Source: Thermoplasmata archaeon (GTDB lineage: Archaea; Thermoplasmatota; E2; DHVEG-1). Taken from it: a DNA stretch of 64,000 nt. Within the stretch, counting starts at the first letter, position 1; the number at the start of each line of letters is the position of its first letter. This document shows positions 1 through 64,000 of this stretch, piece after piece. The position numbers were made by a program, and so were the translations under genes. The notes beneath the pieces are model-generated. The model did no database searches and was not told the origin of the DNA. It saw nothing but the letters and a program-made list of their open reading frames with translations. Where the stretch lies: contig JAHWGJ010000002.1 of assembly GCA_020054475.1 (NCBI GenBank), positions 38,100 through 102,099 on the forward strand, in the 5' to 3' direction.

Positions 1-224
1 AAGTTAACATTACAGTAGATGCCAAAGTTGATAATATATTTGTATAATAATTAAACAATAAAAATTTCGAATCTAAGACTCTTGATTAATAACTTGAGAT
101 AAAGCTGTAATATTTATTGATAAACCATTTATTATTTCATCAGAAGTGTTTTGATTAGTCGTAATCAATAAAACATTCTAAAAAGAAAAACCCTTTGTTT
201 AATATAAAAATATAAAATTATCTT

Positions 225-899
225 TTATTTCCCCATAATAAGTCTTTTTGCAAGTTTTTCTGATAATTCACTTCTAGTTTCCTTTATCAAAGTATCTATT
301 TCATAATCTAGTCTAATTATATCTACATCATTATTTCTTTCATCATAAATCGCAAAACTAGTTTTATAATTTTTATCTCTTGGTTGCCCAACACTGCCTG
401 AATTGACAATTATTGTATTATGGATTTTTTTAATAAATGGTTTATGGGTTTGACCCATAATAATTATATCAGGAATTTTATCAAATAATTCATTTAAAAA
501 AAAATTGTCAACATCTTCATAGTAAACATAATCGTGAAAAGGGTTTGATGGTGAACCATGTGTCATATAAACAAGCTTTCCACTAATTTTTCCAGTATAT
601 GTTTTTTGTAATTTTTTTAAAAATTCTTTATTTTTATGTTTGATATTTCTCTTCGTCCATGCAATTGCTTGCTTTGCATAAATATTAAAATTTGTTGAAA
701 TTGAGTCATCAAAAATTGCTTTATCATGATTTCCAAGTACTGAAATAACATTATTTGCTTTTATCCATTCTATTGTTTCATTCGGTCTCGTATAATAACC
801 TACAATATCTCCCGCACATAAGATTTTATTAAATTTAATTTTTGATATATAATTAGCAATTACTTTCAATGCATAATAATTAGCATGAATATCTGACAT
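225..899 (-). CDS. metallophosphoesterase (calcineurin-like, YfcE/MJ0936 type)
   Basis: 224-aa ORF with the ordered metallophosphoesterase motifs SDIHAN, GDIVGY, GNHD, MTHG, GQTH, GSVGQPRD. Confidence 0.8.
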   Translation of the reverse strand: MSDIHANYYALKVIANYISKIKFNKILCAGDIVGYYTRPNETIEWIKANNVISVLGNHDKAIFDDSISTNFNIYAKQAIAWTKRNIKHKNKEFLKKLQKTYTGKISGKLVYMTHGSPSNPFHDYVYYEDVDNFFLNELFDKIPDIIIMGQTHKPFIKKIHNTIIVNSGSVGQPRDKNYKTSFAIYDERNNDVDIIRLDYEIDTLIKETRSELSEKLAKRLIMGK

Positions 900-1016
900 T
901 ATACATAAGCTATATATATGGGAATAATTATAACGGCTAGGCTATTTCAGTGTTAAATCATATAGAGTATGGTATATAAATTTAAATGAAGTAGAAGTTG
1001 AGTCCCGGTCTAGATT

Positions 1017-1090
1017 GGGCCTGTAGCTCAGCTAGGTAGAGCATCTGGCTTTTAACCAGGTGGCCAAGGGTTCGAATCCCTTCAGGCCCG
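1017..1090 (+). tRNA. tRNA-Lys (anticodon UUU)
   Basis: Hand-folded cloverleaf: acceptor GGGCCTG/CAGGCCC, D arm GCTC..GAGC, anticodon stem TCTGG/CCAGG with loop CTTTTAA, T arm AAGGG-TTCGAAT-CCCTT. No encoded CCA. Confidence 0.9.
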
Positions 1091-1127
1091 CTAAAAATAA
1101 TTGGAATACTAGGAGGAAAAATTAAAA

Positions 1128-1385
1128 ATGGTTATTAATAAGGTTTTATTTGATATCATGAACCATGATCTAGTGCCCTTCCATCAAATAATTTCTGAAA
1201 AAGAAAAAACAGATTTACTAAAAAAATATAAAATTGAATCTAACCAAATACCAAAAATTTTAGATACAGATCCAGTTTGTATTTCTATAGGGGCTAAACC
1301 GGGACAAATATTAAAAATTAAAAGAAAAAGTCATACTGCAGAAGAATCTTTTTCATATAGATTTGTTGTTGAAAGTAGTGTGTAA
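1128..1385 (+). CDS. rpoH: DNA-directed RNA polymerase subunit H (Rpb5-like)
   Basis: 85-aa ORF directly upstream of rpoB with AGGAGG 9 nt before the ATG. Sequence HDLVPFHQIISEKE..KYKI..NQIPKI..DPV..IGAKPGQILKIKR is typical of RpoH. Confidence 0.9.
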   Translation: MVINKVLFDIMNHDLVPFHQIISEKEKTDLLKKYKIESNQIPKILDTDPVCISIGAKPGQILKIKRKSHTAEESFSYRFVVESSV

Positions 1386-1398
1386 TAGGTGTAAATAA

Positions 1399-4300
1399 AT
1401 GAGAGAACTTGTTGATTCCTTTTATAAAGACCGAAGTATTGTTAACCATCAAATTGCATCATATAATGATTTTTTAGAACGAAGATTACAAAATATTGTG
1501 GATAGTACAATAATTGGTCAAGAAGATGAGATGGAAAGAGGGCATATCTATCCAGAAATTGAAGGGTATAAAATAAAATTTGGAAAAATAAAAATTAAAT
1601 CACCTCAAGTTAAAGAAGCCGATGGAACAACACGATCTTTAACTCCCATGGAAGCAAGACTTAGAGATTTAACTTATGAAGCCCCAATATCTCTTGAATT
1701 TATTCCAGTTAAAGATGAGGTTGAGTATGAGCCTGAAGAAGTAAAAATTGGTGAACTTCCAATAATGTTAAAATCAAAGGCGTGTAATTTAGCAAAATAT
1801 AATATTGAGAGGAAAAGAGAACGTGATTTAACATATGATGAATATGATAAGGAATTAATAAATTTACAAGAAGATCCTTTGGATCCTGGCGGATATTTTA
1901 TTAGCAATGGAACTGAGAGGGTTTTAATTACTGTTGAAGATTTGGCTCCTAATAGAGTTTTAGTTGAAACAACGAGAAGATATGGTAATGCTGTAGAGGT
2001 TGCAAAGGTCTTTTCTCAAAGAGAAGGTTATCGAGCTTTAACTGTTGTTGAAAAAAAGAAAGACGGCATGCTAATGGTTTCTTTGCCAACTACCTATGGT
2101 CAAATACCATTAATGATATTATTAAGAGCTTTAGGTATGGAAAATGACGAGGAAATCGTAGATGTAATTAGCGTGGATCCATTAATGGAACCTTTTGTCT
2201 TTGCTAATATTGAAGAATGTGCTAATGAATATGGAATTACTTCAATGGAGGAAGCAGTTGCTTATTTAGGTAAAAAATTTGCTGGCGGTCAAGCAAAAGA
2301 ATATAGAATTAAAAGAGTTGAAACATTATTAGATAGGAATTTACTACCTCATCTAGGTAATGAACCAACAGATCGAGTTACTAAAGCTATTTTTATGGCA
2401 AGAATGGGTATGGCAGTATTAGAATTAGCATTGTCTAAACGAGAGGAAGACGACAAAGATCATTATGCAAATAAGAGATTGAAACTTGCAGGAGATTTAA
2501 TGGAAGATCTATTCCGTGTCTCATTTACTGCACTATGTAAAGATTTAAAATATCAAATTGAAAGAGTCCATGCAAAAGGTAAAGAAATTAAGATTAGCTC
2601 ATCACTTAGATCAGATGTATTAAGTCAACGAATTCACCATGCTCTAGCAACTGGGAATTGGGTTGGTGGAAGAGCAGGAATATCTCAACTTCTTGATAGA
2701 ACTAGTAATCTTGCTGTTCTAAGTCATCTGAGAAGAGTAACTTCACCTCTTACAAGATCTCAACCTCATTTTGAAGCAAGAGATTTACACTCCACTCAAT
2801 GGGGTAGATTATGTCCAAATGAAACTCCTGAAGGGCCAAATTGTGGTTTAGTAAAAAATCTAGCATTAACCGTTGAAATATCCGAGGGATTCCAGGAAAA
2901 AGAAGTAGAAAATATGCTGAAAGATCTCAATGTAAAAGAAATTTCTAAGAAATCAATTGGAACGAGAGTATATCTAAATGGTGATTTAATAGGAATGCAC
3001 CATAATGGTAAAGAATTATTAGGTGAAATAAAAGATAGGAGAAGAAAAGGACTAATCAACAATGAAGTAAATGTTGCATTTTATGAAGATGAAAATGACC
3101 TTATTGTTAATTGTGATTGCGGAAGATTAAGAAGACCATTAGCAGTTGTTGAAAATGGTAAATTATTATTTTCAAAGAAATACCTGCAAAGTATACTTAA
3201 AGGAGACAAGAAATGGATTGATCTCGTTAATGAAGGTATAATTGAATATATAGATGCTGAAGAAGAAGAAAATTGCTTAATAGCACTTAAAGAAGATAAT
3301 ATTACAAAAGATCATTCGCATATGGAACTAGATTCAATGTGTATATTAGGTATTGGATCATCTCTTGTACCTTACCCTGAACATAATTCATCCCCTAGAA
3401 TTACCATGGGGGCTGGAATGGGTAAACAATCCCTTGGTTTTGGAGCATCAAATTATCGAATAAGACCAGATACCCGAGGACATTTACTTCATTATCCTCA
3501 AGCACCATTAGTTCAAACTCATCCCGCTAAATATTTGAAATTTCAAAGAAGACCTGCTGGACAAAATTTCATTGTTGGAGTAGCTTCATTTAAAGGATAC
3601 AATATGGAAGATGCACTAATAATCAATAAAGCTAGTATAGAACGAGGAATGGGTAGAAGTACTTTTTTTAGAACATACAGTAGCGAGGAAAAAAGATATC
3701 CCGGCGGTCAAGAAGATCATTTTGAAATTCCAGATCCAGAATGTAGAGGTGTAAGAAGTGAAGATTCCTATATAAACCTTGGAGAAGATGGTTTAATATC
3801 TCCCGAATGTGATGCAAAAAGTGGAGAAGTATTAGTTGGAAAAACATCGCCTCCAAGATTCCTTGAAGAGCCGACCGATTTTTTAACTCCTCAAAAAAGA
3901 CGTGAGACATCAGTAACAGTACAACATGGAGAAGGTGGAACAGTCGATAAAGTAATGTTATCAGAATCAGTAAATGGTTCAAGAATGGTAAAAATTAAAG
4001 TTAGGGAACAACGAATCCCTGAATATGGTGATAAGTTCGCCTCTAAACATGGACAAAAAGGAGTAATAGGATTTATAGTACCTCAAGAAAATATGCCATT
4101 TAATGAAAACGGTATGACGCCTGATTTAATTATAAACCCACATGCAATTCCTAGTAGAATGACTGTTGGTCATGTACTTGAAATGATAGGAGGAAAAGTA
4201 GGAGCATTGGATGGTAGATTTGTAGATGGTACAGCTTTTACTGGTGAGATCGAGGATGCCTTACGTGAATCATTAGTTAAAAATGGTTTCAAACATAACG

Positions 4301-4761
4301 GTAAAGAATTATTATTCAATGGAGAAACAGGTAAACCTCTTGAAGTTGATATTTTCATAGGATGCATTTACTATCAGAAGTTACATCATATGGTTGCTGG
4401 AAAAATCCATGCAAGATCCCGAGGACCTGTTCAAATTTTAACAAGACAACCAACAGAAGGAAGAGCAAGAGAAGGTGGTTTAAGATTTGGAGAGATGGAA
4501 AGAGACTGTCTGATTGGACATGGTGCATCAATGGTTATCAAAGATCGGTTATTAGATGAATCAGATCTTACAATAAAATATGTATGTAACAACTGTGGTC
4601 ATGTAGCAATTCGAGATAGACATGGAAACATGCGTTGTTCAATTTGTGGTGATAAAGCAATGATATATCCAATTGAAATGAGTTATGCATTCAAACTTTT
4701 AATGGATGAATTAAAATCAATGGGAATAGCTCCAAGATTAAAATTAGATTCATTAGTATAA
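1399..4761 (+). CDS. rpoB: DNA-directed RNA polymerase subunit B, unsplit (B''+B' in one 1120-aa chain)
   Basis: Full-length Rpb2-like sequence with signature blocks [21 protein letters not shown] and a C-terminal Zn ribbon CNNCG..CSICG. Confidence 0.97.
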
Positions 4762-4788
4762 TAAAATGGTTAAATAAAAGGTTTAATT

Positions 4789-8839
<4,051 letters not shown>

Positions 8840-8840
8840 A

Positions 8841-9137
8841 ATGGTTGATATAGGGAAAACATTAAAAACAACTGTAAAAAAAGGAAAAATAAAAATTGGT
8901 TCTAAAGAAACTCAAGCTAGTATTAAAAAAGGAGAAGTAAAGCTAGTTATAATTGCTAATAATTGTCCGCATTCATTAGTAATAAAAAATATCTCCAAAA
9001 AACAAAAGATACCTATTTATGATTTTAATTCAAATTCAATAGATCTCGGATATGCGTTAGGAAAAGCATATGGAGTATCTGTTTTTGCTGTTTTAGATGA
9101 TGGTGGATCAAATATAATGCAATTAATAAAAGGGTAA
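8841..9137 (+). CDS. rpl30e: 50S ribosomal protein L30e
   Basis: 98 aa with KLVIIANNCP..IP.Y.F..NS.DLG.A.GK... in the canonical position after rpoA2. Confidence 0.9.
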   Translation: MVDIGKTLKTTVKKGKIKIGSKETQASIKKGEVKLVIIANNCPHSLVIKNISKKQKIPIYDFNSNSIDLGYALGKAYGVSVFAVLDDGGSNIMQLIKG

Positions 9138-9143
9138 TTTTTC

Positions 9144-9569
9144 ATGACAGATATACTTCTTTCAAATGAGTCCATGCAGTATATAAATATGGCAGCAAAT
9201 ATTTTAAAAATTGATATACTTGATTGCATAGTATCAGAGGGTCGATTGATTTTTATTGTTAAAAAAGGTCATCTTGGAATAGCAATAGGTATCAAAGGAA
9301 AAAACCTTGAAAAATTACGAAATCTTTTTAAAAAAAATATTAAATTCGTTGAATTAGATAATAATAAAGAAAAATTTATTCAAAATCTTTGCAGACCTTA
9401 TAAAGTAAATAATATTTCAATTGAAGGATCAGGAGATTCAACAGTAGTGAAAATCCAGGCAAACACAAGCGATAAATCAAAACTTATCGGCAAAGGCGGA
9501 AGTAATATTGACATTATTAGAAAACTTGCACACAGACATCATTCAATAAAGGATGTTCAAATAAAATAA
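9144..9569 (+). CDS. nusA: archaeal NusA-like transcription termination factor (two KH domains)
   Basis: 141 aa with GxxG KH signatures (IGIKGKN, IGKGGSN) in the canonical position after rpl30e. Confidence 0.85.
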   Translation: MTDILLSNESMQYINMAANILKIDILDCIVSEGRLIFIVKKGHLGIAIGIKGKNLEKLRNLFKKNIKFVELDNNKEKFIQNLCRPYKVNNISIEGSGDSTVVKIQANTSDKSKLIGKGGSNIDIIRKLAHRHHSIKDVQIK

Positions 9570-9679
9570 TAAACAAAATTTACTAAGTTTTTTTTACATA
9601 ATATTTTATAAACATATTCCATATTCACGAATGGGGATTACTTCTGAAGAAGGATATCAATAATACTGAAAAATTCAAT

Positions 9680-12600
9680 TTGAGAAAACTAATTACAAAT
9701 GAGGAAACCACTCTTATTGTTGATGATAAAAAATACTCGATTAAAATCAAAGATGACCCTGAATGTTCAAAAGCATGTCCTGCAGGTGTTAATGTAAAGG
9801 CTTATATTAATCTTATAGCAAATAAAAGATATGAAGATGCAGTTGATGTAATTCGGGAGGATAATCCATTTCCAGCTATTTGTGGTAGAGTCTGCAATAG
9901 ACCTTGTGAAGATAATTGTGAACAAGGATTAAAAGGAGATTCCGTTCAGATTCGTGCTCTTAAAAGATTTACATGTGATTATGAACTTGCAAGAAGACCT
10001 ATTAATACGGAACCATGTAAAATAATTCATAAAGAAAAAATAGCAATAATTGGTGCAGGACCTGCTGGTCTTTCAGCAGCTGTAGATCTTATAAAAATGG
10101 GATATTTTGTAAATGTTTTTGAAGCTGAGAAAGAACCTGGTGGCATGCTCCGATATGCCATACCCTCTTATCGACTACCTAAGAGAATACTGAAGAGAGA
10201 GATAGATTGGATTAAAGATTTAGGAGTAAACATTAATACAGAAAAAAAAATAAATAATCCAGATCATCTTTTAAAAAAAGGATATTCAGCTGTTTTAATA
10301 GCTCAAGGGTCATCTTATTCCATACCAATGGGAATAGAAGGAGAAAAAACTGAGGGAGTTATTAATCCATTATTATTTTTAAAAAAAATTAATACAAAAA
10401 AATCAATAAAAGTTGATGGTGATATAGTTGTCATTGGTGGCGGTTCAACTGCTTTTGATGTTGCAAGATCTGCTGTAAGATTAGGTGCAAAAAAAGTTAC
10501 AATTGCATATAGACGTGGAATGGAAGAGATACCCGCTGAATCTGAGGAAATTGAAGATGCGGAAAAAGAGGGCATTGAAATAAAAACCTTATTGATTCCA
10601 AAAAGAATTATTGAAAAAAATGGAAAGGTAAATAGTATAGAATTTCTCAAAGCCAAACTAGGAAAACCTGATGAATCTGGAAGAAGAAGACCTATTCCTA
10701 TTATAAATAGTGAATTAGTGATAAAAGCGGATATAATATTTCCTGCAGTTGGATCTAAACCAAATATCGAATCATTCAAACATTTAAACATTACTAATAA
10801 GAAAAATAGAATTGAGGTAAAAGAAGGAAACCTAACTAGATTTAGAGGAATATTTGCAGCAGGTGATGTTGAAAAAGGTCCTTCTTATGTAGTAGAGGCG
10901 ATTAAAGAGGGGCATATAGCTGCAAAAGGGATAGATTCATATTTAAAAGGGAAGAATAAATCTACTGAAAATAGTATTTTCAATTCCATTCCAATAGTAG
11001 AGGAATCCAAAAAATATAATAAATCAATTCATCATCCAAAAAGAGTAAAATTCAATACGGAAAATAAAACGTTTGATGAGGTTGAAAAATCCTTTATTGA
11101 TTTTGAAGCTGTTGAGGAAGCATCAAGATGTTTTAATTGTGGATCTTGTAATCTATGCACTATCTGTCTTCCAAATTGTGATAATAAACAGCTTATAGCA
11201 AAAATTGATGATAAAAGATTTTTATTAAAAGTTCCATATAAATTATCTTATGTAATATATAATAAAGATGATTCAATATATAATATAAATTTATCTAAAG
11301 ACCTATTAAAGCCTATAAACCTTAGGACTCTGATTGCATCTGTAAATTCCGATTTATGTATAAGTTGTGGGAGATGTGAAGAAGTTTGTGCATATCGGGC
11401 TATTAGAAATATTTTTATAAAAAATAAGCCAATGACAGCTGAGGTGGATCATGATTCCTGCGCCTCTTGCAGTGCATGTGCTTCTGCTTGCCCTACTGGA
11501 GCTATTTCTCAGGGTTATATGTCTGATGATGAAATATTATTAAGATTATATGAGACAAAAACTTTATATCCTGGTGTAAAAGCTCTCATGAGTTATTGGA
11601 GTACTCCCACAAATTCCTTTGAAGATTATAATGGTGTTGTTGAAATAATGTCTGCAAGAAAACCCTCCCCCTCATTTTTAATTAGAGCTCTTGCAAGATC
11701 TGGTAGAGGTCTACTTGTTATTGGACCTGATAAAAAATCTGGATTACATTATCTGTCCTGGGAGGAGCATCCATCAGATATTGTTGAAAAAACCAGAAGA
11801 TTGTTAAAAATTTTTGGTATCTCTCAAGATAGAATTCAATATAAAGCTGCACCTGATAATACGGATCCACATCAATTGTTAAAAGATTTTTCAAAAGATC
11901 TTGGTGATAAAAAACTCAATACTTTTAAGGTTATTCATCCAAAAATAAAAATGAATCCTATTAATGAGTCAATAATGATTCTTAGATTTTTATCTGCAAA
12001 TCCTGATATTGAACCTTATGATGATATAATAAATCTATCTCCAGTCAAAAAAAAAGGTATTGCATTTTTTGAAGGATGCTTGCCTTTAATTAATAATATT
12101 GGATTAATCCATAAATTATTTGACATAAGTTCAACTAGAATTTCCATTCATAAACTCTTAAAAAAAGCTGGTATTGTTTATGGATTAATACCTGGTTTTT
12201 TATGTCCATCAAATTCATTATTAGAATCAGACATTGATAAAACGGGAGATATTGTTAAAAAAATAGCTGAGAAAAACCTTCAATTATATAAAATAATAGA
12301 TCCAGATAAATTAATTTTAGGTACACCTGAATCCTTTAACACATTTTCAAAATTAAAAGAGTATAAAAATATTGAGTCTCTCCCAAATATTTTATATAAT
12401 AAATTTAAGAATTCTAAAGGATTTTATCCTATAAAAAAGTCTGTAGCAATTCATTCATCATGTCGTTTGAAAAAAGATCCATTTATTGATTCTACTAAAA
12501 AACTTATTAAGTTAATTCCAGGTATTTCTATTGTTGAATTAGAAGATAAATGTTGTAATAATGGATTTACTAATTTAAATGTAGAATCAAAAGAATCAGT

Positions 12601-12781
12601 TTTAAAAATTTTATGTGAAGCTAATGAAAAGGATGTAGATTCGATAATTTGTACGAGTCCTAATTGTGAATCTCATTTTCTATTGTGTCAGAGGAAAGGT
12701 TCGTGGCTTACAACTGATATTGAAATAACAGATGTTTATTCGATTCTAATGAAATCCTTAAATGATGGTGATAAAATATGA
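9680..12781 (+). CDS. multidomain flavin/Fe-S oxidoreductase: GltD/NfnB-like NAD(P)H-FAD module + 2x[4Fe-4S] ferredoxin + MvhD-like domain + HdrB-like CCG domains
   Basis: 1033 aa.
- N-terminus: CPAGVNV..CGRVCNRPCE, then GAGPAGLSAA, VVIGGGSTAFDVA and AAGDV, as in GltD small-subunit relatives.
- Ferredoxin motifs: CFNCGSCNLCTICLPNC, CISCGRCEEVC and CASCSACASACP.
- MvhD-like stretch: VEIMSARKPSPSFLIRALARSGRGLLVIGP.
- C-terminus: C-x29-CC-x31-C-x4-C (SSC..KCCNNG..CTSPNC), a CCG-like pattern.
Apparent TTG start. The stop overlaps the next ATG (ATGA). Confidence 0.75.
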   Translation: MRKLITNEETTLIVDDKKYSIKIKDDPECSKACPAGVNVKAYINLIANKRYEDAVDVIREDNPFPAICGRVCNRPCEDNCEQGLKGDSVQIRALKRFTCDYELARRPINTEPCKIIHKEKIAIIGAGPAGLSAAVDLIKMGYFVNVFEAEKEPGGMLRYAIPSYRLPKRILKREIDWIKDLGVNINTEKKINNPDHLLKKGYSAVLIAQGSSYSIPMGIEGEKTEGVINPLLFLKKINTKKSIKVDGDIVVIGGGSTAFDVARSAVRLGAKKVTIAYRRGMEEIPAESEEIEDAEKEGIEIKTLLIPKRIIEKNGKVNSIEFLKAKLGKPDESGRRRPIPIINSELVIKADIIFPAVGSKPNIESFKHLNITNKKNRIEVKEGNLTRFRGIFAAGDVEKGPSYVVEAIKEGHIAAKGIDSYLKGKNKSTENSIFNSIPIVEESKKYNKSIHHPKRVKFNTENKTFDEVEKSFIDFEAVEEASRCFNCGSCNLCTICLPNCDNKQLIAKIDDKRFLLKVPYKLSYVIYNKDDSIYNINLSKDLLKPINLRTLIASVNSDLCISCGRCEEVCAYRAIRNIFIKNKPMTAEVDHDSCASCSACASACPTGAISQGYMSDDEILLRLYETKTLYPGVKALMSYWSTPTNSFEDYNGVVEIMSARKPSPSFLIRALARSGRGLLVIGPDKKSGLHYLSWEEHPSDIVEKTRRLLKIFGISQDRIQYKAAPDNTDPHQLLKDFSKDLGDKKLNTFKVIHPKIKMNPINESIMILRFLSANPDIEPYDDIINLSPVKKKGIAFFEGCLPLINNIGLIHKLFDISSTRISIHKLLKKAGIVYGLIPGFLCPSNSLLESDIDKTGDIVKKIAEKNLQLYKIIDPDKLILGTPESFNTFSKLKEYKNIESLPNILYNKFKNSKGFYPIKKSVAIHSSCRLKKDPFIDSTKKLIKLIPGISIVELEDKCCNNGFTNLNVESKESVLKILCEANEKDVDSIICTSPNCESHFLLCQRKGSWLTTDIEITDVYSILMKSLNDGDKI

Positions 12782-14865
12782 TGGATAATAGGATTAATAA
12801 TCATCCTGTATTATCAGTTGATGAAAAATCTGATTTTATTACTTTTAATTTTAATGGTAAAAAAATTACTGCTAAATCAGGGGAGATGATTTCTTCAGCT
12901 CTTTTCGCTAATGGAATACATGTCTTTGGTCATCATCATAAAGATAATTCTCCTCAGGGAATATATTGTGCCAATGGGCAATGTTCCCAATGTTTAGTAC
13001 TTGCAAATGGCATTCCAGTTAAATCATGTATTGTACCTGTTGAAAAAAATATGGATGTAAGATCTTTAGAGGGGTTACCTGAACTTCTTAAAGATGATGA
13101 AATAGTAAAAAAAGGAATGAAGACACCTGTCATCAATACAAGGGTGTTAATAATTGGTGGTGGTCCAGCTGGATTATCCGCAGCTATAGAACTTGGTCTT
13201 ATGGATGTCAAATGCATTATATGCGATGATAAACAGGATCTAGGGGGTAAACTCAGTCTTCAAACCCATAACTTTTTTGGATCAATTAGAGATTGCTTTG
13301 CAGGATCTAGAGGGATGGATATAGGATATAATCTCACATCTAAAGTAAAAAAGGATGAAAACTTGGAGATTTGGACGGACTCACCGGTCGTAGGTGTTTT
13401 TGTTGATGGATTAATTGGAGTAGTAAAAAATGGTAGATATGTTCTTGTTAAACCTGATATAATTCTAATAACAACAGGTGCTAGGGAGAAAACCTTAGCT
13501 TTCCCCGGTTGTGATCTACCTGGTGTTTATGGAGCTGGTGCTTTTCAGACACTGGTTAATAGAGATTTAATCAAGCCTACTGAAAAATTATTTATTATTG
13601 GAGGTGGAAATGTTGGTATTATTGCTGCATATCATGCTCTTCAAGCAGGTATTGATGTAATTGGATTAGTTGAAGCACTTCCTAATTGTGGTGGTTACAA
13701 GGTTCATCTGGATAAAATTAAGCGTATGGGAATTCCAATTTATACTTCTCATACTGTTTTGAAGGCTATTGGAAAAAATCATCTAGAAAAGGTTGTAATC
13801 ACTAGGATTGATGATAAGTTTAAACCAATAAAGGGTACTGAAAAAAATTTTGAAGCAGATACCTTGCTTATCGCTGTTGGTCTTTCGCCTGTTGATGAAT
13901 TGAAGAAACAAGCTGAAGTATTTGGTTTAAAAACGTATGCTGCCGGTGATGCTGATATAATAGCTGAAGCATCTGCTGCAATGTTTTCTGGAAAAATAAT
14001 TGCAAGAAAAATACTTATCGATATGGGATTTAATGTTGAAATTCCACCAGAATGGAATCAAATGGTTGAAATACTGCGCAGTCGCCCAGGTCCAACCAAA
14101 AAAACCAATCATAGTATACCTAAAGATAAAGAGATTTACACTGTTATGCATTGTTATCAAGAGATCCCATGTAATCCCTGCACTGAAACTTGTGTATTAC
14201 AGAGTATTAAAATTAAAGATAAATCTATAATGGGCACTCCTAATTTTGAAGGTAAATGTCTTGGTTGTGGAAGATGTGTATCTCTTTGCCCAGGTCTTGC
14301 AATAACACTAGTTGATAAAAAATATGATTATTCAAAGAAAACTGCTAGAATTATGATTCCTTGGGAAATGCCTAAGAACTCTATTAAGGTAAATCAAATA
14401 TTATCAACAACAGATATTGAAGGAAATATCATCGGAGAGGGAAAAGTAATTGCAATCAAAACATCTGAATGGCAGAATAAGAGACAGCTTGTATCAATTG
14501 AAATTCCATACAAAGATACAGATAAGGTTGTTAATATTAGAATTAAAAAAGCGGTTATTGAAAATATTCCTAAATCTTGTGAAATATTAGATGATAAAAA
14601 TATAATAATATGTCGCTGTGAAAGAGTTACAAAAAAAGAGATTGTTGATTATATAAAAAATACAGGTACAAAGGATTTTAATGCTGTTAAAGCTGCATTG
14701 CGTGTTGGGATGGGTGCATGTGGAGGAAAGACTTGTACTGAACTTGTAATGCGAATTTTTAGAGAACTAGGAGTAGATCTAAAAGACGTTGAAGTAAATG
14801 TTGAAAGACCTTTTACTCAGGAGATACCGATTAAATCTTTTTTAAATGATGGTGATAACAAGTGA
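12778..14865 (+). CDS. [2Fe-2S]/FAD/NAD(P)/ferredoxin/BFD-domain oxidoreductase, alpha-type subunit of the opine oxidase / HcnAB / archaeal L-proline dehydrogenase family
   Basis: 695 aa. N-terminal CANGQCSQC..SC 2Fe-2S fold, two Rossmann motifs (IIGGGPAGLSAA, IIGGGNVGIIAA), CLGCGRCVSLCP ferredoxin, and a C-terminal BFD-like CRCERVTK..CGGKTC. Confidence 0.8.
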   Translation: MMDNRINNHPVLSVDEKSDFITFNFNGKKITAKSGEMISSALFANGIHVFGHHHKDNSPQGIYCANGQCSQCLVLANGIPVKSCIVPVEKNMDVRSLEGLPELLKDDEIVKKGMKTPVINTRVLIIGGGPAGLSAAIELGLMDVKCIICDDKQDLGGKLSLQTHNFFGSIRDCFAGSRGMDIGYNLTSKVKKDENLEIWTDSPVVGVFVDGLIGVVKNGRYVLVKPDIILITTGAREKTLAFPGCDLPGVYGAGAFQTLVNRDLIKPTEKLFIIGGGNVGIIAAYHALQAGIDVIGLVEALPNCGGYKVHLDKIKRMGIPIYTSHTVLKAIGKNHLEKVVITRIDDKFKPIKGTEKNFEADTLLIAVGLSPVDELKKQAEVFGLKTYAAGDADIIAEASAAMFSGKIIARKILIDMGFNVEIPPEWNQMVEILRSRPGPTKKTNHSIPKDKEIYTVMHCYQEIPCNPCTETCVLQSIKIKDKSIMGTPNFEGKCLGCGRCVSLCPGLAITLVDKKYDYSKKTARIMIPWEMPKNSIKVNQILSTTDIEGNIIGEGKVIAIKTSEWQNKRQLVSIEIPYKDTDKVVNIRIKKAVIENIPKSCEILDDKNIIICRCERVTKKEIVDYIKNTGTKDFNAVKAALRVGMGACGGKTCTELVMRIFRELGVDLKDVEVNVERPFTQEIPIKSFLNDGDNK

Positions 14866-16040
14866 CTAAAAAATATGACGTAATAATCATTGGAGCGGGT
14901 TCTGTTGGATTACCAACTGCATATTTTTTATCTAAAGCTGGTGAGAGAGTACTCATCTTAGATGAGTTATCTTCATCTGGACAGGGACAAAATAAATCAG
15001 CAATTGGTGGAGTTCGTGCAACACATTCTGATCCAGCTAAAATTCAGATTTGTCTTCAGAGTCTTGATATATTTTCAAAATGGATGGATGAGACAGGGGC
15101 AAATATTGGATGGAAGAAAGGAGGATATTGTTTCCCTGTTTTTAGAAGAAAAGAAGAGGATATTCTTAAATCAATTCTCCCTATTCAAAAAAAATATGGC
15201 CTTAATATTGACTGGGTTGATTCTGAAAAAATCATGGAGATTATACCTGGTATAAATCAAAATAATCTAATTGGTGGTACATATTCACCTGGTGATGGTC
15301 AAGTAAGTCCATTGTTATCCTCTGAATCTTTTACTAATGAATCTGTAAAACTAGGTGCTGAATTTAGATATAAAGAAAATGTAACAAATCTGATTACTGA
15401 GAAAAATAATAAAAATGTAACTGTAAAAGGTGTTAAAACAACTAAAGATGAGTATAAAGCAGATGCTGTTTTAAACGCAGCGGGATCCCATGCAACATGC
15501 ATATGTGAAATGGCTGGTCTTGATATTCCTGTTAATCCAGATAGCCATGAAGCAGGTATAACAGCACCGGTTAAAACCTTTCTAGATCCACTTGTCGTTG
15601 ATATTAGACCTGGTGAAGAGGGAAAAACAGCGAATTTCTATTTTGGTCAGAATCTTGATAATCAAATTATTTTTTGCTATACCCCATTAAAAATATTCCC
15701 AGGGGAGAACCGGGATTCAACTTCAGAGTTTATGCCAGTTATGGCTAGAAGAATGGTTGATCTTATACCTAGATTAAAGAATCTGACGATAAGACGTCTA
15801 TGGCGTGGTCTTTATCCAATGACTCCCGATGGATTAGCAGTTGTTGGAAAATCCAAAAACGTTGAAGGATTCTATCTCAGTATTGGTATGTGTGGTCAGG
15901 GATTTATGATGGGGCCGGGTGTAGGTTTAAATTTAGCTAATCTTATTATAAAGGGAAATCCAATAATTGATAAAGATGTTTTTAATTTACTAAGCCCAGA
16001 TAGAGATTTTTATAGTGGTAAAAAAGAGGCTTTAAAATAA
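14862..16040 (+). CDS. FAD-dependent amine/amino-acid oxidoreductase (DAO family: sarcosine oxidase beta / HcnC / proline dehydrogenase beta-like)
   Basis: 392 aa with N-terminal YDVIIIGAGSVGLPTA dinucleotide fold and C-terminal CGQGFMMGPGVG. GTG start overlaps the upstream stop (GTGA). Confidence 0.85.
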   Translation: MTKKYDVIIIGAGSVGLPTAYFLSKAGERVLILDELSSSGQGQNKSAIGGVRATHSDPAKIQICLQSLDIFSKWMDETGANIGWKKGGYCFPVFRRKEEDILKSILPIQKKYGLNIDWVDSEKIMEIIPGINQNNLIGGTYSPGDGQVSPLLSSESFTNESVKLGAEFRYKENVTNLITEKNNKNVTVKGVKTTKDEYKADAVLNAAGSHATCICEMAGLDIPVNPDSHEAGITAPVKTFLDPLVVDIRPGEEGKTANFYFGQNLDNQIIFCYTPLKIFPGENRDSTSEFMPVMARRMVDLIPRLKNLTIRRLWRGLYPMTPDGLAVVGKSKNVEGFYLSIGMCGQGFMMGPGVGLNLANLIIKGNPIIDKDVFNLLSPDRDFYSGKKEALK

Positions 16041-16042
16041 TA

Positions 16043-16744
16043 TTATAATTTAAACTTGTTTTTGAATAAAAATTTAAGATTTTTCCAACCATCAGAAAAA
16101 CTCTCAATTTTAACATCACCCTCTCTTGCCCGCAGTAATGATGGAATTTCTAAGGTCTTTATTTTCTTATTCTTAAACATTTCAATTTTTATCTCCTCAG
16201 AAAAAGGCATACCATCATCAAATTGTTCAAGAGGTTTAACCTTTTCAAGAATTTTCTTTTTAAAAATCCACATACCAGATTGAGAATCTCTAAGACTAAT
16301 AAGATATAATATTCTAAGAGTTGAAGCTAAAATAAAATTTCCGAAATAATGTTTAACATTCATTGAACCAGGATGTAGTTCCGCAAATCTATCTGTTGTG
16401 ATAAAATCAAGGTCTTCATCAATTAATTTCTGAATATATTCATGAATTTTATCAAATGGATAAGTCGCATCTGAATCACCAGTAACAATAATATCTCCAG
16501 ATAATTTTGGCATTCCTGTTTTATATGCTCTACCATATCCCTTTCTTTTTTCAACGATTATCTTTGCACCTTTTTCTTTTGCTATTTCCTGTGTTTTATC
16601 TTTTGAATCGCCATCAACTATTACTATTTCAAGATCCCATTTATTTTTTTTAAAATAATCTCGGTTAATAGAATCTATTGTCGGGCCAATTCCTTTTTCT
16701 TCATTTATTGTTGGTAAAATAACGCTTATTTTCAGAATTATCAA
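16043..16744 (-). CDS. family 2 glycosyltransferase (dolichyl-phosphate hexose synthase-like)
   Basis: 233 aa with VILPTINEE, VIVDGDSKD and GDSDATY (DxD) motifs typical of GT2 Dol-P sugar synthases. Start codon uncertain (TTG at 16744). Confidence 0.85.
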   Translation of the reverse strand: MIILKISVILPTINEEKGIGPTIDSINRDYFKKNKWDLEIVIVDGDSKDKTQEIAKEKGAKIIVEKRKGYGRAYKTGMPKLSGDIIVTGDSDATYPFDKIHEYIQKLIDEDLDFITTDRFAELHPGSMNVKHYFGNFILASTLRILYLISLRDSQSGMWIFKKKILEKVKPLEQFDDGMPFSEEIKIEMFKNKKIKTLEIPSLLRAREGDVKIESFSDGWKNLKFLFKNKFKL

Positions 16745-16785
16745 CTCAAATGATTGTTAATAATACTAAGGTTAAAAGTTTTTAT

Positions 16786-16831
16786 AAAAAAAAAAATAAA
16801 AAAAAGAGATTAAGAGAGATTTTCTCTCTTA
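16786..16831 (-). terminator. hairpin plus oligo-T terminator of the large surface-protein gene
   Basis: A 9-bp perfect stem TAAGAGAGA/TCTCTCTTA (16811-16831) includes the stop codon. On the minus strand it is followed by T8 and T13 runs, the archaeal oligo-T termination signal. Confidence 0.5.
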
Positions 16832-19800
16832 TCGTCTGCGTCTAAGTAGTATAAATGCTACTCCTAATGCTGCTAATAGTGCTACTAGTTCGAATCCTGG
16901 TATTCCGCCTTGTGCTATTGTTACTGTAAGTGTTCCATCCATATATGGATCAAATGTTGCTGTTACCGTGTATTCTGTTTCCTCGTCTACTTCTGGTGCT
17001 GTAATGGTTACTTTTCCATCTCCACCTGAGGAGTATGTTTTACCATCAAATGTAACTGTTGCACCAGCTAGTGGACTTCCCTTTGCTATTATCGTTACTG
17101 TGAATTTTTCTCCGGACGATGGCATCTCACTTGGTCCAATTATTGTTATTGCCCAGACTTTTATTACTGTTATTGCTATGCTATCACTAATGTATCCAAA
17201 TTTGCTTGCTTCTATAAGATATACTGCTGATTCTACGCCGGGGTTCGGCACTGTAAATATTGCTTTTCCATCGCTTCCTGTTGATTTTGTCTCCTGGCCA
17301 AATTCTACATCTGCACTTGCTACTGGTTTTCCATCTGTTTTAACTGTTACTGTTAGTGTATCTCCTTCAAATACTGGTGATTGTGATACAGTGACTTTTA
17401 ATGGTTTCTTTGATGTTACATTTATAGTTGATGGTGTTAGGATTTCTTCCCATATCAGACGTCCATCTACATCATATTCTATATCATAACATAATGTTAC
17501 GTTTAATATTCCACTCGCTGCTGGCTCTATTGATAATTCAACTTGTCCATTTTCATCTGTTTCTACCGGGTTTGGTCTTACTCCTACTGTACCATTTACT
17601 GATGGTGTAAGTGATATATTTATTCCTACTAGCAGATCACCTGTTAAGTTTCTAGCAGTTATAAGTAAATCATTGACCATACCTACATATGCTATAGCTG
17701 GTTCTATTGTAAATACTGGGAAGTCAATAATTAATTCTCCACATGTCCATGCACCATTTAATGTTGCATTAATTTTACCAGGTCTTTTACCTACTACGCT
17801 TATTTCTAAAGTTCCCATTCCATCATCATCAAGCTCAACAGTGTTTGTATCGAGATCTGTATCTGAAGCGTTATCTTTTACCATTTGTAAGTTCTCATCA
17901 GCAATTACATTTCCTAATGCATCTACTGCAAATACTTCAACTTCCTGATCTTCAAGGAATATTCCACATGTTAGACCAGATGGCACATATGTTATTTCAG
18001 CACACTCAACATCAATTTCAGAATTATTGCCATGATGTCTTCCTTCATCAGCCCAAGCTGAAATTAATAATGTTCCAATTATCGGCGGTGTAAAATCATC
18101 CAAATACCAAACATTACTTGATGATGATTCTCTTTCAAATTCAAATGGGCCTCCGATTACCTCCATATCATCGTCTACGATTTCACCTATCACTGTATAT
18201 TCATCATTAAAATCACCCATTATTGACGCTGGTATATCGCTTCCAGATAGATTTGTTATTTCAACCTCTAGATCATATTCAAGGCCAGCTGTAAGTGTTC
18301 GATTTGCAGCTTCGGGTTCAATAATTGTAATTACTAAATCATGATTTGGTTCTACTTCAACTATATCATAAGTATAGTAATATACATTATCTGTATCTAA
18401 TAAATAACCCATTTTTACTGAAACTACTAAATAACCTAAATCACTTAGAAAATCATCTAAATCTGGCATAAATGTGTATTCCCCAAGTAAACCATTTCCC
18501 TCGGTGAAATCTCCAACAGTTGAATTTGCAGTATCAACATAATCCCAGTTTGGATCATATTTTACAACATGCACTTCAGCTCTTGTAAGATCTGTTCCAT
18601 CGATTTCCTCAACTTTTATTGTTAACGTCTCTTCAGTTTCAACTGTAATCTTTTTATCATCACCAACTGAGGTGGTTACAGTACTTTGAAGACCATCTAT
18701 TTCAATATCCTCACTTGTTTCAAAATCTTCTGTATCATTATATACTGTTATTGTTAATATTCCTCCTGTTCTTGGCGATATATCAAATACATAACCATCA
18801 TAGCCTACCATTTGTTCTCCTTGGATTTCTCCTTCGAATTCCTCGTCAACTCCACAACCAGTGACTGTAATATTCGCATCAAGTCTTGTTGATTCATTTC
18901 TACCATACACATCGACATAAATATGTGAAGTATAATATCCCCACTTTTCTTCTTCATTAGGGGCTTCTGGCGGGTCAGCTTTAACATTACCATCCATATC
19001 CGCTAGTAATACTTTGTCTTCTCCAACATATTCAACAAACACGTTTATTGCATCTGGAGCTGAAACATCTATATCGGTTTCACCTGAGATTAATGGCGCT
19101 TCATCCTCGTTGTCATCATAATATTCCCAATCCTGATCATAGAAACATAGGAAAGTTGCTTTTCCAGATTGTAGGAATTTAAGATGAGATGTTGTTCCAT
19201 TGTTGCTTATATTAACCCATCCATTTACTGTAGTATCATCTAGCTCAACTGGATCATCATCATCATCATATTCATCATCATCATAAATTAAATCAATTCC
19301 AGAGACATAAACATATGTGCCGTCTGGTACTGGATCACCGTCATATTCACAATAGATTTCAAAAGATCTGTTAAAACCATGTGTAGTTGAATCTGGATCA
19401 ACAGTTATTATTGCTTCACCTGATGATATAATGATTTCTTCATATGGTATAAAACCAGAGTCAAATTCAGGATAATCAGGTCTACAACTATCATCAACCT
19501 CATATGTACCAATATACCATGTTCCTGCACTATCAAAGTTTATATCAAATTCAAAAGTCCCAGAAGCACTAGTATTACCATAAGCATGGACATAACCATC
19601 AGAGTCTGCAATTGCTACGGGATATTTATTAATTGGATTACCTGTATTATCATAAATAGATCCTGAGACTTCTTCATCCTGTTCATAAGTAGCAGTTGTA
19701 GGCGTAACATCCTGCATGTCTAATCTAAGTGGAAGCTCAACGAATCCTAATAGATAAGTATCATCATCTGGATCTACAATCCATATTGTATAATTAATTT

Positions 19801-20758
19801 CTCTGTTTATGTAAGGATTACCCGGATCTGTATGATTAAACCAGGTTTCAATCATTACATCTCCATCACTGAATGTACGATTCACATTAGGGTCAAAATC
19901 AGTACAATCAGTATAATAACCTTCCATCAATACACGAACTTCTGTTTCGTCTATTTGACCTGAGGTATCAAAAACATATACCATAGCTGATTGATAATCC
20001 TCATCCCATATTACAACTTCAGGATCAACTGTAACAGTATAGATATATTCAATATCAAAATCATCACTACCAGTACCCGTATCTCCAGATACATTATGAC
20101 AAGTTTCATTATCTGGATCTACAACATACCAATCAAAATCTTCTCCCTCGTACCATGAGGTATTACCCCGTTGTGGAATAGTAATTGTAGTATTAAGCCA
20201 TCCTTCATCACCAATGTGATCCTGACCTATTTTCTCAAATTCACCTGTATCCAAATTTTCAAAATAGAAATGAACAAGAGTATCAGGTTTCCAACCAGAT
20301 AAATTCAATCCAACATCATCACCACAAGTTACTTCGGCCATTTCCTGCCAATCTATATCTGGATCAGGATTATTAATGCTAATAAATTCGGTTAATTCCT
20401 CATAATCATCTACATCAGAAGCATTTGTAAGATTAATCCAATAAGCCCCATCACAATACCTCCAAGGAACCTCAAGAGTATCATTAACATATCCATCAAC
20501 ACCTATTGACCATGTATCTAATAACTCATAAGTAAATGGCGGTCCAAAAGTATCCTCCTCATAGGCAAGCCAAATATCTATATCATATCCTTCATCACCT
20601 GAGACATTTATCCAAAAATTATCTCCACTTTCAAATGGGCCTACTTCAATATCATCCGCAGCTACAGCCAAAGTTGTTGGCCCTGTAATAACCAGCATTG
20701 AAAACAACAACATAATTGCAATCATAGTTGTTTTCAGAAGATTTTTTCTTTCATTCAT
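16829..20758 (-). CDS. large acidic secreted surface (S-layer/adhesin-like) glycoprotein with PGF-CTERM anchor signal
   Basis: 1309 aa.
- N-terminal signal peptide (LLFSMLVITGPTTLAVA).
- Extreme D/E bias and about 30 N-x-S/T sequons by eye.
- Two C-terminal Ig-like repeats (GDTLTVTVKTDGKPVASADVEFG.. / GEKFTVTIIAKGSPLAGATVTFDG..).
- Terminal GGIPGFELVALLAALGVAFILLRRRR. Confidence 0.85.
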   Translation of the reverse strand: MNERKNLLKTTMIAIMLLFSMLVITGPTTLAVAADDIEVGPFESGDNFWINVSGDEGYDIDIWLAYEEDTFGPPFTYELLDTWSIGVDGYVNDTLEVPWRYCDGAYWINLTNASDVDDYEELTEFISINNPDPDIDWQEMAEVTCGDDVGLNLSGWKPDTLVHFYFENLDTGEFEKIGQDHIGDEGWLNTTITIPQRGNTSWYEGEDFDWYVVDPDNETCHNVSGDTGTGSDDFDIEYIYTVTVDPEVVIWDEDYQSAMVYVFDTSGQIDETEVRVLMEGYYTDCTDFDPNVNRTFSDGDVMIETWFNHTDPGNPYINREINYTIWIVDPDDDTYLLGFVELPLRLDMQDVTPTTATYEQDEEVSGSIYDNTGNPINKYPVAIADSDGYVHAYGNTSASGTFEFDINFDSAGTWYIGTYEVDDSCRPDYPEFDSGFIPYEEIIISSGEAIITVDPDSTTHGFNRSFEIYCEYDGDPVPDGTYVYVSGIDLIYDDDEYDDDDDPVELDDTTVNGWVNISNNGTTSHLKFLQSGKATFLCFYDQDWEYYDDNEDEAPLISGETDIDVSAPDAINVFVEYVGEDKVLLADMDGNVKADPPEAPNEEEKWGYYTSHIYVDVYGRNESTRLDANITVTGCGVDEEFEGEIQGEQMVGYDGYVFDISPRTGGILTITVYNDTEDFETSEDIEIDGLQSTVTTSVGDDKKITVETEETLTIKVEEIDGTDLTRAEVHVVKYDPNWDYVDTANSTVGDFTEGNGLLGEYTFMPDLDDFLSDLGYLVVSVKMGYLLDTDNVYYYTYDIVEVEPNHDLVITIIEPEAANRTLTAGLEYDLEVEITNLSGSDIPASIMGDFNDEYTVIGEIVDDDMEVIGGPFEFERESSSSNVWYLDDFTPPIIGTLLISAWADEGRHHGNNSEIDVECAEITYVPSGLTCGIFLEDQEVEVFAVDALGNVIADENLQMVKDNASDTDLDTNTVELDDDGMGTLEISVVGKRPGKINATLNGAWTCGELIIDFPVFTIEPAIAYVGMVNDLLITARNLTGDLLVGINISLTPSVNGTVGVRPNPVETDENGQVELSIEPAASGILNVTLCYDIEYDVDGRLIWEEILTPSTINVTSKKPLKVTVSQSPVFEGDTLTVTVKTDGKPVASADVEFGQETKSTGSDGKAIFTVPNPGVESAVYLIEASKFGYISDSIAITVIKVWAITIIGPSEMPSSGEKFTVTIIAKGSPLAGATVTFDGKTYSSGGDGKVTITAPEVDEETEYTVTATFDPYMDGTLTVTIAQGGIPGFELVALLAALGVAFILLRRRR

Positions 20759-21106
20759 TTTATTTCTTCCTCCTAATTATTTATCCTCTATATTCTTTTA
20801 ATTGAAATCCAGGATTTAACGGCATCAGCTCACACCGTGAACTGAAGTATTATAGCCATAATCATATCTAATAATGTCATGACTTTTCTACATCCGCGTC
20901 CTCACCGGACCCTCAATCCACGGTAAATAACCACATCGTTTATATAAGTTACGTTTTTCTATATCTTACCAACAGATATACATGGTATATTACCTGCATA
21001 TTCAAGTGAAAAAAAAATCATAAAAAAATTTTTTAAATTATTCATTTGCAAAATTAATATGTAAAATATTTTTATAGAAAAAAAATATAATTATTTTAAT
21101 TTTTTA

Positions 21107-21397
21107 TTATCTATCCTGAGGAGTGTTTACTTCTTCAACAATCCTTATTCCAGCCGATACACCATCAATTGAATGAATTGAAGCACCACAATCCATAATT
21201 ATCTCTTCAACTTTCTTATAATCAATATCCAACCCCTCAATAGTAATCTTAACACTATGTGTATTAGTATCGATTTCTTCAAGAGATATATTTACACCAG
21301 ATATTCCTTCAATATCACCTAACCGATCAGCAATATCCAATATTGATGGTTTATGGGGTTTTAAAACATCTAAAATTATCCTTTGTATTTTACTCAA
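21107..21397 (-). CDS. DUF211-family small protein (COG1888)
   Basis: 96 aa. RIILDVLKPH.PSI.D.A..L....G..GVN..L.EID..T...KITIEG..ID....E..I...GASIHSID matches my memory of the archaeal DUF211 family. Confidence 0.75.
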   Translation of the reverse strand: MSKIQRIILDVLKPHKPSILDIADRLGDIEGISGVNISLEEIDTNTHSVKITIEGLDIDYKKVEEIIMDCGASIHSIDGVSAGIRIVEEVNTPQDR

Positions 21398-21691
21398 GTT
21401 AAATTCTCCGAGGTATAATATATTATAATAATTAATAAATTTTTTTAATAAATTAAGATTGATTATTTAATTTATTATAATTTTAAATAAATTATGAAAT
21501 TAATTTACTTTTTAAAAAAAAATTCATTTTTATAATATTGAATATCATTATATGGTTTATATGCTTTGAAAAATCAATACCATTTGTTTTGCTATATCAA
21601 AAATTACCTTAATTAATATATATAGCTAATTTTATTCAGTTTTTCATTATCCCCCGCCTTAGCTCAGTCTGGCTGGAGCGGCCGGCTGTAG

Positions 21692-21706
21692 ACTTTAATG
21701 GCCGTG
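21692..21706 (+). other. tRNA-Tyr intron at the canonical 37/38 position
   Basis: The extra 15 nt ACTTTAATGGCCGTG lie immediately 3' of anticodon-loop position 37. The boundary is ambiguous by 1 nt. Confidence 0.8.
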
Positions 21707-21722
21707 ACCGGCAGGTCCCCGG

Positions 21723-21742
21723 TTCAAATCCGGGAGGCGGGA
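21723..21742 (+). repeat. attL: 3' 20 nt of tRNA-Tyr, direct repeat of 38850-38869
   Basis: TTCAAATCCGGGAGGCGGGA is identical at both sites, and the flanking bases differ on both sides. Confidence 0.8.
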
Positions 21743-21784
21743 CTAAACCATAAGTATATATTATCACCCTTTTATTAGATATTG

Positions 21785-22990
21785 ATGAAAACAATATATA
21801 ACTACGAGCATAACCTGGAAAAAGCATTAAAAAACCTTGATTCAAAGAGATTATCTAAAAAAAACAAGAATCAAATAAAAGAGTTCATCTATTTTTTATC
21901 AGTTAACAAAGTAGGTAAATGCAGACAGTTGAAATATGTCTTCGCTTTGCAGAACATAGCAGAATGGCTTAAAATTGATTTTGAGAAAGCAACAAAGAAA
22001 GATATAGAATATATAATAAATAAAATGGAGAATATTAAGCAGTCAAATGGACAGCCTTTTAGTGAATGGTCTAAACATGACCACCGGGTAATAATCAAGA
22101 AATTCTATACATGGCTTAGAAACAAGGAAAATGATGATATAGACGAATGGGAGACACCTAAAGAAGTCAAATGGGTTAAAGCAAAAAAACCACGTAACTG
22201 TAACAAGCTCCCTTCAGATTTGTTAACCCCTCAGGATATAACTTTTCTTTCTGATAACTGTAAAAACCTTAGAGAAAAAGCTTTGATTCTTACATTATAC
22301 GAGAGTGGAGCGAGAATCGGAGAATTATTATCTTTAAAGATTAAAGATGTTGAGTTTGATGATTACGGAGCTATGCTTAATCTCTTTGGAAAGACAGGAT
22401 ACCGTAAGATCCGCATAGTCGGAAGTTCACCAGCTCTTAGTCAATGGCTGCAGAATGAACATCCTAAACGTGATGATAAAAACGCTTATCTTTTTTGTAA
22501 TATCAACCAGGGTAATGAGGGAACTTTACTTTCTTATGCCTCTGCTAAAAAGATTTTAAACAACCTTAAGAAACGCACTGATTTTAAGAAACCGCTTAAC
22601 CCTCATCATTTCCGGCACAGCAGAGCCTCAGAGCTTGCAGAGCATCTAACCGATAGCCAGAGATGTCATTACTTGGGTTGGCAACAGGGTTCTCAAATGG
22701 CTCGTATATATACACATATAGAAGATACTAATAGAATAATACTTGAATTGAATGGCCTTGTTAAAAAAGATAAAGATAAAACAGGTAAATTCTCAGAAGT
22801 GATTTGCCCACGTTGCAATATTAAAAATCCTTATGGTAGTAAGTTTTGTGGTCAATGTAGTATGGGATTAGATATTCATAGTATCGATGAATTTGAAAAA
22901 ACACGCAATCAAGCGTTGAAAACAATTGACAACAGCCAAAATATTGAAGCTATTGTTGAAATGGTAATGAAGAAATTAGAAAATAGATAA
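21785..22990 (+). CDS. tyrosine recombinase / phage-type integrase with C-terminal zinc ribbon
   Basis: About 401 aa. Catalytic blocks ESGARIGELLSLKIKD (Arg), HHFRHSRAS (His-x-x-Arg) and GSQMARIYTHI (Tyr). C-terminal CPRCN..CGQCS zinc ribbon. Confidence 0.9.
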   Translation: MKTIYNYEHNLEKALKNLDSKRLSKKNKNQIKEFIYFLSVNKVGKCRQLKYVFALQNIAEWLKIDFEKATKKDIEYIINKMENIKQSNGQPFSEWSKHDHRVIIKKFYTWLRNKENDDIDEWETPKEVKWVKAKKPRNCNKLPSDLLTPQDITFLSDNCKNLREKALILTLYESGARIGELLSLKIKDVEFDDYGAMLNLFGKTGYRKIRIVGSSPALSQWLQNEHPKRDDKNAYLFCNINQGNEGTLLSYASAKKILNNLKKRTDFKKPLNPHHFRHSRASELAEHLTDSQRCHYLGWQQGSQMARIYTHIEDTNRIILELNGLVKKDKDKTGKFSEVICPRCNIKNPYGSKFCGQCSMGLDIHSIDEFEKTRNQALKTIDNSQNIEAIVEMVMKKLENR

Positions 22991-23036
22991 CAATCATTGT
23001 TTTGATAACGTATTTTTAATTTCAAAATCTTTCGGA

Positions 23037-23576
23037 TTGCCATATCCTACTAACTTTAGATTTATAGATAAAAATCATATTCCAATCAACTTTACCTATG
23101 GAGCTCAAAGAAAATCAAAAAAAGCATTTTCTATAAAAATTTTTGATCATTGCACAGAAATATACCAACCAATTATTTTAGAATATATCAAAAATAAATT
23201 CAAAGATAGCAATATCGAAAAATATATCAATTCATTTTATCAAGAAAATACGTTTACTAATTCCAAAGTATTTATGAAGAAAGATGGTATAATTCAACAG
23301 TACTCCAAAAATGAGAGCTATACCTGGATTCCAAATACATTGATTGGTATTAAAAAAGTTAATGATATACCAAGAGCCATTTTTAAGTTGCAGAATCACA
23401 TAATTCAAAATCACATAGAACACAAAACATATTTTAAAAATGGTGAAAAAGATAACTATGTTGATTATTATACTTCTTTGATTAAAAGCAATAAACTTTT
23501 GATGAAAAATAAGGTCATTGTACAGGATCCAAAGAATCCAAATAGATATTGTTCAAAAGCATTGTTAGATTCATAA
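23037..23576 (+). CDS. hypothetical protein (island cargo)
   Basis: 179-aa ORF with a TTG start and no motif I recognise. Confidence 0.35.
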   Translation: MPYPTNFRFIDKNHIPINFTYGAQRKSKKAFSIKIFDHCTEIYQPIILEYIKNKFKDSNIEKYINSFYQENTFTNSKVFMKKDGIIQQYSKNESYTWIPNTLIGIKKVNDIPRAIFKLQNHIIQNHIEHKTYFKNGEKDNYVDYYTSLIKSNKLLMKNKVIVQDPKNPNRYCSKALLDS

Positions 23577-24032
23577 ATCCATGATTGTTTTTGTTATGCC
23601 AGTTGAAGAGATTGAGAATAAGATGTATTTACTATGACTCCACATTACTTCGGAAGGTAGCTAAAATACGTTTCAAATTACACAATTTTGGGAAGAGGAA
23701 GATGATTTTGATAAACAAATGAAAGGATAAAGGAAGCGGTACCAAACTAGATACAGAAATTTCATCCAGTCTCCTGATTAGTTTTTGGGATTTTTAGAAT
23801 CTCCAATATATTACATTGCAAATTCCTATGTTCAAAAAACATTAACTATAGTACTACCGAGAAATACCCTAAAATCGCTATACCAGAAATCATTTGTTTA
23901 TTAAACTATACTTTTTTATCAATTCCGGCAGACAGCTTTAAAATAAAAATTAATTTTCAGGGTATTTTTAATCAACGAGACTGTCAGTCAAGGGGTTGAA
24001 AAACAGAAAAAAGAATAGAGAAAAAATGGTGA

Positions 24033-25643
24033 TCATAGATATTTTGAGAGAATTGGTTCAAGAATTGGAAAACGAAGTATTAATTGATTAATTAGTATCT
24101 GTAAAGTATTATATGAGTGAGGCATACTGATTACAAGTGGATCTGACCATTCACTCTCACCCCCATGAATGTCCTTAGTTTTTGCTTTTATTTCATAATT
24201 CCCTCTACGAGTCCAAGTGTGAGATTCACTGCACTCTTCTCCAGAATCATAAGGTCCAATCCATTCCCTTTCAGTTCCATCATCCCAATCAAACTTATAG
24301 TAAATCTGATCTCCATCAGAATCATTTCCTATGCAAGTGTAACCATACTCTTCGCCTATCTTACCTTGTGAAGAACCAGATGGAGCTGATGGTTTATCTG
24401 GTCTTGAATTTTCAAAAGCAGCAAATTTTACTAACCATACATCTCTATTACCTGAACCATATGATTCGGTAAATCCAGCAATGATATATCCTCCATCAGA
24501 GGTTTGATGTACTTCAAATCCTTCATCTATATCAGTTCCTCCGAACATTACGCTCCATTCCGTGTTACCATAAATATCAGTCTTAATTAAAACAGCATCA
24601 TTTGAAATAAACCCAGTAACGATGAATCCTCCATCTTGAGTCTGTTCCACAGAGGTTCCAGAGTCAAAAGAATCTTGTTCTCCAAAATACTTACTCCATT
24701 CTTCATTTCCATTACTATCAATCTTTATTAAAGAAAGATCCTCCTCCTCATCAGAAGAATAAATTTGTGACTGCCCCGTGAGAATATAACCACCATCAAT
24801 CGTCTGCTGAATCCAAAGACAGCTATCTAGATATGATCCACCAATAAACGGTTTATTCCATTGTGTCTCACCATTACTATCAGTTTTAATAACTAAAACA
24901 TTACTAGATGTCCAACTATTATCTAAATAATTCCGCCCCGTTACAATATATCCTCCATCATCAGTCTGTTGTACTGACATTAAATATTCACCACCAATTG
25001 AATCACCAAAAGTTTTATTCCAATCCTCATTACCATTACTATCTGTTTTAATCAACCAGCCGTCACTACCACCTGAACCATAAGAACGAGTTGATCCCGC
25101 AATAATATAACCACTATCAGATGTCTGATGAACTGAAACACCTTGATCATCATCTGACCCTCCAAAAGTTTTATTCCAAACCTCATTACCATTACTATTC
25201 GTTTTACTCAGCCATATATCCATATTCCCAGCGCCAAAAGACGTTGTCAATCCAGTAAGTATATATCCTTCATCTAATGTCAGACTCACATCACCAAACC
25301 TGTCAATCCCAGATCCTCCAAAAGTTATATTCCAAACATCATTACCATTACTATCTGTTTTAATCAACCAGCCATCACCTCCAGTATCCCACCAAATAGC
25401 ATCTCTCCCTCCTGCAATGATAAATCCATTATCAAATGTTGGTTTAACACTTAGTCCAACATCAAACATCGATCCACCAAATGTTTTGTTCCACTCCTCT
25501 TCTGGACCATTAACCGAATTAATATGATACCCAAAAATATTTTTAACAGGTAAGGAATCTTTTTCTATTATTGATAAAGATGCAGTATCAACAATACAAA
25601 AACAAAGTATAAATACACTAAATATTGGTATTATTTTTTTCAT
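24033..25643 (-). CDS. secreted beta-propeller-repeat protein with the shared C-terminal PKD-like/SMP tail module
   Basis: 536 aa. Signal peptide, then about 7 repeats of the type GG..D.G.SV.QT.DGGYI..G.T.SYG.G..D.WL.KTDSNGN..WNKTFGG. Ends with ..YYKFDWDDG..GPYDSGEE..GNYEIKAKTKD..SEWSDPLVISMPHS..LILRFPILEPILSKYL. Its ATG overlaps the upstream stop (ATGA). Confidence 0.85.
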   Translation of the reverse strand: MKKIIPIFSVFILCFCIVDTASLSIIEKDSLPVKNIFGYHINSVNGPEEEWNKTFGGSMFDVGLSVKPTFDNGFIIAGGRDAIWWDTGGDGWLIKTDSNGNDVWNITFGGSGIDRFGDVSLTLDEGYILTGLTTSFGAGNMDIWLSKTNSNGNEVWNKTFGGSDDDQGVSVHQTSDSGYIIAGSTRSYGSGGSDGWLIKTDSNGNEDWNKTFGDSIGGEYLMSVQQTDDGGYIVTGRNYLDNSWTSSNVLVIKTDSNGETQWNKPFIGGSYLDSCLWIQQTIDGGYILTGQSQIYSSDEEEDLSLIKIDSNGNEEWSKYFGEQDSFDSGTSVEQTQDGGFIVTGFISNDAVLIKTDIYGNTEWSVMFGGTDIDEGFEVHQTSDGGYIIAGFTESYGSGNRDVWLVKFAAFENSRPDKPSAPSGSSQGKIGEEYGYTCIGNDSDGDQIYYKFDWDDGTEREWIGPYDSGEECSESHTWTRRGNYEIKAKTKDIHGGESEWSDPLVISMPHSYNTLQILINQLILRFPILEPILSKYL

Positions 25644-27832
25644 ATTTTAAACTCCAAAATTATCTTGAAAAAATTAAAAAATTGAGATTTCCCCCAAAAC
25701 CTATACAGTAATTTTAATAAACCTATATTTTCAAATTCTATACTTTTTGGCATACTAACTGTTAGAGGATCTGACCAGTCGCTTTGAACTCCGTTTTCAT
25801 CTTTTGCTTTAGCTTTAACTTGGTATCGTCCTTTATTGGCCCATGAATGATTCGCCTCTACCTGCTCTCCTGAATTATAAGGACCAATCCAGCCAGATAA
25901 ATTATCATCGCCCCAATTAAAAAGATAATATAGATCGTCTCCATCGGGATCAGTCGTTGATGATGAATATGAGTATAATATATCTGGTTCTACTGAAGAT
26001 TGACCTGATGGTTTTGCTGGTTTTTCTGGAACTTGAGAATGTTCTCCAATTACAAGTGTTGGATCTCCAAAGGATTGCCATGATTCAAGCGTAGCATAAT
26101 CACGAACCTCCATACTAGGATAAATATAATCCTCTATGGCCATAACCCACATTTCTCCAAATGTTATTGAATCTCCTTTATTTACACACTCTTTGTATGC
26201 TTCAAATATATTCATTGTAATTTCTTCAATAAATCCACCTGTTATACCTCTTCCACCCCCATTAGCATAACCAAAGGTAGTAACACCAAAAGAACCTATA
26301 CCACCACCATTAGGATTGGAAAGAAACGACCAACCAAAACAATTATCGATTACATTGTATTTACAAGTAGAACAAGCACCAAGAACAATAATGGGAAGTT
26401 TTTCATTATTTGTTAATTTTGCAGAATGTATATTAGAATATCCCCCAGGTATTGGAAGCCATTTGGATTCATCACCATGAGGATGTGTCGCCCATAAATT
26501 AGGATCACCATGCCCAGAAAAGTCAACAAATCCACATCCTTCATTGATGATATTAGATATTTCGTTGTTAAAAAAGACATTATCATCTAACATTCCCTTA
26601 GAAGCCCATATCCGCTTTGGGATAAAACCATCAAGGATACCAATTACAATATCATTTACATATTCTCCTTCATCAACCATCCAAGTATCATCAGTAAAGG
26701 TATCCCCTCCAATTACAACCAAATCAGTAAACCAATCTTTTGTAGATGCTCTATCTGTTTCATAATTAGTAATTTTCTCCACACATGTTTTTACTTCGGT
26801 TTCATTAATACAAGCAATTCGACCTATAGAAATATCAGGGTAGAGATCAACATCATCTGTTAAATGAGAATCGCCCCAATCATACTCAGCAAATACATTG
26901 TTTTGGTTTGTATCCCAACTTGCAAAATAACCATCAGCATCATATATATCAGCATAATAGAGATCGCTAATGAAGGATTCATCAACATCAAAATATTCTA
27001 AATATACATGTGTTTCTCTCGCTGGAAATGAATGATACCCACCGACTAATAATACTGAAGAAATACCCCATTGCTCTATAGCATTTTTAATAAAATATTT
27101 AACTTTCTCTGGATTATCTCGACCTTCAACGAGAAAGTACTGACTATCATATATTTCATTAAGAGCAACAAGTTTGGTTTCAATCCCTCTGTTATTCTTA
27201 TGATTGACCAAATCCTCTAATTCATCCGCATATTCAGAAGGGGAGAGAATAATATAATCATACACATCGGAGGATGATAAAGGTTGTTCAGATTCTTTGT
27301 ATTCTATTTCAATATCGATTTGTTCAACCCAATCTATAATGTTTTCGGAAGGATGATATTGAACTGGAAAAACCTGTACTTTAACAAACACGTTTATATC
27401 ATCTTTATTCAAACCAGTTCCAATATTATACTTATACCATTCAGAAGGGGCTATTGGAGATGAATCTGTTTTTATATTTTTTTGAATATTAGTATGCTCT
27501 AAAAGAATGGGCTCTGGTGCCACCATTATTTCTTTTGTTAATGTTTCTCTATGAATATTTCCAGGTTGGCATTTTATACTTTTAATTTGTGTTCCAAAAG
27601 GAAAGGTAAAGGTTTCAATTCTTGTTGGAACAATATAATGATTATATTTCATCAGTTTTGAATTTGCACCTTCAAGGTCTAATGAGATATATTCTTCATT
27701 CTCCTGTATCGAAAGTTGTGAAAAGGATAAAGTAATTTTTTCTTGTTTGAGTTCATCATCTGTTAAAGCAATAGCTCCAAATCCACTAAAAATAATAAAT
27801 CCAATTACTAATACTATGAATATTTTCTTCAT
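25640..27832 (-). CDS. secreted peptidase C25 (gingipain-like) with the shared PKD-like/SMP tail module
   Basis: C25 propeptide-like N-terminus, LLVGG, DFSGHGDPNLW (His) and IIVLGACSTCKY (Cys). C-terminus ..YYLFNWGDD..GPYNSGEQ..GRYQVKAKAKD..SDWSDPLTVSMPKS..LLYRFWGK. Start set at the internal ATG 27832 (MKKIFIVLV signal), which forms an ATGA overlap with the upstream stop. Confidence 0.85.
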   Translation of the reverse strand: MKKIFIVLVIGFIIFSGFGAIALTDDELKQEKITLSFSQLSIQENEEYISLDLEGANSKLMKYNHYIVPTRIETFTFPFGTQIKSIKCQPGNIHRETLTKEIMVAPEPILLEHTNIQKNIKTDSSPIAPSEWYKYNIGTGLNKDDINVFVKVQVFPVQYHPSENIIDWVEQIDIEIEYKESEQPLSSSDVYDYIILSPSEYADELEDLVNHKNNRGIETKLVALNEIYDSQYFLVEGRDNPEKVKYFIKNAIEQWGISSVLLVGGYHSFPARETHVYLEYFDVDESFISDLYYADIYDADGYFASWDTNQNNVFAEYDWGDSHLTDDVDLYPDISIGRIACINETEVKTCVEKITNYETDRASTKDWFTDLVVIGGDTFTDDTWMVDEGEYVNDIVIGILDGFIPKRIWASKGMLDDNVFFNNEISNIINEGCGFVDFSGHGDPNLWATHPHGDESKWLPIPGGYSNIHSAKLTNNEKLPIIVLGACSTCKYNVIDNCFGWSFLSNPNGGGIGSFGVTTFGYANGGGRGITGGFIEEITMNIFEAYKECVNKGDSITFGEMWVMAIEDYIYPSMEVRDYATLESWQSFGDPTLVIGEHSQVPEKPAKPSGQSSVEPDILYSYSSSTTDPDGDDLYYLFNWGDDNLSGWIGPYNSGEQVEANHSWANKGRYQVKAKAKDENGVQSDWSDPLTVSMPKSIEFENIGLLKLLYRFWGKSQFFNFFKIILEFKI

Positions 27833-29124
27833 ATTTTTATACCCCCAATAGCTTTTTTGCATAAGATATTGAATAATATTAAAGCTGCTCTATTACTAAA
27901 AAGTGTCCCAGTATTTGGTAAATTATTTACAAAAAATATTACACCCGTATCATTATAAGAGCAAGGGTAATACATGAAAGTCCATACACCAAAATTTCCA
28001 CCATTATGACCTGCAAGTTTTTCCTTACAAAATGAATAATCCATTTCTACCCATGCTAACCCGTAATCAGTTGTTTGAGAATCATCAAAATCAGGTGGTT
28101 GTATTCTATGCATCTCTATAATAGTATCTTTTTCAAGAATACTAATACCTTTGTAAACGCCATCGTTCATATGGGCGATTAAAAAATGTGAAAGGTCTAT
28201 AACAGTTGTATATAAACCACCAACAGGATAATGAAGCATTCGATGATATTTACTATCCGCAAATCCTTGTAGTGTATCAATTGTTAAATATTCCCCGTTT
28301 GAATAATAATATGGAATTGCAACATCATCAATATTTAAAGATGAAAGATTAAAACTAGTTTCATACATCATTAAAGGTAAAAAGATATGTTCATCGCAAT
28401 AATCAATGAAAGATTCTCCAGAAATTAATTCAACGAGATACGCAACTATATCAAAGTTTATATTCGCATAAATATGATACTCACCAGGTGGATCCTCAGG
28501 GTTCCAATATCCATAAAATGGAGGATCATACCATTTCCCATCTGGAGTTAAATAATCGATTATCCATGGGAAAGGATAGAAGGAAAATGGTGGATCACCC
28601 GAGAAATTAAACCAATACCATGGATGATAATCATCTATCAAAATTTCTGGAGCTAAACCAGAAGAATGCGAAAGCAACATCCGAAAAGTAATAGGAACAT
28701 CAGGGAAATTAGGATTTCTCAGAGTAAAGGATAGGTAATCATTGACATCATCATCAAGATCGAAAAATCCTTGTTCATAGAGTTGCATCAATGCTGTACC
28801 AGTAATTGTTTTAGATATTGAACCGATGTTGTAAATAGTGTATCTTGTGGAAGGTTTTTCATTTTCAAGATCATAAGAACCATAACCCTTTGACCATACT
28901 ACCTCATCATTATCAATAATACATGCTGAAAGGGATGGAAAATGAGCGAGTTTCATAAGGATAGTAACAACCTTATCAAAAAATATGTCATTTGAACCAG
29001 TTCTTTGTTCTACAAAATCATTTTCATAATAAGCGTATACCATTGCAGGTATTACAGAGAATACCATCAAAACTGCAATAAGCGAAACAACAGCTTTTTT
29101 ATATATTTCCATTTTTATTTTCAT
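27829..29124 (-). CDS. secreted beta-lactamase-fold serine hydrolase (class C / D-aminopeptidase-like)
   Basis: S-x-x-K motif (GSISKTITG), Y-x-N (YANIN) and an HNGG box. Signal/TM segment VVSLIAVLMVFSVIPAMVYA. Start set at ATG 29124, preceded by a GGAGGC RBS. Confidence 0.85.
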   Translation of the reverse strand: MKIKMEIYKKAVVSLIAVLMVFSVIPAMVYAYYENDFVEQRTGSNDIFFDKVVTILMKLAHFPSLSACIIDNDEVVWSKGYGSYDLENEKPSTRYTIYNIGSISKTITGTALMQLYEQGFFDLDDDVNDYLSFTLRNPNFPDVPITFRMLLSHSSGLAPEILIDDYHPWYWFNFSGDPPFSFYPFPWIIDYLTPDGKWYDPPFYGYWNPEDPPGEYHIYANINFDIVAYLVELISGESFIDYCDEHIFLPLMMYETSFNLSSLNIDDVAIPYYYSNGEYLTIDTLQGFADSKYHRMLHYPVGGLYTTVIDLSHFLIAHMNDGVYKGISILEKDTIIEMHRIQPPDFDDSQTTDYGLAWVEMDYSFCKEKLAGHNGGNFGVWTFMYYPCSYNDTGVIFFVNNLPNTGTLFSNRAALILFNILCKKAIGGIKI

Positions 29125-29399
29125 ATTTTTGCCTCCGCCATATAATCTTATATCAAAGAAATTGGATATATTATTATCAAGAAAAATCAACGTAATATAA
29201 GATAAGAATCATACTTGTAAAAATTAATAAAATTATTAACAAAATAAACTTTATTTTATTATTTTTTATTTTTTCCAATATTTTCTGATAATCATACATC
29301 TTTTTTTCTCCATTTTTTTATTATTTCTATTTATTCAAATCCAACAAATTTGATTTGACTCTACCAATTTCAATAGATTACAAATGATTTGTTTTAAAT

Positions 29400-29504
29400 T
29401 CAACTCATTCCCCCTGTAGCAAAAAATATTATTCCTCCAATTATGAAAGATACAACCATAATTATGAATAAACGTAATATTATCTTCTCAATATTAAATT
29501 TCAT
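29400..29504 (-). CDS. possible 34-aa single-pass membrane peptide
   Basis: [34 protein letters not shown]. Its ATG overlaps the end of the DUF1700-like gene. Below the ORF-track size cut-off. Confidence 0.3.
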   Translation of the reverse strand: MKFNIEKIILRLFIIMVVSFIIGGIIFFATGGMS

Positions 29505-30087
29505 TTAACTCCCCTGTAATTATTTTTATATTCATTTTTAGATATTTTATTATGATATTGTAAAACCATCTTGCAATATATCCATTAGCAATGAAAAATA
29601 ATAATCCAAACGCAGTTATTCCAAATCCTAAAAAGAATAATGCTATTGGATTTATTCCCCCTAGAGTTATACTTTCAATATATGGTGAAATAAAGGGTGA
29701 AACAATTGAAGCGATTCCTGCAAATATAATTGCTCCAGCTGCTAAAAAAAATCCAAATAAAAGAAATGATAATCCTATAAGTATTACTGACATAAATATT
29801 AAATTAAAAAATCCCAAACCAATTGTTGCATAAATAGCCCTTAAAAAATTAATAAGGGAGGATTTTTCTTCTGCTCGTCTTACAAGAAGATATGCTTTAG
29901 CATGTTTTGCAATAGTCTTTGGAGTTCCTAGGGATTCTACTATTTCTTCTTCATTTCTTCCTTTACTTAAGCCAATCTCAAAATGCTCTTCAAAATCTTC
30001 TATTATAGAATCAAAATCTTCCTTTGGTAATTGTTTTAGTTCTTCTCTAAATTCTTTAAAAAATTGCTTTTTATTCAAGCAAATCAC
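29494..30087 (-). CDS. DUF1700-like membrane protein (PadR partner)
   Basis: Soluble N-terminus [56 protein letters not shown] followed by 3-4 TM helices, overlapping the padR stop. Start uncertain (GTG 30087 or TTG 30078). Confidence 0.7.
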
Positions 30088-30391
30088 CTTCTAATAAAAT
30101 ATTTACTTTTAGATTAAATTCATTCCAATCTTTTCTTAATCTTTGACTTTGTTTTTTCCCCTTTAAAGTAACTTGATAATATTTTCTTGGAGGTCCTTCT
30201 TTTGATTCTCTAAGATAAGTATTTACAAATCCATCCACTTTTAATCGTCGTAATAATGGATAAATAGTTCCTTCAGATATTGAAATATTTTTAGAAATCT
30301 CAGTGACAAGTTCATATCCATAATAGTCCTTTTTTTGTAGATAAGTAAGTACGCATAACTCCAATACTCCTTTCTTAAATTGTGTATCCAT
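30071..30391 (-). CDS. padR: PadR-family transcriptional regulator
   Basis: 106-aa winged helix: [17 protein letters not shown]...I........[16 protein letters not shown]. Confidence 0.9.
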
Positions 30392-30480
30392 ATTGCATCT
30401 ATCTTTTAATAACAGGTATTATGTATTGCACAATAGTATATATGTTGAATTAATATAAATAGTTATTCATACAATCGATA

Positions 30481-30562
30481 TTTTGTCTCTCAGGATGCTT
30501 CAAAATATGATGTCTATTAATATCATAATCAGCAAGCGATAATGTTACATATGTTGCAATAC
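30481..30562 (+). repeat. island intergenic repeat, copy A (full length)
   Basis: TTTTGTCTCTCAGGATGCTTCAAAATATGATG..ATCATAATCAGCAAGCGATAATGTTACATATGTTGCAATAC aligns with copies B and E. Confidence 0.8.
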
Positions 30563-30644
30563 ATTTTATATTATTAGCATATTTATACTTACCAAAAGAT
30601 TTATTACATATGTATTACACATATTATAGTAAAAGGGAACCTCT

Positions 30645-30845
30645 ATGCCAATGAAATGTCAAATATGTAGAAAATTTTTTGGAATTGTATATAAAAAACA
30701 TAAATTAAAAGATGGTAAAATTGTTTGTATTGACTGTTTAGAGAGAATACATGAAAAAAACCACCATTCTCAAGAAATGACAAAAAAACATATATGTAAA
30801 TATTGTAATAATAAAATTCATAGAGTAAGTAAAGGATGGTCATAG
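30645..30845 (+). CDS. small zinc-ribbon protein
   Basis: 66 aa with three CxxC pairs (CQIC, CIDC, CKYC), lying downstream of repeat copy A. The antisense ORF 30643-30879 is low-complexity junk. Confidence 0.4.
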   Translation: MPMKCQICRKFFGIVYKKHKLKDGKIVCIDCLERIHEKNHHSQEMTKKHICKYCNNKIHRVSKGWS

Positions 30846-30899
30846 TTGGATAGTTGAAAAATAATCCCGCGAATCTCACTTATAGAATTTCTAATATAA

Positions 30900-30923
30900 A
30901 CATCATATTCAGCAAGTAATAAT
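30900..30923 (+). repeat. island intergenic repeat, copy H (module 2 fragment)
   Basis: ACATCATATTCAGCAAGTAATAAT matches the core of copies A, B, E, F and G. Confidence 0.6.
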
Positions 30924-30926
30924 TCA

Positions 30927-31895
30927 TTAACCTTCTGGAAAAAATAGATACTTATGTACTTCTTTAAAATTAAAATATTTAAAATTTCTCATACTCCCAG
31001 GAAATTTATTATTAATTTCACCCATAATTTCATTTAGATGAGATAAATCTTTAACGAAAAATTCTAATTCTAAATGAGAAGAACCTGTTGTAAAATCAAT
31101 CGAAAAAAGATGAATGTTATTTTTAATATAATTTATAATTTTGTCACGTTGACTGTAGTCTTTCAAATAAATATCAAGTTTGAAATATTGATAACCGAGT
31201 TTAGTATGATCAATATTAGCTCTAAAACTTTTTATTATCTCAGTTTTTTTAAGTTTATTAATTCTATATTTTATTGCTTCAGGACTCATCCCAATTTTTC
31301 TAGATATATTTACTAAAGGAGTTCTCGCATTAGAAGAAATTATTTTTAATATTTCAATATCAATATCATCAACTTCAATAGGTTTGTTTCCACCCATAAC
31401 ATCAATATATTTTGAGTGTTCAATTTTATTTATATCTCCGAGTATAAATGATAATTTATGAGTTATATATTTTATATATAAGGAGAGAGTTTGATCTTGA
31501 AAATAATCACCATATTTTTTTAGAGTTTCTTGCCAATATTTATAAAAACCATTCTGATCTTTTATCCAAAATACAACCTCAAAATCATATCCACCTTGAA
31601 GTGAATAAACTACAACAGCTGATTTTGTTTTCACAAAATGATCAATTATCTCTTTTTTTATATTCTCTGTTAAGTATTGAAATATGAAATATATTCGTAT
31701 AACAGTATAACCTAAACGTATTCCATCTATAAATGTGTAATAATTTTGTATTATTCTATTTTTTTCTAGTTTTTTTATTCTATAATCAACTGAATTTTTT
31801 GATAGATTTACTTTTTTCCCTAATTGATTTAGTGATTGTCTAGCATTTAAACTTAATTGAAATAATATTTTTCTATCTTTTAAATCAATGTTCAT
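30927..31895 (-). CDS. tandem (duplicated) Lrp/AsnC-family transcriptional regulator
   Basis: 322 aa with two HTH_AsnC units (DLKDRKILFQLSLNARQSLNQLGKKVNLS.NSV.YRIKKL and DIDIEILKIISSNARTPLVNISRKIGMSPEAIKYRINKL), each followed by a RAM-like domain. Confidence 0.8.
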   Translation of the reverse strand: MNIDLKDRKILFQLSLNARQSLNQLGKKVNLSKNSVDYRIKKLEKNRIIQNYYTFIDGIRLGYTVIRIYFIFQYLTENIKKEIIDHFVKTKSAVVVYSLQGGYDFEVVFWIKDQNGFYKYWQETLKKYGDYFQDQTLSLYIKYITHKLSFILGDINKIEHSKYIDVMGGNKPIEVDDIDIEILKIISSNARTPLVNISRKIGMSPEAIKYRINKLKKTEIIKSFRANIDHTKLGYQYFKLDIYLKDYSQRDKIINYIKNNIHLFSIDFTTGSSHLELEFFVKDLSHLNEIMGEINNKFPGSMRNFKYFNFKEVHKYLFFPEG

Positions 31896-31995
31896 TTATA
31901 TAACAATACGTAATGTTATATATATAATAATTACGTTTTGTCAGAAAATATAGTAATTATAGTTTATATATGCTAATTTTGATAATAAAATAGGA

Positions 31996-32217
31996 ATGAA
32001 AAATATGGATAGAATAAATCTTACAATTGCTTTAATGTGGATATTTCTTATAATTACATTAATATTAAGTATTTTCTATAATTTAAATCTCTTCTTTTTT
32101 ATCATACTATTTTCTATAATTATTCTTTTAACAATTTTTCTTATTTTTGAATATCAACCTGACTCTAACCAGAATGAATCTGTAAAAAATAATGAAAGAA
32201 TCGAGGTGAAAAAATGA
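31996..32217 (+). CDS. small two-TM membrane protein
   Basis: 73 aa, two hydrophobic helices, and an ATGA overlap with the next gene. Confidence 0.45.
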   Translation: MKNMDRINLTIALMWIFLIITLILSIFYNLNLFFFIILFSIIILLTIFLIFEYQPDSNQNESVKNNERIEVKK

Positions 32218-33419
32218 AAAAAACAATATATTGTATTTTTGGAGTGATATTTCTTTTAATTTCGACAAGTTTTGGACTTGCATGTACTGGTTTTACAGCA
32301 TCGGATGATAATAAAGTTCTTGTTGGAATAAACGAGGACAACATTCCTTCAAGGAGATGGGTTGAAATATTTCCCCCTGATGAAGGGAAATTTGGAAAAA
32401 TCTTTTTTTGTTATCAAATAAATGGTCGTCAACAAGGCATGAATGATCAGGGATTATTTTGGGATGGCTTTTACGCTCCATATTTAGAGATTACAAAAGG
32501 TGAAGGTAAGATTTCAATTCCAGATAGACAATATTTTTTTAATAATACCTTGGCTGAGAATTGTTCAACCGTCTATGATGTTGTCGATCTTTTAAACCGC
32601 CATGACATACGTGATTTTAGATATGAGGAATTGCAGATATTGTTTGTTGATAGATTTGGAAACTCCATGATTTTCGAAGGTGATGAGTATGTGTTTAAAG
32701 AGGGAGATTACCAAGCGGTCACTAATTTTTATCAAACCCATCCTGAACTTGGCGGATATGGTTTTGATCGATATGAAACTGCTATTACCATGCTTGAAAA
32801 TATGAATGAATTATCTATGAATTATTTCCGTGACATTTGCGATGCGACACATCAGGAGTGGAATTATCCATATCCAAAGACAATTTATTCCCTTGTTTGT
32901 GATCTTACCCATAATAAAATAAATTATTACTATGAATATGATTATAGTAAAGTATGGGGGATTAATTTAACTGAATTATTCGAATATGGAAGAAATACAT
33001 ATGATGTTTTAAAAATCCTTAACAATCATAATCCAAATAAACCCTTTCGCCCTGATGGTCCAAAGAACGGTGAAACAAGTAAAGAATATAATTTTACAGC
33101 ATCAACATCTGATAACGATGGAAATCAGATTTATTATAAATGGGATTTCGGCGATGGAAATATAAGTGAATGGCTGGGTCCATATGATTCAAATGTAAAA
33201 TGTTATATTAATCATACATGGTACAATGAGGGACAATATAGTGTTAGAGTAATGGCAAGAGATACGAATTGTGGGAAAAGTGATTGGTCAAACCCTTTGG
33301 TAATTAGTATGCCAAAAAATTTACATCACATTAATACATTAATTGATATGATTAATTATTTTTTCAATAATTTTTATAAGTATTTCAAAAGTATTTTTTC
33401 GGTTGAGGTATACACATGA
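32214..33419 (+). CDS. secreted Cys-Ntn hydrolase (C45/C59 linear-amide hydrolase-like) with the shared PKD-like/SMP tail module
   Basis: The signal peptide ends ..SFGLA|CTGFTASDDNKVLVGINEDN, placing the nucleophile Cys right after the predicted cleavage site. C-terminus ..YYKWDFGDG..GPYDSN..GQYSVRVMARD..SDWSNPLVISMPKN.. Confidence 0.75.
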   Translation: MKKTIYCIFGVIFLLISTSFGLACTGFTASDDNKVLVGINEDNIPSRRWVEIFPPDEGKFGKIFFCYQINGRQQGMNDQGLFWDGFYAPYLEITKGEGKISIPDRQYFFNNTLAENCSTVYDVVDLLNRHDIRDFRYEELQILFVDRFGNSMIFEGDEYVFKEGDYQAVTNFYQTHPELGGYGFDRYETAITMLENMNELSMNYFRDICDATHQEWNYPYPKTIYSLVCDLTHNKINYYYEYDYSKVWGINLTELFEYGRNTYDVLKILNNHNPNKPFRPDGPKNGETSKEYNFTASTSDNDGNQIYYKWDFGDGNISEWLGPYDSNVKCYINHTWYNEGQYSVRVMARDTNCGKSDWSNPLVISMPKNLHHINTLIDMINYFFNNFYKYFKSIFSVEVYT

Positions 33420-35011
33420 AAGGATATAAAATTAATATTTTAAAAGGGGAAAAAACAATTGAAAAAATTACATGTTTTATATTATTAATTATATTACTTT
33501 CATCTGTATTTCCATCTGTAATATCCTCAATTAAATTCCATGAATCTGATTTAGGTATTGAATGGAGTAAAACATATGGGAGCTCAGAATGGGATTTCTT
33601 ATTTAATGTAGATGAAACAACAGATGGAGGTTATTATACTTCAGGTACAACGGAAATTTCAAATATGTATTATGGTTGGATAATGAAATTAGATTCAAAA
33701 GGACATATTGAATGGGAAATAATAGAAGAAGATACTCGATGTTCAAATCTTAATTACCTTTTAGTATATAATGCAATTCAGACAAAAGATGAGGGATTTA
33801 TCATTTGTGGTAGTACTCAAGATGATGAAAATAATTTGGTTGGATTTGTTATTAAATATGATTTAGATGGAAATAAGCAATGGAGTAGAATATATGGTGA
33901 CAAGGATTCTAATCAGATTACAAATGTTCTTGAATTAGATCAAGGATATATGGCTATTGGTATTGAATCAATAAATGATGATTATTATAGTCCACTAATA
34001 AAGATTGATAATGATGGTTTAGTTGAATGGAAGAAAAATTTTAATTATGGCGAAAATCCCGATATGTTTTGGGGTATTTGCAGTACAAACGATAATGGAT
34101 TTATATTATCTGGAACAACTGGTTGGGCTCAACCAAATGCTGATATTTGGCTTGTAAAAACAGATGCTGAAGGAAATTTGATTTGGAATAAGACGTATGG
34201 CGGAGACGCTGCTGAGGAATTTAGACCAAATAAATGTAGTATAGCATCTGATGGTGGTTTCATTATTGGTTGTGAATCCAACTCTTTTGGATCTGGAGAT
34301 CTAGATGGTTGGATTTTTAAAATTGATTCCGATGGAAATATGCTTTGGGATAAAACATTTGGAGGGGAAATGCAGGATCGGATTTGGGGGATGGATAATA
34401 CAGTTGATGATGGATTTATTTTTTGTCTTAATAAAAATTATGACAGGAGACCAAATACTGAGATTGATTTGATAAAATTAAATAGCAATGGAGAGGTAGA
34501 TTGGATTGTAAATTATGCAACCCCTAAAGTATGTATGGGTTATCAGATAAGTCAAACAAGTGATAATGGTTTTATTTTAGCATTAAGAATTAATGGAGGA
34601 TATGGATCATCTAATGCGGATGGAGCCTTAGTAAAAATATCAGAAAAAATTAATAATAAACCCGATAGACCTATTCAACCTCAAGGAGAATCTAATGGAA
34701 AAACGGGTAAGGAATATACATATTCTACAGTTACAATTGACCCAGAAGGTGAACAACTGTATTATTTTTGGGACTGGGGTAACGGCAATAACAGTGGTTG
34801 GATTGGCCCATATGATTCTGGTGAAGAATGTTTGGTTTCTTATAACTGGAAATCTGATGGTAATTATTCAATTAGAGTAAAATCAGAGGATAATCTTGGA
34901 TATGAGAGCGAATGGTCAGATCCTCTCGTTATAAGTATGCCAAAAAATAAGGATCGGTCTCCATTATTTTATTGGTTTTTATCAAAATTAGTATCTTTTT
35001 TCATTTTTTAG
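33416..35011 (+). CDS. secreted beta-propeller-repeat protein with the shared PKD-like/SMP tail module
   Basis: 531 aa. Repeats of the type DGG(F/Y)I..G.T.S.G.G..D.W..K.D..GN..W.KT(F/Y)GG. C-terminus ..YYFWDWGNG..GPYDSGEE..GNYSIRVKSED..SEWSDPLVISMPKNK..FYWFLSKLVSFFIF. ATGA overlap with the upstream gene. Confidence 0.85.
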   Translation: MKGYKINILKGEKTIEKITCFILLIILLSSVFPSVISSIKFHESDLGIEWSKTYGSSEWDFLFNVDETTDGGYYTSGTTEISNMYYGWIMKLDSKGHIEWEIIEEDTRCSNLNYLLVYNAIQTKDEGFIICGSTQDDENNLVGFVIKYDLDGNKQWSRIYGDKDSNQITNVLELDQGYMAIGIESINDDYYSPLIKIDNDGLVEWKKNFNYGENPDMFWGICSTNDNGFILSGTTGWAQPNADIWLVKTDAEGNLIWNKTYGGDAAEEFRPNKCSIASDGGFIIGCESNSFGSGDLDGWIFKIDSDGNMLWDKTFGGEMQDRIWGMDNTVDDGFIFCLNKNYDRRPNTEIDLIKLNSNGEVDWIVNYATPKVCMGYQISQTSDNGFILALRINGGYGSSNADGALVKISEKINNKPDRPIQPQGESNGKTGKEYTYSTVTIDPEGEQLYYFWDWGNGNNSGWIGPYDSGEECLVSYNWKSDGNYSIRVKSEDNLGYESEWSDPLVISMPKNKDRSPLFYWFLSKLVSFFIF

Positions 35012-35036
35012 AATAGATTTAAGGAGTTTGGAATGA

Positions 35037-35204
35037 GTGATTAAAGAAATCCCTTCAATAAAAAAAATGTTATTTGGGATTATGATTATGTTAATAGGAG
35101 GTTTTATTATGCTAAATGAATCTCTAAACCTTCGTGGAATTGAATTTTTTTTTATACTTGGCGGGTTTTTAATGGGTATTTTAGGGTTATTTTTTAATGA
35201 TTAA
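35037..35204 (+). CDS. possible 55-aa two-TM membrane peptide
   Basis: GTG start 11 nt after AAGGAG. Hydrophobic sequence ..MLFGIMIMLIGGFIML..FFFILGGFLMGILGLFF. Below the ORF-track cut-off. Confidence 0.3.
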   Translation: MIKEIPSIKKMLFGIMIMLIGGFIMLNESLNLRGIEFFFILGGFLMGILGLFFND

Positions 35205-35251
35205 ATATGAGTGAATAATATGAATAAAATATTATTTAATGAGGTGAAAAA

Positions 35252-36439
35252 ATGAGAAAAATTGGACGAATAATATCAGTTATAATATTTTTTATTATTT
35301 TAATACAATTAGCAGGCGTTATTCTTTATAGTGAAAAAAATGATGTAATCGCTGATGTCTTGATTTATACTGGCCCTGGTGCATGGGGAACAGGTTATCG
35401 TGCTTTTGAAAAATTTCTTGATTATAAAAATCTTACATGGTTTGAATGCAATCATAACTTTATAAATAATAATGATTTAGAGGGAAAATTTAAGGTAATT
35501 CATTTTCCTGGTGGATCTCCAGGCGAATACAGTAATTCAATAAATCTTGCGGGTCATAAAAATATTAGAGATTTTGTTTCTTCAGGTGGGGGATATGTTG
35601 GAATTTGTGCGGGGGGTTATTTTGCAGCAGATATAAACATCTGGGAAGGAAACACATATGATATTCCATTGAATTTATTTTCAGGAACAGCATATGGGGC
35701 AATTGACGAAATAATACCTTGGCCAGGATATAAAATGACTAATATCACAATAAATAAATCTAATCCAATTAACCTTTATGAACCAATTTCACAGACAATA
35801 TTATATTATGGAGGCGCAGCATTTTACCCAAATGAAGGACAACAAATTAATATTATAGGAACTTACGACTCATTAAACAACGATCCTGCTATTATAAATT
35901 TAAATTATGGAGATGGGCGAGTATTATTATTTGGACCGCATCCTGAAATCGAAGAAGATAGCGATCGTGATGGAGAAACCACTTTTCATTTTTTAGAAGA
36001 TAATGGTACAGATTGGAATCTGTTATGGACTTCAATGGATTGGTTAATGAAACGAGAAATTTCAGAACCGCCTATGTCTGTACAACCTGATAAACCTGAT
36101 ATAAAAGGTATGTTGAATGGAAAAAATGGAATTGAATATAACTATACAATTTATACTAATGATCCTGATTTGGATGAAGTATATTATTATATTGACTGGG
36201 ATGATAATTCAATAAGTGATTGGTTTGGTCCATATAAATCAGGAGAAATAATTCAAATTACTCACTCTTGGAATAAAATCGGTAAATATAGTGTACGAGC
36301 CAAAGCTAGAGATATGAACAATTTAGAAAGTGAATGGTCAGATCCTCTCGTTATAAGTATGCCAAAAAATAAAATCAATATGAATTTAATAATTTGGAGG
36401 TTTCCATTATATAAATATCTTTTATCAATTATTGCGTAG
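35252..36439 (+). CDS. secreted class-I glutamine-amidotransferase-like (BPL_N-type) protein with the shared PKD-like/SMP tail module
   Basis: N-terminal TM/signal segment, then VIHFPGGSPGEY and a GGGYVGICAGGYFA nucleophile-elbow pattern. C-terminus ..YYYIDWDDN..GPYKSGE..GKYSVRAKARD..SEWSDPLVISMPKNK..IIWRFPLYKYLL. Confidence 0.7.
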   Translation: MRKIGRIISVIIFFIILIQLAGVILYSEKNDVIADVLIYTGPGAWGTGYRAFEKFLDYKNLTWFECNHNFINNNDLEGKFKVIHFPGGSPGEYSNSINLAGHKNIRDFVSSGGGYVGICAGGYFAADINIWEGNTYDIPLNLFSGTAYGAIDEIIPWPGYKMTNITINKSNPINLYEPISQTILYYGGAAFYPNEGQQINIIGTYDSLNNDPAIINLNYGDGRVLLFGPHPEIEEDSDRDGETTFHFLEDNGTDWNLLWTSMDWLMKREISEPPMSVQPDKPDIKGMLNGKNGIEYNYTIYTNDPDLDEVYYYIDWDDNSISDWFGPYKSGEIIQITHSWNKIGKYSVRAKARDMNNLESEWSDPLVISMPKNKINMNLIIWRFPLYKYLLSIIA

Positions 36440-36441
36440 AA

Positions 36442-36499
36442 AAGAAAGGAAAACAGAGCTATAATGCTGCAATACTGCTATTATCTGTTTTCCTTTCTT
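36442..36499 (+). terminator. 16-bp perfect hairpin immediately after the 35252-36439 gene
   Basis: AAGAAAGGAAAACAGA (36442-36457) pairs perfectly with TCTGTTTTCCTTTCTT (36484-36499), leaving a 26-nt loop. The hairpin begins 3 nt after the TAG stop. Confidence 0.5.
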
Positions 36500-36653
36500 C
36501 CCTCCCAAATAAACATCCGTTAACGGTATAATTAATAGTACTAAATATTCTATTATGTAGATAAATGAAGGGAGAATTATTGTAATTCCGAATTATAATA
36601 ATTCTTTTTGATATTACTAGATGGAATAAGGAATATAAGGGGAAAGAAAATAA

Positions 36654-37034
36654 ATGAGAAAACATCTAATTGTGTCTGGAATTGTATTTGTTTTACTGAT
36701 GGTAAATTTAAGTGGATGTAATGATATACTAGAAGCACCTAAAATTGAATTTATTCAAGAAGATGGGTGGCTTATAGTCAGCTTCGTTGAAAAATCAATT
36801 TTATCTTGGGATAATATCAATATTTCACTCTCGTCAGGTAAATATTCGGATATTGGTTTTCATTATAGTCCTGAAATATCTTCTCTTATACCATATGGTA
36901 ATGGAAACTCCTGCCCTAGTGATTGGGGTGTTATCGTTGAAGATAACGGTATCTTTTTTCAACTTATTGATGCAATTGTAACGTTATACTGGATACCTAC
37001 TAATGTATCCTTTGGAGAATGGGATTTTACATAA
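36654..37034 (+). CDS. small secreted/lipoprotein-like protein
   Basis: 126 aa with signal peptide and lipobox-like LSGC (VFVLLMVNLSGCND). Confidence 0.5.
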   Translation: MRKHLIVSGIVFVLLMVNLSGCNDILEAPKIEFIQEDGWLIVSFVEKSILSWDNINISLSSGKYSDIGFHYSPEISSLIPYGNGNSCPSDWGVIVEDNGIFFQLIDAIVTLYWIPTNVSFGEWDFT

Positions 37035-37078
37035 AATTAATCATTCTTTTTCTCTTAAGCACTAATAAAACTTTAATA

Positions 37079-37160
37079 TTTTATCTCTCAGGAGGCTTCA
37101 AAAATATGATGTAATGCTACATCATAATTAGCAATAATTAATGTTACAAGTGTTACAATT
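37079..37160 (+). repeat. island intergenic repeat, copy B (full length, contains 9-bp palindrome)
   Basis: TTTTATCTCTCAGGAGGCTTCAAAAATATGATGTAATGCTACATCATAATTAGCAATAATTAATGTTACAAGTGTTACAATT. The palindrome TATGATGTA-ATGC-TACATCATA lies at 37105-37126. Confidence 0.8.
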
Positions 37161-37217
37161 ATTATCCATATGATTAAATAGAAATCTTCAAAAATCAAAC
37201 TTAGTTCCAAATGTTAC

Positions 37218-38243
37218 ATGTCTAGATTATTTATATCATATTCAAGATTATTTCGCTTATCAGGACTAATCGGTTTCTCAATAAATCCTGTATTTGGAGC
37301 ATTAAGTCTATCTCAAATTGGAGTACAAGTCAATCTCTTAACATTGTTTTTATTATTATTGATTGGAGTCTTTAAAACAATACATGGAAGTGTCATGAAT
37401 GATTATTTTGATATTGAAGTTGATAAACTTTCCCATAATCCAAATCTGAGGCCTCTCGTTATAGGTGAAATATCAAAAAATACAGCAATTATAATTATAT
37501 TACTGACTGTCGTATTCATATTTGCAATATTTTTTGGTTATTTTTACAGAAACCAACCTTCATTTTACTATGCTTTTATTTGTATAATCCTTGCTGCAAT
37601 TGCAGGGTTTATTTATAATAGATATGGCAAAAGATTTGCCGGCTCCGATTTTCTCGTTGGATTTTCTGAAGGAATTTTTGTTCTTATTGGAGCTTATCTA
37701 GTTTCCCCGGATGGTCAACTTAGTATTTTTACTTGGGTTATTTTCTTATTGGTCTTTAATCAGTATTTGTTTATGAATATGATTATTGGTGGGATGAAAG
37801 ATGCTGACCATGATTTTCTACTTAAAGTAAAAAATGTTGCAATTAAAACAGGTGTAATATTAAAAAAGGATAAAAAAATCCATCTCCCTATTAGTTTTAT
37901 TATCCTAGGATTGATCATCAGGTTTTTTTCAGCTTTTCTCATATTTGTACCCTTCATATTCTATAAAGTGTATTTTGAACTATGGGAAATTATTGTAATA
38001 ATACTGGTTGTTGGTATGGTTCTTTTATTAACATTTAAATTACTTAGTCTTAAGAGTTTTGTTCAACGTAAAAAAGTTCTTGGTCTTTTCGCAATTCAGG
38101 GAGTTCTTCGTTACAGTTTTGTTCCATTTTTATTATTGCCTGTGATTGGACTTGCTTCAACTGTTGGGTTAATTCTATTACCCCTTCTTTGGTATGTTTT
38201 GATAATGTTTAAATCAAGACAGGATATAGCTCCAAATTTGTAA
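37218..38243 (+). CDS. UbiA-family membrane prenyltransferase (copy 1)
   Basis: 341 aa with about 8-9 TM helices. First Asp-rich motif NDYFDIEVD (N-x3-D-x3-D), second KDADHD. Confidence 0.8.
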   Translation: MSRLFISYSRLFRLSGLIGFSINPVFGALSLSQIGVQVNLLTLFLLLLIGVFKTIHGSVMNDYFDIEVDKLSHNPNLRPLVIGEISKNTAIIIILLTVVFIFAIFFGYFYRNQPSFYYAFICIILAAIAGFIYNRYGKRFAGSDFLVGFSEGIFVLIGAYLVSPDGQLSIFTWVIFLLVFNQYLFMNMIIGGMKDADHDFLLKVKNVAIKTGVILKKDKKIHLPISFIILGLIIRFFSAFLIFVPFIFYKVYFELWEIIVIILVVGMVLLLTFKLLSLKSFVQRKKVLGLFAIQGVLRYSFVPFLLLPVIGLASTVGLILLPLLWYVLIMFKSRQDIAPNL

Positions 38244-38265
38244 TAAAGGACAAGCAAATAGCATT

Positions 38266-38301
38266 TTGTCTCTCAGGAGGCTTCAAAACAAAGTTTTTTG
38301 T
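38266..38301 (+). repeat. island intergenic repeat, copy C (module 1), forming a 36-bp perfect inverted repeat with 40193-40228
   Basis: TTGTCTCTCAGGAGGCTTCAAAACAAAGTTTTTTGT is the exact reverse complement of 40193-40228. Confidence 0.85.
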
Positions 38302-38569
38302 GTTGAATGGATTTTATTTAATTAACAATAATAAGTTTTTTAATATATTCTGATAAAGGAGTAATGGAAGAATTTTAGTAAAAGCGAGGGAAAAAAGGAG
38401 AACAGTAGATAAGTAAAAAACCATTGTTACTGCCCCCTTTCTTCTATAATTATCGGCATCAAAATATAATATAAAAGGATTTCTATCAAAATCCTGTTTT
38501 CTCCTTATTAGTTTCAAGATATCTATTTTGTAAATATAATTATATATATCATTCAAATATGGAAATTTA

Positions 38570-38833
38570 ATGGAAAGTAAAGATTTTGAAAATATTAATG
38601 ATAAGTTAGATAGAATTGAAAGAAAAATTAACAAGGTTCAAAATGAATTATCTTTTTCATCAATCTTTACTCTTGCTGTTTTTGAATCTACATTGGCAGC
38701 TGCTCTTTTAAGTTTTGGATTTTCAGTTAATGATGAGATTAGTATATGAGTTGGATATTTCTTATTTGCACTTGCAGTATTTTGCTGGTTTTATCTATTT
38801 TATGATGGACATAAAAAACGAAAAAATAGATAA
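38570..38833 (+). pseudogene. small membrane-protein ORF interrupted by an in-frame TGA
   Basis: MESKDFENINDKLDRIERKINKVQNELSFSSIFTLAVFESTLAAALLSFGFSVNDEISI-TGA(38747)-VGYFLFALAVFCWFYLFYDGHKKRKNR. It reads as one coiled-coil plus two-TM protein and ends 17 nt before attR. Confidence 0.3.
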
Positions 38834-38849
38834 TATTATGAACTTTCTT

Positions 38850-38869
38850 TTCAAATCCGGGAGGCGGGA
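38850..38869 (+). repeat. attR: copy of the tRNA-Tyr 3' end
   Basis: TTCAAATCCGGGAGGCGGGA is identical to 21723-21742. Confidence 0.8.
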
Positions 38870-38934
38870 TATCTTTATAAAGAAAGTATCTAAAATATTA
38901 ATTATTATTAAAAGAATATCATTTTAATTAAAAA

Positions 38935-40008
38935 ATGAAAACTGAAAAAACAAAAGCTATAAAAATAGAATTAAAAGATGCGGAAAAAACACGTTTATAT
39001 CTGAAAGAAAAAAATATTTTAAAAAATAATTTAAAAATAAAAAAAGATGAAAATTACATATACCTACCTATAAGAAATAATATAAATAAAAATAAAGATT
39101 GCAATTATAATATTATAATAACGAATTTTGAGAAACAAAATAAGAAAATAAATTCTTATAAAGAATTATTATTAAGAAATAATAAAATAACATCAAAAGA
39201 AATTTTAAATAAATTACCAACTTCGTATGATATTATTGGAAAAATAATTCTTATAAAATTACAAGATGAACTAATAAAATATCAAAAAGAAATTGGAGAA
39301 TCCCTTCTAAAAGTAAATAATAATGTCAAAACAATATGTACTATAGAACCAGTAAAAGGAGAATTAAGGACAAGAAATATAAAAATCATATCTGGTGAAA
39401 AAAATACAAAAACAATACATAAAGAAAATGGAATAAAATATAATATTGATCTTAGAAAAATTTATTTCTCACCTAGACTCGCAACAGAAAGAATGAGAAT
39501 AACAAATTTAGTCAAACCAGAAGAAGTAATAGTTGACATGTTTACAGGATTAGCTCCTTTTTCAATAAATATTGCAAAATATGCAAATCCAAGGAAAATA
39601 TATGCAATTGATAAAAACAAATACGCAATAGAATATGCAAAGAAAAATATTAGAATTAACAATGTTCTAGATAAAATCGAAGTTATCCATTCTGATGCAA
39701 AAAAAGTTAATGATATTCTAAATAAAAAAAACGAAAAAGCTAATAGAATAATTATGAATCTACCTTTTTCTGCAAAATCTTTTTTACCATATGCCTTTAA
39801 AATATCAAAGGAAAAAATAATAATTCATTACTATGATATAATAAAGGAGGAAGATATAAATAATAGGATAAAAGAGCTGAAAAAAATAGCTAAAGTTAAT
39901 AACTATAAAATCATAAATTTCAATATTATAAAAATTAAGACATATTCGCCACGAGAATTTTATATATGTATAGACATTACTGCAAAAAAAAATATTATGC
40001 CGACGTAG
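38935..40008 (+). CDS. trm5: tRNA (guanine37-N1)-methyltransferase Trm5 / Met-10+ family
   Basis: 357 aa. SAM-MTase motifs VVDMFTGLAPFSI, IYAIDKNKYAIEYAKKN and IIMNLP, with the D2 domain pattern YDIIGKIILIK. The stop codon TAG lies inside the acceptor stem of tRNA-Thr. Confidence 0.85.
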   Translation: MKTEKTKAIKIELKDAEKTRLYLKEKNILKNNLKIKKDENYIYLPIRNNINKNKDCNYNIIITNFEKQNKKINSYKELLLRNNKITSKEILNKLPTSYDIIGKIILIKLQDELIKYQKEIGESLLKVNNNVKTICTIEPVKGELRTRNIKIISGEKNTKTIHKENGIKYNIDLRKIYFSPRLATERMRITNLVKPEEVIVDMFTGLAPFSINIAKYANPRKIYAIDKNKYAIEYAKKNIRINNVLDKIEVIHSDAKKVNDILNKKNEKANRIIMNLPFSAKSFLPYAFKISKEKIIIHYYDIIKEEDINNRIKELKKIAKVNNYKIINFNIIKIKTYSPREFYICIDITAKKNIMPT

Positions 40009-40072
40009 CTTAGACCGGTTGAGCGGCTGACTTGTAATCAGCAGGTCGAGGGTTCGAATCCCTCCGTCGGCT
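39999..40072 (+). tRNA. tRNA-Thr (anticodon UGU)
   Basis: Acceptor GCCGACG/CGTCGGC, anticodon stem GCTGA/TCAGC with loop CTTGTAA, T arm GAGGG-TTCGAAT-CCCTC. Confidence 0.9.
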
Positions 40073-40073
40073 T
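40057..40073 (+). repeat. attL2: 3' end of tRNA-Thr, direct repeat of 45726-45742
   Basis: AATCCCTCCGTCGGCTT is identical at both sites. Confidence 0.65.
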
Positions 40074-40192
40074 CCCTAAGTTCTTTTCCCATGTTGATTG
40101 CAACAAAAGTAACATTTCTGATTTGCGGCTTTGAACATAAATAAATATCAGATGATAAAGTTAAATTCAAAATACTAAAAATTGTAATCAAA

Positions 40193-40228
40193 ACAAAAAA
40201 CTTTGTTTTGAAGCCTCCTGAGAGACAA
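40193..40228 (-). repeat. island intergenic repeat, copy D (module 1), the inverted partner of 38266-38301
   Basis: The reverse complement equals TTGTCTCTCAGGAGGCTTCAAAACAAAGTTTTTTGT. Confidence 0.85.
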
Positions 40229-40464
40229 CCTTGTTATAAAAAATATTTTGGCAGAAATGCCAGCTGGAGGGGAGGAAGATGGGATGCTACCAGGGCTGGC
40301 ATGTCCCCCATATTATTCGTCGAGTTAAGGGAACATGGTGTTTTTAGTTTATATATGTAAAAAGTGGGTGGATGAAAGTATTTTATACTCAATTCGTAAT
40401 TAAAAAATAGAAGGAGGAAGAGAATAATTATAGGGAAACGTAGATTTTCTTTCTCCCATTTTCA

Positions 40465-41448
40465 CTATATTAGGAATTCTAGAATTGGAAATCGTTGAAT
40501 TAATCTTAATATCCAAGGATTGAAATCATTGATTGATTTGCTTCTTGGCATTGAAACAGATAACGGATCTGACCATTCGCTCTGAGCTCCATTACTATCT
40601 TTTGCTTTTACTCTGATCTCATAGGTTCCCTGTGAAGTCCATGAGTGAGATGTACTAACTGTTGCTCCAGATGCATAGTAACTTCCACTGTTATCATCCC
40701 ATTCATCAACAACATTGTCTCCATTCCAGTCCCAAGCATACTTGACTTTATCGCCATCTGGATCAGTTGTAGATGAGGAATATGTATATGACTTTCCTAT
40801 TTCTCCCGAAGTTGGGCCAGAAGGAGTACTTGGATTAAAAGGAGGAAAATTTCCACCATCATCAGATAACTTTGCAACAAAAACATCACTATATCTTTGG
40901 CTTTGGCTGGTTAGAGTGTATGGGCCAAAATCTGCAATACCACTGAAATATCCAGTTACTATTGTGGAGCCGTCCGAAAGCGTTACGATTGCCTGGCCTG
41001 CATCCTTATAATACATCCCACCTGCACGTTTCCCCCATGCGATAGTGCCGTCGGAATTGTACTTGGCCAAGAAAATATCGGTACTACCATCTGAAACCAG
41101 AACAGTTTCGGAATTTTCACCTTTCCCGAATGTCGCTGAACCACTGAAATATCCAGTTACTATTGTGGAGCCGTCCGAAAGCGTTACGATTCCCTGGCCT
41201 GCATCCTCAGACGTCCCACCTGCCCCTTTTGCCCATTGCCAGTCCCCGTTTTTATTTAATATATTACTTTCTCCTTCTTTATGTCTATTAAAAAACGATT
41301 TATAATCAGCAGTAGTTGAACTACTAGTTATACCTTTATAAATGGAAATATTGGATTTAACATCATTTAATTCTACACATCCATTTACTGAAAAAGCAGT
41401 CGCAATCAACAGCGTCAAAACAAAAATTCCAATAATTTTCTTCATCAT
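40465..41448 (-). CDS. secreted SBBP-like beta-propeller-repeat protein with the shared PKD-like/SMP tail module
   Basis: 327 aa. Signal peptide, duplicated GQ(G/A)IVTLSDGSTIVTGYFSG units, and C-terminus ..KYAWDWNGD..GTYEIRVKAKD..SEWSDPLSVSMPRSK..ILRLIQRFPILEFLI. Confidence 0.85.
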   Translation of the reverse strand: MMKKIIGIFVLTLLIATAFSVNGCVELNDVKSNISIYKGITSSSTTADYKSFFNRHKEGESNILNKNGDWQWAKGAGGTSEDAGQGIVTLSDGSTIVTGYFSGSATFGKGENSETVLVSDGSTDIFLAKYNSDGTIAWGKRAGGMYYKDAGQAIVTLSDGSTIVTGYFSGIADFGPYTLTSQSQRYSDVFVAKLSDDGGNFPPFNPSTPSGPTSGEIGKSYTYSSSTTDPDGDKVKYAWDWNGDNVVDEWDDNSGSYYASGATVSTSHSWTSQGTYEIRVKAKDSNGAQSEWSDPLSVSMPRSKSINDFNPWILRLIQRFPILEFLI

Positions 41449-41530
41449 TTTTATCTCCCTAACATAGGTTCCCCTGATTATTATAATGCAATCTTAATTT
41501 AAAACATTAACGCATGTAAACATGTGTTAT

Positions 41531-41606
41531 CGCAACATTTGTAGCATTATCACTTGGTGAATATGATGTAGTCATTCATCATATTTTGAAGCCTCTCGAG
41601 AAATAA
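41531..41606 (-). repeat. island intergenic repeat, copy E (full length)
   Basis: Reverse complement: GTTATTTCTCGAGAGGCTTCAAAATATGATGAATGACTACATCATATTCACCAAGTGATAATGCTACAAATGTTGCG. Confidence 0.8.
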
Positions 41607-41679
41607 CTTCTCATATAATATAAAGTGTGATTCTAAATTTCAACGAAATAAATTTAAACAAAACCAAAATGTCACCAAT

Positions 41680-42648
41680 ATGCTCAAATCTATACGATTA
41701 ATTGCTACCATTTCTAGGGCAGAGTTTATTTTACCTAATCTCGGCTCTCTAATCATGGGAGTTGCATGGGGGGTTACATCAGATATTAGTTTGACTAATT
41801 TGATTATTTTAATTATTTTATCTTTTTCAATTATCAATCTTAGCTCTGCAATTGGCGCCCAAATCAATACCCTCTCTGATTATGAGTTGGATTTGAAAGA
41901 TGATCGAAAGAAAAAACTTGTTCAATCTTTGGATTCCTTTGGAAAAAACCGTATGAAAGTCGTCTTACTGATTGAGTTTATTATCACTTTGATATTGGTC
42001 ATTTTATTCATGGTTCTCCAAAATAATCCAATCCTATTGTTGATGTGGGTTGTTGGAATTTCATTAGGGTGGATATATTCTGCTCCACCAGTTCGTTTAA
42101 AATCAAGATCTTGGCTTGCACCAGTATCATTAATACTTGTTCTTGGAATCTTTCCAGTTTTGTTTGCATATTTGACATTTACTTCAGTATTTCAACTATT
42201 CTTTCTTCTTGCTATTGCCGGGTTGGCTCTTACTATATATGGTGTGATTATACCAACAGAGATTAGAGATTACTTTGGAGACAAGGTGATGGATATTGAC
42301 ACAATGACTGTACATCTTGGTCTTGTTAAAGCATCTTTTACATGTATTGTTTTGATATGCCTCGGTGGAATTCTTTTTACTACAGCATTTCTCCTTGAAT
42401 GGATGAATGGCCCTCGACCATTCTTAAGTTTTTTACTTCTAATTATACCTATTTCAATTTTCTATGTTATCAGAAGTGTAAAGAAACTCTATTCCCTCTC
42501 CAAAGAGTACATTATATCGCAAGAAAATAATTCTTTGAAGGATCAGATAATAAACATATCTGCACACAATCCAAAGTGGATTATGATCATTACCCAAACT
42601 TATAGCATCCTATCTATTATTCTCCTTGTGAATAAATTTTTAATCTAA
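41680..42648 (+). CDS. UbiA-family membrane prenyltransferase (copy 2, divergent)
   Basis: 322 aa, polytopic. NTLSDYELD (N-x3-D-x3-D) and a second acidic motif RDYFGD. Confidence 0.75.
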   Translation: MLKSIRLIATISRAEFILPNLGSLIMGVAWGVTSDISLTNLIILIILSFSIINLSSAIGAQINTLSDYELDLKDDRKKKLVQSLDSFGKNRMKVVLLIEFIITLILVILFMVLQNNPILLLMWVVGISLGWIYSAPPVRLKSRSWLAPVSLILVLGIFPVLFAYLTFTSVFQLFFLLAIAGLALTIYGVIIPTEIRDYFGDKVMDIDTMTVHLGLVKASFTCIVLICLGGILFTTAFLLEWMNGPRPFLSFLLLIIPISIFYVIRSVKKLYSLSKEYIISQENNSLKDQIINISAHNPKWIMIITQTYSILSIILLVNKFLI

Positions 42649-42722
42649 TTATGAAACGGCATTATAAAATTTTTTTCTACTAAATTGAAATTGTGAATAG
42701 ATTCTTCTATAAAATAAAAATA

Positions 42723-42753
42723 TCATTATTACTTGCTGATAATGATGTCAACC
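42723..42753 (-). repeat. island intergenic repeat, copy G (module 2 fragment)
   Basis: Reverse complement: GGTTGACATCATTATCAGCAAGTAATAATGA. Confidence 0.6.
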
Positions 42754-42804
42754 TTCGTTTGTTGACTTAAATAGTTATAAATTCTTAACACATTCAATAA
42801 AACA

Positions 42805-43797
42805 ATGATTAATGTTAGAAACTTCTTTCCGAGATACTTTGACATATCAGAGGAAAACGGAATTGCAAGATATGTACAGTGTAAACACGTTTCTGTTAAT
42901 TTTAGTAAGTTAGAAACCACCGATTTTTTGTGGAAAAAACATGACACTGCCATTCAAAACATGAAGCTTTGTGATATTGAACCAGAAAAATCTCTATTAG
43001 ATCTTAAAATAGAGTTAGCATCTAGAATGTTTAGGGAATGTTGTTTCTGCGAAAGAAGATGTAAGGTTGATCGGACAAAAGAATCAGGGAATTGTGGAGT
43101 ACAACAACCTGCAATCGCATCTGAATTTTTACATCTTGGGGAAGAAAGCGTACTTATACCATCATATACTGTTTTTTTCTCAGGATGTACATTTCATTGC
43201 GTGTTTTGTCAGAACTGGGACATAAGTCAACGTAACGCAGGTATTTTTATTGAACCTGCAGTATTGGTAAAAATGATACGTGCAAGAAAAAATCAAGGTG
43301 CAAGAAATGTTAATTGGGTAGGTGGTGATCCTACACCCAACATTCTTTATATTCTTGAAACGTTGAAAAATTGTAATGTAAATATCCCTCAGATTTGGAA
43401 TTCAAATATGTATTGTTCAATGGAGACTATAAAACTTCTCAATGGTGTTATTGATTTGTATCTTACAGATTTTAAATATGGAAACGATGAATGTGCTCAA
43501 CGTCTATCAAAAGTTGATAATTACATGGACATTATCAAAAGAAATCACAGAATCGTAGAAAAAAATGGGGAGATGATTATACGTCATCTTGTAATGCCTA
43601 CCCATATTGAATGCTGTTCAAAATCAATACTGCAGTGGATCGCCGATAATATTTCAAATATTCCAGTCAACATCATGGGACAATACCGTCCAGATTATTT
43701 TGCAAAAAAATATCAAGACATCTCTTGCAGTGTATCATCAGAAGAAATTAGAACTGTTGAAGATTTTGCAAAAAAATTACAAATCATTTGTTTGTAG
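42805..43797 (+). CDS. radical SAM enzyme, PflX-like (COG1313, PFL-activase homologue)
   Basis: 330 aa with the CTFHCVFCQNWDIS CxxxCxxC cluster motif, preceded by the extra Cys cluster CCFCERRCKVDR..GNCG typical of PflX-type proteins. Confidence 0.85.
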   Translation: MINVRNFFPRYFDISEENGIARYVQCKHVSVNFSKLETTDFLWKKHDTAIQNMKLCDIEPEKSLLDLKIELASRMFRECCFCERRCKVDRTKESGNCGVQQPAIASEFLHLGEESVLIPSYTVFFSGCTFHCVFCQNWDISQRNAGIFIEPAVLVKMIRARKNQGARNVNWVGGDPTPNILYILETLKNCNVNIPQIWNSNMYCSMETIKLLNGVIDLYLTDFKYGNDECAQRLSKVDNYMDIIKRNHRIVEKNGEMIIRHLVMPTHIECCSKSILQWIADNISNIPVNIMGQYRPDYFAKKYQDISCSVSSEEIRTVEDFAKKLQIICL

Positions 43798-43850
43798 AAT
43801 TATTACTTGGGGGATATGATGGAAATGGATATAACAAATAGAATAATTGT

Positions 43851-45473
43851 TTACTCAAGATAGAAGAAAAACAATAACAATATTCCTCTAATATCTGCTA
43901 AAACCTTCGGCGCGTTATCTGCCCAAGCGGCACCTGTTATCTCAGTGTGGCCAAACCCTAATATTAAACGCGTTTTTCCAACTGTTATTTCTTGGTCGGG
44001 TTCAAGAGTTCCTATTATTAAGCCAGAGGATTGTCCTCCTAAGATAATGAAATCTCCATCAATTGTAATACTCCAGCTGACATTATATGCAACGTCATTT
44101 CCAATATTCTTTACGGTCATTTTCATTGGTGATAAATCACTTATAACAAGTACAGGTGTTGGTATTGTTTCATATGATGAAAAGTAAATATCATAATTAC
44201 CGTTTCTTAAATCGGTAAAAACAATTCCACTTTCACATATATCAATAGAACCCTTTTTACTAACAACTGTCCCATTTACATCATTTTTCCGCATCGCCTC
44301 ATTCCATGTAACACCAGCATCTTCAGATATTTTAAGGTAGAGATTCCCTTTTTTCACATAAGAACAATACACATTGTTACCTTGCATGTATACAGCAGGA
44401 GTACTAGCATTACTTTCAACAGTAGATACTTGCCAGTTGAACCCTGGTTCATATACTGCTGAGGTGTTACTCGATTTACATATAACATTTTCATCTTCAA
44501 CATACACAACACAAACCTTGTTTCCACTACCCGAAACATCTGGGTCTGTTCCGATTCCAAGATATTCACTAGGCATTACTTCAGGATCCCCATATTTCTC
44601 CATACCATTTTTTTGTCTTCCACTAGTAATAAGGCGCTCATTCATGACGTTTGTTTTTATACTGATTTTTGTTCCACTATCAAAATCAGTTTCGAAAACA
44701 AAAAAGAGTTGATTAGCATTTGAGTCCATTTCTAGTTGTGATGCTGGAGCGGATTGAAAAAATGAGTTACCATCGGAGTAGAAACCCCCCATCACTGGCG
44801 GAGGTTCAAAGTCAGGGTATGTATAGTATCCCAGGTTCAATGTCTGTAACAATCCATAGGTGTCTTCAGTTGTAAGTGATAAGAAGAAATTGTTCGTACA
44901 CGCACATGCACAATAAAAGTAATCTGTTCCACCTGAAATTCCATACCATAATGCCTCTGCAGCATTTGCGATATCTCCAGAGATAAAGGACATTTCATTG
45001 TTATAGATTTCTGCATTTGGGTCAATCATTGTAAGATACAGCAAATCATTAGGATAATTATATACAATATCCGGGTATTGTAGTAATCCTGTACCGCTGG
45101 AAAAGTTAATGGAGTCAAATAAGAATTGCTCATTCCATAAATAACCATTAGTAGAATACACAACAGGTATCTGACTTCTATTTAAACCGATTTCTTGTTC
45201 AAAAACGACAATAGAATGACCAAGATTATTTGTTGTCATTCTTGGGTGAAAATCATTTCCAATATTATTGGATATTAAAGTATTATCAACAAGACATTGT
45301 TGTCCCATAACATCATTTTTTATAGCTTTAATATTCTGTTGCCATGGGTCATCTATATTATCATCAACATATATGATATTATTAGAAGAAACTTCATAGG
45401 TGGAGACAAAAGGAAGTATACTTGAATGTAACAATAAAACAAATCCTAACATCAAGGAAATATTTTTCATCAT
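43851..45473 (-). CDS. secreted BNR/Asp-box repeat protein
   Basis: 540 aa. Signal peptide and one clear Asp-box SEDAGVTWNE. No PKD/SMP tail. Confidence 0.65.
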   Translation of the reverse strand: MMKNISLMLGFVLLLHSSILPFVSTYEVSSNNIIYVDDNIDDPWQQNIKAIKNDVMGQQCLVDNTLISNNIGNDFHPRMTTNNLGHSIVVFEQEIGLNRSQIPVVYSTNGYLWNEQFLFDSINFSSGTGLLQYPDIVYNYPNDLLYLTMIDPNAEIYNNEMSFISGDIANAAEALWYGISGGTDYFYCACACTNNFFLSLTTEDTYGLLQTLNLGYYTYPDFEPPPVMGGFYSDGNSFFQSAPASQLEMDSNANQLFFVFETDFDSGTKISIKTNVMNERLITSGRQKNGMEKYGDPEVMPSEYLGIGTDPDVSGSGNKVCVVYVEDENVICKSSNTSAVYEPGFNWQVSTVESNASTPAVYMQGNNVYCSYVKKGNLYLKISEDAGVTWNEAMRKNDVNGTVVSKKGSIDICESGIVFTDLRNGNYDIYFSSYETIPTPVLVISDLSPMKMTVKNIGNDVAYNVSWSITIDGDFIILGGQSSGLIIGTLEPDQEITVGKTRLILGFGHTEITGAAWADNAPKVLADIRGILLLFFFYLE

Positions 45474-45510
45474 TACCTCCCAATATAATATTAGATGTTC
45501 TGATATAAAA

Positions 45511-45572
45511 TCATTTGTAGCATTATTACTTGCTGATTATGATGTCAATTGATATGATTTTGAGAATTGTAC
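45511..45572 (-). repeat. island intergenic repeat, copy F (module 2 intact, module 1 degenerate)
   Basis: Reverse complement: GTACAATTCTCAAAATCATATCAATTGACATCATAATCAGCAAGTAATAATGCTACAAATGA. Confidence 0.7.
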
Positions 45573-45725
45573 AAATTCTAAAATAAAGTTATTAAAAATG
45601 AATGCTTGAGCAAAAAATATAATTTATAATACTATTATTTACTAATTATTTTGTATTTTTCTCCAAGAAATTATCAATAGTTAGTATATTATTAAAATAT
45701 TGAGGGATTTTAACCTAGACTCTGT

Positions 45726-45742
45726 AATCCCTCCGTCGGCTT
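45726..45742 (+). repeat. attR2: copy of the tRNA-Thr 3' end
   Basis: AATCCCTCCGTCGGCTT is identical to 40057-40073. Confidence 0.65.
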
Positions 45743-45795
45743 ATATCGCCCTTTTTTATAAAAAAATCAACACTACAAACCTTTTTTAATGAATT

Positions 45796-46518
45796 TTAAA
45801 TTTCATCTACACATACAGATATTGCAATCTTCAAGGCATCAATCATAGTTTCCAAGTCCATACCATTCTCTGGATCTTGAGAGGAAAGAAGAGGGACATG
45901 GATAAATCCTGCCTCTATCGAAAGATCATTTCTATCAATAAAATTTAGAACTCCGTAAAATACTTCATTGCAAATAAAGCTGCCAGCATTATAATTCTGT
46001 TCTGTAGATATATTCACTCTATTAATTTCACGAACAATATTTTTTGTAGGAAGAGGAGATAATAACAAAAATGGACCACGAGGATCTATTCTACGAAATA
46101 AAAATACATTCCCTTCATTATCAGGTTTAATACATGATTTTAAATTTATTCCTATTTTTTCAACATGTATCGAGTTTATCATTCCAGCACCCATGCTTAT
46201 TACAATGTCTGGATTGTAACCCATGATTCCCTGAGTTACAAAATCTACAGCTTCACCCCAAATTACAGGCGCCGTAATACCAAAGACTATAGCTCCATTT
46301 ATTGTTTCACCATTAAGATTCTCTGCAATCAATTGAGAAGGATTAGGAGTATACTTAGCCCAAGATTCAAAACCAGTGATCAAAACAGTTTTTTCATAGC
46401 AACAATCAACAATATTTACTAAATTAATATCATCTTCAAATGATCCAACAGGAATTACATATGACCCTATCAAAAGAATTGAAAAACATAAGACTATTAC
46501 AATTCTATTAAATCTCAT
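45796..46518 (-). CDS. pcp: pyroglutamyl (pyrrolidone-carboxylate) peptidase I, peptidase C15, with N-terminal signal-like segment
   Basis: VLITGFE.W....NPS, catalytic-region blocks HVEKIGIN (Glu), AGSFICNEVFY (Cys) and GFIHVP (His). N-terminus MRFNRIVIVLCFSILLIGSYVIPVGS is hydrophobic. Confidence 0.88.
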   Translation of the reverse strand: MRFNRIVIVLCFSILLIGSYVIPVGSFEDDINLVNIVDCCYEKTVLITGFESWAKYTPNPSQLIAENLNGETINGAIVFGITAPVIWGEAVDFVTQGIMGYNPDIVISMGAGMINSIHVEKIGINLKSCIKPDNEGNVFLFRRIDPRGPFLLLSPLPTKNIVREINRVNISTEQNYNAGSFICNEVFYGVLNFIDRNDLSIEAGFIHVPLLSSQDPENGMDLETMIDALKIAISVCVDEI

Positions 46519-46826
46519 TGAATATATATAATGAGATTTAATTTATATAAGAATATGGTTCAAAATCAGCTTAGCTTTTTTATTATTTTAATAGTAAAAT
46601 ATCTTTAATTCTTTAATATAGCATGAATTCAATAAATTTATAACGAAAAAAAAGAATTCTGAATCTTAATTCAAGTAAAATAATACAATAACATTAATTT
46701 ATTAACTTTAAAAAATAAAAATCAAAATAATATATATAAAATTTGAATTATTTCAAAAGTTGAATTTTCAGTATTAATAATTGTTTTGATATCTAGTTTA
46801 CTATCCTAAATTGCCGTCTATTATTT

Positions 46827-48917
46827 TTATTTCGAAAATAATTTATTTTTTCTAAAAATGAATAATATAATACCTGCAATAATAAATATAAATAACTCAA
46901 AACCTGGAAAACCTGATGGTTCAACTATTGTTATAACAGCAGATGACATATCAGTATCACCATTATTATCTTCTACTGTTAATTCAACTATATATTTCCC
47001 TGCCTCAATATATTTATGTTCAATAATTTCTCCATAACCCATTGATCCATCACCAAAAGACCAAGTATAATTCACTATTATACCATCTGAGTCAGAACTA
47101 TCTGAAGCTATAAATGTAATCATTTCATCAGTTGTTCCATTAATTGGAATTTCATGTATCGCAATTGGCGCTTTATTTACATAATCACCTATTGTTACAA
47201 AAATTATTTCAGAATCAGTTGTTCCATCATTATCTATAACCGTTAAAGTAACTTTATATGAACCTTTATTATTATAAACATGCTCTGGTGACTCAGCTAA
47301 AATTTCACTAGACTCATCACCAAAATTCCATCTATAAAAATCAATTTCACCATCAGTATCATAGCTATCTGAACCATCAAAACCTATAATCTGACCCGGA
47401 TCGGAGCTGTAAGGTCCACCAGCATCAGCCACCGGTGGCTCATTATCAGGAGGAGTAGTTTTTGTAAAAAAAATCCAAGGATCTGATTTATTATCCTGTC
47501 TACTATCATTTACAATTGCATACCATGCATAAGTTCTATTAAAACCAAGTGTTAATTGTCCAACTGCAACATCACCAGTATTAACTCTTTTATCTGTATC
47601 TATTAATTCATCATTTTCTGCATTATAAAAATAAACTGTAAGTTCATCACTATCATCATCTTCTACTTCAACTTCAAGCGTTATTCTTAAACCAACCCCT
47701 GTTTCCAAATCCTCTGGAGATGGATTAAAAGGTTTTTTAGGTGGTTTCAAAAAATCACCTAACGGAAACATATCAGTAACGCCATATTTTTCATAAAAAA
47801 TATCACCGATTCCATCAAGATCTAGGTCTAAATCGTTATAGTCACTCCAATAATTCCCCTTTTCCTCATAATACCATTGATTATTTCCAAAATCTTGAGC
47901 AGATTTACCATTATCTAAAAATCTATTTAAAGATATAATATTATTTTTACTGCTTGCAAGAGCATTAATGCCAGATCCTGATGAGTTAGATATATTATTA
48001 TTTTTAATATTGTTATTTGATCCTTTTATTTCGATAGCGCCGATATTTGATTCGAATTTATTTTCATTTATTTCACAGTCTGATGAATCCAAATAAATAC
48101 AATCTTCATTATACATGAATTCATTTTGTTCAATTATGCTATCATCACTATTTTTAAGATATATTCCATAAAAAGTAGTATTTGAAATCGTATTATTTGT
48201 GATATTCACATCTTTACTTTTATCTATTTTTAATCCATAAGTTGAATTTGAAATAGTATTCCCATATATTCTACCATTTGAGTTAACAAATGAAATAGCA
48301 TATTCAGAACAATTGGAAATTGTGTTAATAACTATATCATTTGTATCAGAATTTTCAATATTAATCCCTCTGCTCACATTTTCTATGTGATTTCCACTTA
48401 TGATATTTCCACTTGAATCAGGGTTAATATAGATTGCTGAGCTATTTGTCTGATTAAATGTGTTACCTTGAATTATCACATTATCTGAATTTATATAAAT
48501 TAGACTTCCTATTGGCGATGATTTTATGTTTTCAATATCACTTATAACAAAATCGATTAATTCAACATGGTCAGCTGTAATTTCAATAGTATATCGCTGA
48601 TTAATATTACTATCAATAATGCTGGCAGGTCCCTCTGTGCCTTCTATGCTACCCCAAATTTTTAGAGTTTTATCAATTTCAAGGGTTTCCTCATATAAAC
48701 CACCAAAAACATAAATTGTATCTCCTTCCTCAGCTATATCAATCGCATATTGTATACTAGCATATGGTTTTTCAGCAGTTCCCTCTCGAATTCCATGATA
48801 GTTTACATCTACATATATTTCATTACCTTCTGCCCGACAATTTTCATTAAATATTATATTAAAACTTCCAAAAATCATTGAAAAAAATATTAACAATATC
48901 ACTATTTTTGATTTCAT
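46827..48917 (-). CDS. secreted right-handed beta-helix (NosD/PbH1-like) protein with two PKD domains and PGF-CTERM
   Basis: 696 aa. Many N-x-I-x-x-N beta-helix rungs, two PKD units (..YRWNFGDES..GSYKVTLTVIDNDG.. and ..YTWSFGDGS..GKYIVELTVEDNNG..), and terminal SGFPGFELFIFIIAGIILFIFRKNK. Confidence 0.85.
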   Translation of the reverse strand: MKSKIVILLIFFSMIFGSFNIIFNENCRAEGNEIYVDVNYHGIREGTAEKPYASIQYAIDIAEEGDTIYVFGGLYEETLEIDKTLKIWGSIEGTEGPASIIDSNINQRYTIEITADHVELIDFVISDIENIKSSPIGSLIYINSDNVIIQGNTFNQTNSSAIYINPDSSGNIISGNHIENVSRGINIENSDTNDIVINTISNCSEYAISFVNSNGRIYGNTISNSTYGLKIDKSKDVNITNNTISNTTFYGIYLKNSDDSIIEQNEFMYNEDCIYLDSSDCEINENKFESNIGAIEIKGSNNNIKNNNISNSSGSGINALASSKNNIISLNRFLDNGKSAQDFGNNQWYYEEKGNYWSDYNDLDLDLDGIGDIFYEKYGVTDMFPLGDFLKPPKKPFNPSPEDLETGVGLRITLEVEVEDDDSDELTVYFYNAENDELIDTDKRVNTGDVAVGQLTLGFNRTYAWYAIVNDSRQDNKSDPWIFFTKTTPPDNEPPVADAGGPYSSDPGQIIGFDGSDSYDTDGEIDFYRWNFGDESSEILAESPEHVYNNKGSYKVTLTVIDNDGTTDSEIIFVTIGDYVNKAPIAIHEIPINGTTDEMITFIASDSSDSDGIIVNYTWSFGDGSMGYGEIIEHKYIEAGKYIVELTVEDNNGDTDMSSAVITIVEPSGFPGFELFIFIIAGIILFIFRKNKLFSK

Positions 48918-49056
48918 TTATATCCATCATCCTCTAATCTATCTTGTTTTTTGAAATGTATTGACATAATTTATACTTTTCTTAAAAAAGATAATAATTT
49001 TGTAAGATTAATTTTATATATGTAATTTTATTACTCCGAATGTTAAGGTGACAAAA

Positions 49057-49356
49057 ATGACATACGTTATATTTGAAGTTAAAACAGAAAACATAGCTAA
49101 AATTAATGATTTATTAAAAGATGATTTAGTCAGTAGACAAAGTATACTTACTAGGGATTCAAGTTCTCTTAATATTGAAAAGGATGTATCTTATTTAAAA
49201 ATTGAAGGAAGTACTGAAGGTATCAAAAAAGCAGAGAAACTTGCAAAAGAATTTGAATTTAAAAAACTTAGCGTTAAAGATGCTGCAGAAGTAAATAAAA
49301 AAATTGAGGAGCAGGAGAATTCCGCTGCTGATGGAATGGGAATGATTTTTGGTTAA
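49057..49356 (+). CDS. small protein with a ribosomal-stalk-like C-terminal tail
   Basis: About 99 aa, starting at ATG 49057 (AAGGTGA RBS). It ends EEQENSAADGMGMIFG, compared with the L12/P1 tail [13 protein letters not shown] in this same window. Confidence 0.6.
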   Translation: MTYVIFEVKTENIAKINDLLKDDLVSRQSILTRDSSSLNIEKDVSYLKIEGSTEGIKKAEKLAKEFEFKKLSVKDAAEVNKKIEEQENSAADGMGMIFG

Positions 49357-49359
49357 ATC

Positions 49360-50376
49360 TTATATTTTCCAATAAACATTCATCTCATTTTTTATTATTT
49401 TTAAAACATAATCAACATCTTTTTTCTCATTAACATAATCTTCAATACTTATTGGATTAAGAAGTAATTGACTGAGTTGAGATAATAAACATTTTCCAAT
49501 CCAATCTAAATTATAGCCCCCTTCAAGTGTGCATACAATTTTAGGTTGAATTTTTTGAAATCTTGAAATAATTTCACCAAAAAAATTAACTGATAAATTT
49601 AATCCCCCAAGCATGTCTGCATGATGTGAATCATAGCCACATGATACAAGTATTATATCTGGTTTAAATTGTTTTGCAATGGGTAAGAAGATTTCATCTA
49701 AAAGTTGAGCTACTGCTTTATCGCCATTTCCATATTTTAAAGGAGTATTTACATTAAAACCACTCCCTTCATTCTCACCTATTTCATGCGGGTCACCTGT
49801 TCCAGGGTAATGAGGTGATAGATGAAAAGATTGATACATTACCTCCTTTCTATTATAAAAAATATCTTGAGTGCCATTACCATGATGAACATCCAAATCA
49901 AAAATAAGTACACGTTTAATATTTTTTAAAGCCCTATTTGCTGCGATAGCAATATTATTGAAAAGACAAAAACCCATTGATCTATCTATCGTGGCATGAT
50001 GCCCGGGTGGTCTAACTAATGCAAAACCATTTCTTGCTTTATCATTTATCACATTTTCAGTTAATTCCACTAAACCTCCAGCAGCTAATCTTGCAATATT
50101 ATAATCACCTTTACATACATATGTATCTGGATCAAGCCATGAATTTTCTTTTAAATTTGCAAACTTAACTTTATCAATCATATTCTTAGAATGAACATCA
50201 TATAAGGATTCTTCATCTAAAAGATTAGGCATAATAATTTCAAGTTTTTCAAAAAAAGATGTTTTCTTAATTTCTTGCATCATTGCAACTAATCTTTTAG
50301 CATTTTCAGGGTGAGTTATATTATCATGTTTTTGGAATTCGTCAGAATATACTAATTGAGTTTTCATTATTTTCAA
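49360..50376 (-). CDS. histone deacetylase-family amidohydrolase (AcuC/acetylpolyamine deacetylase-like)
   Basis: 338 aa with the RPPGHHA, DLDVHHGNGTQ and EGGY signatures. Confidence 0.9.
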   Translation of the reverse strand: MKIMKTQLVYSDEFQKHDNITHPENAKRLVAMMQEIKKTSFFEKLEIIMPNLLDEESLYDVHSKNMIDKVKFANLKENSWLDPDTYVCKGDYNIARLAAGGLVELTENVINDKARNGFALVRPPGHHATIDRSMGFCLFNNIAIAANRALKNIKRVLIFDLDVHHGNGTQDIFYNRKEVMYQSFHLSPHYPGTGDPHEIGENEGSGFNVNTPLKYGNGDKAVAQLLDEIFLPIAKQFKPDIILVSCGYDSHHADMLGGLNLSVNFFGEIISRFQKIQPKIVCTLEGGYNLDWIGKCLLSQLSQLLLNPISIEDYVNEKKDVDYVLKIIKNEMNVYWKI

Positions 50377-50475
50377 AAAAACAAGATTAAATACTCAAAT
50401 ATAAGATTAATTATAATGATTTAAGTATGCTCAATACATTGAGGATAAAAGAAATCGGGGGTTTATAATTAAAAA

Positions 50476-53343
50476 ATGAGTGAAACGTTAATTGGTATCT
50501 CTTCTGATTATCTATATCTATATAATCAACAGCCAAAATCTGTATCAGATTATCATAAACCTTATTTTCTAGCTTTTACTCCGCAAGAAAAAAATATAAT
50601 TAATGCTAGAAAAGAATTGATAAGCAAATGGAGGAATAATAATTCAAGTGATAATATTTTTTCCAAAATTGAGGATATTGGAGAAATTGAAAAATATAGG
50701 AGTTTCTGGGAATTTAATAAAACTTGGGATGTCTTTAAGGTTTATACAATAAAATCATATCTTGTCCCAGAGGTCAGTGATTATTTATTTTTTAATTATG
50801 ATTTTTATACAGCTGAGCATGACATACCTTATCATCAAAGATCACTTATTGATTTAGCATCAGAGGATAAAATATGGTTATTTGATACTAATGGAAAAAA
50901 GGAAACAATAAAGTGTTTAATTTATGATATTGAAACAACACAATTTGATCTTTCAAAAACAAATATCCCTATTGATATAATTGGTTATACTGATTTTAAT
51001 ATAGATTTTAAATCTTCTAAGGACCTTGATGTTGAAGAGTTTAGTTTTGATATTATTGATTGTCCCGTTCATTCTGAAGATATTGATATTACTCAACTTA
51101 TTTCACGTAATTTAGATGAAGAAATTGAAAATCTATATAAATTTTGTAAATTACTTAAAAATTATCATATTATTTCGGGGCATAATATAGCTGGTTTTGA
51201 TAATATTCAGATACATAATAGAGTGAAATGGATTTTATCTAATCAAAAATCACGATTAAGTAATGATGAATTGAAAATTTTTAATGAATTTATTAATATT
51301 TATAGCCGGGTTGATAAATCATTTCATTTTGGTGTTGGATCAGAAGTTGTAAATTTTTATCCTAGTTCTTTTGACACTTATCAAGCTACAAGAAAATTTT
51401 ATCCTTTTTTAGATTCATTTGGTCTTAAAGCAGTTGCTCCTTTTATTGGTGTTGGTGTAAAAGATAGGTTGATTCTAACACCTTCTCAGATTAAAATTGA
51501 TAATCGAACTTTGAAATATAATAAACAAGATGTTATCGAACAAAGAGGTGTTACATTAAATCTTATACAGCAAGCTTTACCTTTATCTTTTACTACCTGT
51601 ATGACTTTTGATAATCTATTATCATCTGGTGCGGTAAACATGTGGGATCATATGGCAATGATTAGAGGATCTTTACAGAAGAAAATAATGCCTCCGATAT
51701 GTAGACCTTTTTCAATTTCAAAAACTTTATTACATAATTTTAATGATATTGATACTAAAGAAAAAATAATCACTGAAGGAAGGAATAATAGAGAGCAGCT
51801 TTCTAAGGAATTTGTAAGGGTTTTAAAATATGGTGAGGAAATGCCTGATTGGGTTAAATACCCGTATGTCATCTATAATGTAAATTCTAAAGATATTGAT
51901 GATAGATTAAATTACCATATGCCTGGTGGAATGACAATTAAGCCTGATAAAGATACTGAATCTCATTTTATTCCTTGGTTTAATCTTATAGTAGCTGATG
52001 TTGGAGCTATGTATCCAACTATTCTTAAAGCAATGAATATTGGTGCAGATACAGTTCAAATTTGTCCTAATCCTGATGAATCTAATGAATTAATCTGGTT
52101 GAAAAAATTACCTAGAAAATTTTTAGAAAGTAATTTTTGTAATTATTCAGATATAAGTGAGCAAGATTCATTTGCTGATAAAGGATATAAATTAGATATC
52201 ATAATTGATAATAAACCTGGTGTAATAAATTGTGCAATGACTGGTATTATGAGTATGATATCAAAAGTTAAAAAGGAACTTAAGGAAACCAAAAAAAGTG
52301 GTGATAAATCTGAAATAGATAGATTAAAAATGATGTATCAAAGTATTAAAGGTGCACGTAACGCTGGAACTCATGGAATTCTAGCGGCTCCAAATGTCTC
52401 TGGTAGACAATTTAACCTCTGGGGAGCAGCAGCTATTACAACTAAAGGTCAAATGATACTTGCAGATACACTTGATTATCTTGAAAAAAAGGACATTAGA
52501 GTAGTATATGGAGATACTGATGGCATATATTTAGGATGCTCACGATCAATGGGTAATTTACCTGATTTTTCAAATGCACTTAATATTGTTATCAAAGATA
52601 ATAAGGAGGATTGGTTATCAAATCCAGAATATGTTCTATCTGCAATAAAGGAGTGCAACAAAAGATGGCAGACAGAATTAAATTATCCTGATTTTGAATT
52701 AGAACCAGAAATTCATGATTGTATGATTTTTGTTAAACATAAAAATTATTTAATATTTGATGAAAAAAACGGTACAATTGAAATGACTACTAAAGGTAAT
52801 AATTTCAAAGGATCTGATAAAGCTAATATTGCAAGAAAAATACTTAGAAAAATAATGATTAATGTACTAAAAGAAAACCCTAACTGGATTGATGAGAAAA
52901 AGGCGAGAAATGACATTAAAAAAAGTATAACAAATAATACGAAAAAAATTCTTTTAGATTTTGATTTATCAAAAGTTGAGATTGATGATTTAACGATAAT
53001 TCAATCTGTTAAACCCTCAAATCAATATAAGAAAAATCAGGATGGTTCATTATCAACTTTTGGTAAGAGGGCTGTTGCTTTAGAAAAACTTTTAAACAAG
53101 CCTATTAAATCAAGAATAAAAATAAAATTTGTTATTACAAAGAATCATCTTCCTGGTATTTCAAATCCTTCAAAAAGTGGTGTGAAACCAATTGATTATA
53201 TGTATCCAATAGAGTTATTAAAGAATGTAAAAGATATTGATTTAAAATGGTATAAAAAAATGATTGAAAACTATATCCAAGGTGCTTTTGGCCTTCATGA
53301 TATTGAAGTTACTGAGCAGAAGGGATTAGATGCTTGGATGTAA
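50476..53343 (+). CDS. polB: family B DNA polymerase
   Basis: 955 aa.
- Exo I: YDIETT.
- Exo II: NIAGFD.
- Exo III: YNKQD.
- Motif A: DVGAMYPT.
- Motif B (divergent): KGARNAGTHG.
- Motif C: YGDTDG. Confidence 0.9.
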   Translation: MSETLIGISSDYLYLYNQQPKSVSDYHKPYFLAFTPQEKNIINARKELISKWRNNNSSDNIFSKIEDIGEIEKYRSFWEFNKTWDVFKVYTIKSYLVPEVSDYLFFNYDFYTAEHDIPYHQRSLIDLASEDKIWLFDTNGKKETIKCLIYDIETTQFDLSKTNIPIDIIGYTDFNIDFKSSKDLDVEEFSFDIIDCPVHSEDIDITQLISRNLDEEIENLYKFCKLLKNYHIISGHNIAGFDNIQIHNRVKWILSNQKSRLSNDELKIFNEFINIYSRVDKSFHFGVGSEVVNFYPSSFDTYQATRKFYPFLDSFGLKAVAPFIGVGVKDRLILTPSQIKIDNRTLKYNKQDVIEQRGVTLNLIQQALPLSFTTCMTFDNLLSSGAVNMWDHMAMIRGSLQKKIMPPICRPFSISKTLLHNFNDIDTKEKIITEGRNNREQLSKEFVRVLKYGEEMPDWVKYPYVIYNVNSKDIDDRLNYHMPGGMTIKPDKDTESHFIPWFNLIVADVGAMYPTILKAMNIGADTVQICPNPDESNELIWLKKLPRKFLESNFCNYSDISEQDSFADKGYKLDIIIDNKPGVINCAMTGIMSMISKVKKELKETKKSGDKSEIDRLKMMYQSIKGARNAGTHGILAAPNVSGRQFNLWGAAAITTKGQMILADTLDYLEKKDIRVVYGDTDGIYLGCSRSMGNLPDFSNALNIVIKDNKEDWLSNPEYVLSAIKECNKRWQTELNYPDFELEPEIHDCMIFVKHKNYLIFDEKNGTIEMTTKGNNFKGSDKANIARKILRKIMINVLKENPNWIDEKKARNDIKKSITNNTKKILLDFDLSKVEIDDLTIIQSVKPSNQYKKNQDGSLSTFGKRAVALEKLLNKPIKSRIKIKFVITKNHLPGISNPSKSGVKPIDYMYPIELLKNVKDIDLKWYKKMIENYIQGAFGLHDIEVTEQKGLDAWM

Positions 53344-53470
53344 AAATATCTGCATTATTTAATATATTATTGGACGTTAAATTTTAATTTTATGTAATAA
53401 ATATAATAGTAAAATTTAAATATGCATTAATATGATTACAAACAAATTGGGACGTTTTTAGGAGAAAAAT

Positions 53471-55384
53471 ATGAAGAAAAATCTTTATAAATATAATAAA
53501 ATATTTTTTAGCATTTTTACAATAATATTATTACTGTTATTACCGTTAGTTAGTTCAAGTTATATTGAAAAATCTGAAAATAATAATTTCCAAATTAATA
53601 ATTATAAGTTTTCAAAAACATTTTCCACACCTATAATATATACTGAAGAAGATTTTATAAAAATTGATTTTGAAGAAGCAAATTCTTATATATCTTTAGA
53701 AAGTCATCCTAAACTACCTGTTTATTCAAAAGTATTCGAATTACCTTATGGTTCAGAGATAATAGATGTCAAAAATACAATTTCTGAGATAAATAATAAG
53801 ATGTTAACACAAAAAGTTGAACCTGTACCTTTTCATCAAAGTATAAATGATATAACTCCAGTAGAAATGGAATTTAATAATTACATTTATAATTCTAATA
53901 ATCTATATCCTAATGAATGGATTAGTTATCAGGTTGGCGTTGGTATAAATAATGATAACAAAATTGTTAAATTTATATCAGTTAAAATAAATCCAATTAG
54001 ATATAATCCTATTGAAAATAATATTAAATTCATAAATAGTATAAGTGTAGAAATAATTTATTCTGAACCCGAATTAAAAATATTAAAAAATAATGGCGAT
54101 TTTGATTTAGTTATAATTTCTCCATCAGAATTTGTTAATAATCTTGCATCTTTTGTTGATCATAAGAATAATAATGATATGCTTACAACAATTAAAGCAA
54201 TTGAAGATATTTATTTAGATTTTAATGGTAGAGATTATCAGGAGAAAATTAAATACTTTGTTAAATATGCTATTGAAGAATGGAAGGTTAAATATATTCT
54301 TCTAATAGGGGATATAAATAAGCTTCCGATTAGAACAACTGATGCCTATCCTTGGTCCGGTTATCATGGAAATGGAATATTATCCGATCTATATTATGCG
54401 GATATATATGATAAAGATTTTAATTTTTGTTCTTGGGATTCTAACAATAACAACGTTTTTGGTGAAATTGAAGAATTAGATCTCCGATCTGATTTTTATA
54501 TTAACATAGATGATGTAGATCTATATCCAGACGTACATATTGGGAGAATTCCTTGTTCAACATCTGAAGAACTTGCAATAGTTCTTGATAAGATCATAAA
54601 TTACGAGGAATTTACTTTTGATCAGATATGGTTCAATAAAATAATTTTAGCTGGTGGGGATACTTTTCCATTATCAAAAGGCTCTTTACCATTTGTTTAT
54701 GAAGGTGAAATAACAAATACCAAAGTTGGTGAACAATTACCTAGTTTTGAAAAGATAAAATTATGGTCTTCAAAGCATAATTTGAATGCACATAAGTTTA
54801 ACAAAGCCATAAGAGAAGGTGCTGGTTTTTTGAGTTATGCCGGACATGGTTTTGAGCATGGATGGGGTACATATAGACCTAATTCAATTAGAAATAAAAT
54901 GGGTATTCTTCAGCCATTGTATTATACTCCATTTATTAAATATATAAGAAATGATTATAGATTACCCATTATTTTCTTTGATGCTTGTTTAACTGCAAAG
55001 CTTGATTTTAATATTACGGATCTTGAAGATTATTATGGTTTACCTGTTTCAATTTTTAATTTTTTACCACGTAATAGATATTCTATTTCTGATTTTTTCC
55101 CAAGTTTAACTTGGAGTTTTCTTAAGGATGAAAATGGAGGTAGTATTGCCTCTATTGGTGCTACTAGACCTGCATATACTTATGTTGATAAATATGGTGT
55201 TTATGCTGGTGCAGGATACCTAGATGTACATTTCTTTAAAGCATATTATGAAGGAACAACAATTGGAAAAATGCTAACTCAATCCCAGTTGGATTATATC
55301 AATTATGTTGGAAAAGATTTTTTTACTATTGAGGAGTTTATGTTAATTGGAGATCCAAGTTTAAAAGTTGGCGGATATCCATAA
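53471..55384 (+). CDS. secreted peptidase C25 (gingipain-like), paralogue without the PKD/SMP tail
   Basis: 637 aa. Signal peptide, C25 propeptide-like N-terminus, YAGHGFEHGWG (His) and IIFFDACLTAK (Cys). Shares DLYYADIYD and YPD.HIGRIPC blocks with 25640-27832. Confidence 0.8.
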   Translation: MKKNLYKYNKIFFSIFTIILLLLLPLVSSSYIEKSENNNFQINNYKFSKTFSTPIIYTEEDFIKIDFEEANSYISLESHPKLPVYSKVFELPYGSEIIDVKNTISEINNKMLTQKVEPVPFHQSINDITPVEMEFNNYIYNSNNLYPNEWISYQVGVGINNDNKIVKFISVKINPIRYNPIENNIKFINSISVEIIYSEPELKILKNNGDFDLVIISPSEFVNNLASFVDHKNNNDMLTTIKAIEDIYLDFNGRDYQEKIKYFVKYAIEEWKVKYILLIGDINKLPIRTTDAYPWSGYHGNGILSDLYYADIYDKDFNFCSWDSNNNNVFGEIEELDLRSDFYINIDDVDLYPDVHIGRIPCSTSEELAIVLDKIINYEEFTFDQIWFNKIILAGGDTFPLSKGSLPFVYEGEITNTKVGEQLPSFEKIKLWSSKHNLNAHKFNKAIREGAGFLSYAGHGFEHGWGTYRPNSIRNKMGILQPLYYTPFIKYIRNDYRLPIIFFDACLTAKLDFNITDLEDYYGLPVSIFNFLPRNRYSISDFFPSLTWSFLKDENGGSIASIGATRPAYTYVDKYGVYAGAGYLDVHFFKAYYEGTTIGKMLTQSQLDYINYVGKDFFTIEEFMLIGDPSLKVGGYP

Positions 55385-55540
55385 AAAATAAACAATATTA
55401 TTAGTAATCAATTTGAAAAAATTGTTAAAATATTAAAAAATTATAATTAAAGTTGTTCTTTCACCAATTATTCAAACCTTAATCGCTTTAAGGTGAAGAT
55501 ATATTTTTTATTGGTTGAAAAAACAACTTATATGAATTAT

Positions 55541-55855
55541 TTAACCAAATAATGCTCCAAGTCCTGCTGCAGCGTCTTCTTCTGATACTTCTTCCTCTTC
55601 TTTCTCTTTTTTATCTTCTTTTTTCTTTTCTTCTGTAGAAGTATCTTTTCCTGATACCGCTGGTGCTGCTGCTACTGGAACTGCAGCTGTTTTTATTGCA
55701 TCCTCAATATTTACACCTTCAAGTGAAGCAGTTAATGCTTTTATTCTTGCATCATCAGCTTTAACACCGGCAGCGGTTAAGATTTTTTTTATACCTTCTT
55801 CAGTTATATCTTTTCCTGCCGAATGAAGAAGCATTGCACTGTATATGTATTCCAT
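55541..55855 (-). CDS. rpl12: 50S ribosomal stalk protein P1 (L12)
   Basis: [15 protein letters not shown]..., an Ala/Pro hinge, an acidic tract and the terminal [10 protein letters not shown]. Confidence 0.93.
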
Positions 55856-55880
55856 TTATTTTTTGCCTCCTATATTTTTT

Positions 55881-56762
55881 TTATGTCATCATATTCTTTA
55901 AATCTTCATCAAGCCCATCTTTAGATTTCGATGCTAATGAAATCATAGATGAATGAGCTTTTGAAATCAAATGTTTAATGGTTTTCTTATTTATTATTCC
56001 TCTATCAATTGCTAGGCTAAATGCATTTCTGTATGCTTTATTTAATAAAGGCTCAATTGTATTTTTATTTATCCATGATGTCTCAATAGCTAGATTAAAA
56101 GCATTGCTTGATGCTTTTTGAATGTTTAATAAGAATTCATCCATATCAATATCTAATATATCTGGCTTGTAAATATTACCTTGTTCAAAGATGCCGTGTA
56201 TAGACATTCCAATTTCTATTGGAAATATTTCAAGCCTAGTTAGCATTTGTGCTACATCTTTTGGTATTTTCTCACCAGCAGGGACTACAATTTTATCTTT
56301 TTTAATGACTACTTTTCCCTCTTGAATAGCTGCGGGAATACCCGCTTTTTGAAGATCTCCAACAATTGGTCCTGGTTTAAAAGGAGTGGTTCCTGCTTTT
56401 ACTTCGATATCTGAACTGACTATTTCTCCTCCTTTTGCTGGTGCATTTGTTCTAGTTGTTTTAATTTTATTGAAAATTTTAAATGGATTAATATCTGTAG
56501 CAAGTATTGCTGTTTGACCGGTCATATATTCTTTTAGATTAGATATGCCTTTGACTTTTTTTTCAGCTTCATCAAAGGCTCTTATTATTAAGGAGTTTTT
56601 TGATGATCTTAATTCTGCAATGTTCTGTAGATTTGTTCTCATTTTTTGAATTTGAGGTGCGGGTATTCCGCCGATTTCAACGATTCCTATAACCGGTTTG
56701 TTTGTTAGAAGATTTTTAAGTTCTTCAACTTCTTTGAATTTCCATTTTGCAACGTGAGCCAT
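55881..56762 (-). CDS. rpl10: 50S ribosomal protein uL10 (P0), lacking the usual acidic/GLGALFG tail
   Basis: 293 aa with the uL10 N-domain and three spine-helix repeats (..NAFNLAIE.., ..NAFSLAID.., ..SMISLAS..). It ends DEDLKNMMT. Confidence 0.9.
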   Translation of the reverse strand: MAHVAKWKFKEVEELKNLLTNKPVIGIVEIGGIPAPQIQKMRTNLQNIAELRSSKNSLIIRAFDEAEKKVKGISNLKEYMTGQTAILATDINPFKIFNKIKTTRTNAPAKGGEIVSSDIEVKAGTTPFKPGPIVGDLQKAGIPAAIQEGKVVIKKDKIVVPAGEKIPKDVAQMLTRLEIFPIEIGMSIHGIFEQGNIYKPDILDIDMDEFLLNIQKASSNAFNLAIETSWINKNTIEPLLNKAYRNAFSLAIDRGIINKKTIKHLISKAHSSMISLASKSKDGLDEDLKNMMT

Positions 56763-56773
56763 ATTTATTCTCC

Positions 56774-57418
56774 TTATATAACCCTCTCTGATGGCCCCAT
56801 AGTAGTTTTGATATAAACTGAGCCTATATTTAAACGTCCTCTTTCTAATGTTCCTTCTAAACGTTTTATAATTATATCAACATTTGCTGCAATTTGTTGA
56901 GAATCCATTTCTTCATTACCTGCTATTGTATGAAATGTTTTATTACTTTTTGATCTTAATTTAATTGTCTTATGAAGATTTTGTACTAATCCTGATATGT
57001 CTGCATTTGGTGGTACGGGTTTAGGCATTTTTCCTCGGGGACCTAAAACTGTACCCAATGTTTTACCAATTGTAGGCATTAAAGGTGCTTCTGCAATGAA
57101 AAAATGATGATTGTCCGCTATTTTTTTAAATTCTTTTTTATTGCTTGATAGTTCTTCTATCTCGTCTGGTTGAATTAATAAATCAACATGTTTCTTTGAT
57201 TTTTGAGCTAATTCTCCACTTGCAAAAAGAGCGATTTTTGCTTTTTCTCCTCGTCCATTAGGCAGAATTATTTCCTCTTCAACTCTGTTCTTTGGAATGC
57301 TTAAATCAACATTTTTCAGATTTACAACTAAATCGATATTTTGCTTTAGTTTTCTATTTAGTTTCTTCGATTCTTGTAATATTTTTTCAACAATGTCAAC
57401 GATTTTTTTATCTGCCAT
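56774..57418 (-). CDS. rpl1: 50S ribosomal protein uL1
   Basis: L1 fold sequence (..GKTLG.VLGPRGKMP.P..) at the first position of the L1-L10-L12 operon. Start set at MADKK (57418); the ORF extends to 57457. Confidence 0.9.
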   Translation of the reverse strand: MADKKIVDIVEKILQESKKLNRKLKQNIDLVVNLKNVDLSIPKNRVEEEIILPNGRGEKAKIALFASGELAQKSKKHVDLLIQPDEIEELSSNKKEFKKIADNHHFFIAEAPLMPTIGKTLGTVLGPRGKMPKPVPPNADISGLVQNLHKTIKLRSKSNKTFHTIAGNEEMDSQQIAANVDIIIKRLEGTLERGRLNIGSVYIKTTMGPSERVI

Positions 57419-57511
57419 ATTTATCAATTTAATTTTTTTGAAATATTCTTTCTCCATATAGATATGGAAATGTAGTTCTCGGGAATGATAACCCTATTTA
57501 TAAAAGTTTGG

Positions 57512-58486
57512 TCAATTATTATTACTCATTCGTTCTAGTATTAATTCAATTATTTCTTCGGGGCCTCTTATTTTCTTTAATTCTCTTTTAACTATTAAAG
57601 GTGTTCCTTCAATATTTTGTTTTTTGATTTTTCCGTCTGTAAAAAGAACTGCATGTTTTTCAGTTATTTTTGATATGCTACCTACAATTTGGGCTCTTTT
57701 TATTAATTGTTTATCATTTTTATGGATGCAGGTTAATAATATTTTATCTTTATCTTTGCTTACAGCATCAAATGGGCATCGATCCATAGGTATTATTTCA
57801 TAGCCCACTTGTTTTAAAATTGAAAATATTTCTTTTTGAAGATCTCTAAATTGTTCTTCAGGTTTATTTGTTGATGGTTTTTTGGTTTTTTCATATATTG
57901 TTTGTTTTTTATTTTTATTTAGAAGGTCAATGTTAACTGTTATTGTATCTTTTAGTAGCTTTTCGATTCTTTGTGCAAATTCTATGCGTGCATTCATTCC
58001 TTCTTCATACATTCTGACTGTTCTTCTTGAGACTTTTACTGAACGTGCAAATGATCCGATAGATATATTTTGTTTTTTCCTTAATCTAATTAATTTTTCG
58101 TTATCAAGATTAACATAAAATCCTCCTGGTGCTGCATAGATTTTTAGAGGTGTTCCATCTAATAGATAACTCTCTAATGTATCAATTGATATTGTCTGTA
58201 TGCCAAATCGGTCATATACAACATCTTTTTCTAAATAACCGGTTCCGCCTCTTTCACCAATTAGTAAAGGTTGGCCTTTTAGTAATTTTGATAATAATTT
58301 AAGTTCGTTTGCTACATCCTCCGATATAGCATTAATATTTGTTAAAACTTTAATTATAAGTAGTGAGTTGTCCCTTCTAGCAACTAGATCAAATCCTATT
58401 GGACGCATTGAATATAAATCAGAGACGTAAAATCCTGCATTACTAAGTATTTCTCTGATTACTTTAACTAGATCTAATCTGTTCAT
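57512..58486 (-). CDS. archaeal COG1395-type putative transcriptional regulator with a central HTH (XRE) domain
   Basis: 324 aa. The central stretch LRKKQNISIGSFARSVKVSRRTVRMYEEG is an HTH_3-like helix-turn-helix. Confidence 0.75.
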   Translation of the reverse strand: MNRLDLVKVIREILSNAGFYVSDLYSMRPIGFDLVARRDNSLLIIKVLTNINAISEDVANELKLLSKLLKGQPLLIGERGGTGYLEKDVVYDRFGIQTISIDTLESYLLDGTPLKIYAAPGGFYVNLDNEKLIRLRKKQNISIGSFARSVKVSRRTVRMYEEGMNARIEFAQRIEKLLKDTITVNIDLLNKNKKQTIYEKTKKPSTNKPEEQFRDLQKEIFSILKQVGYEIIPMDRCPFDAVSKDKDKILLTCIHKNDKQLIKRAQIVGSISKITEKHAVLFTDGKIKKQNIEGTPLIVKRELKKIRGPEEIIELILERMSNNN

Positions 58487-58531
58487 TTATATAAAGGTTA
58501 AATTATGGTTTAATATATAATAATATCGGGG

Positions 58532-59860
58532 TTGAAAAAAATCTGGATAGGGATAGATGATACTGATTCAAGAAATGGAGGTTGTACAACCCATATTGCT
58601 AAAACAATTATAAAATTTTTAATTGATGATGGTTTTGATTTAATTGGTTATCCTAGGCTTGTGAGATTAAATCCAAATATTCCTTGGAAAACAAGAGGAA
58701 ATGGAGCTATATCTTTTAGAATTGGTTTGGGGGCAGGATATAAAAATAAGATTGGTGAAATCGATAAATCTGAGATTTTTTGTTTTTCAAGGGTTAAAAA
58801 ATCAAGTGATCTAACGAAACAAGTTGATAGAATTAAGGAAATTATCTTGGATGTCTTTAAGGACTATGCACATGTTAGAGATATCAATACTAATCCAGGT
58901 TTTGTTATTTTAAAGGATAAACCTTCATTTGATGTATATAAAAAAGGTGTTAGAGATATTTTATATTTAAATGAGATAAAGGATATAATTAAATCTTTAA
59001 AGGGGTTTTATAAGGGTTATAAAAACTCTAGAGGTCTTATTGGTGCAGTTGCATCTGTAGCATGGATGACAAGTAAAGATTCAACTTTTGAGTTAATAAC
59101 ATATAGATCTGAAGAAAAATGGGGTACAAAGAGATTAGTAGAAGATGAATCCGTAAAAAATATAGATAGGTTGTATCGATCTACTTTTGATAATTATGAT
59201 TATAAAAATAAGCATAATAGAATAGTACCCAACTCCCCTTGTCCAATATTGTATGGTATAAGGGGGGATGATGCAAAGGATTTGATAGAATCATATTCAT
59301 TAATAAAATCTGAGAAGGTTGATAGTTGGATAATTTTTCAGACAAATCAGGGTACTGATGATCATATTCAAAGTAAAGTTATAAGTCAAATAAAGATTTT
59401 TCAATCTGTTAAAGTCAAAGGAAGAGTAATTGTTAAACCTCATACTATTATTGGTGGACATGTTTTATTTACAATTTCAAATGATTTAGATGAAAAAATT
59501 GATTGTGCATCTTATGAGCCCACTAAACAATTTAGAAATATAATAAGAGAGTTGTTAATTGGAGATGTTGTAGAAGTTTATGGGGGTGTTCGGAAAAAAC
59601 CTTTAACCATAAATATTGAGAAAATTGAAATAAAGAAACTTGTAGATGATTTTATAAAAATTCAAAATCCAATTTGCACAAATTGTAAAAAACATATGAA
59701 ATCAAGGGGAAAAAATCAAGGATATAAATGTTTAAAATGTAAAACAAAAGAGGAATTTGCTGAAAGGAGAAAGAAAAACAGACATCTAAATCATGGTTTT
59801 TATGAAGTCCCTGTTTGTGCAAGAAGACATTTAAGTAAACCATTAAAAAGATATAAATAA
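58532..59860 (+). CDS. tiaS: tRNA(Ile2) 2-agmatinylcytidine synthetase
   Basis: 442 aa. N-terminal IGIDDTDSRNGGCTTH signature, central OB-like region and C-terminal Zn ribbon CTNCKK..CLKCK. Apparent TTG start. Confidence 0.85.
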   Translation: MKKIWIGIDDTDSRNGGCTTHIAKTIIKFLIDDGFDLIGYPRLVRLNPNIPWKTRGNGAISFRIGLGAGYKNKIGEIDKSEIFCFSRVKKSSDLTKQVDRIKEIILDVFKDYAHVRDINTNPGFVILKDKPSFDVYKKGVRDILYLNEIKDIIKSLKGFYKGYKNSRGLIGAVASVAWMTSKDSTFELITYRSEEKWGTKRLVEDESVKNIDRLYRSTFDNYDYKNKHNRIVPNSPCPILYGIRGDDAKDLIESYSLIKSEKVDSWIIFQTNQGTDDHIQSKVISQIKIFQSVKVKGRVIVKPHTIIGGHVLFTISNDLDEKIDCASYEPTKQFRNIIRELLIGDVVEVYGGVRKKPLTINIEKIEIKKLVDDFIKIQNPICTNCKKHMKSRGKNQGYKCLKCKTKEEFAERRKKNRHLNHGFYEVPVCARRHLSKPLKRYK

Positions 59861-59908
59861 AAATTATATTGTTATTTAAAAAAAAAATATAATTTATTAT
59901 TAGGAGAT

Positions 59909-60391
59909 TTGATTTATTTGATAGATCAATTACCAGAATGGCTTCAAATTTTTCTTTTTTCAATGATACCTGGATTTGAATCTAGATTTGTTATCCCTAT
60001 TATTGCTATTAACCAGTTTGGATGGTTATGGTGGAAAGCATTTCCATATGCAATCGCTGGAAATATGATTCTTGTTCCATTTGGTTTATTATTTCTTCAT
60101 AAGATTGAAAATATTCTTAGTAGAATTAGTTTTTTTAAAAAAGCAATGGATATTGTTTTTCCAAAAATTAGGATAAAAGCGGATAAGAAAATTCAAAGAT
60201 ATGAAAGTCTTGCTTTAGTATTTTTTGTTGCTGTACCTTTACCTTTTACTGGTGCGGGTCTTGGTACTTTAATAGCCTATCTTTTTGATTTGAAATTTTC
60301 TCGTTCTTTACTTATGATATTTATTGGAGTTATAATTTCAGCATTATTTGTTACTTTCGTTTATCTTGCAGGTTACTATTTAATATTCTAG
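59909..60391 (+). CDS. small polytopic membrane protein (COG2426-like putative small exporter)
   Basis: 160 aa with 4 TM helices. FSMIPGFESRFVIPIIAI resembles the COG2426 family. Start uncertain (TTG 59909/59918 or ATG 59963). Confidence 0.55.
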   Translation: MIYLIDQLPEWLQIFLFSMIPGFESRFVIPIIAINQFGWLWWKAFPYAIAGNMILVPFGLLFLHKIENILSRISFFKKAMDIVFPKIRIKADKKIQRYESLALVFFVAVPLPFTGAGLGTLIAYLFDLKFSRSLLMIFIGVIISALFVTFVYLAGYYLIF

Positions 60392-60449
60392 CAACAATCG
60401 TAATGCTTTTTAAGGGTTTATTACTACATAGTCGCTAAAAAACATTTAC

Positions 60450-60522
60450 GCGGGTGTGGTGTAGTCTGGTATCACTTAAGCTTGCCAAGCTTATAACTCG
60501 GGTTCAAATCCCGGCACCCGCA
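60450..60522 (+). tRNA. tRNA-Gly (anticodon GCC)
   Basis: Acceptor GCGGGTG/CACCCGC, anticodon stem TAAGC/GCTTA with loop TTGCCAA, and T loop TTCAAAT. Confidence 0.9.
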
Positions 60523-60603
60523 CTCAGATATATTTTGATTCTTACTTACCGCATCAATGAATGTGAAATACTCCTGTAACTTATTCTCTAAAAATCTACA
60601 ATT

Positions 60604-60798
60604 TCATTCCACTTTTTCAGATTTCATGAAAACCATCCACAATCCTATAAAAAACATAATTATTCCGATTATTGCGGTTATCATACATGTTTCAGTATAT
60701 TTTATCCCAAAAAGGAAGATTAAAATCCCAATTATGAGCATTAACCATCCTATACGTCCTTTGCTCATGATTTTTAATATTAGGATTACTTTGTTCAT
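60604..60798 (-). CDS. small two-TM membrane protein
   Basis: 64 aa with two clean hydrophobic helices. Preferred over the overlapping plus-strand ORF 60557-60874, which looks like antisense noise. Confidence 0.4.
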   Translation of the reverse strand: MNKVILILKIMSKGRIGWLMLIIGILIFLFGIKYTETCMITAIIGIIMFFIGLWMVFMKSEKVE

Positions 60799-60845
60799 TT
60801 TTCGTATTCTCCCGGATAATATATATCTTCCAACCCTCTTTAGAA

Positions 60846-61145
60846 TTATTGTATTAATTTCTCAATTTCTATAATTTCTACAATAGTTCCCCACATATGA
60901 AACCCTACTTGATCTTCTAAGATTTTGATAGTGTATTTAACTCGCAATCCATCTTCTTCAAATTCTGTTGGAATATTAATTGGGTCATACGCTTCTCCAT
61001 CATCTCCAACTATACCATAAAAACCTCCTTCAAAATCATTATATTGAATAGTACCAGTTTCATCAGTATTGTTATCTGTACAACCACTAAAACCAACTAT
61101 TACCACAATGAGAATTATTGGTGGAATTATGTGTTTCTGATACAT
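60846..61145 (-). CDS. small lipoprotein-like secreted protein
   Basis: 99 aa with a signal peptide and lipobox-like FSGC (ILIVVIVGFSGCTDN). Confidence 0.5.
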   Translation of the reverse strand: MYQKHIIPPIILIVVIVGFSGCTDNNTDETGTIQYNDFEGGFYGIVGDDGEAYDPINIPTEFEEDGLRVKYTIKILEDQVGFHMWGTIVEIIEIEKLIQ

Positions 61146-61201
61146 ATTTTTCCTCCCTTATTATCTACAATATCAAAGATAATTACCGATCTATTCTATT
61201 G

Positions 61202-61342
61202 TTATTTCATCCAATCCGTATCTCTTCTATGTAATGCTAATAATATATCTCTCTCTCTTTCTAAATCTTTTATTTTTTTCTTTAATTGTTTTATTTCCTC
61301 TTGTAATTCTCGGTGTAATGGAGTTTTTTGCCTCTCTCCCAT
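61202..61342 (-). CDS. possible 46-aa coiled-coil peptide
   Basis: MGERQKTPLHRELQEEIKQLKKKIKDLERERDILLALHRRDTDWMK. Heptad-like. Below the ORF-track cut-off. Confidence 0.25.
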   Translation of the reverse strand: MGERQKTPLHRELQEEIKQLKKKIKDLERERDILLALHRRDTDWMK

Positions 61343-61413
61343 ATATAATTGAAATAATCTAATTTAACTTAAAGATATCTACAATATCAAAGAAAAACAA
61401 TCAATATAACTTT

Positions 61414-61587
61414 TTAAATCTTCCATTTATCCTTATTTTTTAAACTAAATATTAAAAACAGACCGCCTACACTTATAAAAAAAACTCCGACTGGTTTAGG
61501 TTGCAAACTTATTAAAGAAGTTCCAATGGCAATTAAGGAAATTCCAATAAGAAGCATTCCACGATAATTAGGTTCTCTTTTTTCCAT
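61414..61587 (-). CDS. possible 57-aa two-TM membrane peptide
   Basis: MEKREPNYRGMLLIGISLIAIGTSLISLQPKPVGVFFISVGGLFLIFSLKNKDKWKI. Below the ORF-track cut-off. Confidence 0.3.
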   Translation of the reverse strand: MEKREPNYRGMLLIGISLIAIGTSLISLQPKPVGVFFISVGGLFLIFSLKNKDKWKI

Positions 61588-61732
61588 TAATTTACCTCAT
61601 AAAATCTGAGACACATAATTACCCATATATTAAAAACATAACTACTTCATCACTTTATCCTATATCTTCTTGAGATCCTCTTCAGAAAAGTATTATAAAA
61701 AAGATAACATTCAGTGGAACAAGGTAAAGACA

Positions 61733-62239
61733 ATGAATAATAAATATATCTCAATTCTAATAATACTTATTTTATTAACTTTATGTCTTAGTGGGTGTGA
61801 AGAATTAGAAAAACTGGATGATCCTAATTATGTAAATGTAGTTGTCACTTGTTCAGTTGATGTAAAAGTCAGAATACCAAATACAAATATTGATGATGGT
61901 ACTTATCATGAAACTTTTATTGACGGTACTCTAGTAAATGTTGAGATTATAAAAGATGGTGGAGAACGAGTAACTGAAGTTATTGCATCAGGTCTTCCCA
62001 GTAAGGGTAAACAAACAAGTGTTCAAGCAATATTTAAATTGTATAAAGAACAACCAATTACTTGTATTGCAAATGTAGTATTAGGTTCTATTCCAAGTGA
62101 ATACTCAGATTATATTTTTTATGGTGATTCTGAAACAATCCCTTGGATTGAAGTATATCCAATTTCAGATTTTGGTGAAACTTCAAATAAGATGGTTAGA
62201 TTAGAAATTTGGGGATATCATCCTGATTTAATCCCATAG
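61733..62239 (+). CDS. lipoprotein-like secreted protein
   Basis: Start set at ATG 61733 (MNNKYISILIILILLTLCLSGCEE, lipobox-like LSGC). Confidence 0.5.
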   Translation: MNNKYISILIILILLTLCLSGCEELEKLDDPNYVNVVVTCSVDVKVRIPNTNIDDGTYHETFIDGTLVNVEIIKDGGERVTEVIASGLPSKGKQTSVQAIFKLYKEQPITCIANVVLGSIPSEYSDYIFYGDSETIPWIEVYPISDFGETSNKMVRLEIWGYHPDLIP

Positions 62240-62348
62240 GATATTGCTTCTATTCTAAATTGATAATCGTATTATATTATCTTCTTTAAAATTTCTAAAG
62301 ATAAATAATAATCCAATAATTCTATTAATATTTTTATTATTAATTTTT

Positions 62349-62582
62349 ATGATGTCACTTATTGATTTAAAATTAAAAATACCCGAATATGCAAAAGATG
62401 AACTAGATAGATTAATTAAAAAATATTCAGATGAAACATTTAAAGGTGAATATAAATTTGATAAAAATTCCATGATTACACTTATGATTATGACATATGA
62501 TAAATCTAATTCAATGTTAAATAATCCAGATAAAATTATTAAGGAAATTAAAGAGGAATTAAAAGAATTTTATAAAAAATAG
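62349..62582 (+). CDS. hypothetical small protein
   Basis: 77-aa charged helical ORF. More protein-like than the overlapping minus-strand ORF 62255-62473. Confidence 0.35.
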   Translation: MMSLIDLKLKIPEYAKDELDRLIKKYSDETFKGEYKFDKNSMITLMIMTYDKSNSMLNNPDKIIKEIKEELKEFYKK

Positions 62583-62613
62583 CTGGAGAAAATATAATTA
62601 ATTATCATATTTT

Positions 62614-62703
62614 TTATGCTCGGTATTTGTTTCTACAATTATTACAATGAACAAAACCTTCTTCTATAATTACACCGCAATTAATACAAGTATTTACATC
62701 CAT
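62614..62703 (-). CDS. possible 29-aa zinc-ribbon peptide
   Basis: MDVNTCINCGVIIEEGFVHCNNCRNKYRA has two CxxC pairs. Confidence 0.3.
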   Translation of the reverse strand: MDVNTCINCGVIIEEGFVHCNNCRNKYRA

Positions 62704-63510
62704 TTTTTTATCTTCCTTTTTTACATTTTTTAGTAGTAGATAGGATATCGGCTTATATCTTAAATTTTGAGAAAGATTTTTAGAGGAATGATAATGATTT
62801 TTTTGTTTTCCTCAATGAATAATATTATTATATTAAAATTTATAAACTTTTTGTTTTTATTTTATTATTTTAATAGAATATATGTATTATAATTTTTTAA
62901 ATTTTTTATTAATTTGATTTATAAAATTAATAATTGAATAAAAAATAATTTCTCAAATTATAAATACTTCTATTTACAAAAATAGTATATGAGTGGGGAG
63001 AAATAAAATTGTATATATCTTAACAACTATATAATTTCTTGAGACAGGAAGGAAAATTGCCTATCCCATCCCTCCTCACTCTATTAAATTTTCTCCCAAT
63101 TATAGAAACTTTCAGATATAAAAATCATTATTAAGTATAACGATTCAATTATATTATGGGGAAATAATATGATAATAGCTGGCGAATATATAAATTGGAG
63201 TATAGCAGAAGAAGTTGAAGAGATAGTTAAAGTATCATTAATTGGAAGTAGAATGAGAGAATTATCACAAACGATAAAATAATATAAATTATTATAATTT
63301 ATCTTAAATTTTAGAATATAATGGTGATATTTTTTGATTTATGAAAAAAAAGAAGATGAAAAATCAATATTTAATAACCCAAAGTTTAAAAAATTTATAA
63401 CTTGGGTTTTGGTTATATTTATTATTTTGATATTAGTGATAATAGGAATATTTCAACCAAAATTTTATACTTTTATATAATAAAAGATTGATATTTGATT
63501 TTAATGATTT

Positions 63511-63978
63511 TTAAAGATATTCGATAGTGATACTATTAATTATTACATCTTCAACGGGCCAATCTTCTAATCCATATTTTGTTGTTGTATCAACTTCAGC
63601 TATTGCTCTTAAAACATCAATACCATCTATTATAACGCCGAAAGCTGCATAGTTGCCGTCTAAATGTGGTGAAGGTTCATCGCAAATAAAAAATTGACTT
63701 GTTGCGCTATTAGGCATAAATGTTCTTGCCATTGATATTGCCCCATCAACATGTAAAATATCAGGGTGAGTTTCTAGTTTTATTGTACCATATGGGCTCC
63801 TTTTATTAGTCCCATTTGCATAATAACCTCCCCCTTGAATTACGAAATCATTAATTACTCTATGAAATACAATATTTTCAAAAAATCCATCATTTGAAAG
63901 TTTAATGAAATTATCTGTGGTTATAGGCATTTTATCAGTATATAATTCAATTGTCATAGTGCCCATATTTGTATTCAT
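63511..63978 (-). CDS. cyclophilin-type peptidyl-prolyl cis-trans isomerase
   Basis: 155 aa with the FHRVI..FVIQGG, SMA....NS..SQFFI and G.VI.G..V motifs. Confidence 0.92.
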   Translation of the reverse strand: MNTNMGTMTIELYTDKMPITTDNFIKLSNDGFFENIVFHRVINDFVIQGGGYYANGTNKRSPYGTIKLETHPDILHVDGAISMARTFMPNSATSQFFICDEPSPHLDGNYAAFGVIIDGIDVLRAIAEVDTTTKYGLEDWPVEDVIINSITIEYL

Positions 63979-64000
63979 TATGGCAATTGGATATGCATTT

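Follow-up and report, generated by a model that had tools for sequence, protein, structure and literature searches.

A translationally coupled flavin/iron-sulfur gene trio in a Thermoplasmata archaeon that may couple proline oxidation to electron bifurcation

Results

Within the window (the whole 64,000-nucleotide stretch of DNA analysed here) three translationally coupled genes, referred to as g1, g2 and g3, are best explained as the genes of one soluble complex, so far undescribed, in which the oxidation of L-proline is linked to NADP(H), probably with ferredoxin as co-donor (confurcation), a tentative reading to which we give slightly less than an even chance. Full-text literature searches and the survey paper of the Bfu family yielded no earlier description of such a complex, in agreement with the first-pass annotation, which had not recognised one. 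The coordinates of the three reading frames at 9680-16040 on the plus strand are exactly those first assigned, and the ATGA (g1/g2) and GTGA (g2/g3) overlaps are read directly from the sequence.

9605..9612, plus strand: candidate TATA box TTTATAAA, archaeal TATA-like, read in the sequence of the nusA-g1 spacer
9680..12781, plus strand: g1, fusion flavo-iron-sulfur protein (1033 aa, TTG start)
12778..14865, plus strand: g2, alpha-type subunit (695 aa)
14862..16040, plus strand: g3, DAO-fold FAD dehydrogenase, beta-type catalytic subunit (392 aa)

The trio lies after nusA, where rps12 would usually sit, as had been pointed out, and this placement is found in only part of the lineage (locus L002, not L003). 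The nusA-g1 spacer is 110 bp long, AT-rich and contains TTTATAAA, which suggests that the trio may have its own promoter.

The domain inventory proposed for the trio proved correct, and Pfam backs both the MvhD (FlpD) and the CCG assignments in g1, whose AF2 model has a pLDDT of 89.7 and a pTM of 0.83.

9755..10912, plus strand: NfnL/GltD-type module with two [4Fe-4S] sites, FAD and an NADP(H) site (g1 residues 26-411)
11129..11179, plus strand: 6-Cys motif CxxCxxCxxCxxCxxxC (g1 residues 484-500; C484-x2-C-x2-C-x2-C-x2-C-x3-C500)
11336..11509, plus strand: 2x[4Fe-4S] ferredoxin domain (g1 residues 553-610; two Fer4 motifs, Fer4_21 and related families in Pfam)
11567..11869, plus strand: MvhD (FlpD) fold in which none of the four [2Fe-2S] Cys ligands remains (g1 residues about 630-730)
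12035..12757, plus strand: double CCG domain of HdrB/LutA fold (g1 residues about 786-1026)

The N-terminal module of g1 joins Fer4_20 (residues 26-104, 6e-23) to Pyr_redox_2 (residues 120-411, 1e-31) and carries the motifs GAGPAG and GGGSTA...YRR. Its GxGxxG and GxGxxA motifs and Y277-R278-R279 are invariant, which under a published motif rule (PMC12054007) argues for NADP(H) as the nucleotide. The best solved relatives of g1 are subunits of bifurcating Nfn enzymes (9bov_A, 3e-108; 9n5u_A, 2e-93; 4ylf_B, 4e-81), and residues 27-491 correspond to the NfnL-like module of the transhydrogenases NfnSL (NfnAB) and Bfu-type NfnABC/StnABC, with two [4Fe-4S] clusters, FAD and NADPH; GltD (6s6s_G) and DPD (1gt8_A) are further solved relatives. 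Unlike those Nfn-type complexes, the window has neither NfnS nor NuoE/NuoF-like subunits, and in the proposed complex an amine dehydrogenase would take the place of NAD(H) as high-potential arm. In the alignment K95 is an invariant non-Cys cluster ligand of the type found in NfnA and StnC, whose FAD simply takes in electrons from NADPH and is not the bifurcating site, whereas bifurcating NfnL has Glu at this position (PMC12018979); this counts against the complex reading.

The 6-Cys motif, absent from the first-pass inventory, is 100% Cys in 65 aligned sequences (the window protein and 64 full-length homologues) and presumably forms an extra Fe-S site; its region is common to NfnA/StnC-type proteins up to about residue 491. 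The Cys residues of the ferredoxin domain are also invariant among aligned homologues. NCBIfam HdrA2 (positions 565-754) aligns with g1 residues 546-727; the domain resembles the ferredoxin domain at the C-terminus of HdrA, and a ferredoxin domain followed by an MvhD fold is the C-terminal order of HdrA2.

Pfam detects the MvhD fold at residues 652-725 with 23.6 bits (cut-off 22.3), and a profile built from the last 419 aa of g1 matches the MvhD chains 7bkb_F (2.9e-10) and 5odc_D (2e-8). Its ligand columns are occupied by S638, S658, P683 and L689. As had been noticed in the single sequence, no Cys ligand is left: the four columns hold Cys in 0 of 49 close homologues, but in 100%, 100%, 100% and 69% of the 16 homologues at 33-37% identity. 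Judged from these alignments, the ligands have truly been lost, and the loss is a derived trait of the whole clade.

In the tail of g1 Pfam calls only the second CCG domain (residues 922-1000, 28.2 bits), while hhalign against a neighbouring-type Fer4_8+CCG protein covers both (98% probability) and Foldseek recovers a double CCG fold, with HdrB at 3e-6 to 3e-4 and LutA (9a6l_A; E 2e-8, target-normalised TM 0.70) as best structural match. Unlike in LutABC (lactate utilisation), there are no LutB/LutC partners and the tail is fused behind the MvhD fold. Two CCG domains had been predicted, and both stand; the second is not fully canonical in Cys, since Ser993 replaces the first Cys of its CxxC and C991 is shifted. 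The CC doublet given as its pattern is peculiar to the window protein (only 6% of close homologues have a Cys in the column of C959), and the first domain, described as lacking the pattern, is not empty, as C800 and C842 are kept and conserved. Together with C928, C958, C991 and C996 they make about six of the ten canonical Cys for two non-cubane clusters (4-5 missing), and only four persist in homologues at 33-37% identity.

Both parts are dispensable in relatives, because L058 and L060 have neither MvhD nor CCG and L022 has no CCG match. In L052 a 778-aa GltD-Fd-MvhD protein and a separate 305-aa CCG protein precede g2 and g3, and the tail most likely arose from two formerly separate proteins, one bearing MvhD and the other HdrB-like. 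We infer that the tail probably holds no more than one remaining metal site and serves as a scaffold on which the N-terminus of g2 docks. It appears very unlikely that the tail is an active catalytic site like that of HdrB, in which case the trio would use NADPH, proline or both to reduce a disulfide or some other substrate of the HdrB/LutA type. The confirmed double CCG fold, the six Cys conserved in the close clade and the conserved or near-invariant H925, S993, H999 and W1009 of the wider family do suggest a retained metal or substrate site, but the Cys set is incomplete and shrinks to four in the distant tier, the MvhD cluster that would feed the site is lost, and the CCG part is absent in L022, L058 and L060 even though g2 and g3 are kept. 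No thiol-cofactor genes were found near the trio, which also counts against such a site; to our knowledge, methanogenic thiol cofactors are not expected in this Thermoplasmatota lineage.

The second protein, g2, consists in Pfam of Fer2_4, Pyr_redox_2, a dicluster ferredoxin and Fer2_BFD. It has an N-terminal [2Fe-2S] site (C64/69/72/84), an FAD Rossmann domain, a second nucleotide site (GGGNVG...E), a dicluster ferredoxin insert (C459-C504) and a BFD [2Fe-2S] site (C612/614/648/653); none of its 16 Fe-S Cys varies among 14 sequences of 53-100% identity. It matches 1y56_A in two stretches. g3 matches DAO (Pfam, 181 bits) and, over residues 3-368, 1y56_B at 3e-51, with all other solved relatives at 1e-27 or weaker. 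1Y56 is the Pyrococcus horikoshii heteromeric L-proline dehydrogenase PDH1 (PH1363/PH1364), with 1y56_B as its beta subunit. By homology, g2 and g3 are alpha-like and beta-like subunits of such an enzyme.

The core shares with the Thermococcales enzyme the tight linkage and translational coupling of its two genes; g3 can be aligned with the beta subunit over its full length, and the alpha subunit aligns with the N-terminal, Rossmann and BFD-like regions of g2. In contrast, g2 keeps four N-terminal [2Fe-2S] Cys that are absent in PH1363, has an inserted 8-Cys ferredoxin domain and is joined here by a 1033-aa NADP(H)-binding partner, none having been described there; the Thermococcales enzymes are 'dye-linked', without a defined physiological acceptor.

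The trio behaves as a conserved unit, as the neighbourhood survey bears out. g2 and g3 directly follow a full-length g1 homologue in 15/15 distinct contigs with enough downstream sequence (18 loci, some of them duplicates; g1 identity down to 35%, flanks unrelated). A survey of 94 loci showed that g2-g3 is a widespread two-gene core, with g3 after g2 in all 71 loci having at least 1.2 kb downstream. In L056 an MvhD-bearing partner and g2 form one uninterrupted 1304-aa ORF. These counts, the fusion and the gene overlaps argue for one unit.

The upstream partners of the core vary. Some are GltD-type proteins; in L056, L070 and L104 the partner is a NuoEF-like (Bfu) module, in which a NuoE-NuoF fusion stands with a Fer2_4/Fer4/FlpD protein, and in L064, L066 and L073 it is an HdrA-like protein with a [NiFe] hydrogenase. 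These partners and the Nfn relatives of g1 argue for low-potential coupling. Two observations count against the complex: in 21 loci with ample upstream sequence the core has no redox partner, so it is independent of one, and g1 diverges much faster (35-60% identity) than g2 and g3 (57-77%).

A P5C dehydrogenase (TIGR01236 equivalog, 752-805 bits against a cut-off of 613.6) adjoins the core in 15 loci, two of which (L024 and L052) also have a g1-type partner; the g3 proteins of these 15 loci are about 58-66% identical to that of the window. Together with the 1y56_B match, this upholds the earlier assignment of a proline-type dehydrogenase pair. The window lacks a P5C dehydrogenase, and none occurs in the examined loci of the close (Cys-less) clade. 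Proline as substrate is extrapolated from relatives at 53-69% identity, which counts against the complex reading.

Discussion

The 1Y56 enzyme belongs to the HcnABC/OdhABC/LhpBEF/heterotetrameric sarcosine oxidase superfamily. Substrates change easily among HcnABC, OdhABC, LhpBEF, Sox and ProDH, including by beta-subunit exchange (PMC4575208), and g3 could thus act within the same architecture on sarcosine, D-proline, hydroxyproline, a D-amino acid or an opine-like compound, the secondary amine or amino acid coming from peptide or osmolyte breakdown. g3 lies below every NCBIfam equivalog cut-off, and the window lacks a P5C dehydrogenase, which also favours another substrate. We nevertheless consider this unlikely, because the L-proline enzyme is by far the best solved relative and because P5C dehydrogenase adjoins cores with closely related g3 proteins.

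The first-pass annotation had also assigned the trio to electron-bifurcating Hdr/Mvh/Nfn machinery. The Bfu-type and HdrA-hydrogenase partners elsewhere agree with bifurcation; true membership of Hdr, Mvh or NfnSL was rejected. Although g1 shares MvhD homology and the HdrB-type double CCG fold with HdrABC-MvhAGD, the trio has no HdrA flavin domain and no HdrC, its MvhD fold has no cluster ligands and its CCG pair is 4-5 of 10 Cys short, while K95 is the Lys of NfnA/StnC and not the Glu of bifurcating NfnL (PMC12018979).

Another improbable reading is a linear NADPH-dependent reductase on the plan of glutamate synthase or dihydropyrimidine dehydrogenase, with electrons running from NADPH through the g1 FAD, the Fe-S chain and the g2-g3 flavins to a cyclic or acyclic imine (P5C or another), which would be reduced to the amine with no ferredoxin. 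GltD-type modules also serve in those two plain linear enzymes, which counts against the complex; this role is canonical, GltD and DPD are among the solved relatives, K95 is the ligand of non-bifurcating NfnA-type FAD sites, and the reaction is strongly exergonic and so needs no coupling. However, the P5C dehydrogenase that neighbours the core in 15 related loci speaks for proline being degraded and not made, P5C reduction is normally the job of a small single-subunit reductase, and the partners of the core elsewhere are of bifurcation type.

The sequences show the domain make-up, the conservation of the trio and its gene context in relatives; for the proposed proline-oxidizing complex, we infer substrate, direction of electron flow and ferredoxin involvement as follows. 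g3 (FAD, DAO fold) would oxidize L-proline to delta-1-pyrroline-5-carboxylate (P5C), and g2, as alpha-type partner with FAD, two [2Fe-2S] clusters, the dicluster ferredoxin insert and, like the Pyrococcus enzyme, probably an FMN at the interface, would hand the electrons on. In g1 their route would lead from the ferredoxin domain by way of the 6-Cys site to the two [4Fe-4S] clusters of the GltD-type module and on to FAD, which would exchange hydride with NADP(H). The proline/P5C couple lies about 200 mV above NADP+/NADPH, and NADP+ reduction is therefore impossible on proline alone. Most likely, one low-potential electron would come from reduced ferredoxin and one high-potential electron from proline, by analogy with lactate in Ldh-EtfAB and NADH in Nfn as high-potential donors. 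No ferredoxin gene or ferredoxin-binding site was identified, which counts against this reading. In the confurcating Ldh-EtfAB complex of Acetobacterium woodii, lactate is oxidized with reduced ferredoxin as co-donor, and the proposed logic would be alike, the substrate being too oxidizing to reduce NAD(P)+ alone (PMC9232219); the proteins are unrelated, with Etf flavins there and, here, a flavin of NfnL type together with a long chain of Fe-S clusters. In the reverse mode the complex could work as a bifurcating NADPH:ferredoxin/P5C reductase. Relatives of the trio suggest that proline oxidation may be coupled to electron bifurcation.

Organization of the locus

The three overlapping plus-strand genes (g1, g2 and g3, hereafter the trio) lie in a window of low G+C content, about 30%, downstream of the archaeal genes for rpoB, rpoA', rpoA'', L30e and NusA. 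The coordinates that the first-pass annotation had assigned to them were reproduced exactly for all three reading frames, and the stop/start overlaps it described, ATGA between g1 and g2 and GTGA between g2 and g3, were read directly in the DNA.

Features of the locus (window coordinates, strand, feature)
9605-9612, +, TATA-like box TTTATAAA, within the 110-bp AT-rich spacer from nusA (end 9569) to g1
9680-12781, +, g1, 1033 aa, start TTG
11129-11179, +, six-Cys motif CxxCxxCxxCxxCxxxC, g1 residues 484-500, after the GltD module and before the ferredoxin domain
12778-14865, +, g2, 695 aa, start ATG
14862-16040, +, g3, 392 aa, start GTG

Because the AT-rich spacer after nusA holds TTTATAAA, the trio may have its own promoter. 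Membership in the RNA polymerase operon was considered and rejected, given the intervening spacer with its TATA-like box and the absence of this linkage in a related database locus (L003). On the 3' side, a GT2 glycosyltransferase gene and a gene for a 1309-aa surface protein lie on the opposite strand, and just past the latter, at a distance of about 5.7 kb from the trio, there is a tyrosine (phage-type) integrase gene (21782-22990, +). The window also codes for two gingipain-like C25 peptidases (25640-27862, -; 53471-55384, +), a pyroglutamyl peptidase (45796-46518, -), a beta-lactamase-fold hydrolase (27829-29190, -) and numerous PKD/beta-helix surface proteins, with which a peptide-degrading lifestyle fits.

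g2 and g3 resemble a heteromeric proline dehydrogenase

The g3 product is a full-length DAO-fold FAD dehydrogenase (Pfam DAO, 181 bits). Among solved structures, the beta subunit of Pyrococcus horikoshii L-proline dehydrogenase (1y56_B, 3e-51) matches it best, aligned along its full length (g3 3-368 with 1y56_B 4-358), ahead of dimethylglycine dehydrogenases (about 1e-27) and then of glycine and sarcosine oxidases (1e-19 to 1e-21). Similarly, g2 aligns with the alpha subunit (1y56_A) through residues 14-282 and 604-677, which take in the N-terminal, Rossmann and BFD-like regions, and sarcosine oxidase alpha was also matched; like that subunit, g2 is a Rossmann FAD/nucleotide protein with a BFD-like C-terminus, encoded beside the beta gene. 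All sixteen Fe-S cysteines of g2, distributed over an N-terminal C-x4-C-x2-C-x11-C site, an eight-Cys ferredoxin insert and a BFD C-x-C...C-x4-C site, are invariant in 14 sequences of 53 to 100% identity. Both nucleotide motifs are conserved too, the second (GGGNVG...E) being of the NAD/ADP type; going by the title of Tsuge et al. 2005, the Pyrococcus enzyme holds ATP in the homologous site. Taken by family membership, g2 and g3 belong to the heteromeric proline dehydrogenase/HcnABC-type superfamily. This superfamily, which takes in HcnABC, OdhABC, LhpBEF and the archaeal L-ProDH, has been described together with its two [2Fe-2S] motifs (PMC4575208).

g1 carries an NfnL-like module and a long series of cluster sites

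Domain calls in g1 (residues, source)
26-104, Fer4_20, Pfam; forms the GltD/NfnL module with Pyr_redox_2
120-411, Pyr_redox_2, Pfam
553-610, two CxxCxxCxxxC motifs, Pfam/NCBIfam
652-725, FlpD/MvhD, Pfam, barely over the cut-off
922-1000, CCG, single call, Pfam

The best solved relatives of g1 residues 27-491 are the NfnA subunits of Bfu-type NfnABC (9bov_A, 3e-108; 9n5u_A, 2e-93), together with StnC (8oh5_C, 2e-92) and NfnL of NfnSL (4ylf_B, 4e-81; 5jca_L, 3e-76). An AlphaFold2 model of g1 built on 55 homologues was confident (pLDDT 89.7, pTM 0.83); its N-terminal module superimposed on NfnL at 2.2-2.8 A rmsd in Foldseek, and GltD and DPD matches dominated the search with the full-length model. 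This part of g1, with its GltD-like fold, two [4Fe-4S] sites, FAD and NADPH site, belongs to the NfnL-like module family. The NADP(H)-FAD module is intact, with invariant GxGxxA and YRR motifs, which were read by a published rule for such modules (PMC12054007).

Cysteines were counted column by column in the window protein and 64 full-length homologues, comprising 49 close sequences (the close clade, at least 43% identity) and 16 distant ones (the second tier, 33-37%). The GltD cluster cysteines and both ferredoxin motifs were invariant in these 65 sequences, as was (65/65, 100% Cys) a six-Cys motif, C484-x2-C-x2-C-x2-C-x2-C-x3-C500, which is common to the NfnA/StnC-type region and had been missed in the first-pass annotation. 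On the other hand, the residue at the cluster next to the FAD differs from that of NfnL: K95 of g1 is invariant in 55 sequences and the same column holds Lys in 9n5u_A, 9bov_A and 8oh5_C, whereas it is Glu in 4ylf_B, in 5vj7_A and, by the same motif, in 5jca_L. The FAD near the Lys ligand of NfnA/StnC is a mere NADPH entry site, and the Glu belongs to the bifurcating NfnL (PMC12018979).

Many g1 homologues of 866-892 aa (P0034, P0035, P0055-P0060 and similar proteins) appear truncated, without Fer4_20. Genuine N-terminally shortened variants were rejected, since the contig of P0059 (L014, the one case checked) encodes a full-length protein in one frame, so that the short forms are probably start-codon miscalls, perhaps due to non-ATG starts like the TTG of g1.

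The C-terminal tail retains folds with few metal ligands

The first-pass annotation had described the g1 tail (residues 615-1033) as a Cys-less MvhD-like domain followed by two CCG domains, and both assignments were borne out. For MvhD, the Pfam FlpD call is joined by a profile comparison of the tail with PDB sequences, which retrieved MvhD chains (7bkb_F, 2.9e-10; 5odc_D, 2e-8), and NCBIfam aligns the C-terminal segment of HdrA2 (565-754, the ferredoxin and MvhD end) with g1 546-727. The ligand positions of the MvhD [2Fe-2S] cluster are occupied in g1 by S638, S658, P683 and L689. None of the 49 close sequences has Cys in these four columns, whereas the 16 distant ones have it in 100%, 100%, 100% and 69%, and the loss is therefore real, clade-wide and derived. 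Since W640, H690 and R718 stay invariant, the MvhD fold itself remains under selection.

The CCG relation was established from Pfam, hhalign and fold comparison; the tail profile found no HdrB among PDB sequences. In hhalign, tail positions 172-412 pair with a Fer4_8+CCG protein across both of its CCG domains (98% probability), and a model of the tail alone (pLDDT 87) matched LutA (9a6l_A, 2e-8) and HdrB (8rwn_B, 3e-6; 5odc_B, 2e-4) in Foldseek. HdrB normally has two CCG motifs, each Cx31-39CCx35-36CxxC, whose 10 Cys bind two non-cubane [4Fe-4S] clusters, and the g1 tail lacks this set. The close clade keeps the canonical C800 and C842 in the first domain and C928, C958 and C996 in the second, where C991 is off by two residues with Ser993 in the canonical Cys place, and the CC doublet is a rarity, its latter residue (C959) being Cys in only 6% of the clade; the distant tier retains four CCG Cys only. 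The earlier description of the CCG Cys holds for the window sequence, but the second domain departs from the canonical pattern and the first still has Cys of its own.

The tail closes just before g2 with an R-x-G-S/G-W motif (12706-12720, g1 residues 1005-1009; W1009 invariant), which was also seen at the C-termini of otherwise different Fer2_4/Fer4/FlpD partner proteins in L056 and L070. The motif may form part of the contact surface with g2. Relatives can do without the MvhD/CCG tail, whose MvhD cluster is lost in the window protein; our reading is that the tail serves for docking, as a scaffold that retains one metal site at most.

Conservation of the trio

Close g1 homologues formed about 75 clusters, most of them full length and some truncated or start-miscalled; neither they nor the second tier bore a name more specific than 'FAD-dependent oxidoreductase [Thermoplasmatota archaeon]'. 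A tail alignment scan found the Cys-less type in 11 GTDB species genomes only, all Thermoplasmatota MAGs, and tail matches at E <=1e-30 amounted to only 29 representatives among 1.84 billion proteins. Homologues of g2 and g3 directly follow full-length g1 on the same strand in 15/15 distinct contigs with room downstream (18 loci, some duplicates), which have unrelated flanks, and the 909-aa g1 variant of L022 is likewise followed by both. The trio is consequently a conserved three-gene unit, in which g1 (35-60% identity) is far less conserved than g2 (57-74%) and g3 (62-77%). Neighbours of the trio in the second-tier loci L005/L006 and L008 include a two-subunit class I fumarase and a FAD_binding_4/FAD-oxidase_C (GlcD-like) protein, with LarA also present in L005; a hydroxy-acid substrate was considered from the fumarase, LarA and GlcD-like neighbours and set aside, as only two contexts (L005, L008) offered it.

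The same core occurs with varied partners

To survey the contexts of the two-gene core, g2-g3, metagenomes were scanned with an alignment of g2. At least 566 stretches matched, and 80 loci were kept; of the loci collected, L001-L024 had been retrieved via g1 or its relatives, so that g2 contexts are sampled without bias in L025-L104 alone. Partners were identified by targeted tblastn with module queries and by Pfam, naive ORF clustering having been dropped because of antisense ORFs on high-GC contigs. Wherever at least 1.2 kb lay downstream, g3 followed g2 (71/71 loci), and g2-g3 is an ancient core, joined to varied partners.

Genes upstream of, or adjoining, the g2-g3 core (arrangement: loci)
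GltD-Fd-MvhD-CCG, fused: window type, its second tier, L024
GltD-Fd-MvhD (778 aa) and separate 305-aa CCG protein: L052
GltD-Fd-MvhD, no CCG match: L022
GltD-Fd only: L058, L060, L068
NuoE-NuoF fusion and Fer2_4/Fer4/FlpD protein: L056, L070, L104
HdrA-like protein and/or [NiFe] hydrogenase: L064, L066, L073
No partner in 3.3 kb or more of sequence upstream: 21 loci
P5C dehydrogenase, divergent: L035, L037-L040, L042, L044-L046, L048, L050, L051, L075
P5C dehydrogenase, co-directional, ahead of a g1-type gene: L024, L052

A delta-1-pyrroline-5-carboxylate (P5C) dehydrogenase adjoins the core in 15/94 non-redundant loci, mostly divergently and about 100-300 bp upstream of g2. These proteins belong to TIGR01236, L-glutamate gamma-semialdehyde dehydrogenase, at equivalog level (752-805 bits against a cut-off of 613.6). 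The redox partner gene is absent from many of the contigs that carry them, and no P5C dehydrogenase was found in the window. The association is contextual evidence that L-proline may be the substrate of the core.

As for the partners, the arrangement in L052 is an unfused, ancestor-like state. In L056 the Fer2_4/multi-Fer4/FlpD protein is fused in frame to the g2 homologue as a 1304-aa ORF (5461-9375) preceded by the NuoE-NuoF fusion gene, whereas in L070 and L104 these genes stand separately; L056 looks like a Bfu-like proline dehydrogenase operon. In L066 (2615-12215), L064 and L073 the core lies beside an HdrA-like protein and small and large [NiFe] hydrogenase subunits. A [NiFe] hydrogenase with HycI protease was also seen about 2-3 kb downstream of the core in L022/L049, the loci of the 909-aa variant. 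Separately, L021 (7001-12992) has a 770-aa GltD-Fd-MvhD protein without the core. On one side of it lie four genes for a 2-oxoacid:ferredoxin oxidoreductase, on the other a Fer4_8+CCG protein with a split HdrA-like pair, and the whole seems to form another NAD(P)H-linked Hdr-like system made from the same modules.

Relation to known bifurcating enzymes

The trio lacks features that define NfnSL, HdrABC-Mvh and Bfu enzymes. With respect to NfnSL, g1 has Lys95 in place of the Glu that serves as fourth ligand of the cluster beside the bifurcating FAD, and no NfnS partner (FNR-like, with [2Fe-2S], FAD and NADH site) was found in the trio or its flanks. With respect to HdrABC-MvhAGD, g1 has the MvhD fold without its four-Cys [2Fe-2S] site; it does not contain the thioredoxin-reductase-like bifurcating FAD domain of HdrA, the HdrA2 match being limited to the C-terminal segment, and Pfam detected no HdrC-type Fer4_8 domain in it. 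The NuoF-like FMN and NuoE-like [2Fe-2S] subunits of Bfu, which form the flavobicluster site, are absent from the window and stand beside the core in L056, L070 and L104 only. The suggestion that bifurcation machinery is wired here to a proline-type dehydrogenase gained comparative support, but the Hdr, Mvh and Nfn labels describe the ancestry of the parts and not membership in those enzymes. Full-text literature searches that reached a minority of subscription journals, with reading on HdrA diversity, the Bfu family and Thermoplasmatota genomics, turned up no account of a proline dehydrogenase combined with modules of this sort. In the trio, redox modules already known are put together in a new way, and a new physiological reaction is plausible.

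A possible route for electrons from proline

Sequence comparison shows a proline dehydrogenase-type core, complete in its Fe-S sites, and a partner with a long chain of invariant cluster sites. In such a complex g3 would oxidise L-proline to P5C, and electrons would pass from g2 to the g1 ferredoxin domain, the six-Cys site, the GltD clusters, the FAD and finally NADP+, with a P5C dehydrogenase pulling the reaction toward glutamate. Anaerobic proline oxidation is thermodynamically awkward, as the proline/P5C couple lies near -120 mV, close to the heterodisulfide couple, and NADP+/NADPH at -320 mV. The direct reaction of proline with NADP+ is about 38 kJ/mol uphill, which makes a low-potential co-donor the natural solution. 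Precedents for a co-donor are Ldh-EtfAB (PMC9232219) and Nfn. The co-donor reading is supported by the attachment of the same core elsewhere to Bfu-type and HdrA/hydrogenase-type modules.

Electron bifurcation or confurcation by the trio is accordingly put forward as a proposal from module comparison, with the caution that GltD modules serve linear reductases too; no ferredoxin partner for the trio was identified. On a broader and tentative reading, which we hold less likely than not, proline/P5C would supply the high-potential half-reaction in a flavin-based bifurcating/confurcating class not recognised before, in which one proline dehydrogenase core is plugged into three low-potential modules across lineages: NfnL/GltD-MvhD-HdrB-like, NuoEF/Bfu-like, and HdrA-like with [NiFe] hydrogenase. 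The window enzyme, with the first of these modules, would be the Thermoplasmatota version. With it, peptide fermenters could convert proline to glutamate under anaerobic conditions, NADP+ taking up the electrons and reduced ferredoxin being spent; in the reverse direction, they would gain reduced ferredoxin from P5C reduction.

The proline dehydrogenases that are known use quinone or oxygen as electron acceptor, or are 'dye-linked' without a known acceptor, and strict anaerobes are known mainly as reducers of proline rather than oxidisers. For module evolution, the trio offers an MvhD fold that outlived the loss of its cluster, the fusion of an HdrB-like protein that gave up part of its Cys, and a single catalytic core that would have been swapped among three bifurcation platforms. 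If the proposal is true, a soluble complex tying proline dehydrogenase to NADP(H), and probably ferredoxin, would provide the archaeal proline dehydrogenase family with a physiological acceptor, and an amino acid would join the short list of bifurcation/confurcation substrates. Such a complex would also help to explain redox balance in sediment Thermoplasmatota and in other peptide degraders.

Follow-up and report, generated by a model that had tools for sequence, protein, structure and literature searches.

A 17.1-kb integrase-bearing island at the tRNA-Tyr gene of an uncultured Thermoplasmata archaeon

The tRNA-Tyr gene and the flanking direct repeats

The window analyzed here is a 64,000-nucleotide stretch of a 111.8-kb metagenome-derived contig of a Thermoplasmata archaeon (GCA_020054475.1 JAHWGJ010000002.1:38100-102099). 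On its plus strand lies a tRNA-Tyr gene with anticodon GTA and a 15-nt intron (21653..21742), which is recovered by Rfam (51.6 bits, E = 3.6e-08) and by ARAGORN with intron search (tRNA-Tyr(gta) i(40,15)) but is missed in ARAGORN's default mode. The final 20 nt of the gene (21723..21742, plus strand), comprising the T-loop, the 3′ strand of the T-stem, the 3′ strand of the acceptor stem and the discriminator base, are repeated perfectly and in direct orientation at 38850..38869. This 20-mer, TTCAAATCCGGGAGGCGGGA, has no third copy in the 64-kb window with up to 3 mismatches allowed, and none of 100 dinucleotide-preserving shuffles contains a 20-mer match; the coordinates that the earlier note gave for both copies are exact. 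We refer to the two copies as the attL core and the attR core, respectively. The tRNA-Tyr gene, which serves as the integration target, stays intact after insertion, and the attR core is a 20-nt partial copy of the tRNA only.

Both sides of the repeat pair are occupied by host genes. Downstream of the attR core, after a spacing of 65 nt, the plus strand encodes trm5 (38935-40008; Pfam TRM5 methyltransferase domain, 1.5e-50) and tRNA-Thr (39999-40072; ARAGORN and Rfam), in agreement with the gene order described previously. Upstream of tRNA-Tyr, a DUF211 gene is located on the minus strand (21107..21397; PF02680, 3.9e-34), and it is found upstream of tRNA-Tyr in three related loci as well (L003, L005 and L103).

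An intact tyrosine integrase of a tRNA-associated family

The start codon of a 401-aa tyrosine integrase (21785..22990, plus strand; Pfam PF00589, 8.8e-23) is an ATG at 21785, 42 nt past the end of the tRNA. The protein retains the catalytic residues R177, K203, H274xxR277, W299 and Y309, with PHHFRHSR as box II, and ends in a four-cysteine zinc ribbon of the form CPxC...CxxC, to which a Zn-ribbon model matches weakly. Across an alignment of 36 sequences, R177, K203, H274, R277, Y309 and the four cysteines (C341/C344/C355/C358) are invariant, and W299 is nearly so. The enzyme is thus full length, with its R / HxxR / Y blocks and C-terminal ribbon, as had been proposed. By a coding-sequence measure, the gene is under strong purifying selection: in comparison with the 97%-identical integrase of locus L002, dN/dS is 0.09 for the whole gene and 0.02 within codons 1 to 330.

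The 42 nt that separate the tRNA from the integrase gene (21743..21784, plus strand) begin with CTAAACCA and represent the element-side arm (P′) and probably also the integrase promoter region. This arm is identical to that of L002 at 42 of 42 positions and to that of L103 at 39 of 42. The same arm start also directly follows the tRNA in L003, whereas empty sites differ at this position.

The integrase belongs to a large family (1133 matches at E ≤ 1e-10) that is strongly associated with tRNA genes. For 52 metagenome integrase loci the contig extends far enough upstream for this association to be assessed. In 23 of them the end of a tRNA is within 300 nt of the integrase on its upstream side; the tRNA is on the same strand in 22 of these 23, and nine tRNA types are represented.

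We compared the enzyme with several described integrase types. It scores 108.6 bits against the NCBIfam equivalog model for the chromosome-dimer resolvase XerA (NF040815), for which the cut-off is 220, and it is further set apart from XerA by an extra N-terminal region, the C-terminal zinc ribbon and the adjoining tRNA. An SSV-type ("suicidal") integrase is rejected because the gene is unbroken and the att core is not inside it but 42 nt ahead of the start codon. The earlier note had spoken of a pNOB8-like mode of integration. As a description of the integration mode, this holds: as in class II (pNOB8-mode) integration (PMC8371274), the integrase is intact, the att site is outside the gene and the 3′ end of a tRNA is targeted. 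As an enzyme type, it does not, because box II reads HxxR, in contrast to the R...YxxR...Y signature attributed to She et al. in PMC8371274. SNJ2-type modules combine an R...HxxR...Y tetrad with small coiled-coil and winged-helix genes that share the integrase operon. The tetrad is present here, and no overlapping, co-transcribed small open reading frames (ORFs) are evident. The adjoining 179-aa ORF (23037..23576, plus strand) is without assigned function, has no recognizable domain in Pfam, PHROGs or NCBIfam, and has no homologue among the integrase loci compared.

Genes carried between the repeats

Beyond the 179-aa ORF, the minus strand encodes a secreted SBBP-like beta-propeller repeat protein with a C-terminal PKD-like domain and tail (24033..25643; SBBP repeat lipoprotein model, 2.6e-09, with weak PKD matches and a C-terminal motif), whose gene contains tandem coding repeats of 156 to 162 nt (family D1). 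It is joined by a secreted C25 (gingipain-type) cysteine peptidase with a PKD-like C-terminal domain (25640..27862; Peptidase_C25, 1.3e-53), which has 1324 homologues and is 50% identical to a "gingipain" of Thermoplasmatales archaeon SCGC AB-540-F20, and by a secreted beta-lactamase-fold serine hydrolase of the S12 type (27829..29190; PF00144, 3.3e-52), whose gene overlaps that of the peptidase. Also on the minus strand are a HAAS-domain membrane protein (29494-30087; 1.3e-12) with a PadR regulator (30071-30391; 7.5e-19), and a 322-aa tandem AsnC/Lrp-type regulator (30927..31895; two HTH_AsnC-type stretches, 8.2e-23).

The plus strand then carries four co-directional genes (31996..36439) annotated from Pfam and NCBIfam. 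The first is a 73-aa membrane ORF, and the others encode proteins with a PKD domain and a shared C-terminal domain: a C45/AAT-like hydrolase (32214-33419), an SBBP-like propeller protein (33416-35011) and a BPL_N (glutamine-amidotransferase-like) protein (35252-36439). A 47-nt stretch is 96% identical between two genes of this run (family D2). A probable lipoprotein of 126 aa (36654-37034) and a UbiA-family prenyltransferase (37218-38243; UbiA, 1.7e-19), both on the plus strand, complete the island; the latter and the UbiA encoded outside the island are not close paralogues. These Pfam and NCBIfam assignments uphold the cargo of secreted hydrolases, beta-propellers, PadR and tandem-Lrp regulators and UbiA reported before.

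No virion, replication-initiator, primase-helicase or conjugation genes were detected in 21743-38849 by Pfam searches of the island ORFs and PHROGs searches of ten ORFs. Mobile-element-type matches in these searches were confined to the integrase, generic HTH matches and one generic hydrolase match. The two scans agree with the previous view that the cargo is non-viral, without capsid, terminase or replication genes. A provirus, whether of a pleolipovirus, a tailed virus or another kind, is disfavored because these scans of the island ORFs revealed no capsid, fusion, packaging or other virion genes. An integrative plasmid or integrative-conjugative element is disfavored because the scans revealed no replication initiator, primase-helicase or conjugation ATPase in 21743-38849. 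No candidate excision-directionality factor was identified in the element.

Cargo-type genes and composition in the lineage

The cargo is typical of the lineage, not exotic, as judged from its relatives. A C25 orthologue with 58% identity lies among housekeeping genes in L101/L102, where it is adjoined by a tandem-Lrp orthologue with 41% identity. In L112, a protein similar to the tandem-Lrp regulator is encoded close to C25, and L004 has a 38%-identical one near its integrase; the order of a beta-lactamase-fold gene followed by a C25 gene recurs in L113. C25, tandem-Lrp, beta-lactamase-fold and PKD genes are also present in the window outside the island. A degradative payload, which the earlier note considered unusual, is therefore less so than claimed: genes of the same types are typical of the lineage and occur in relatives with no integrase nearby, once among housekeeping genes. 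Because the cargo orthologues are found there without a nearby integrase, the cargo may have been captured locally or may have accreted in place. The comparison of island and flank composition that had been proposed revealed no separation (GC content of 30.0% in the island and 30.3% in the flanks), and tetranucleotide compositions are indistinguishable.

Empty, occupied and decayed forms of the site

Four loci (L005 to L008) from three related Thermoplasmata metagenome-assembled genomes carry the site in its empty form, which had been suggested as a check on the insertion. In these other species (trm5 38 to 53% identical), a single tRNA-Tyr with the identical 20-mer is followed after about 40 to 66 bp by trm5 and tRNA-Thr, in keeping with the attR-to-trm5 spacing in the window. 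The empty-site tRNA-Tyr scores 51.7 bits with Rfam, the same as the tRNA-Tyr of the window. Metagenome contigs, searched with one degenerate pattern for all four junction types, yielded no empty site from the archaeon's own species or population.

The same tRNA-Tyr site is filled differently in L003 (ENA scaffold ZHAO22-1_..._scaffold_851). There, the same 20-mer and arm start precede a 68%-identical integrase, and the neighborhood shares DUF211, tRNA-Tyr, a glycosyltransferase (GT2) and a large surface protein with that of the window. Unlike the window element, the L003 element continues with a D5_N/DUF5906 primase-helicase and other genes not found in the window, and its contig ends before the distal end of the element. 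This gene content gives it the appearance of an integrative plasmid or a virus-like element. In L103, a relative of the same genus with aligned flanks 87.5 to 91% identical to those of the window, nothing is left at the site except the arm and the initial 62 nt of the integrase coding sequence. This remnant suggests that occupation of the site may predate the split of the two species.

Comparison with known integrated elements

Among annotated mobile elements, the closest integrases are those of the Archaeoglobi pleolipovirus proviruses (33 to 34% identity over 93 to 94% of the protein), namely, Geoglobus acetivorans pleomorphic virus 1 (GacPV1) and ThalV2 (PMC10919331). In both proviruses the integrase gene is located at one end of a 13- to 16-kb element, and the GacPV1 integrase also has a C-terminal ribbon (CPRC...CGRC). 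However, these proviruses carry genes for VP3/VP4-like virion proteins and, in GacPV1, for a rolling-circle Rep, none of which has homologues in the window island; a tblastn comparison of the GacPV1 genome with the island revealed no similarity except for the integrase.

Tyrosine integrases at the 3′ ends of tRNA genes, flanking direct repeats and secreted-enzyme cargo without self-transfer genes are characteristic of the metabolic, fitness and pathogenicity islands of bacteria, which are often marked by compositional skew. The window island resembles them in its integrase at a tRNA 3′ end, its direct repeats, its secreted-enzyme cargo and the absence of detected self-transfer genes. It differs in its archaeal host, its intron-containing tRNA and its lack of compositional skew in GC content and tetranucleotides.

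The nearest counterparts are the cryptic integrated elements of Thaumarchaeota (Krupovic et al. 2019; PMC6563490). These elements are defined by an integrase and att sites without hallmark genes of viruses, casposons, integrative-conjugative elements or insertion sequences, and their median size is 17 kb, with att sites of 17 bp at the median. Of these, 57% are in tRNA genes, nearly all at the 3′-distal end and with intron-containing genes included, and auxiliary metabolic genes have already been described among their cargo in archaea. The window element is similar in having an integrase, att direct repeats of 20 bp, a length of 17.1 kb, no virion, conjugation or other signature genes detected, and a cargo of the auxiliary metabolic kind. 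It differs in its host (Thermoplasmatota instead of Thaumarchaeota), in its integrase, which belongs to another family with a C-terminal zinc ribbon, and in its cargo of secreted peptidases and hydrolases, in contrast to multicopper oxidases, AmoC and UspA.

Origin and mobility of the island

The island could be a fixed relic, in which the insertion predates the split from L103, any replication or virion genes have been lost, the hydrolases accreted in place, and the 17 kb are no longer, or never were, mobile. The integrase remnant at the same site in L103, which has diverged about as much as the flanks, is consistent with this scenario, as are the host-like composition of the island and the cargo orthologues and gene neighborhoods with no nearby integrase in relatives. 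So is the outcome of the search for the attP junction of a circular form that the earlier note had proposed: in contigs, the junction had no match in the metagenome set, and an attL/attP-type pattern had none in the viral set. However, the integrase is intact and strongly conserved by selection, and both 20-bp cores are perfect even though the attR copy is free of tRNA constraint (an unchanged neutral 20-mer is, admittedly, not improbable at a lineage divergence of ~5%). Moreover, in L002 the near-identical integrase adjoins an 85-nt flank of greater divergence (83% versus 97 to 100%), a contrast that hints at recent movement from very little sequence. On balance, we consider a relic unlikely.

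A false join of two regions at a short shared sequence during assembly is much less probable still. The metagenomic origin of the contig would allow it, and the attR junction is known from this one contig and lacks independent support. Yet assemblers typically use k-mers longer than the 20-bp repeat, composition does not change at the junctions, the attL-type junction of tRNA, arm and integrase recurs independently in L002, L103 and L003, and pieces of both the island and the flank are present at 100% identity in one independent run (SRR26538807). That the distal 20-mer is the last remnant of a second, decayed tRNA-Tyr gene has nothing in its favor except the sequence identity itself and can be dismissed with near certainty, given 20 perfect nucleotides, sequence ahead of 38850 that does not resemble the remaining 70 nt of the tRNA, no Rfam tRNA call at the 20-mer, relatives with one tRNA-Tyr directly beside trm5 and an integrase exactly at the other copy.

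We therefore favor, with a probability of about 0.8, a cryptic integrated element or genomic island that was inserted site specifically by its own unsplit (lambda-mode) tyrosine integrase. The essence of the earlier proposal, an element with non-viral cargo at the 3′ end of tRNA-Tyr, is backed by the empty sites, the other occupant, the decayed copy and the family-wide association with tRNA genes. A circular form would have carried its attP directly upstream of the integrase gene, reconstructed as ...GAACTTTCTT-TTCAAATCCGGGAGGCGGGA-CTAAACCATAAG..., and would have recombined with an attB consisting of the last 20 nt of tRNA-Tyr. The crossover would have restored the whole of tRNA-Tyr at attL, with the element arm and the integrase gene downstream of it, and left the partial tRNA copy at attR beside trm5. 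We infer this circular intermediate, as well as a present-day ability to excise and a transfer in which the cargo moved as a single unit. The payload is a regulated set of secreted hydrolases (C25, beta-lactamase-fold, C45-like, BPL_N-fold and propeller/PKD proteins), with PadR and tandem-Lrp regulators and a UbiA prenyltransferase also aboard.

Because an integrase and att sites are present and no virus, plasmid or conjugation genes were found by the Pfam and PHROGs scans, the gene content of the window element places it among cryptic integrated elements in the sense of Krupovic et al. 2019. The 17.1-kb island of this uncultured Thermoplasmata archaeon is a real and fairly ordinary case of a known kind of archaeal island.

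Perfect repeats bound the island at a tRNA-Tyr gene

The 20-mer TTCAAATCCGGGAGGCGGGA has exactly two copies in the 64-kb window, one at 21723-21742 and the other at 38850-38869; no extra site appears when up to 3 mismatches are allowed, and the 20-mer has no match in 100 dinucleotide-preserving shuffles. The first copy forms the 3′ end of a tRNA gene at 21653-21742 (Rfam, 51.6 bits), which ARAGORN in intron-search mode calls as tRNA-Tyr (GTA) with a 15-nt intron. Because of this intron, ARAGORN in its default mode overlooks the gene. In an alignment, the sequence 5′ of the distal copy (38850) shows no resemblance to the remaining tRNA-Tyr sequence. The trm5 gene lies 65 nt past the distal repeat and is followed by tRNA-Thr, and the repeat-bounded interval from tRNA-Tyr to trm5 spans 17,127 bp. 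The coordinates and gene calls of the earlier note (repeats, tRNA-Tyr, integrase, trm5, and tRNA-Thr) were all correct on re-examination. In the window, the last 10 nt of the trm5 open reading frame (39999-40008) are shared with the start of tRNA-Thr. This overlap, 15 nt long in the related locus L006 (11030-11044), is conserved.

The arrangement is best explained by site-specific recombination of the final 20 nt of tRNA-Tyr with an attP site immediately 5′ of the integrase gene. The crossover would have regenerated tRNA-Tyr at attL and left a 20-nt partial copy at attR. The reconstructed attB consists of ...CCCCGGTTCAAATCCGGGAGGCGGGA joined to TATCTTTATAAAGAAAG, and the reconstructed attP of ...ATGAACTTTCTT, the core TTCAAATCCGGGAGGCGGGA, and CTAAACCATAAGTATA. 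The latter contains only an 11-bp inverted repeat (TTATCTATTTT / AAAATAGATAA), whose nearer arm ends ~14 nt upstream of the core. We do not interpret it as a set of arm-type repeats, because at such AT-richness it is indistinguishable from chance.

The site is a variable hot spot among related archaea

Using the Trm5 protein as a query against one genome per species, we identified four loci (L005, L006, L007, and L008) in three Thermoplasmata metagenome-assembled genomes (MAGs), with Trm5 proteins 38-53% identical. Each contains an intron-containing tRNA-Tyr gene with the identical 20-mer, followed after ~40-66 bp by trm5 and then by tRNA-Thr. The empty site that the earlier note had proposed to look for in related genomes, with tRNA-Tyr directly before trm5, is thus present in all four, and the spacing between attR and trm5 in the window matches that between the tRNA and trm5 at these empty sites. 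To the left of tRNA-Tyr, L005 has a DUF211 gene, as does the window, while a glycosyltransferase (GT2) and a large surface protein are common to the left flanks of the window, L006, and L007. These loci and their shared flank genes indicate that the ancestral gene order was DUF211, tRNA-Tyr, trm5, and tRNA-Thr.

In three other relatives the same tRNA-Tyr site is occupied. The closest host by flank proteins, L003 (GT2 78% and DUF211 70% identical), has past its tRNA-Tyr the same start (CTAAACCA) of the element-side arm as the window, then an integrase with 68% identity, and further on a D5_N/DUF5906 primase-helicase as well as unrelated genes. On the 1.4-kb contig L002, the tRNA is followed by an arm identical over all 42 nt and by an integrase of 97% identity. 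The third locus, L103 (GCA_042767745.1), belongs to the same genus, and its aligned flanks are 87.5-91% identical to those of the window. The tRNA and the arm are retained, but of the integrase gene just the initial 62 nt are left, beyond which there is no homology and other genes follow; this remnant may mean that an element had entered the site before the two lineages separated. Given the differing occupants of these three loci and the empty state of the other four, we conclude that the tRNA-Tyr/trm5 junction is a variable hot spot, which can be empty or hold a primase-helicase element, a decayed remnant, or, as here, a hydrolase island.

The 1309-aa surface protein beside the island (16829-20758, minus strand) is 56% identical to its L103 counterpart (9875-13795), while the neighboring GT2 and DUF211 proteins are 91% and 99% identical between the two genomes. 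The surface protein is thus fast-evolving.

The integrase is intact and belongs to a large tRNA-targeting family

An intact tyrosine-recombinase gene (ATG at 21785, ending at 22990; PF00589, 8.8e−23) begins 42 nt past the tRNA. In an alignment of 36 homologues, residues R177, K203, H274, R277, and Y309 are conserved without exception and W299 is almost invariant; C341, C344, C355, and C358 form a C-terminal ribbon. Its identity as the chromosomal resolvase XerA was rejected (108.6 bits against a cut-off of 220); among solved structures, it best matches the Xer-type 4a8e_A (probable tyrosine recombinase XerC-like), but at only 8e−14 and over the catalytic domain.

Compared with the L002 copy (218-1426), dN/dS is 0.09 overall and 0.02 over codons 1-330 (11 synonymous changes and 1 non-synonymous change); selection thus maintains the gene. 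Over the same codons dS is 0.06, and it rises to 1.38 over codons 331-401; beyond the integrase stop codon, the two sequences are unrelated. The integrase is mosaic: the jump in dS after about codon 330 points to a recombination breakpoint in the C-terminal (zinc-ribbon) tail.

The family comprises 1133 matches at E ≤ 1e−10, and the named ones come mostly from Thermoplasmatota MAGs. Among 52 metagenome integrase loci with at least 300 nt of upstream sequence, a tRNA ends less than 300 nt upstream in 23, on the same strand in 22 of the 23, and nine tRNA types are represented; by our estimate, the chance expectation is <1%. These data define a large family of tRNA-targeting integrases that carry a zinc ribbon at the C terminus. 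In 11 other members, the cargo differs from one to the next over its first 10 kb and includes primase-helicases, PIN, DNA methyltransferase, ParA/NUBPL, ABC transporters, arsenic-related permeases, and chemotaxis genes, which fits a generalist island-forming integrase. A search for attR in 16 members, within the 10 kb fetched per locus, beyond which most elements extend, gave one clear case, a 16-bp repeat 5.7 kb away (L066).

Among annotated integrases of mobile elements, the closest come from Geoglobus acetivorans pleomorphic virus 1 (GacPV1) and ThalV2 (33-34% identity over 93-94% of the protein), and the GacPV1 enzyme likewise has a zinc ribbon. The earlier description of the island as pNOB8-like stands for the unsplit mode of integration but not for family membership: box II of the island integrase reads HxxR, a motif shared with SNJ2-type and bacterial enzymes, whereas pNOB8-type integrases have a YxxR signature that it lacks. 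In a Thermoplasmatales archaeon (CP070798.1, locus L004, 10001-17978), two tyrosine-integrase genes lie 5.5 kb apart, and one of them is 63% identical to that of the window. Between the two are genes for a response regulator, a GDT1 transporter, and a tandem-Lrp regulator that is 38% identical to the island one; in its intron-search mode, ARAGORN calls no tRNA at this locus.

The island is not set apart by composition

Comparison of the island (21743-38849) with its flanks, which the earlier note had suggested, gave no signal of foreign origin. The GC content is 30.0% in the island versus 30.3% in the flanks, and the tetranucleotide distance from the island to the rest of the window (0.111) lies below the 0.124 median of arbitrary 17-kb chunks. 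Accordingly, the island either originates in the same gene pool, or a very similar one, or is a long-term resident.

Two repeats were also observed. The 24-nt motif TTTGTCTCTCAGGAGGCTTCAAAA has four copies at no more than 1 mismatch (0 expected), three within the island (30482-30505, 37080-37103, and 38265-38288, all plus strand) and one just past tRNA-Thr (40206-40229, minus strand), and is absent from all 111 loci searched. The first two copies share ~110 nt of extended similarity and lie ~115-160 nt upstream of a zinc-ribbon open reading frame and of UbiA; downstream of the last two come a hairpin and a run of U, a layout that resembles terminators. A mostly intergenic repeat of ~31-45 nt (TAGCATTATTACTTGCTGATTATGATGT...; families D3/D4) recurs in the right flank (41525-41572, 42721-42751, 43778-43822, and 45501-45548) and is also found at 28911-28941; three L103 sites match it at 91-100% identity. 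It may be a promoter/leader element or a small repeat family. Further into this flank, a 955-aa protein (50476-53343, plus strand) has only a weak family-B DNA polymerase match (5.6e−14) and may be a divergent or inactivated PolB; its gene adjoins a histone-deacetylase-family gene and a second C25 peptidase.

Searches for excision and recent transfer

The repeats, the enzyme, the empty sites, and the behavior of the integrase family are direct observations, whereas a circular intermediate and current mobility of the island are inferred. The degenerate pattern TTCAAATCCGGGAGGCGGGAYWWMWYYATAAR, built to match attL, attR, attB, and attP alike, had no match in metagenome contigs, and an attL/attP-type junction pattern had none in viral contigs; the circular attP junction that the earlier note had expected and an empty site from the same population thus did not appear in these contigs. 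The Logan contig L001 ends inside the tRNA, but we rejected this end as an island polymorphism: the break falls where the tRNA body becomes common to co-occurring relatives, as expected for k=31 unitigs. Incongruence between flank and element in L002 versus L103 has too few informative sites to prove transfer and offers a hint only. Because an unchanged neutral 20-mer is not improbable over the divergence between the window and L103, the perfect repeat gives no age for the insertion. Exact-protein look-ups returned no match for trm5, UbiA, or the TTG-start integrase; the ATG-start integrase is on record as an exact protein, on the 111.8-kb source contig.

The cargo is nonviral and typical of the lineage

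No capsid, fusion, packaging, replication, or conjugation proteins were detected in the island (Pfam on island open reading frames; PHROGs and NCBIfam on ten each), which bears out the earlier view that the cargo is not viral. A decayed pleolipovirus, a hypothesis prompted by the closest annotated integrases, was rejected, as the pleolipovirus genome has no similarity to the island except in the integrase.

The island encodes a C25 peptidase (25640-27862, minus strand) whose gene is overlapped by that of a beta-lactamase-fold hydrolase, a C45/AAT-like hydrolase (32214-33419, plus strand), a BPL_N-fold protein (35252-36439, plus strand), two SBBP-like propeller proteins (24033-25643, minus strand; 33416-35011, plus strand), PadR and a HAAS-domain protein, a tandem Lrp regulator, small open reading frames, and a UbiA prenyltransferase. 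The C25, C45/AAT-like, BPL_N-fold, and propeller proteins carry PKD-like C-terminal modules. An unannotated 66-aa open reading frame (30645-30845, plus strand) between PadR and tandem-Lrp, on the opposite strand to both, has three CxxC pairs and is zinc-ribbon-like.

The earlier note had regarded such an extracellular degradative payload as unusual; the comparisons make it less so. The island C25 has 1324 homologues, including a "gingipain" of the Thermoplasmatales single-cell genome SCGC AB-540-F20 (50% identity), and C25 peptidases are reported to be characteristic of Thermoprofundales and to be expressed there (PMC6461988). In the relative loci L101/L102, tandem-Lrp (41% identical), C25 (58%), and PKD genes are adjacent to one another and a BPL_N gene is close by, amid RPA, FTHFS, FTCD, and ABCE1 genes and with no integrase within 10 kb. 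The Lrp–C25 and beta-lactamase-fold–C25 adjacencies are seen again in L112 and L113. Outside the island, the window itself encodes a second C25 (33% identical), a NosD/PKD protein, a C15 peptidase, and another propeller/PKD protein. The cargo genes are thus typical of the lineage. Recent duplication of the host C25 or UbiA into the island was rejected, as the C25 pair is only 33% identical and the UbiA pair has no significant similarity.

Six secreted proteins, from five island genes and the gene at 40465-41448 (minus strand), share a C-terminal module of ~90 aa, a PKD-like domain (...YxWDWGDG...GPYxSG...HxW...GxYxIxVKAKD...SEWSDPLxVSMP[KR]) with a short hydrophobic tail, often with RFPILE. 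The island C25 resembles the type IX secretion sortase PorU below the cut-off (76 bits). The module could serve as a sorting or anchoring tag that is specific to the lineage and is processed by an enzyme of the C25 type.

Relation to known elements and implications

The island fits the published description of archaeal cryptic integrated elements (CIE) almost point for point. Their median size is 17 kb, and their att sites have a median length of 17 bp; they lie mostly in tRNA genes, intron-containing ones included, and almost always at the 3′-distal end, and carry auxiliary metabolic genes (PMC6563490). Integration of the island also follows the class II mode (PMC8371274). The island is a cleanly bounded and seemingly functional integrative element in an uncultured AT-rich Thermoplasmata lineage. 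Our literature searches found no earlier description of such elements for this lineage, nor any for this cargo. At present, the island adds one case to a well-known mechanism.

More speculatively, and in our judgment improbably, the island could represent a class of "cargo-only" islands of sedimentary Thermoplasmata, in which a zinc-ribbon integrase moves extracellular protein-degradation operons, perhaps helped by replication-competent relatives with the same att (e.g., the D5-primase element of L003). Such operons would combine a C25 peptidase of the gingipain type with an S12-like hydrolase and with proteins that bear a PKD-like C-terminal domain as a tag. If so, the peptide-scavenging capacity that ecologically defines these archaea would be a partly mobile trait. 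Extracellular protein degradation has been invoked to explain the ecological success of benthic Thermoplasmata; if the hydrolase cargo truly travels with the integrase, such degradation would be a partly exchangeable accessory function.

Follow-up and report, generated by a model that had tools for sequence, protein, structure and literature searches.

A common C-terminal element on otherwise unrelated secreted proteins is known from several systems. The PGF-CTERM/archaeosortase A signals are strictly C-terminal and are shared by numerous secreted surface proteins of archaea whose heads are unrelated; in the T9SS CTD/PorU system of Bacteroidota, secreted hydrolases, C25 peptidases among them, have an Ig-like beta-sandwich close to the C-terminus; and dockerin-cohesin systems have a constant short C-terminal module that is borne by many enzymes in species-specific flavours. 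The archaeal proteins described here are like these systems in the traits just named, and C25-family enzymes, to which PorU itself belongs, are abundant in the genomes that encode them. A further point of comparison is provided by PBP5 and PBP6 of E. coli, low-molecular-weight penicillin-binding proteins with C-terminal amphipathic-helix membrane anchors.

The MBG-D/Thermoprofundales are among the most abundant marine-sediment archaea and are thought to live on detrital protein, which they break down by means of peptidases outside the cell, C25 "gingipains" above all; the lineage expresses such exo-enzymes highly (PMC6461988). Models of sediment carbon and nitrogen remineralisation, and the reading of enzyme assays, depend on whether these exo-enzymes leave the cell or remain bound to it.

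Six window proteins and their PKD core

Six ORFs of the window (the whole 64-kb stretch of DNA that was analysed) encode proteins in which unrelated heads are joined to a common C-terminal module of ~120 aa, at the coordinates given in the original prediction:

24033..25643, (-) strand: ORF1, 536 aa; predicted signal peptide, SBBP-type beta-propeller repeats, PKD core, tail
24129-24404, (-) strand: ORF1 PKD core
24036..24128, (-) strand: ORF1 tail SMPHSYNTLQILINQLILRFPILEPILSKYL; hinge and helix-FP-helix, variant B-like
25640..27862, (-) strand: ORF2, 740 aa; C25 peptidase, PKD core, tail
25757-26032, (-) strand: ORF2 PKD core
25643..25756, (-) strand: ORF2 tail SMPKSIEFENIGLLKLLYRFWGKSQFFNFFKIILEFKI; degenerate, without FP
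32214..33419, (+) strand: ORF3, 401 aa; predicted signal peptide ending ...FGLAC, AAT/C45-type Ntn-hydrolase-like head, PKD core, tail
33030-33305, (+) strand: ORF3 PKD core
33306..33416, (+) strand: ORF3 tail SMPKNLHHINTLIDMINYFFNNFYKYFKSIFSVEVYT; degenerate, strongly amphipathic (hydrophobic moment, muH, 0.70)
33416..35011, (+) strand: ORF4, 531 aa; SBBP-type beta-propeller, PKD core, tail
34658-34933, (+) strand: ORF4 PKD core
34934..35008, (+) strand: ORF4 tail SMPKNKDRSPLFYWFLSKLVSFFIF; short, degenerate
35252..36439, (+) strand: ORF5, 395 aa; BPL_N/class-I glutamine-amidotransferase-like head, PKD core, tail
36080-36355, (+) strand: ORF5 PKD core
36356..36436, (+) strand: ORF5 tail SMPKNKINMNLIIWRFPLYKYLLSIIA
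40465..41448, (-) strand: ORF6, 327 aa; delta-60/SBBP-like repeats, PKD core, tail
40555-40830, (-) strand: ORF6 PKD core
40468..40554, (-) strand: ORF6 tail SMPRSKSINDFNPWILRLIQRFPILEFLI; canonical variant C

The last ~120 aa of the six proteins align with 21 invariant columns and a mean column identity of 54%, and a profile built from them matched 528 proteins at E<=1e-3, the best 120 of the 528 all at <1e-38. The similarity of the six modules is far beyond chance. The heads are also of the types originally proposed: Pfam identified the C25 peptidase of ORF2 (Peptidase_C25, 1.3e-53) and the GATase1-like head of ORF5 (BPL_N, 1.1e-23), Pfam/NCBIfam identified SBBP/delta-60-type beta-propeller repeats in ORF1, ORF4 and ORF6, and the Cys-Ntn hydrolase of ORF3 is a weak AAT/C45 match (23.5 bits, cutoff 23.2). 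The repeat units of ORF1 (~52 aa) are seen also at the DNA level, as repeat family D1. All six N-termini are signal-peptide-like, with a basic n-region followed by a hydrophobic h-region, and a crude h-region test was passed by 82 of 91 complete family members versus 118 of 293 background ORFs. The mechanical ORF2 begins at 27862; its second Met, at 27832, gives a cleaner signal peptide and is probably the true start.

The AF2 model of the module has a pLDDT of 89, rising to >95 across the beta-sandwich. The top Foldseek match of its core is PDB 4XED (44% identity, TM 0.91, rmsd 1.3 A), and the six-tail profile matches the PKD domain of 4XED at 2e-32 and that of ColH at 3e-7. The PF00801 cutoff of 23.5 bits is passed by ORF3 (42.4), ORF4 (24.1) and ORF6 (23.6), with ORF1, ORF2 and ORF5 slightly under it. 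As judged by both HMM match (Pfam PF00801/PF18911) and Ig-like beta-sandwich fold, the core of the module is a genuine, ordinary PKD subfamily whose structure is already solved and which is widely used as an internal repeat too; the "PKD-like core" of the original prediction thus stands as a PKD fold but not as a novelty. The solved domain belongs to an M14-like peptidase of Thermoplasmatales archaeon SCGC AB-540-F20, an MBG-D single-cell genome; no paper describing it was found in the literature searched. Its construct was cut at ...TMPK, the same hinge as in the window module, leaving the removed tail structurally uncharacterised, and because the construct stops at MPK the PKD domain must fold without the tail. 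The PKD core is therefore the known part of the module, and the new part is the ~30 aa that follow it, which are uncatalogued in the libraries searched.

The helix-FP-helix tail

The tail consists, in order, of a hinge (SMP-K/R-x-K/R after a PKD domain), an N-cap (N/T-x-P), an amphipathic helix, (F)P, a second amphipathic helix and the C-terminus, with the consensus among homologues ...SMPKNKxINTPFLQFLENHPxxFPLLRQLLGL or ...FLERLMERFPILEQIL. It extends 26-36 aa after MP; FP, which is carried by >90% of canonical tails, sits 8-17 aa from the end, and common endings are ...LLGL, ...EFLL and ...ILQ, without an Arg/Lys run. No Pfam or NCBIfam model, all CTERM sorting models included, matched the tail, and eight bare tails run against NCBIfam at E<=10 gave no match, whereas the control tail of the window protein 16829-20758 was matched in the same run. 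Nor was a description of the tail found in the searched domain libraries and papers, in keeping with the original suggestion of a candidate new system.

One reading of the tail, for which it counts that the PKD domain folds without it and that the window's own copies are largely degenerate, is that it has no specific function, being either a C-terminal extension that this PKD subfamily tolerates and that evolves fast, or no more than a capping helix of the domain. However, a tail-only profile is significant by itself (E=3.5e-7 to 1e-2) against 5.8e9 (5.8 billion) sequences, length is constrained and FP nearly invariant, and the tail is bound to the C-terminus: the module ends <=20 aa from the stop codon in about 100 of 108 module ORFs, a set of 150 multi-PKD proteins contains no internal tail match, and the hinge is present after 101 of 124 PKD copies at the terminus but after 0 of 209 internal ones. 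The tail is joined also to C25 domains without any PKD, as in the peptidase of locus L011 and in a family of ~630-aa C25 proteins, of which 0/120 have a PKD domain while the C-terminal tail is matched in 61/120 at E<=0.01 and 94/120 at E<=1. Together, the tail-only profile, the lack of internal tails, the terminal-only hinge and the PKD-less tails largely refute the absence of function, which we consider very unlikely, and the helix-FP-helix tail is shown to be autonomous, strictly C-terminal, lineage-wide and absent from current domain libraries. The SMP(K/R)xK motif, originally listed as part of the signal, holds as the PKD-to-tail junction but not as a universal component, since the hinge of the C25-direct family is acidic (EDGDDP...); this weakens the cleavage after SMPKxK that had been proposed.

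Recurrence beyond the source genome, a condition of the original prediction, is extensive. The combination of constant tail and exchangeable heads is found again in hundreds of proteins, spread over many MAGs of archaea; all 72 genome loci are from uncultured archaeal MAGs, nearly all labelled Thermoplasmatota, and the whole module has 2,718 cluster representatives at E<=1e-30. The cargo heads are exo-enzymes (C25, M28, S8, NosD/beta-helix, propellers), with C25 the commonest (20 tail-bearing proteins). Tails are more alike within genomes (identity 0.404) than between them (0.275; 0/5000 permutations), and sequence composition accounts for 0.024 of this 0.128 difference, whereas the PKD core does not differ significantly (0.510 within versus 0.506 between) and identities of core and tail are uncorrelated (r=0.07). 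The C25-direct tail of L011 shares the flavour of the PKD-linked tails in its genome. Such genome-specific concerted evolution would be the pattern expected of a recognition or docking element. Gene conversion could also be behind the within-genome similarity, instead of co-evolution with a partner; ORF4 and ORF5 have an identical patch (36/36 nt) at the junction.

These features also bear on a true sorting signal, by which a dedicated enzyme would cleave in or near the hinge and attach the cargo covalently to lipid, glycan or S-layer, in analogy to archaeosortase/PGF-CTERM or PorU/T9SS-CTD; the enzyme could be a C25 of the lineage, such as the tail-less paralogue at 53471-55384. Strict C-terminal position, narrow length window, concerted evolution and a hinge specific to terminal PKD copies all agree with this, as do the prominence of C25 heads, the retention of the tail-less C25 in the syntenic backbone, and the partial matches of these proteins to the PorU model NF033707. 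Those matches (ORF2, 76.3 bits; 53471-55384, 62.8; the L011 C25, 33.8) fall in a range of 34-76 bits versus a cutoff of 420, however, so that a PorU-type C25 sortase was not identified, and the C25 proteins resemble cargo rather than machinery. The hinge varies with the preceding domain, and the tail lacks the TM segment and terminal basic cluster that are present in every known membrane-sortase signal. Within +/-10 kb in the 72 loci no partner, receptor, conserved neighbour gene or candidate processing enzyme of the kind originally sought was found to co-localise with the tail genes, ABC ATPases being the sole recurrent non-cargo family, at background frequency. We therefore regard covalent sorting as unlikely.

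That the terminal stretch is not a clean TM helix, as first noted, is borne out by its hydrophobicity. The maximum Kyte-Doolittle 19-residue value (KD19) is 0.28-1.39 for the six window tails versus 2.28 and 2.49 for two PGF-type tails of the window, and among 186 tails the median is 0.83 and 4% reach 1.6. The tail is too polar for a TM helix: charged or His residues make up ~20% of it over a 20-25-residue span, its centre is kinked by a Pro and its end is not basic. Although it is rich in hydrophobic and aromatic residues and genuine TM segments are found at the end of a small number of homologues, we hold an ordinary transmembrane anchor at the C-terminus to be extremely improbable. Amphipathicity is modestly above that of shuffled controls (median muH 0.64 versus 0.52), with low mean hydrophobicity. 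AF2 modelling, one of the steps originally recommended, gave helix-break-helix in both models made on two different tail variants (pLDDT about 85; in ORF6, helix 111-119, Pro, helix 122-126), and the charges of helices 1 and 2 are anti-correlated (rho -0.25, p=4e-4; de-duplicated, -0.26, p=0.004), as expected of a hairpin. From predicted secondary structure and charge statistics we infer that the two helices pack in this way.

Two short amphipathic helices with charge complementarity and conserved polar positions (E, R/H, Q) could also be an oligomerisation or complex-assembly peptide, the hairpins bundling or binding a secreted scaffold in a cellulosome-like manner and not being primarily a cell anchor. 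The same tail flavour on many different hydrolase heads per genome would suit such a role, as would the operon-like clustering of tail-bearing cargo genes in the window. Yet some members of this PKD subfamily have, where the tail would follow the PKD domain, a TM segment with a basic end or a PGF-type signal (for example L026, L006 and 9/150 representatives), and the protein P0043 combines tail helix 1 and Pro with a TM segment in a chimera; that such anchors can stand in for the tail points to anchoring and not to assembly. The loci also showed no scaffold-like protein in which receptor modules are repeated, and we think an assembly role distinctly doubtful.

A tRNA-integrated island

Five of the six genes lie on, and may have come in with, a 17.1-kb island that is integrated at a tRNA gene and has the following features:

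21653..21742, (+) strand: intron-containing tRNA, anticodon GTA/Tyr by eye, the integration target (Rfam tRNA, 51.6 bits; missed by ARAGORN)
21723-21742, (+) strand: attL, the last 20 nt of the tRNA
21782..22990, (+) strand: tyrosine-recombinase integrase with C-terminal zinc ribbon (Phage_integrase, 8.8e-23)
21743..38869, no strand: integrated island, 17.1 kb, supported by att repeat, integrase and the tRNA–Trm5 adjacency in relatives
38850..38869, (+) strand: attR, exact copy of the tRNA 3' end, TTCAAATCCGGGAGGCGGGA, in unrelated flanks

The integrase, which adjoins the tRNA, is XerA-like (108.7 bits, below the equivalog cutoff of 220). The 20-mer direct repeat at 21723-21742 and 38850-38869 is exact while its flanks are unrelated, and Trm5 starts 66 nt past the attR copy. 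In about 70 of 120 contigs Trm5 instead lies 40-100 nt downstream of the same tRNA 3' half, an uninterrupted site, and several of these contigs share upstream synteny. With Trm5 45-60% identical, the relatives concerned are distant; a search for an exact empty junction in a close relative found none. Homologs of island ORFs in the empty-site loci were confined to the integrase (2 loci) and to C25 and Lrp/AsnC (2 loci each, elsewhere on the contigs), with none for the other island ORFs. Besides ORF1-ORF5, the island carries a beta-lactamase-family protein, PadR+HAAS, an Lrp/AsnC regulator, a small lipoprotein-like ORF and a UbiA prenyltransferase, and no viral or conjugative genes were recognised on it in the Pfam scan.

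ORF6 is outside the island, in a second non-syntenic stretch. The idea that the signal travels on mobile DNA is thus correct for five of six genes in the window genome but does not extend to the family in general. The island shows that a genome can take up cassettes of such exo-enzymes in whole blocks. Most tails of the window itself are degenerate: ORF6 alone (1/6) passes the tail-only HMM at E<=0.01, and the FP kink is absent from 3/6. The island copies may be decaying, or may represent a lineage-specific flavour.

Proposed role and comparison with known systems

The tail may sort, dock or simply anchor its cargo, and the most likely role, judged from sequence and models, is non-covalent surface retention. 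On this view the products of the six genes would be hydrolases and binding proteins that an uncultured thermoplasmatote, probably of the MBG-D/Thermoprofundales kind, exports by the Sec route. After export the two tail helices would fold into a small hairpin, which would attach by its hydrophobic face, without a covalent bond, to some component of the envelope, and the PKD beta-sandwich would be a stalk or spacer; as docking partner we lean towards a genome-encoded protein, the alternative being the outer face of the membrane. The enzymes would thereby be tethered to the cell on the PKD stalk, without a TM segment and without archaeosortase-type processing. In its entirety, from helix-FP-helix tail on PKD stalk to five genes on the island, this account is offered tentatively, its chances being somewhat short of even.

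A bolder version would make the tail the recognition signal of a hitherto undescribed surface-sorting system in Thermoprofundales-like archaea, with a genome-specific receptor or processing enzyme, perhaps a conserved tail-less C25 acting in a PorU-like way, fixing dozens of exo-enzymes per cell to the envelope while cargo genes are swapped on integrative islands and their tails re-tuned to the host flavour; we hold this to be a long shot. Non-covalent retention by the tail itself is a testable hypothesis for how wall-less or S-layered Thermoplasmatota might keep enzymes at their surface without TM anchor or archaeosortase. The tail is also a practical marker for the surface proteome of the lineage, covering the 2,718 module representatives and the PKD-less C25 family; a tail HMM is missing from annotation pipelines, which now label such proteins only "PKD domain-containing" or "hypothetical".

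The window also encodes two chromosomal surface proteins, 16829-20758 and 46827-48917, that had been assigned to PGF-CTERM. Both have PGF-type tripartite ends, but the specific assignment did not hold: in NCBIfam the former matches Loki-CTERM (28.7 bits, cutoff 19.9) and Heimdall-CTERM (25.6, cutoff 24), with PGF_CTERM at 12.3, below its cutoff of 24.5, and the latter passes no model. No archaeosortase was found among the ORFs scanned within the window. Unlike PGF-CTERM (TIGR04126) and its Loki- and Heimdall-CTERM relatives, the tail has no PGF motif, TM helix, terminal Arg/Lys cluster or HMM match, and it does not share the motif/TM/basic-cluster layout of sortase-type signals; at least one homologue, L006_4004_9397, has a PGF-type end at the very post-PKD position where the tail sits elsewhere. 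Unlike in the T9SS, the window beta-sandwich is a PKD and not the terminal element, and the host is an archaeon; Por_Secre_tail/CTD models (Pfam, NCBIfam) gave no match on the six proteins. The likeness to dockerins, also suggested originally, does not extend to the sequence, as neither full proteins nor bare tails matched PF00404 at E<=10, the Ca-binding repeat signature is absent and a cohesin-like scaffold did not come to light.

For a lipid-binding version of retention, the closest functional analogy is the PBP5/PBP6-type anchor, which is uncleaved, has no TM segment and lies at the outer face of the cytoplasmic membrane. As modelled, the tail would fall in this PBP5-like class, since it is short, helical and amphipathic, forms the very end of an exported protein and has no TM segment. 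Unlike PBP5/PBP6, to which it has no sequence relationship, it has two helices, its FP kink and certain polar positions are conserved, and its flavours differ from genome to genome; these features suggest that its partner is a protein.

Shared module and PKD core

Six ORFs of the window end, as the original prediction had it, in one common module made up of a PKD core, the hinge SMP(K/R)xK and a tail of about 30 residues, and their ~120 C-terminal residues align with 21 invariant columns. The heads that precede the module are indeed unrelated:

24033-25643, minus strand: ORF1, SBBP / delta-60-type beta-propeller
25640-27862, minus strand: ORF2, C25 peptidase (Pfam 1.3e-53)
32214-33419, plus strand: ORF3, AAT/C45 Ntn-hydrolase-like, weak match
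33416-35011, plus strand: ORF4, SBBP / delta-60-type beta-propeller
35252-36439, plus strand: ORF5, BPL_N / GATase1-like domain (Pfam 1.1e-23)
40465-41448, minus strand: ORF6, SBBP / delta-60-type beta-propeller

By a crude hydrophobicity heuristic, all six begin with a basic n-region and continue into a hydrophobic h-region. The signal peptide end of ORF3 reads ...FGLAC-TGF, in which the cysteine could be either the N-terminal nucleophile of the Ntn hydrolase or a lipobox cysteine. Marker genes of the window (unsplit rpoB, rpoA', rpoA'', nusA, ribosomal proteins L1 and L10, PolB) are archaeal, and its RpoB groups at ≥90% identity with "Thermoplasmatota archaeon" proteins.

The core itself, a beta-sandwich, belongs to a PKD subfamily that was already known. 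The Pfam PKD model is weak on the six cores, three of which pass the gathering score. AlphaFold2 (AF2), given an alignment of 75 sequences, returned a confident sandwich (mean pLDDT 89 overall and >95 in the core), and the best Foldseek match in the PDB was 4XED, the PKD domain of an M14-like peptidase from Thermoplasmatales archaeon SCGC AB-540-F20 (44% identity, TM 0.91, rmsd 1.3 Å). With a profile of the six tails, 4XED scored E=2e-32 and the PKD domains of clostridial ColH 3e-7. The last residues of the 4XED construct are ...LEVTMPK, and therefore the tail was cut off by the depositors and the PKD domain folds without it. The subfamily comprises 22,200, 12,130 and 2,718 cluster representatives at E≤1e-3, 1e-10 and 1e-30, respectively (1.84 billion searched), and is frequently an internal tandem repeat, with a maximum of 51 copies per protein. 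Table 3 of PMC6461988 gives M09B (collagenase, MEROPS) calls to several highly expressed Thermoprofundales proteins annotated merely as "PKD domain-containing protein"; because the PKD profile matches ColH PKD, some of these calls may stem from the PKD domain, not from a collagenase catalytic domain.

The helix-FP-helix tail as an autonomous element

Tail patterns were read after WSDPLxISMP in 120 listed database matches and 108 ORFs from 72 genome loci, and include three variants:

Variant A: ...KNKxINTPFLQFLENHPxxFPLLRQLLGL
Variant B: ...FLERLMERFPILEQIL...
Variant C: ...NPWILRLIQRFPILEFLL

F and P are kept in >90% of sequences in two alignments (A4/A5) restricted to the residues after SMPKxK. 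The tail-only profile built from these reached significance among 5.8 billion proteins (E=3.5e-7 to 1e-2), in a search that covered short proteins only and so speaks to the significance of the motif and not to the frequency of PKD-less tails. This result refutes the outcome that would have undone the original prediction, namely a PKD end followed by random sequence, and we consider it improbable that the tail has no specific function. Within the window, ORF6 alone passes the tail-only HMM at E≤0.01; RFP(I/L) is retained in the tails of ORF1 and ORF5, and the FP kink is missing in ORF2-4.

The position of the tail is strictly C-terminal. The distance from MP to the protein end is 26-36 residues (10th-90th percentile, n=186) and that from FP is 8-17 residues, and in about 100 of the 108 ORFs the module ends ≤20 residues from the stop codon. 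Among 150 multi-PKD representatives there were no internal tail matches, and MPK plus tail formed the terminus of 47. The hinge, as x-[MILV]-P-[KR], was found after 101 of 124 terminal PKD copies and after none of 209 internal ones and is therefore part of the tail, which rules out SMPK as a piece of the PKD fold. Searches of full proteins and bare tails with Pfam and NCBIfam at E≤10 returned no named sorting domain and no tail model, and a literature search yielded no account of either the tail or 4XED.

The original prediction that the stretch is not a clean transmembrane (TM) helix held up: the median maximum KD19 (Kyte-Doolittle, 19 residues) of the tails is 0.83, with only 4% reaching 1.6, and charged residues or His make up ~20%, as against KD19 values of 2.28 and 2.49 for the two PGF-type tails of the window. 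A TM anchor was rejected on these grounds and is, in our view, highly improbable. AF2 models of ORF6 and of the database protein P0044, which carry different variants, both show the sandwich, a linker of 8-10 residues, a helix, a break at Pro and a second helix, with tail pLDDT of about 85. The tails are moderately amphipathic (median hydrophobic moment muH 0.64 vs 0.52 for shuffled tails). Between the two helices, net charge is negatively correlated (Spearman -0.25, p=4e-4; de-duplicated -0.26, p=0.004), a modest effect that would fit an antiparallel hairpin.

That the tail is an autonomous element is clear from proteins that carry it with no PKD domain. In one genome locus (L011:2614-4503), a C25 peptidase (Pfam residues 203-592) is directly followed by ...DKPLLNFLENHPYMFPLLQKLLGL, and as a query it retrieved a family of ~630-residue C25 peptidases (577 matches), of which 0 of 120 inspected had the PKD module. 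These proteins end in ...FGDPTLVIEDGDDPxxIPVNxP and then the same helix-FP-helix tail, stopping a median of 42 residues past GDPTL; the tail HMM matched the C-terminus of 61 of 120 at E≤0.01 and of 94 at E≤1. Thus, the minimal unit is the helix-FP-helix. SMP(K/R)xK is the junction that follows PKD, and the junction of the C25 family is acidic (EDGDDP). The idea that SMPKxK is a universal cleavage site is weakened by this acidic hinge. A further C25 peptidase, with a C25 propeptide, lies at 53471-55384 in a conserved syntenic backbone adjoining PolB and ribosomal-protein genes; it is tail-less, shares the ending ...GDPSLKVGGYP with its orthologue in a related contig (L088) and is only about 30% identical to the C25 family with tails. 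Three C25 architectures thus coexist in the lineage: tail-less, C25 plus tail, and C25 plus PKD plus tail.

The tail recurs outside this genome, at 72 confirmed genome-collection loci, all of them in uncultured archaeal MAGs. Nearly all are labeled Thermoplasmatota, Thermoplasmata or Thermoplasmatales (two have broader labels only), and they include the recognized MBG-D / Thermoprofundales bins M9B1D, SM1-50 and B24_G9, with up to nine tail loci in one genome; one short tail match is labeled Promethearchaeota. C25 is the most frequent head (20 tail-bearing proteins), and further heads are M28 and S8 peptidases, NosD/beta-helix, fn3, propellers and unknown domains. According to PMC6461988, C25 and "PKD domain" proteins rank with the most strongly expressed extracellular proteins of Thermoprofundales MAGs.

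A tRNA-integrated island and a second variable stretch

The final 20 nt of an intron-containing tRNA have an exact copy (attR) at 38850-38869 whose flanks are unrelated, and a tyrosine integrase lies downstream of the tRNA. Trm5 begins 66 nt past the attR copy in the window and 40-100 nt past the tRNA in about 70 of 120 metagenomic contigs with the same tRNA 3' half; related contigs also keep the upstream order of FAD-oxidoreductase, glycosyltransferase and surface protein. The att repeat, the integrase and the Trm5 spacing in relatives hence identify 21743-38869 (17.1 kb, containing ORF1-ORF5 and regulators) as an insertion. An exact empty-site junction gave 0 matches in metagenomes, and a broader tRNA-based scan gave empty sites, in relatives that are distant (Trm5 45-60% identical). 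In the metagenomic contig L179 a 31%-identical integrase lies 91 nt past the same tRNA, so the site has been used repeatedly. Features of the island and its tRNA are:

21653-21742: intron-containing tRNA, 90 nt, the integration target of the island; the apparent intron follows the anticodon loop, and the anticodon reads GTA by eye (Rfam; missed by ARAGORN)
27829-29190: secreted beta-lactamase / D-Ala-D-Ala-carboxypeptidase-family protein, co-oriented with and overlapping ORF2
29494-30391: PadR regulator and HAAS-domain membrane protein
30927-31895: double-domain Lrp/AsnC regulator
36654-37034: small ORF with a clear lipobox-like ...LSGC
37218-38243: UbiA prenyltransferase

No viral or conjugation genes were recognized on the island. 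A 26-nt motif, ATTTTGTCTCTCAGGAGGCTTCAAAA, occurs three times, intergenically and only on the island (30480-30505, 37078-37103 and 38263-38288), with similarity between the first two copies reaching about 80 nt; it could be a common operator or promoter, a PadR gene being adjacent, or a small repeat element.

ORF6 lies in a second non-syntenic stretch, 40073-46826, between Trm5/tRNA-Thr and a conserved gene at 46827, where relatives have 1-3 kb. It also contains a UbiA prenyltransferase, a radical-SAM protein, a 540-residue secreted protein of unknown family and a secreted pyroglutamyl peptidase (C15), and a ~45-nt motif, ...CATTTGTAGCATTATYACTTGSTGAWTATGATGT, occupies four consecutive intergenic regions (41525-41569, 42721-42751, 43778-43822 and 45501-45548). 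The suggestion that the tail travels on mobile DNA is thus borne out for ORF1-ORF5, but not for the ORF6 stretch, where no integrase or att repeat was seen, nor for the family at large: of the other 72 tail loci a single one has a homologous integrase, no tail genes were found on IMG/VR viral contigs, and mobility is therefore a property of this locus.

Possible role of the tail

We infer, tentatively and at somewhat less than even confidence, that the tail retains proteins at the cell surface: tail-bearing proteins would be exported by Sec, the PKD domain would serve as a stalk, and the helix-FP-helix hairpin would dock non-covalently on an envelope component, keeping the enzymes on the cell surface. 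A protein partner is favored because polar positions are conserved and tail flavors are genome-specific; the alternative would be in-plane binding on the outer membrane face. Tail identity is 0.404 within genomes vs 0.275 between genomes, a difference reached in 0 of 5000 label permutations, and residue shuffling inside tails yields 0.024 of the 0.128. No comparable difference is seen in the neighboring PKD cores (0.510 vs 0.506), whose identity does not correlate with that of the tails (r=0.07). In genome CAZXHI the PKD-less C25 peptidase has the ENHPxMFPLL..LLGL flavor, as do the PKD-linked tails there, and its orthologues in other genomes have other flavors. A recognition element that is matched to a common partner would be expected to show such likeness. 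Alternatively, the likeness may reflect tail-restricted gene conversion: the modules of the adjacent ORF4 and ORF5 are 62% identical in nucleotides, and 34907-34942 of ORF4 and 36329-36364 of ORF5, at the core-tail junction, are identical at 36 of 36 nt (12 codons, EWSDPLVISMPK, third positions included), a patch that points to local gene conversion or a hotspot of recombination. That the tail is instead a complex-assembly peptide we think unlikely.

The tail might also be a cleaved sorting signal leading to covalent attachment, possibly read by a C25-type enzyme, a reading that is possible but doubtful. All-against-all clustering of about 700 ORFs from the 72 loci revealed no recurrent non-cargo neighbor or candidate enzyme, only cargo families, with ABC ATPases at background level. 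Nothing in related loci corresponds to the two UbiA prenyltransferases that adjoin tail genes in the window, and so these were dropped as candidates. An analogy with PorU was kept merely as a low-probability reading, the C25 domains scoring well under PorU cutoffs.

Comparison with known C-terminal signals gives a mixed result for the two large surface proteins of the window (16829-20758 and 46827-48917), which had been assigned PGF-CTERM. Both have PGF-type tripartite tails, but the first is under the TIGR04126 (PGF_CTERM) cutoff, scoring with Loki-CTERM (28.7 bits) and Heimdall-CTERM (25.6 bits), and the second passes no NCBIfam model. As a Thermoplasmatota tail thus scores best against Asgard-named models, these are evidently not lineage-specific. 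Signals of known kinds also occupy the post-PKD position in the same PKD subfamily: a TM segment with a basic end in 9 of 150 representatives and in L026_3_2789, and a PGF-type signal in L006_4004_9397 (both homologous proteins). In the chimeric database protein P0043, the hinge, tail helix 1 and Pro lead into a true TM segment with a basic end. That this slot is at times filled by a TM or PGF-type signal argues for the tail as one among several exchangeable means of cell retention.

Follow-up and report, generated by a model that had tools for sequence, protein, structure and literature searches.

Short intergenic repeats punctuate two islands within a 64-kb stretch of Thermoplasmatota DNA, here called the window, and they are tentatively read as the att-like junctions of cassettes arrayed in an integron-like manner, on which a putative recombinase encoded elsewhere would act. 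Of the three functions offered in the original prediction, namely a PadR/Lrp operator, a 5' leader RNA and cassette-shuffling recombination sites, the last is the best supported, as adjacent copies share one polarity in 25/25 pairs, the units hold single genes, homology breaks at the core, and a close relative carries different cargo.

The repeat family and its two host islands

The repeat family is real. Nine loci are found in the window, all at 30.4-45.6 kb (Table 1); the rest of the 64 kb is devoid of copies, and its 49 kb of core genes hold none. The eight loci initially described are all recovered, with A, B and E as the full copies, and the core of X adds a ninth. Module 1, TGTCTCTCAGGAGGCTTCAAAA, occurs at 30484, 37082 and 38267 (+) and at 40206 (-) with 0-1 mismatches, where shuffled sequence gives 0 expected matches, and nhmmer adds a fifth copy at 41582-41612 (-); the best further match in the window reaches only E=0.07. 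Module 2 is present in seven copies (A, H, B, E, G, F and X), with the best further match in the window at only E=0.41. Copies C and D, listed earlier as partial, are genuine but consist of module 1 alone, joined to a hairpin other than that of A, B and E, and together they form a 50-nt inverted repeat (90%) flanking Trm5-tRNA-Thr. As had been stated, both UbiA genes have copies on either side, and A, B, E and F precede start codons at short range. All nine loci lie within the two islands, so the family is island-restricted in the window, whereas the core recurs in many uncultured archaea across the Thermoplasmatota lineage.

Both islands are bounded by direct repeats of tRNA 3' ends. Homology with the relative L170 begins at the attR of island 1, and homology with L169 and L172 restarts about 35 nt left of the attR of island 2. 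The polarity of the repeat is opposite in the two islands, which stand 2 kb apart. The sole recombinase in the window is the tRNA-targeting integrase of island 1, located 7 kb from the nearest array copy, and none is array-linked. The motif is absent within 10 kb of homologues of this integrase in three other genomes, and a phmmer search finds no relative of it in the 43 genome-scan loci.

Table 1. Islands, tRNA-derived ends, integrase and repeat copies in the window.
Feature	Positions	Strand	Parts and context
attL, island 1	21653-21742	+	intron-containing tRNA; last 20 nt repeated at 38850-38869
Island 1	21743-38869		contains the integrase
Tyrosine integrase, island 1	21782-22990	+	PF00589
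Copy A, full	30477-30562	+	module 1 30484-30505; weak hairpin 30508-30529; core 30522-30544; right arm to 30562; module 2 30510-30560; between divergent PadR gene and Zn-ribbon ORF; 83 nt to start codon
Copy H, core only	30896-30939	+	core 30902-30924; both flanks unrelated to the family; overlaps stop of opposite-strand Lrp-type gene
Copy B, full	37076-37160	+	module 1 37082-37103; 9-bp hairpin 37105-37126; diverged core 37121-37143; module 2 37110-37159; 58 nt upstream of UbiA-1
Copy C	38261-38315	+	module 1 38267-38288 and different hairpin TCAAAACAAAGTTTTTTGTGTTGA; no core; 17 nt past UbiA-1 stop; final unit of island 1 array
attR, island 1	38850-38869	+	20-nt copy of tRNA 3' end
attL, island 2	39999-40072	+	tRNA-Thr(TGT)
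Island 2	40073-45743		
Copy D	40179-40232	-	inverted twin of C; 107-160 nt from tRNA-Thr; final unit of island 2 array
Copy E, full	41528-41612	-	module 1 variant; 9-bp hairpin; core 41545-41567 (variant ATCATATTCACCAAGTGATAATG); module 2 41528-41578; 80 nt upstream of SBBP/PKD gene; divergent from UbiA-2
Copy G	42711-42757	-	core 42724-42746; between UbiA-2 and radical SAM gene, antisense to both
Copy X	43783-43830	-	degenerate core 43798-43820 (18/23); overlaps radical SAM stop codon
Copy F	45506-45562	-	perfect core 45521-45543 and right arm; module 2 45506-45553; 33 nt upstream of BNR-like gene; opening unit of island 2 array
attR, island 2	45726-45743	+	17-18 nt copy of tRNA-Thr 3' end

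A conserved core with interchangeable arms

The 23-nt core, ATCATAATCAGCAAGTAATAATG, keeps 20-23/23 identity across some 80 copies drawn from over ten Thermoplasmatota MAG species, an apparent invariance that is inflated because the copies were gathered starting from an exact-pattern scan; the genes flanking it in the same species are only 65-90% identical. Within this set of 80 copies at 54 loci, the internal 13-mer CATAATCAGCAAG shows at most one mismatch in 64/80. The repeat has no match in virus, plasmid and Rfam searches, and its sequence was not found in the published literature. Dyad symmetry of the core is weak (ACATCATAAT-CAGCAA-GTAATAATGT, 7/10 with a 6-nt spacer), with p estimated at roughly 0.01 for each register before correction for the number tried.

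Discrete arm types flank the core and are interchangeable. The left arm is either AATCATGCTAACCATCAAC (type I) or module 1 with an inverted left-arm copy (type II), the latter giving rise to the hairpin described in the original prediction, and the right arm reads YTACAAATG(TTGCAAT). Hybrid sites are seen in every combination: either left arm type occurs with the right arm and without it. Similarity between copies begins at 0 to +2 on the left side and stops at +14/15 or at +20 to +23 on the right.

In part of the left arm the variation is codon-like, a point against cassette-junction sites that raises the possibility of a translated micro-ORF, whose leader or coupling peptide would tune expression of neighbouring genes. 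The frame ATC ATA ATC AGC AAG TAA would then end a hydrophobic peptide of 10-15 aa (MLTINIIISK, 10 aa; MMSINIIISKR in copy A). Module 1 places AGGAGG 9 nt before ATG, so that type II copies have a correctly spaced canonical Shine-Dalgarno sequence; an in-frame ATG is present in 19/65 copies and a common stop codon, followed by a second TAA, in 58/65. Left-flank codons vary as ATH, TCN-ACN or AAY, synonymous changes make up a fraction of 0.34 where 0.18 would be expected, and the three codon positions carry 72/69/153 substitutions. However, an ATG is missing from the other 46/65 copies, in which the frame is closed by a stop a few codons further upstream, copy B meets a stop at codon 3, and C, D, L146 and L169 carry module 1 with no ORF at all. 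The consensus carries C at every third base, where drift from C to T, in a genome of 30% GC, would look like wobble, and synonymous changes within the core are not elevated (about 0.25 versus about 0.19 expected). With site orientation tracking the array rather than the gene, a micro-ORF is an unlikely explanation, second among the four alternatives weighed here.

The hairpin TATGATGT...ACATCATA, earlier described as a conserved structure, does reach 9 bp in both B and E, but it is weak in A, is confined to one repeat sub-type and shows 0 compensatory changes among the five known copies of that sub-type. Copy D folds significantly (z = -4.1), type I copies fold no better than shuffles (z = -1.2 and +0.8), and folding is non-significant in most copies. 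An RNA-level element transcribed with its neighbours, for instance a processing site, a terminator or 3' end, or a common leader, would fit the T-runs after the C and D hairpins, the folding of D and the left arms that often begin 0-20 nt after an upstream stop codon. The shuffle-like folding of type I copies and the lack of compensatory pairs and of an Rfam match argue against it, as do a core without a U-tract and an orientation independent of gene strand, about one quarter of neighbouring genes lying on the other strand. Such an element, including the 5' leader proposed earlier, is the least probable of the alternatives.

Intergenic placement and uniform polarity

Every copy examined is intergenic, and none of 60 lies inside an ORF of at least 90 aa. 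Copies are spaced 0.3-2 kb apart around single accessory genes of unrelated function, including UbiA (six times), radical SAM, MFS, C45 and beta-lactamase-like hydrolases, GNAT, glyoxalase and also peptidases. Adjacent copies remain co-oriented even where genes flip: other-strand genes make up 11/41 of those downstream and 13/38 of those upstream of sites, and at locus L014 all genes are antisense to the sites. Start codons lie at anything from 5 to over 300 nt from the core; upstream stops, by contrast, are clustered 11-43 nt before it. Full tRNA genes lie within about 300 nt of copies at L005, L008, L025, L028 and L029, and tRNA 3' fragments stand beside copies at L020, L037, L041 and L042.

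These figures bear on an operator or upstream activating site, which would unite secreted and membrane accessory proteins in a regulon under PadR/Lrp or a factor encoded elsewhere. In its favour, A, B, E and F stand in sense orientation 33-83 nt before start codons, the right arm is succeeded by a TATA-like box in one sub-family (window E, L001, L024 and L025), 30/41 downstream genes are co-oriented with the site, and an ATGT...ACAT palindrome may resemble PadR sites. An operator nevertheless appears improbable, third among the alternatives, given the variable distance to start codons, the other-strand genes and the wholly antisense array of L014. PadR/Lrp-type genes are not motif-associated at other loci, the core occurring at many MAG loci without such regulators (HTH_24 in 2/122 neighbouring ORFs). 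A near-invariant 23 nt across genera, far more constant than usual operators, is atypical, and uniform array polarity is not what an operator would predict.

Mosaic homology and cargo turnover

Homology blocks between loci begin at -10..0 or stop at +21..+28 relative to the core. L039 and L041 (91.5%) keep the core and downstream gene and differ on the upstream side, while L031, L034 and L042 keep the upstream gene and core and differ downstream. In the relative L169, flanks 92-93% identical to those of the window enclose the same tRNA-Thr island, with a D-type end at the place equivalent to copy D and same-oriented cores; its cargo genes are entirely unlike those of the window island, and the left breakpoint is the exact outer edge of module 1. 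L170 and L172 are additional island variants; L172 keeps the left flank of copy F (about 170 nt, to the tRNA fragment), and its contig terminates within a core.

The mosaic pattern alone is not specific, because any dispersed repeat would also yield mosaics. A non-autonomous selfish repeat, MITE- or REP-like and inserted into intergenic DNA by a trans-acting transposase (for example a single-strand HUH enzyme), could account for multiple copies that are intergenic throughout, for unrelated flanks on both sides and for the sub-terminal palindrome of one sub-type; strand-specific insertion would even yield the locally uniform orientation. Many copies also sit at contig ends and hence break assemblies. 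Yet terminal inverted repeats, target duplications and defined ends are lacking, the constant part is only a 13-23 nt core with interchangeable arms, and the majority of copies do not fold. Instead of a generic genome-wide MITE, copies are few per genome and clustered, with 1-8 strict matches per MAG and one only in the 2.3-Mb chromosome record CP070724.1. Their absence from the core genes of the window and the reversed polarity of neighbouring islands add to the case against, and a selfish repeat is judged unlikely, albeit the foremost of the alternatives.

A proposed model for cassette exchange

For the cassette-junction reading, the junction sequence would separate single-gene cassettes in tRNA-inserted islands of a Thermoplasmatota lineage, with the asymmetric core as the crossover site of a putative site-specific recombinase encoded elsewhere in the genome. 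Two direct copies would recombine into a circle with one gene and one site, and inserting this circle again at a different copy would restore an array of co-directional sites. The outcome would resemble integrons in how it is organised and att/dif in the kind of site. The observations are the conserved sequence, the strict confinement to intergenic DNA, the single polarity, the hybrid sites, the mosaic neighbours and the exchange of cargo between close relatives, with a breakpoint at the edge of the repeat; the action of the recombinase on the core, its identity and the circular intermediates are inferred. No excised circle and no empty site is observed, nor any single-cassette insertion or deletion between near-identical genomes, and a further point against the reading is that the breakpoints on the two sides do not share a single overlap region of 6-8 bp.

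Comparison with known systems

REP/BIME, ERIC and Correia elements are also short conserved intergenic repeats, often placed directly after stop codons, but they are palindromic and dispersed genome-wide in hundreds of copies, whereas the present repeat is mostly non-palindromic, low-copy, island-clustered and uniformly oriented.

Lambda-type att sites and tandem accretion at tRNA genes offer a common core with arm types forming hybrids like attP, attB, attL and attR, with tRNA genes or 3' fragments nearby, as well as the integrase and tRNA direct repeats of island 1. In contrast, the present core bears no relation to the att repeats of the tRNAs, each unit is a single gene that lacks an integrase of its own, and the island integrase family is not motif-associated elsewhere.

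Integron cassette arrays and CALINs (attC clusters without integrase) are reported in Archaea (Ghaly et al. 2022, PMC9668308), in a text that does not mention Thermoplasmatota. They share mostly single-gene accessory cassettes separated by recombination-type sites in one orientation, cargo that varies between close relatives and includes GNAT, glyoxalase and small membrane proteins, and the frequent absence of an adjacent integrase. Unlike theirs, the present sites are conserved in sequence rather than structure, most do not fold, and they lack the R''/L''-L'/R' palindrome and the RYYYAAC/GTTRRRY boxes. Moreover, no IntI-type integrase is found here, the arrays lie inside tRNA-bounded islands, and the cassettes appear to have their own promoter-like sequences.

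Xer/dif-exploiting IMEX and the pdif modules of Acinetobacter plasmids differ in that pdif sites are inversely oriented around modules whereas the present ones are direct, in the weak arm symmetry seen here (7/10) and in the chromosomal, tRNA-bounded location of the present arrays. Shared with the present repeat are short sites of about 26-28 bp that are conserved in sequence across species, consist of two arms around a 6-bp centre and flank discrete gene modules; the recombinase of those systems is host-encoded and unlinked to the modules, as may also hold for the present arrays.

Repeat copies and their host islands

The host is an archaeon of about 30% GC, and the window includes an intron-containing tRNA together with genes for archaeal RNA polymerase, L1/L10, TiaS and Trm5. 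An island that targets a tRNA is flanked by the intact tRNA on one side and by a direct repeat of its 3' end on the other; it has an integrase and is missing from relatives. Islands 1 and 2 of the window belong to this class, an assignment that concerns the islands as hosts and not the repeat. In island 1, a tyrosine integrase of 402 aa that ends in a zinc ribbon adjoins the intron-containing tRNA, whose 3' end recurs 17 kb away, and island 2, without an integrase, is bounded in the same manner by tRNA-Thr. By sequence comparison, two relatives confirm both insertions: the tRNA and Trm5 lie just 1.3 kb apart in L171, from which island 1 is thus absent, and the homology of L170 to the window begins exactly at 38850. 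In another relative, L173, the tRNA of island 1 is occupied by a different element, with a D5 primase and without the motif. The attR copy of island 2 retains the T-stem of tRNA-Thr (GAGGG...CCCTC), its T-loop being exchanged for about 21 nt, and a GGCTTT(G/C)AACC-like motif stands near both ends of this island as well as near copies in the loci L028 and L041.

The repeat consists of two halves, module 1 and module 2, the latter including a 23-mer core; both halves are present in the full copies A, B and E. The family of eight copies described in the original prediction is real according to both the mismatch search and nhmmer, and a ninth locus, X, had been overlooked. Module 1 (TGTCTCTCAGGAGGCTTCAAAA) occurs four times in the window with at most one mismatch, versus zero expected. 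With nhmmer profiles built from the copies, module 1 is found at five loci (A, B, C, D and E) and module 2 at seven (A, H, B, E, G, F and X), the best remaining scores in the 64 kb being E=0.07 (module 1) and E=0.41 (module 2). The confinement of the repeat to the two insertions also holds within the window, as all nine loci lie inside the islands and none in the housekeeping parts.

All copies of island 1 are on the + strand and all those of island 2 on the - strand, each array terminating in a module-1-only unit (C or D) that faces Trm5-tRNA-Thr. Because both arrays converge on this segment, the segment could be inverted through the C/D pair. A stretch of about 50% GC, versus 30% for the genome, is located between copy D and the PKD gene and was rejected as a structured RNA: its folding is not significant on either strand, it has no Rfam match and it is absent from the relative L169.

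Features of the window and of related loci, with coordinates (strand in brackets)
Feature	Sequence	Position	Description
Island 1	window	21743-38869	
tRNA of island 1	window	21653-21742	final 20 nt repeated at 38850-38869
Island 2	window	40073-45743	
tRNA-Thr of island 2	window	39999-40072	final 17 nt repeated at 45726-45743
GGCTTT(G/C)AACC-like motif	window	45690-45743; 40110-40140	
Copy X	window	43783-43830	
C/D inverted repeat	window	38266-38315; 40179-40228	50 nt, 90%; module 1 joined to another hairpin, AT-type; Trm5 and tRNA-Thr (core genes) lie between the two arms
GC-rich stretch	window	40246-40345	about 100 nt
UbiA cassettes, motif-flanked	window	37218-38243; 41680-42648	
UbiA cassettes, motif-flanked	L039; L042	2859-3923; 6004-6717	
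PKD modules	window	33276-33322, 34904-34950, 36326-36372 (+); 24121-24158, 25741-25818, 40565-40641 (-)	
Tandem repeats	window	24541-25383	six repeats of 141-162 nt in a 536-aa ORF, 24033-25643 (-)
Conserved module of about 215 nt	L146; L039; L038	1-200; 6056-6269; 120-332	
Conserved module of about 215 nt	L032; L015; L170	1212-1423; 2908-3135; 2040-2230 (reverse)	
Left arm, type I	most MAGs		AATCATGCTAACCATCAAC
Left arm, type II	window A, B, E; L067; L014 (without module 1)		module 1 + TATGATGT-loop-AC
Right arm			YTACAAATG(TTGCAAT)

Distribution and sequence of the family

Beyond the window, the family proved not to be specific to these islands, as its core recurs across the Thermoplasmatota lineage: a profile search over all sequences fetched gave 80 copies in 54 loci. 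An exact-pattern scan with the module 2 core, covering a single genome for each GTDB species, gave 43 loci, of which about 33 lie in Thermoplasmatota-type MAGs. The metagenome scan with module 1 was dominated by chance 18-mer matches, with relatives at only 4 of the 120 loci returned. Bacterial matches in the species scan lack conserved flanks. Contigs labelled Bacteroidales (L003), Bathyarchaeota (L012) and Desulfobacterales (L037) carry the archaeal motif with conserved flanks, as two co-oriented copies in the first and beside a tRNA fragment in the last, and may be mis-binned Thermoplasmatota contigs.

The 23-mer ATCATAATCAGCAAGTAATAATG is identical at 20 to 23 of its 23 positions in most copies, versus 65-90% identity for the neighbouring genes, and its 13-mer CATAATCAGCAAG has at most one mismatch in 64 of the 80 copies. 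This core is all that the aligned copies have in common, the arms being of several unrelated types. Module 1 recurs in L169 and in four metagenome contigs (L067, L131, L141 and L146), and its right edge is sharp at GGCTTCAAAA, with four different continuations beyond.

MITEs and REP elements have terminal inverted repeats or a palindromic body, target-site duplications, defined ends and a high, dispersed copy number. The repeat is not a classical member of either class: the copies display no terminal inverted repeat and, by eye, no target-site duplication, and they are few, with 1 to 8 strict matches per MAG, one in the 2.3-Mb chromosome record CP070724.1 and none in the non-island part of the window (49 kb). 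A viral or plasmid origin was likewise rejected, IMG/VR giving chance coding matches only and PLSDB and INPHARED no match. The core sequence was not found in a literature search.

Position, polarity and cargo

Copies are intergenic, none of the 60 examined lying inside an ORF of at least 90 aa, and they stand 0.3-2 kb apart, mostly with one gene between. Polarity is uniform within every array (25/25 adjacent pairs co-oriented), and neighbouring genes are on the opposite strand at 11 of 41 downstream and 13 of 38 upstream positions; in L014, which has three sites, both genes are antisense to all of them. Some copies lie within about 300 nt of full tRNA genes (L005, L008, L025, L028 and L029) or beside tRNA 3' fragments (L020, L037, L041 and L042).

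The cargo is accessory and diverse, including radical SAM proteins, MFS transporters, C45-like and beta-lactamase-like hydrolases, PKD, GNAT and glyoxalase proteins, methyltransferases and small membrane proteins. UbiA prenyltransferases account for 4 of the 122 neighbouring ORFs of other loci and for two genes in the window. These six cassettes are divergent (pairwise identity of at most 26%, or no detectable similarity), and their recurrence suggests that variation in how membrane lipids or quinones are modified is under selection. UbiA-1 and UbiA-2 of the window show no mutual similarity, so these genes are not duplicates that brought the repeats with them. Radical SAM genes are frequently found near UbiA cassettes.

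Several unrelated secreted enzymes in or near the islands, including C25 peptidase, C45-like, BPL_N-like and SBBP proteins, share a near-identical C-terminal PKD module ending in ...EWSDPLVISMPKNK, which suggests domain shuffling among island genes. Six tandem repeats were also noted in an ORF of island 1 that has no Pfam match.

Sequence patterns that point to exchange at the sites

Homology blocks between loci start at -10 to 0 or stop at +21 to +28 relative to the core. Linkage of the core to either side is seen: L039 and L041 have the core and the downstream cassette in common (91.5%) with differing upstream sides, whereas L031, L034, L036 and L042 share the upstream small-membrane-protein gene and the core and differ downstream. 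In L039 and in L029/L022, an AAT-like cassette has a core at each end and its neighbours differ, which points in the same direction, as do hybrid sites, found in all combinations of arm types.

The strongest case for exchange, on sequence grounds, is L169 (GCA_042767745.1), which matches the window at 92-93% identity in its flanks. It retains tRNA-Thr, the D-type unit, attR and two cores of the same orientation. Its cargo is wholly different (DJ-1/PfpI, cupin, OmdA, an epimerase and a Rce1-like protein), and the breakpoint on the left coincides exactly with module 1's outer edge. In L172, a 70% relative, the 170 nt from attR to core F are kept, and the contig terminates inside the core.

Six contigs share a conserved module of about 215 nt preceded by a degenerate type I arm. 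It includes a small ORF (MPKQKLTLSIDEEIITKAK...SLLEIRLIDYLSDKEK), ribbon-helix-helix-like by eye, the 3' end of which overlaps a tRNA-Glu-like 3' fragment, and the module has the appearance of an integrative element's terminus.

Coding, structural and regulatory readings

The core can also be read as the end of a micro-ORF, as the frame ATC ATA ATC AGC AAG TAA closes a short hydrophobic peptide, and this reading is kept as a rival. A leader peptide has a start and a ribosome-binding site, an intact frame and a stop kept in every functional copy, and its orientation is tied to the regulated gene. An in-frame ATG is present in 19 of 65 copies, predicting MLTINIIISK for type I and MMSINIIISKR, MMNDYIIFTK, MMSISIIIGK and MMFISIIISK for type II, but the start codon is missing in the other 46. 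Module 1 provides AGGAGG 9 nt before the ATG, but the Shine-Dalgarno sequence is limited to this sub-type. The same stop codon closes the frame in 58 of 65 copies and is followed by a second TAA overlapping an ATG, whereas copy B stops at codon 3. Left-flank codons vary as ATH, TCN/ACN and AAY, with a synonymous fraction of 0.34 versus 0.18 expected; however, every third base of the consensus is C, and C-to-T drift would therefore mimic wobble in this frame. Finally, the orientation of the sites tracks the array and not the gene. Coding on the reverse strand (FVALLLADYDVDG) looks protein-like but gives short ORFs in every copy and was rejected. An origin as the 3' end of some long target gene was also rejected, since no in-frame run that ends in the core exceeds 69 codons.

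The hairpin, originally predicted to be conserved as a structure, is confined to type II copies, with six of nine pairs invariant and zero compensatory changes. Compared with shuffles, type I copies give folding z-scores of -1.2 and +0.8, and only B, E and L001 reach about -2 to -2.6. As type I folds no better than its shuffles and the hairpin lacks compensatory change, the data support no attC-like site and no structured RNA. In Rfam, only tRNAs reached the gathering score, with no match at E<0.2 on any repeat copy. A C/D-box sRNA was rejected by inspection, since the D'/C'-like CTGA-TTA-TGATG is accompanied by no C box or proper D box at the required spacing. The suggested operator for PadR or Lrp is not supported either: among 122 neighbouring ORFs at other loci, regulators of these types are not associated with the motif.

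A possible cassette mechanism

A common core, interchangeable discrete arms, uniform polarity and single-gene turnover fit att-type site-specific recombination, a reading that the sequences make plausible at somewhat less than even chances. From this observed comparative pattern we infer catalysis, a crossover point and circular intermediates. Recombination between two direct sites would release a circle with one gene and one site; insertion of this circle into any further site would rebuild an array of uniform orientation. The recombinase would be encoded away from the arrays, as in integron CALINs or Xer-dependent modules. It is possible, if rather unlikely, that Thermoplasmatota thereby possess a cassette system undescribed so far, exchanging single accessory genes between arrays at the att-like core (CATAATCAGCAAG) within a 26-bp site through an unlinked recombinase, possibly a host enzyme.

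Such a system would be an archaeal functional analogue of integrons, invisible to existing attC-based searches. If the repeats are recombination sites, Archaea would have a second way of capturing genes as cassettes, one that does without attC/IntI chemistry. It would be at work in archaea that are abundant in sediments and that shape carbon turnover through their secreted peptidases and membrane enzymes (C25, C45, C15, beta-lactamase-like, UbiA prenyltransferases). The 23-mer would then be a simple tag for the flexible gene pool of Thermoplasmatota MAGs, and assembly breaks in these MAGs would be explained. The swapping of single genes between strains of uncultured archaea becomes a testable question and, whatever the mechanism, a near-invariant 23-nt intergenic sequence across genera calls for explanation.

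Comparison with known systems

The integron-like reading of the original prediction agrees with the arrays in organisation and disagrees in attC structure and IntI. Like integrons, the arrays consist of single genes with sites pointing one way and cargo varying between relatives, as in L169. Integron attC sites are imperfect palindromes with R''-L''...L'-R' boxes that fold as single-stranded DNA, and an IntI-type tyrosine recombinase with attI stands at one array end. The core of the repeat differs from attC in structure: most copies do not fold beyond shuffles and, by inspection, the consensus has no RYYYAAC/GTTRRRY boxes. No IntI-type recombinase was found, the sole recombinase of the window being the tRNA-site integrase, 7.4 kb from copy A. 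Phage_integrase is absent from the families common to at least two of the 122 neighbouring ORFs, and phmmer with the island integrase gave no relative in the 43 genome-scan loci; a recombinase may nevertheless act in trans. This integrase, whose family has more than 1,000 relatives, was rejected as the partner of the motif, three homologue-bearing contigs being without the motif within 10 kb.

A dif-type site spans about 28 bp, with two arms of about 11 bp in dyad symmetry around a 6-bp centre, and resembles the dif of the host. The repeat resembles Xer/dif modules in its short, sequence-conserved site and presumed unlinked recombinase. Its consensus core has a tyrosine-recombinase-like 10-6-10 layout (ACATCATAAT-CAGCAA-GTAATAATGT), with 7 of 10 symmetric positions, a symmetry that is weak evidence for a tyrosine-recombinase site. 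Unlike pdif modules, in which sites are inversely oriented, all arrays here are direct, and the sole inverted pair, C/D, is without the core. Given the integron-like organisation, the failed attC and IntI comparisons, the partial likeness to dif and the dissimilarity to MITE or REP elements, the repeat arrays are rated, on indirect evidence, as cassette arrays whose sites are of another type.
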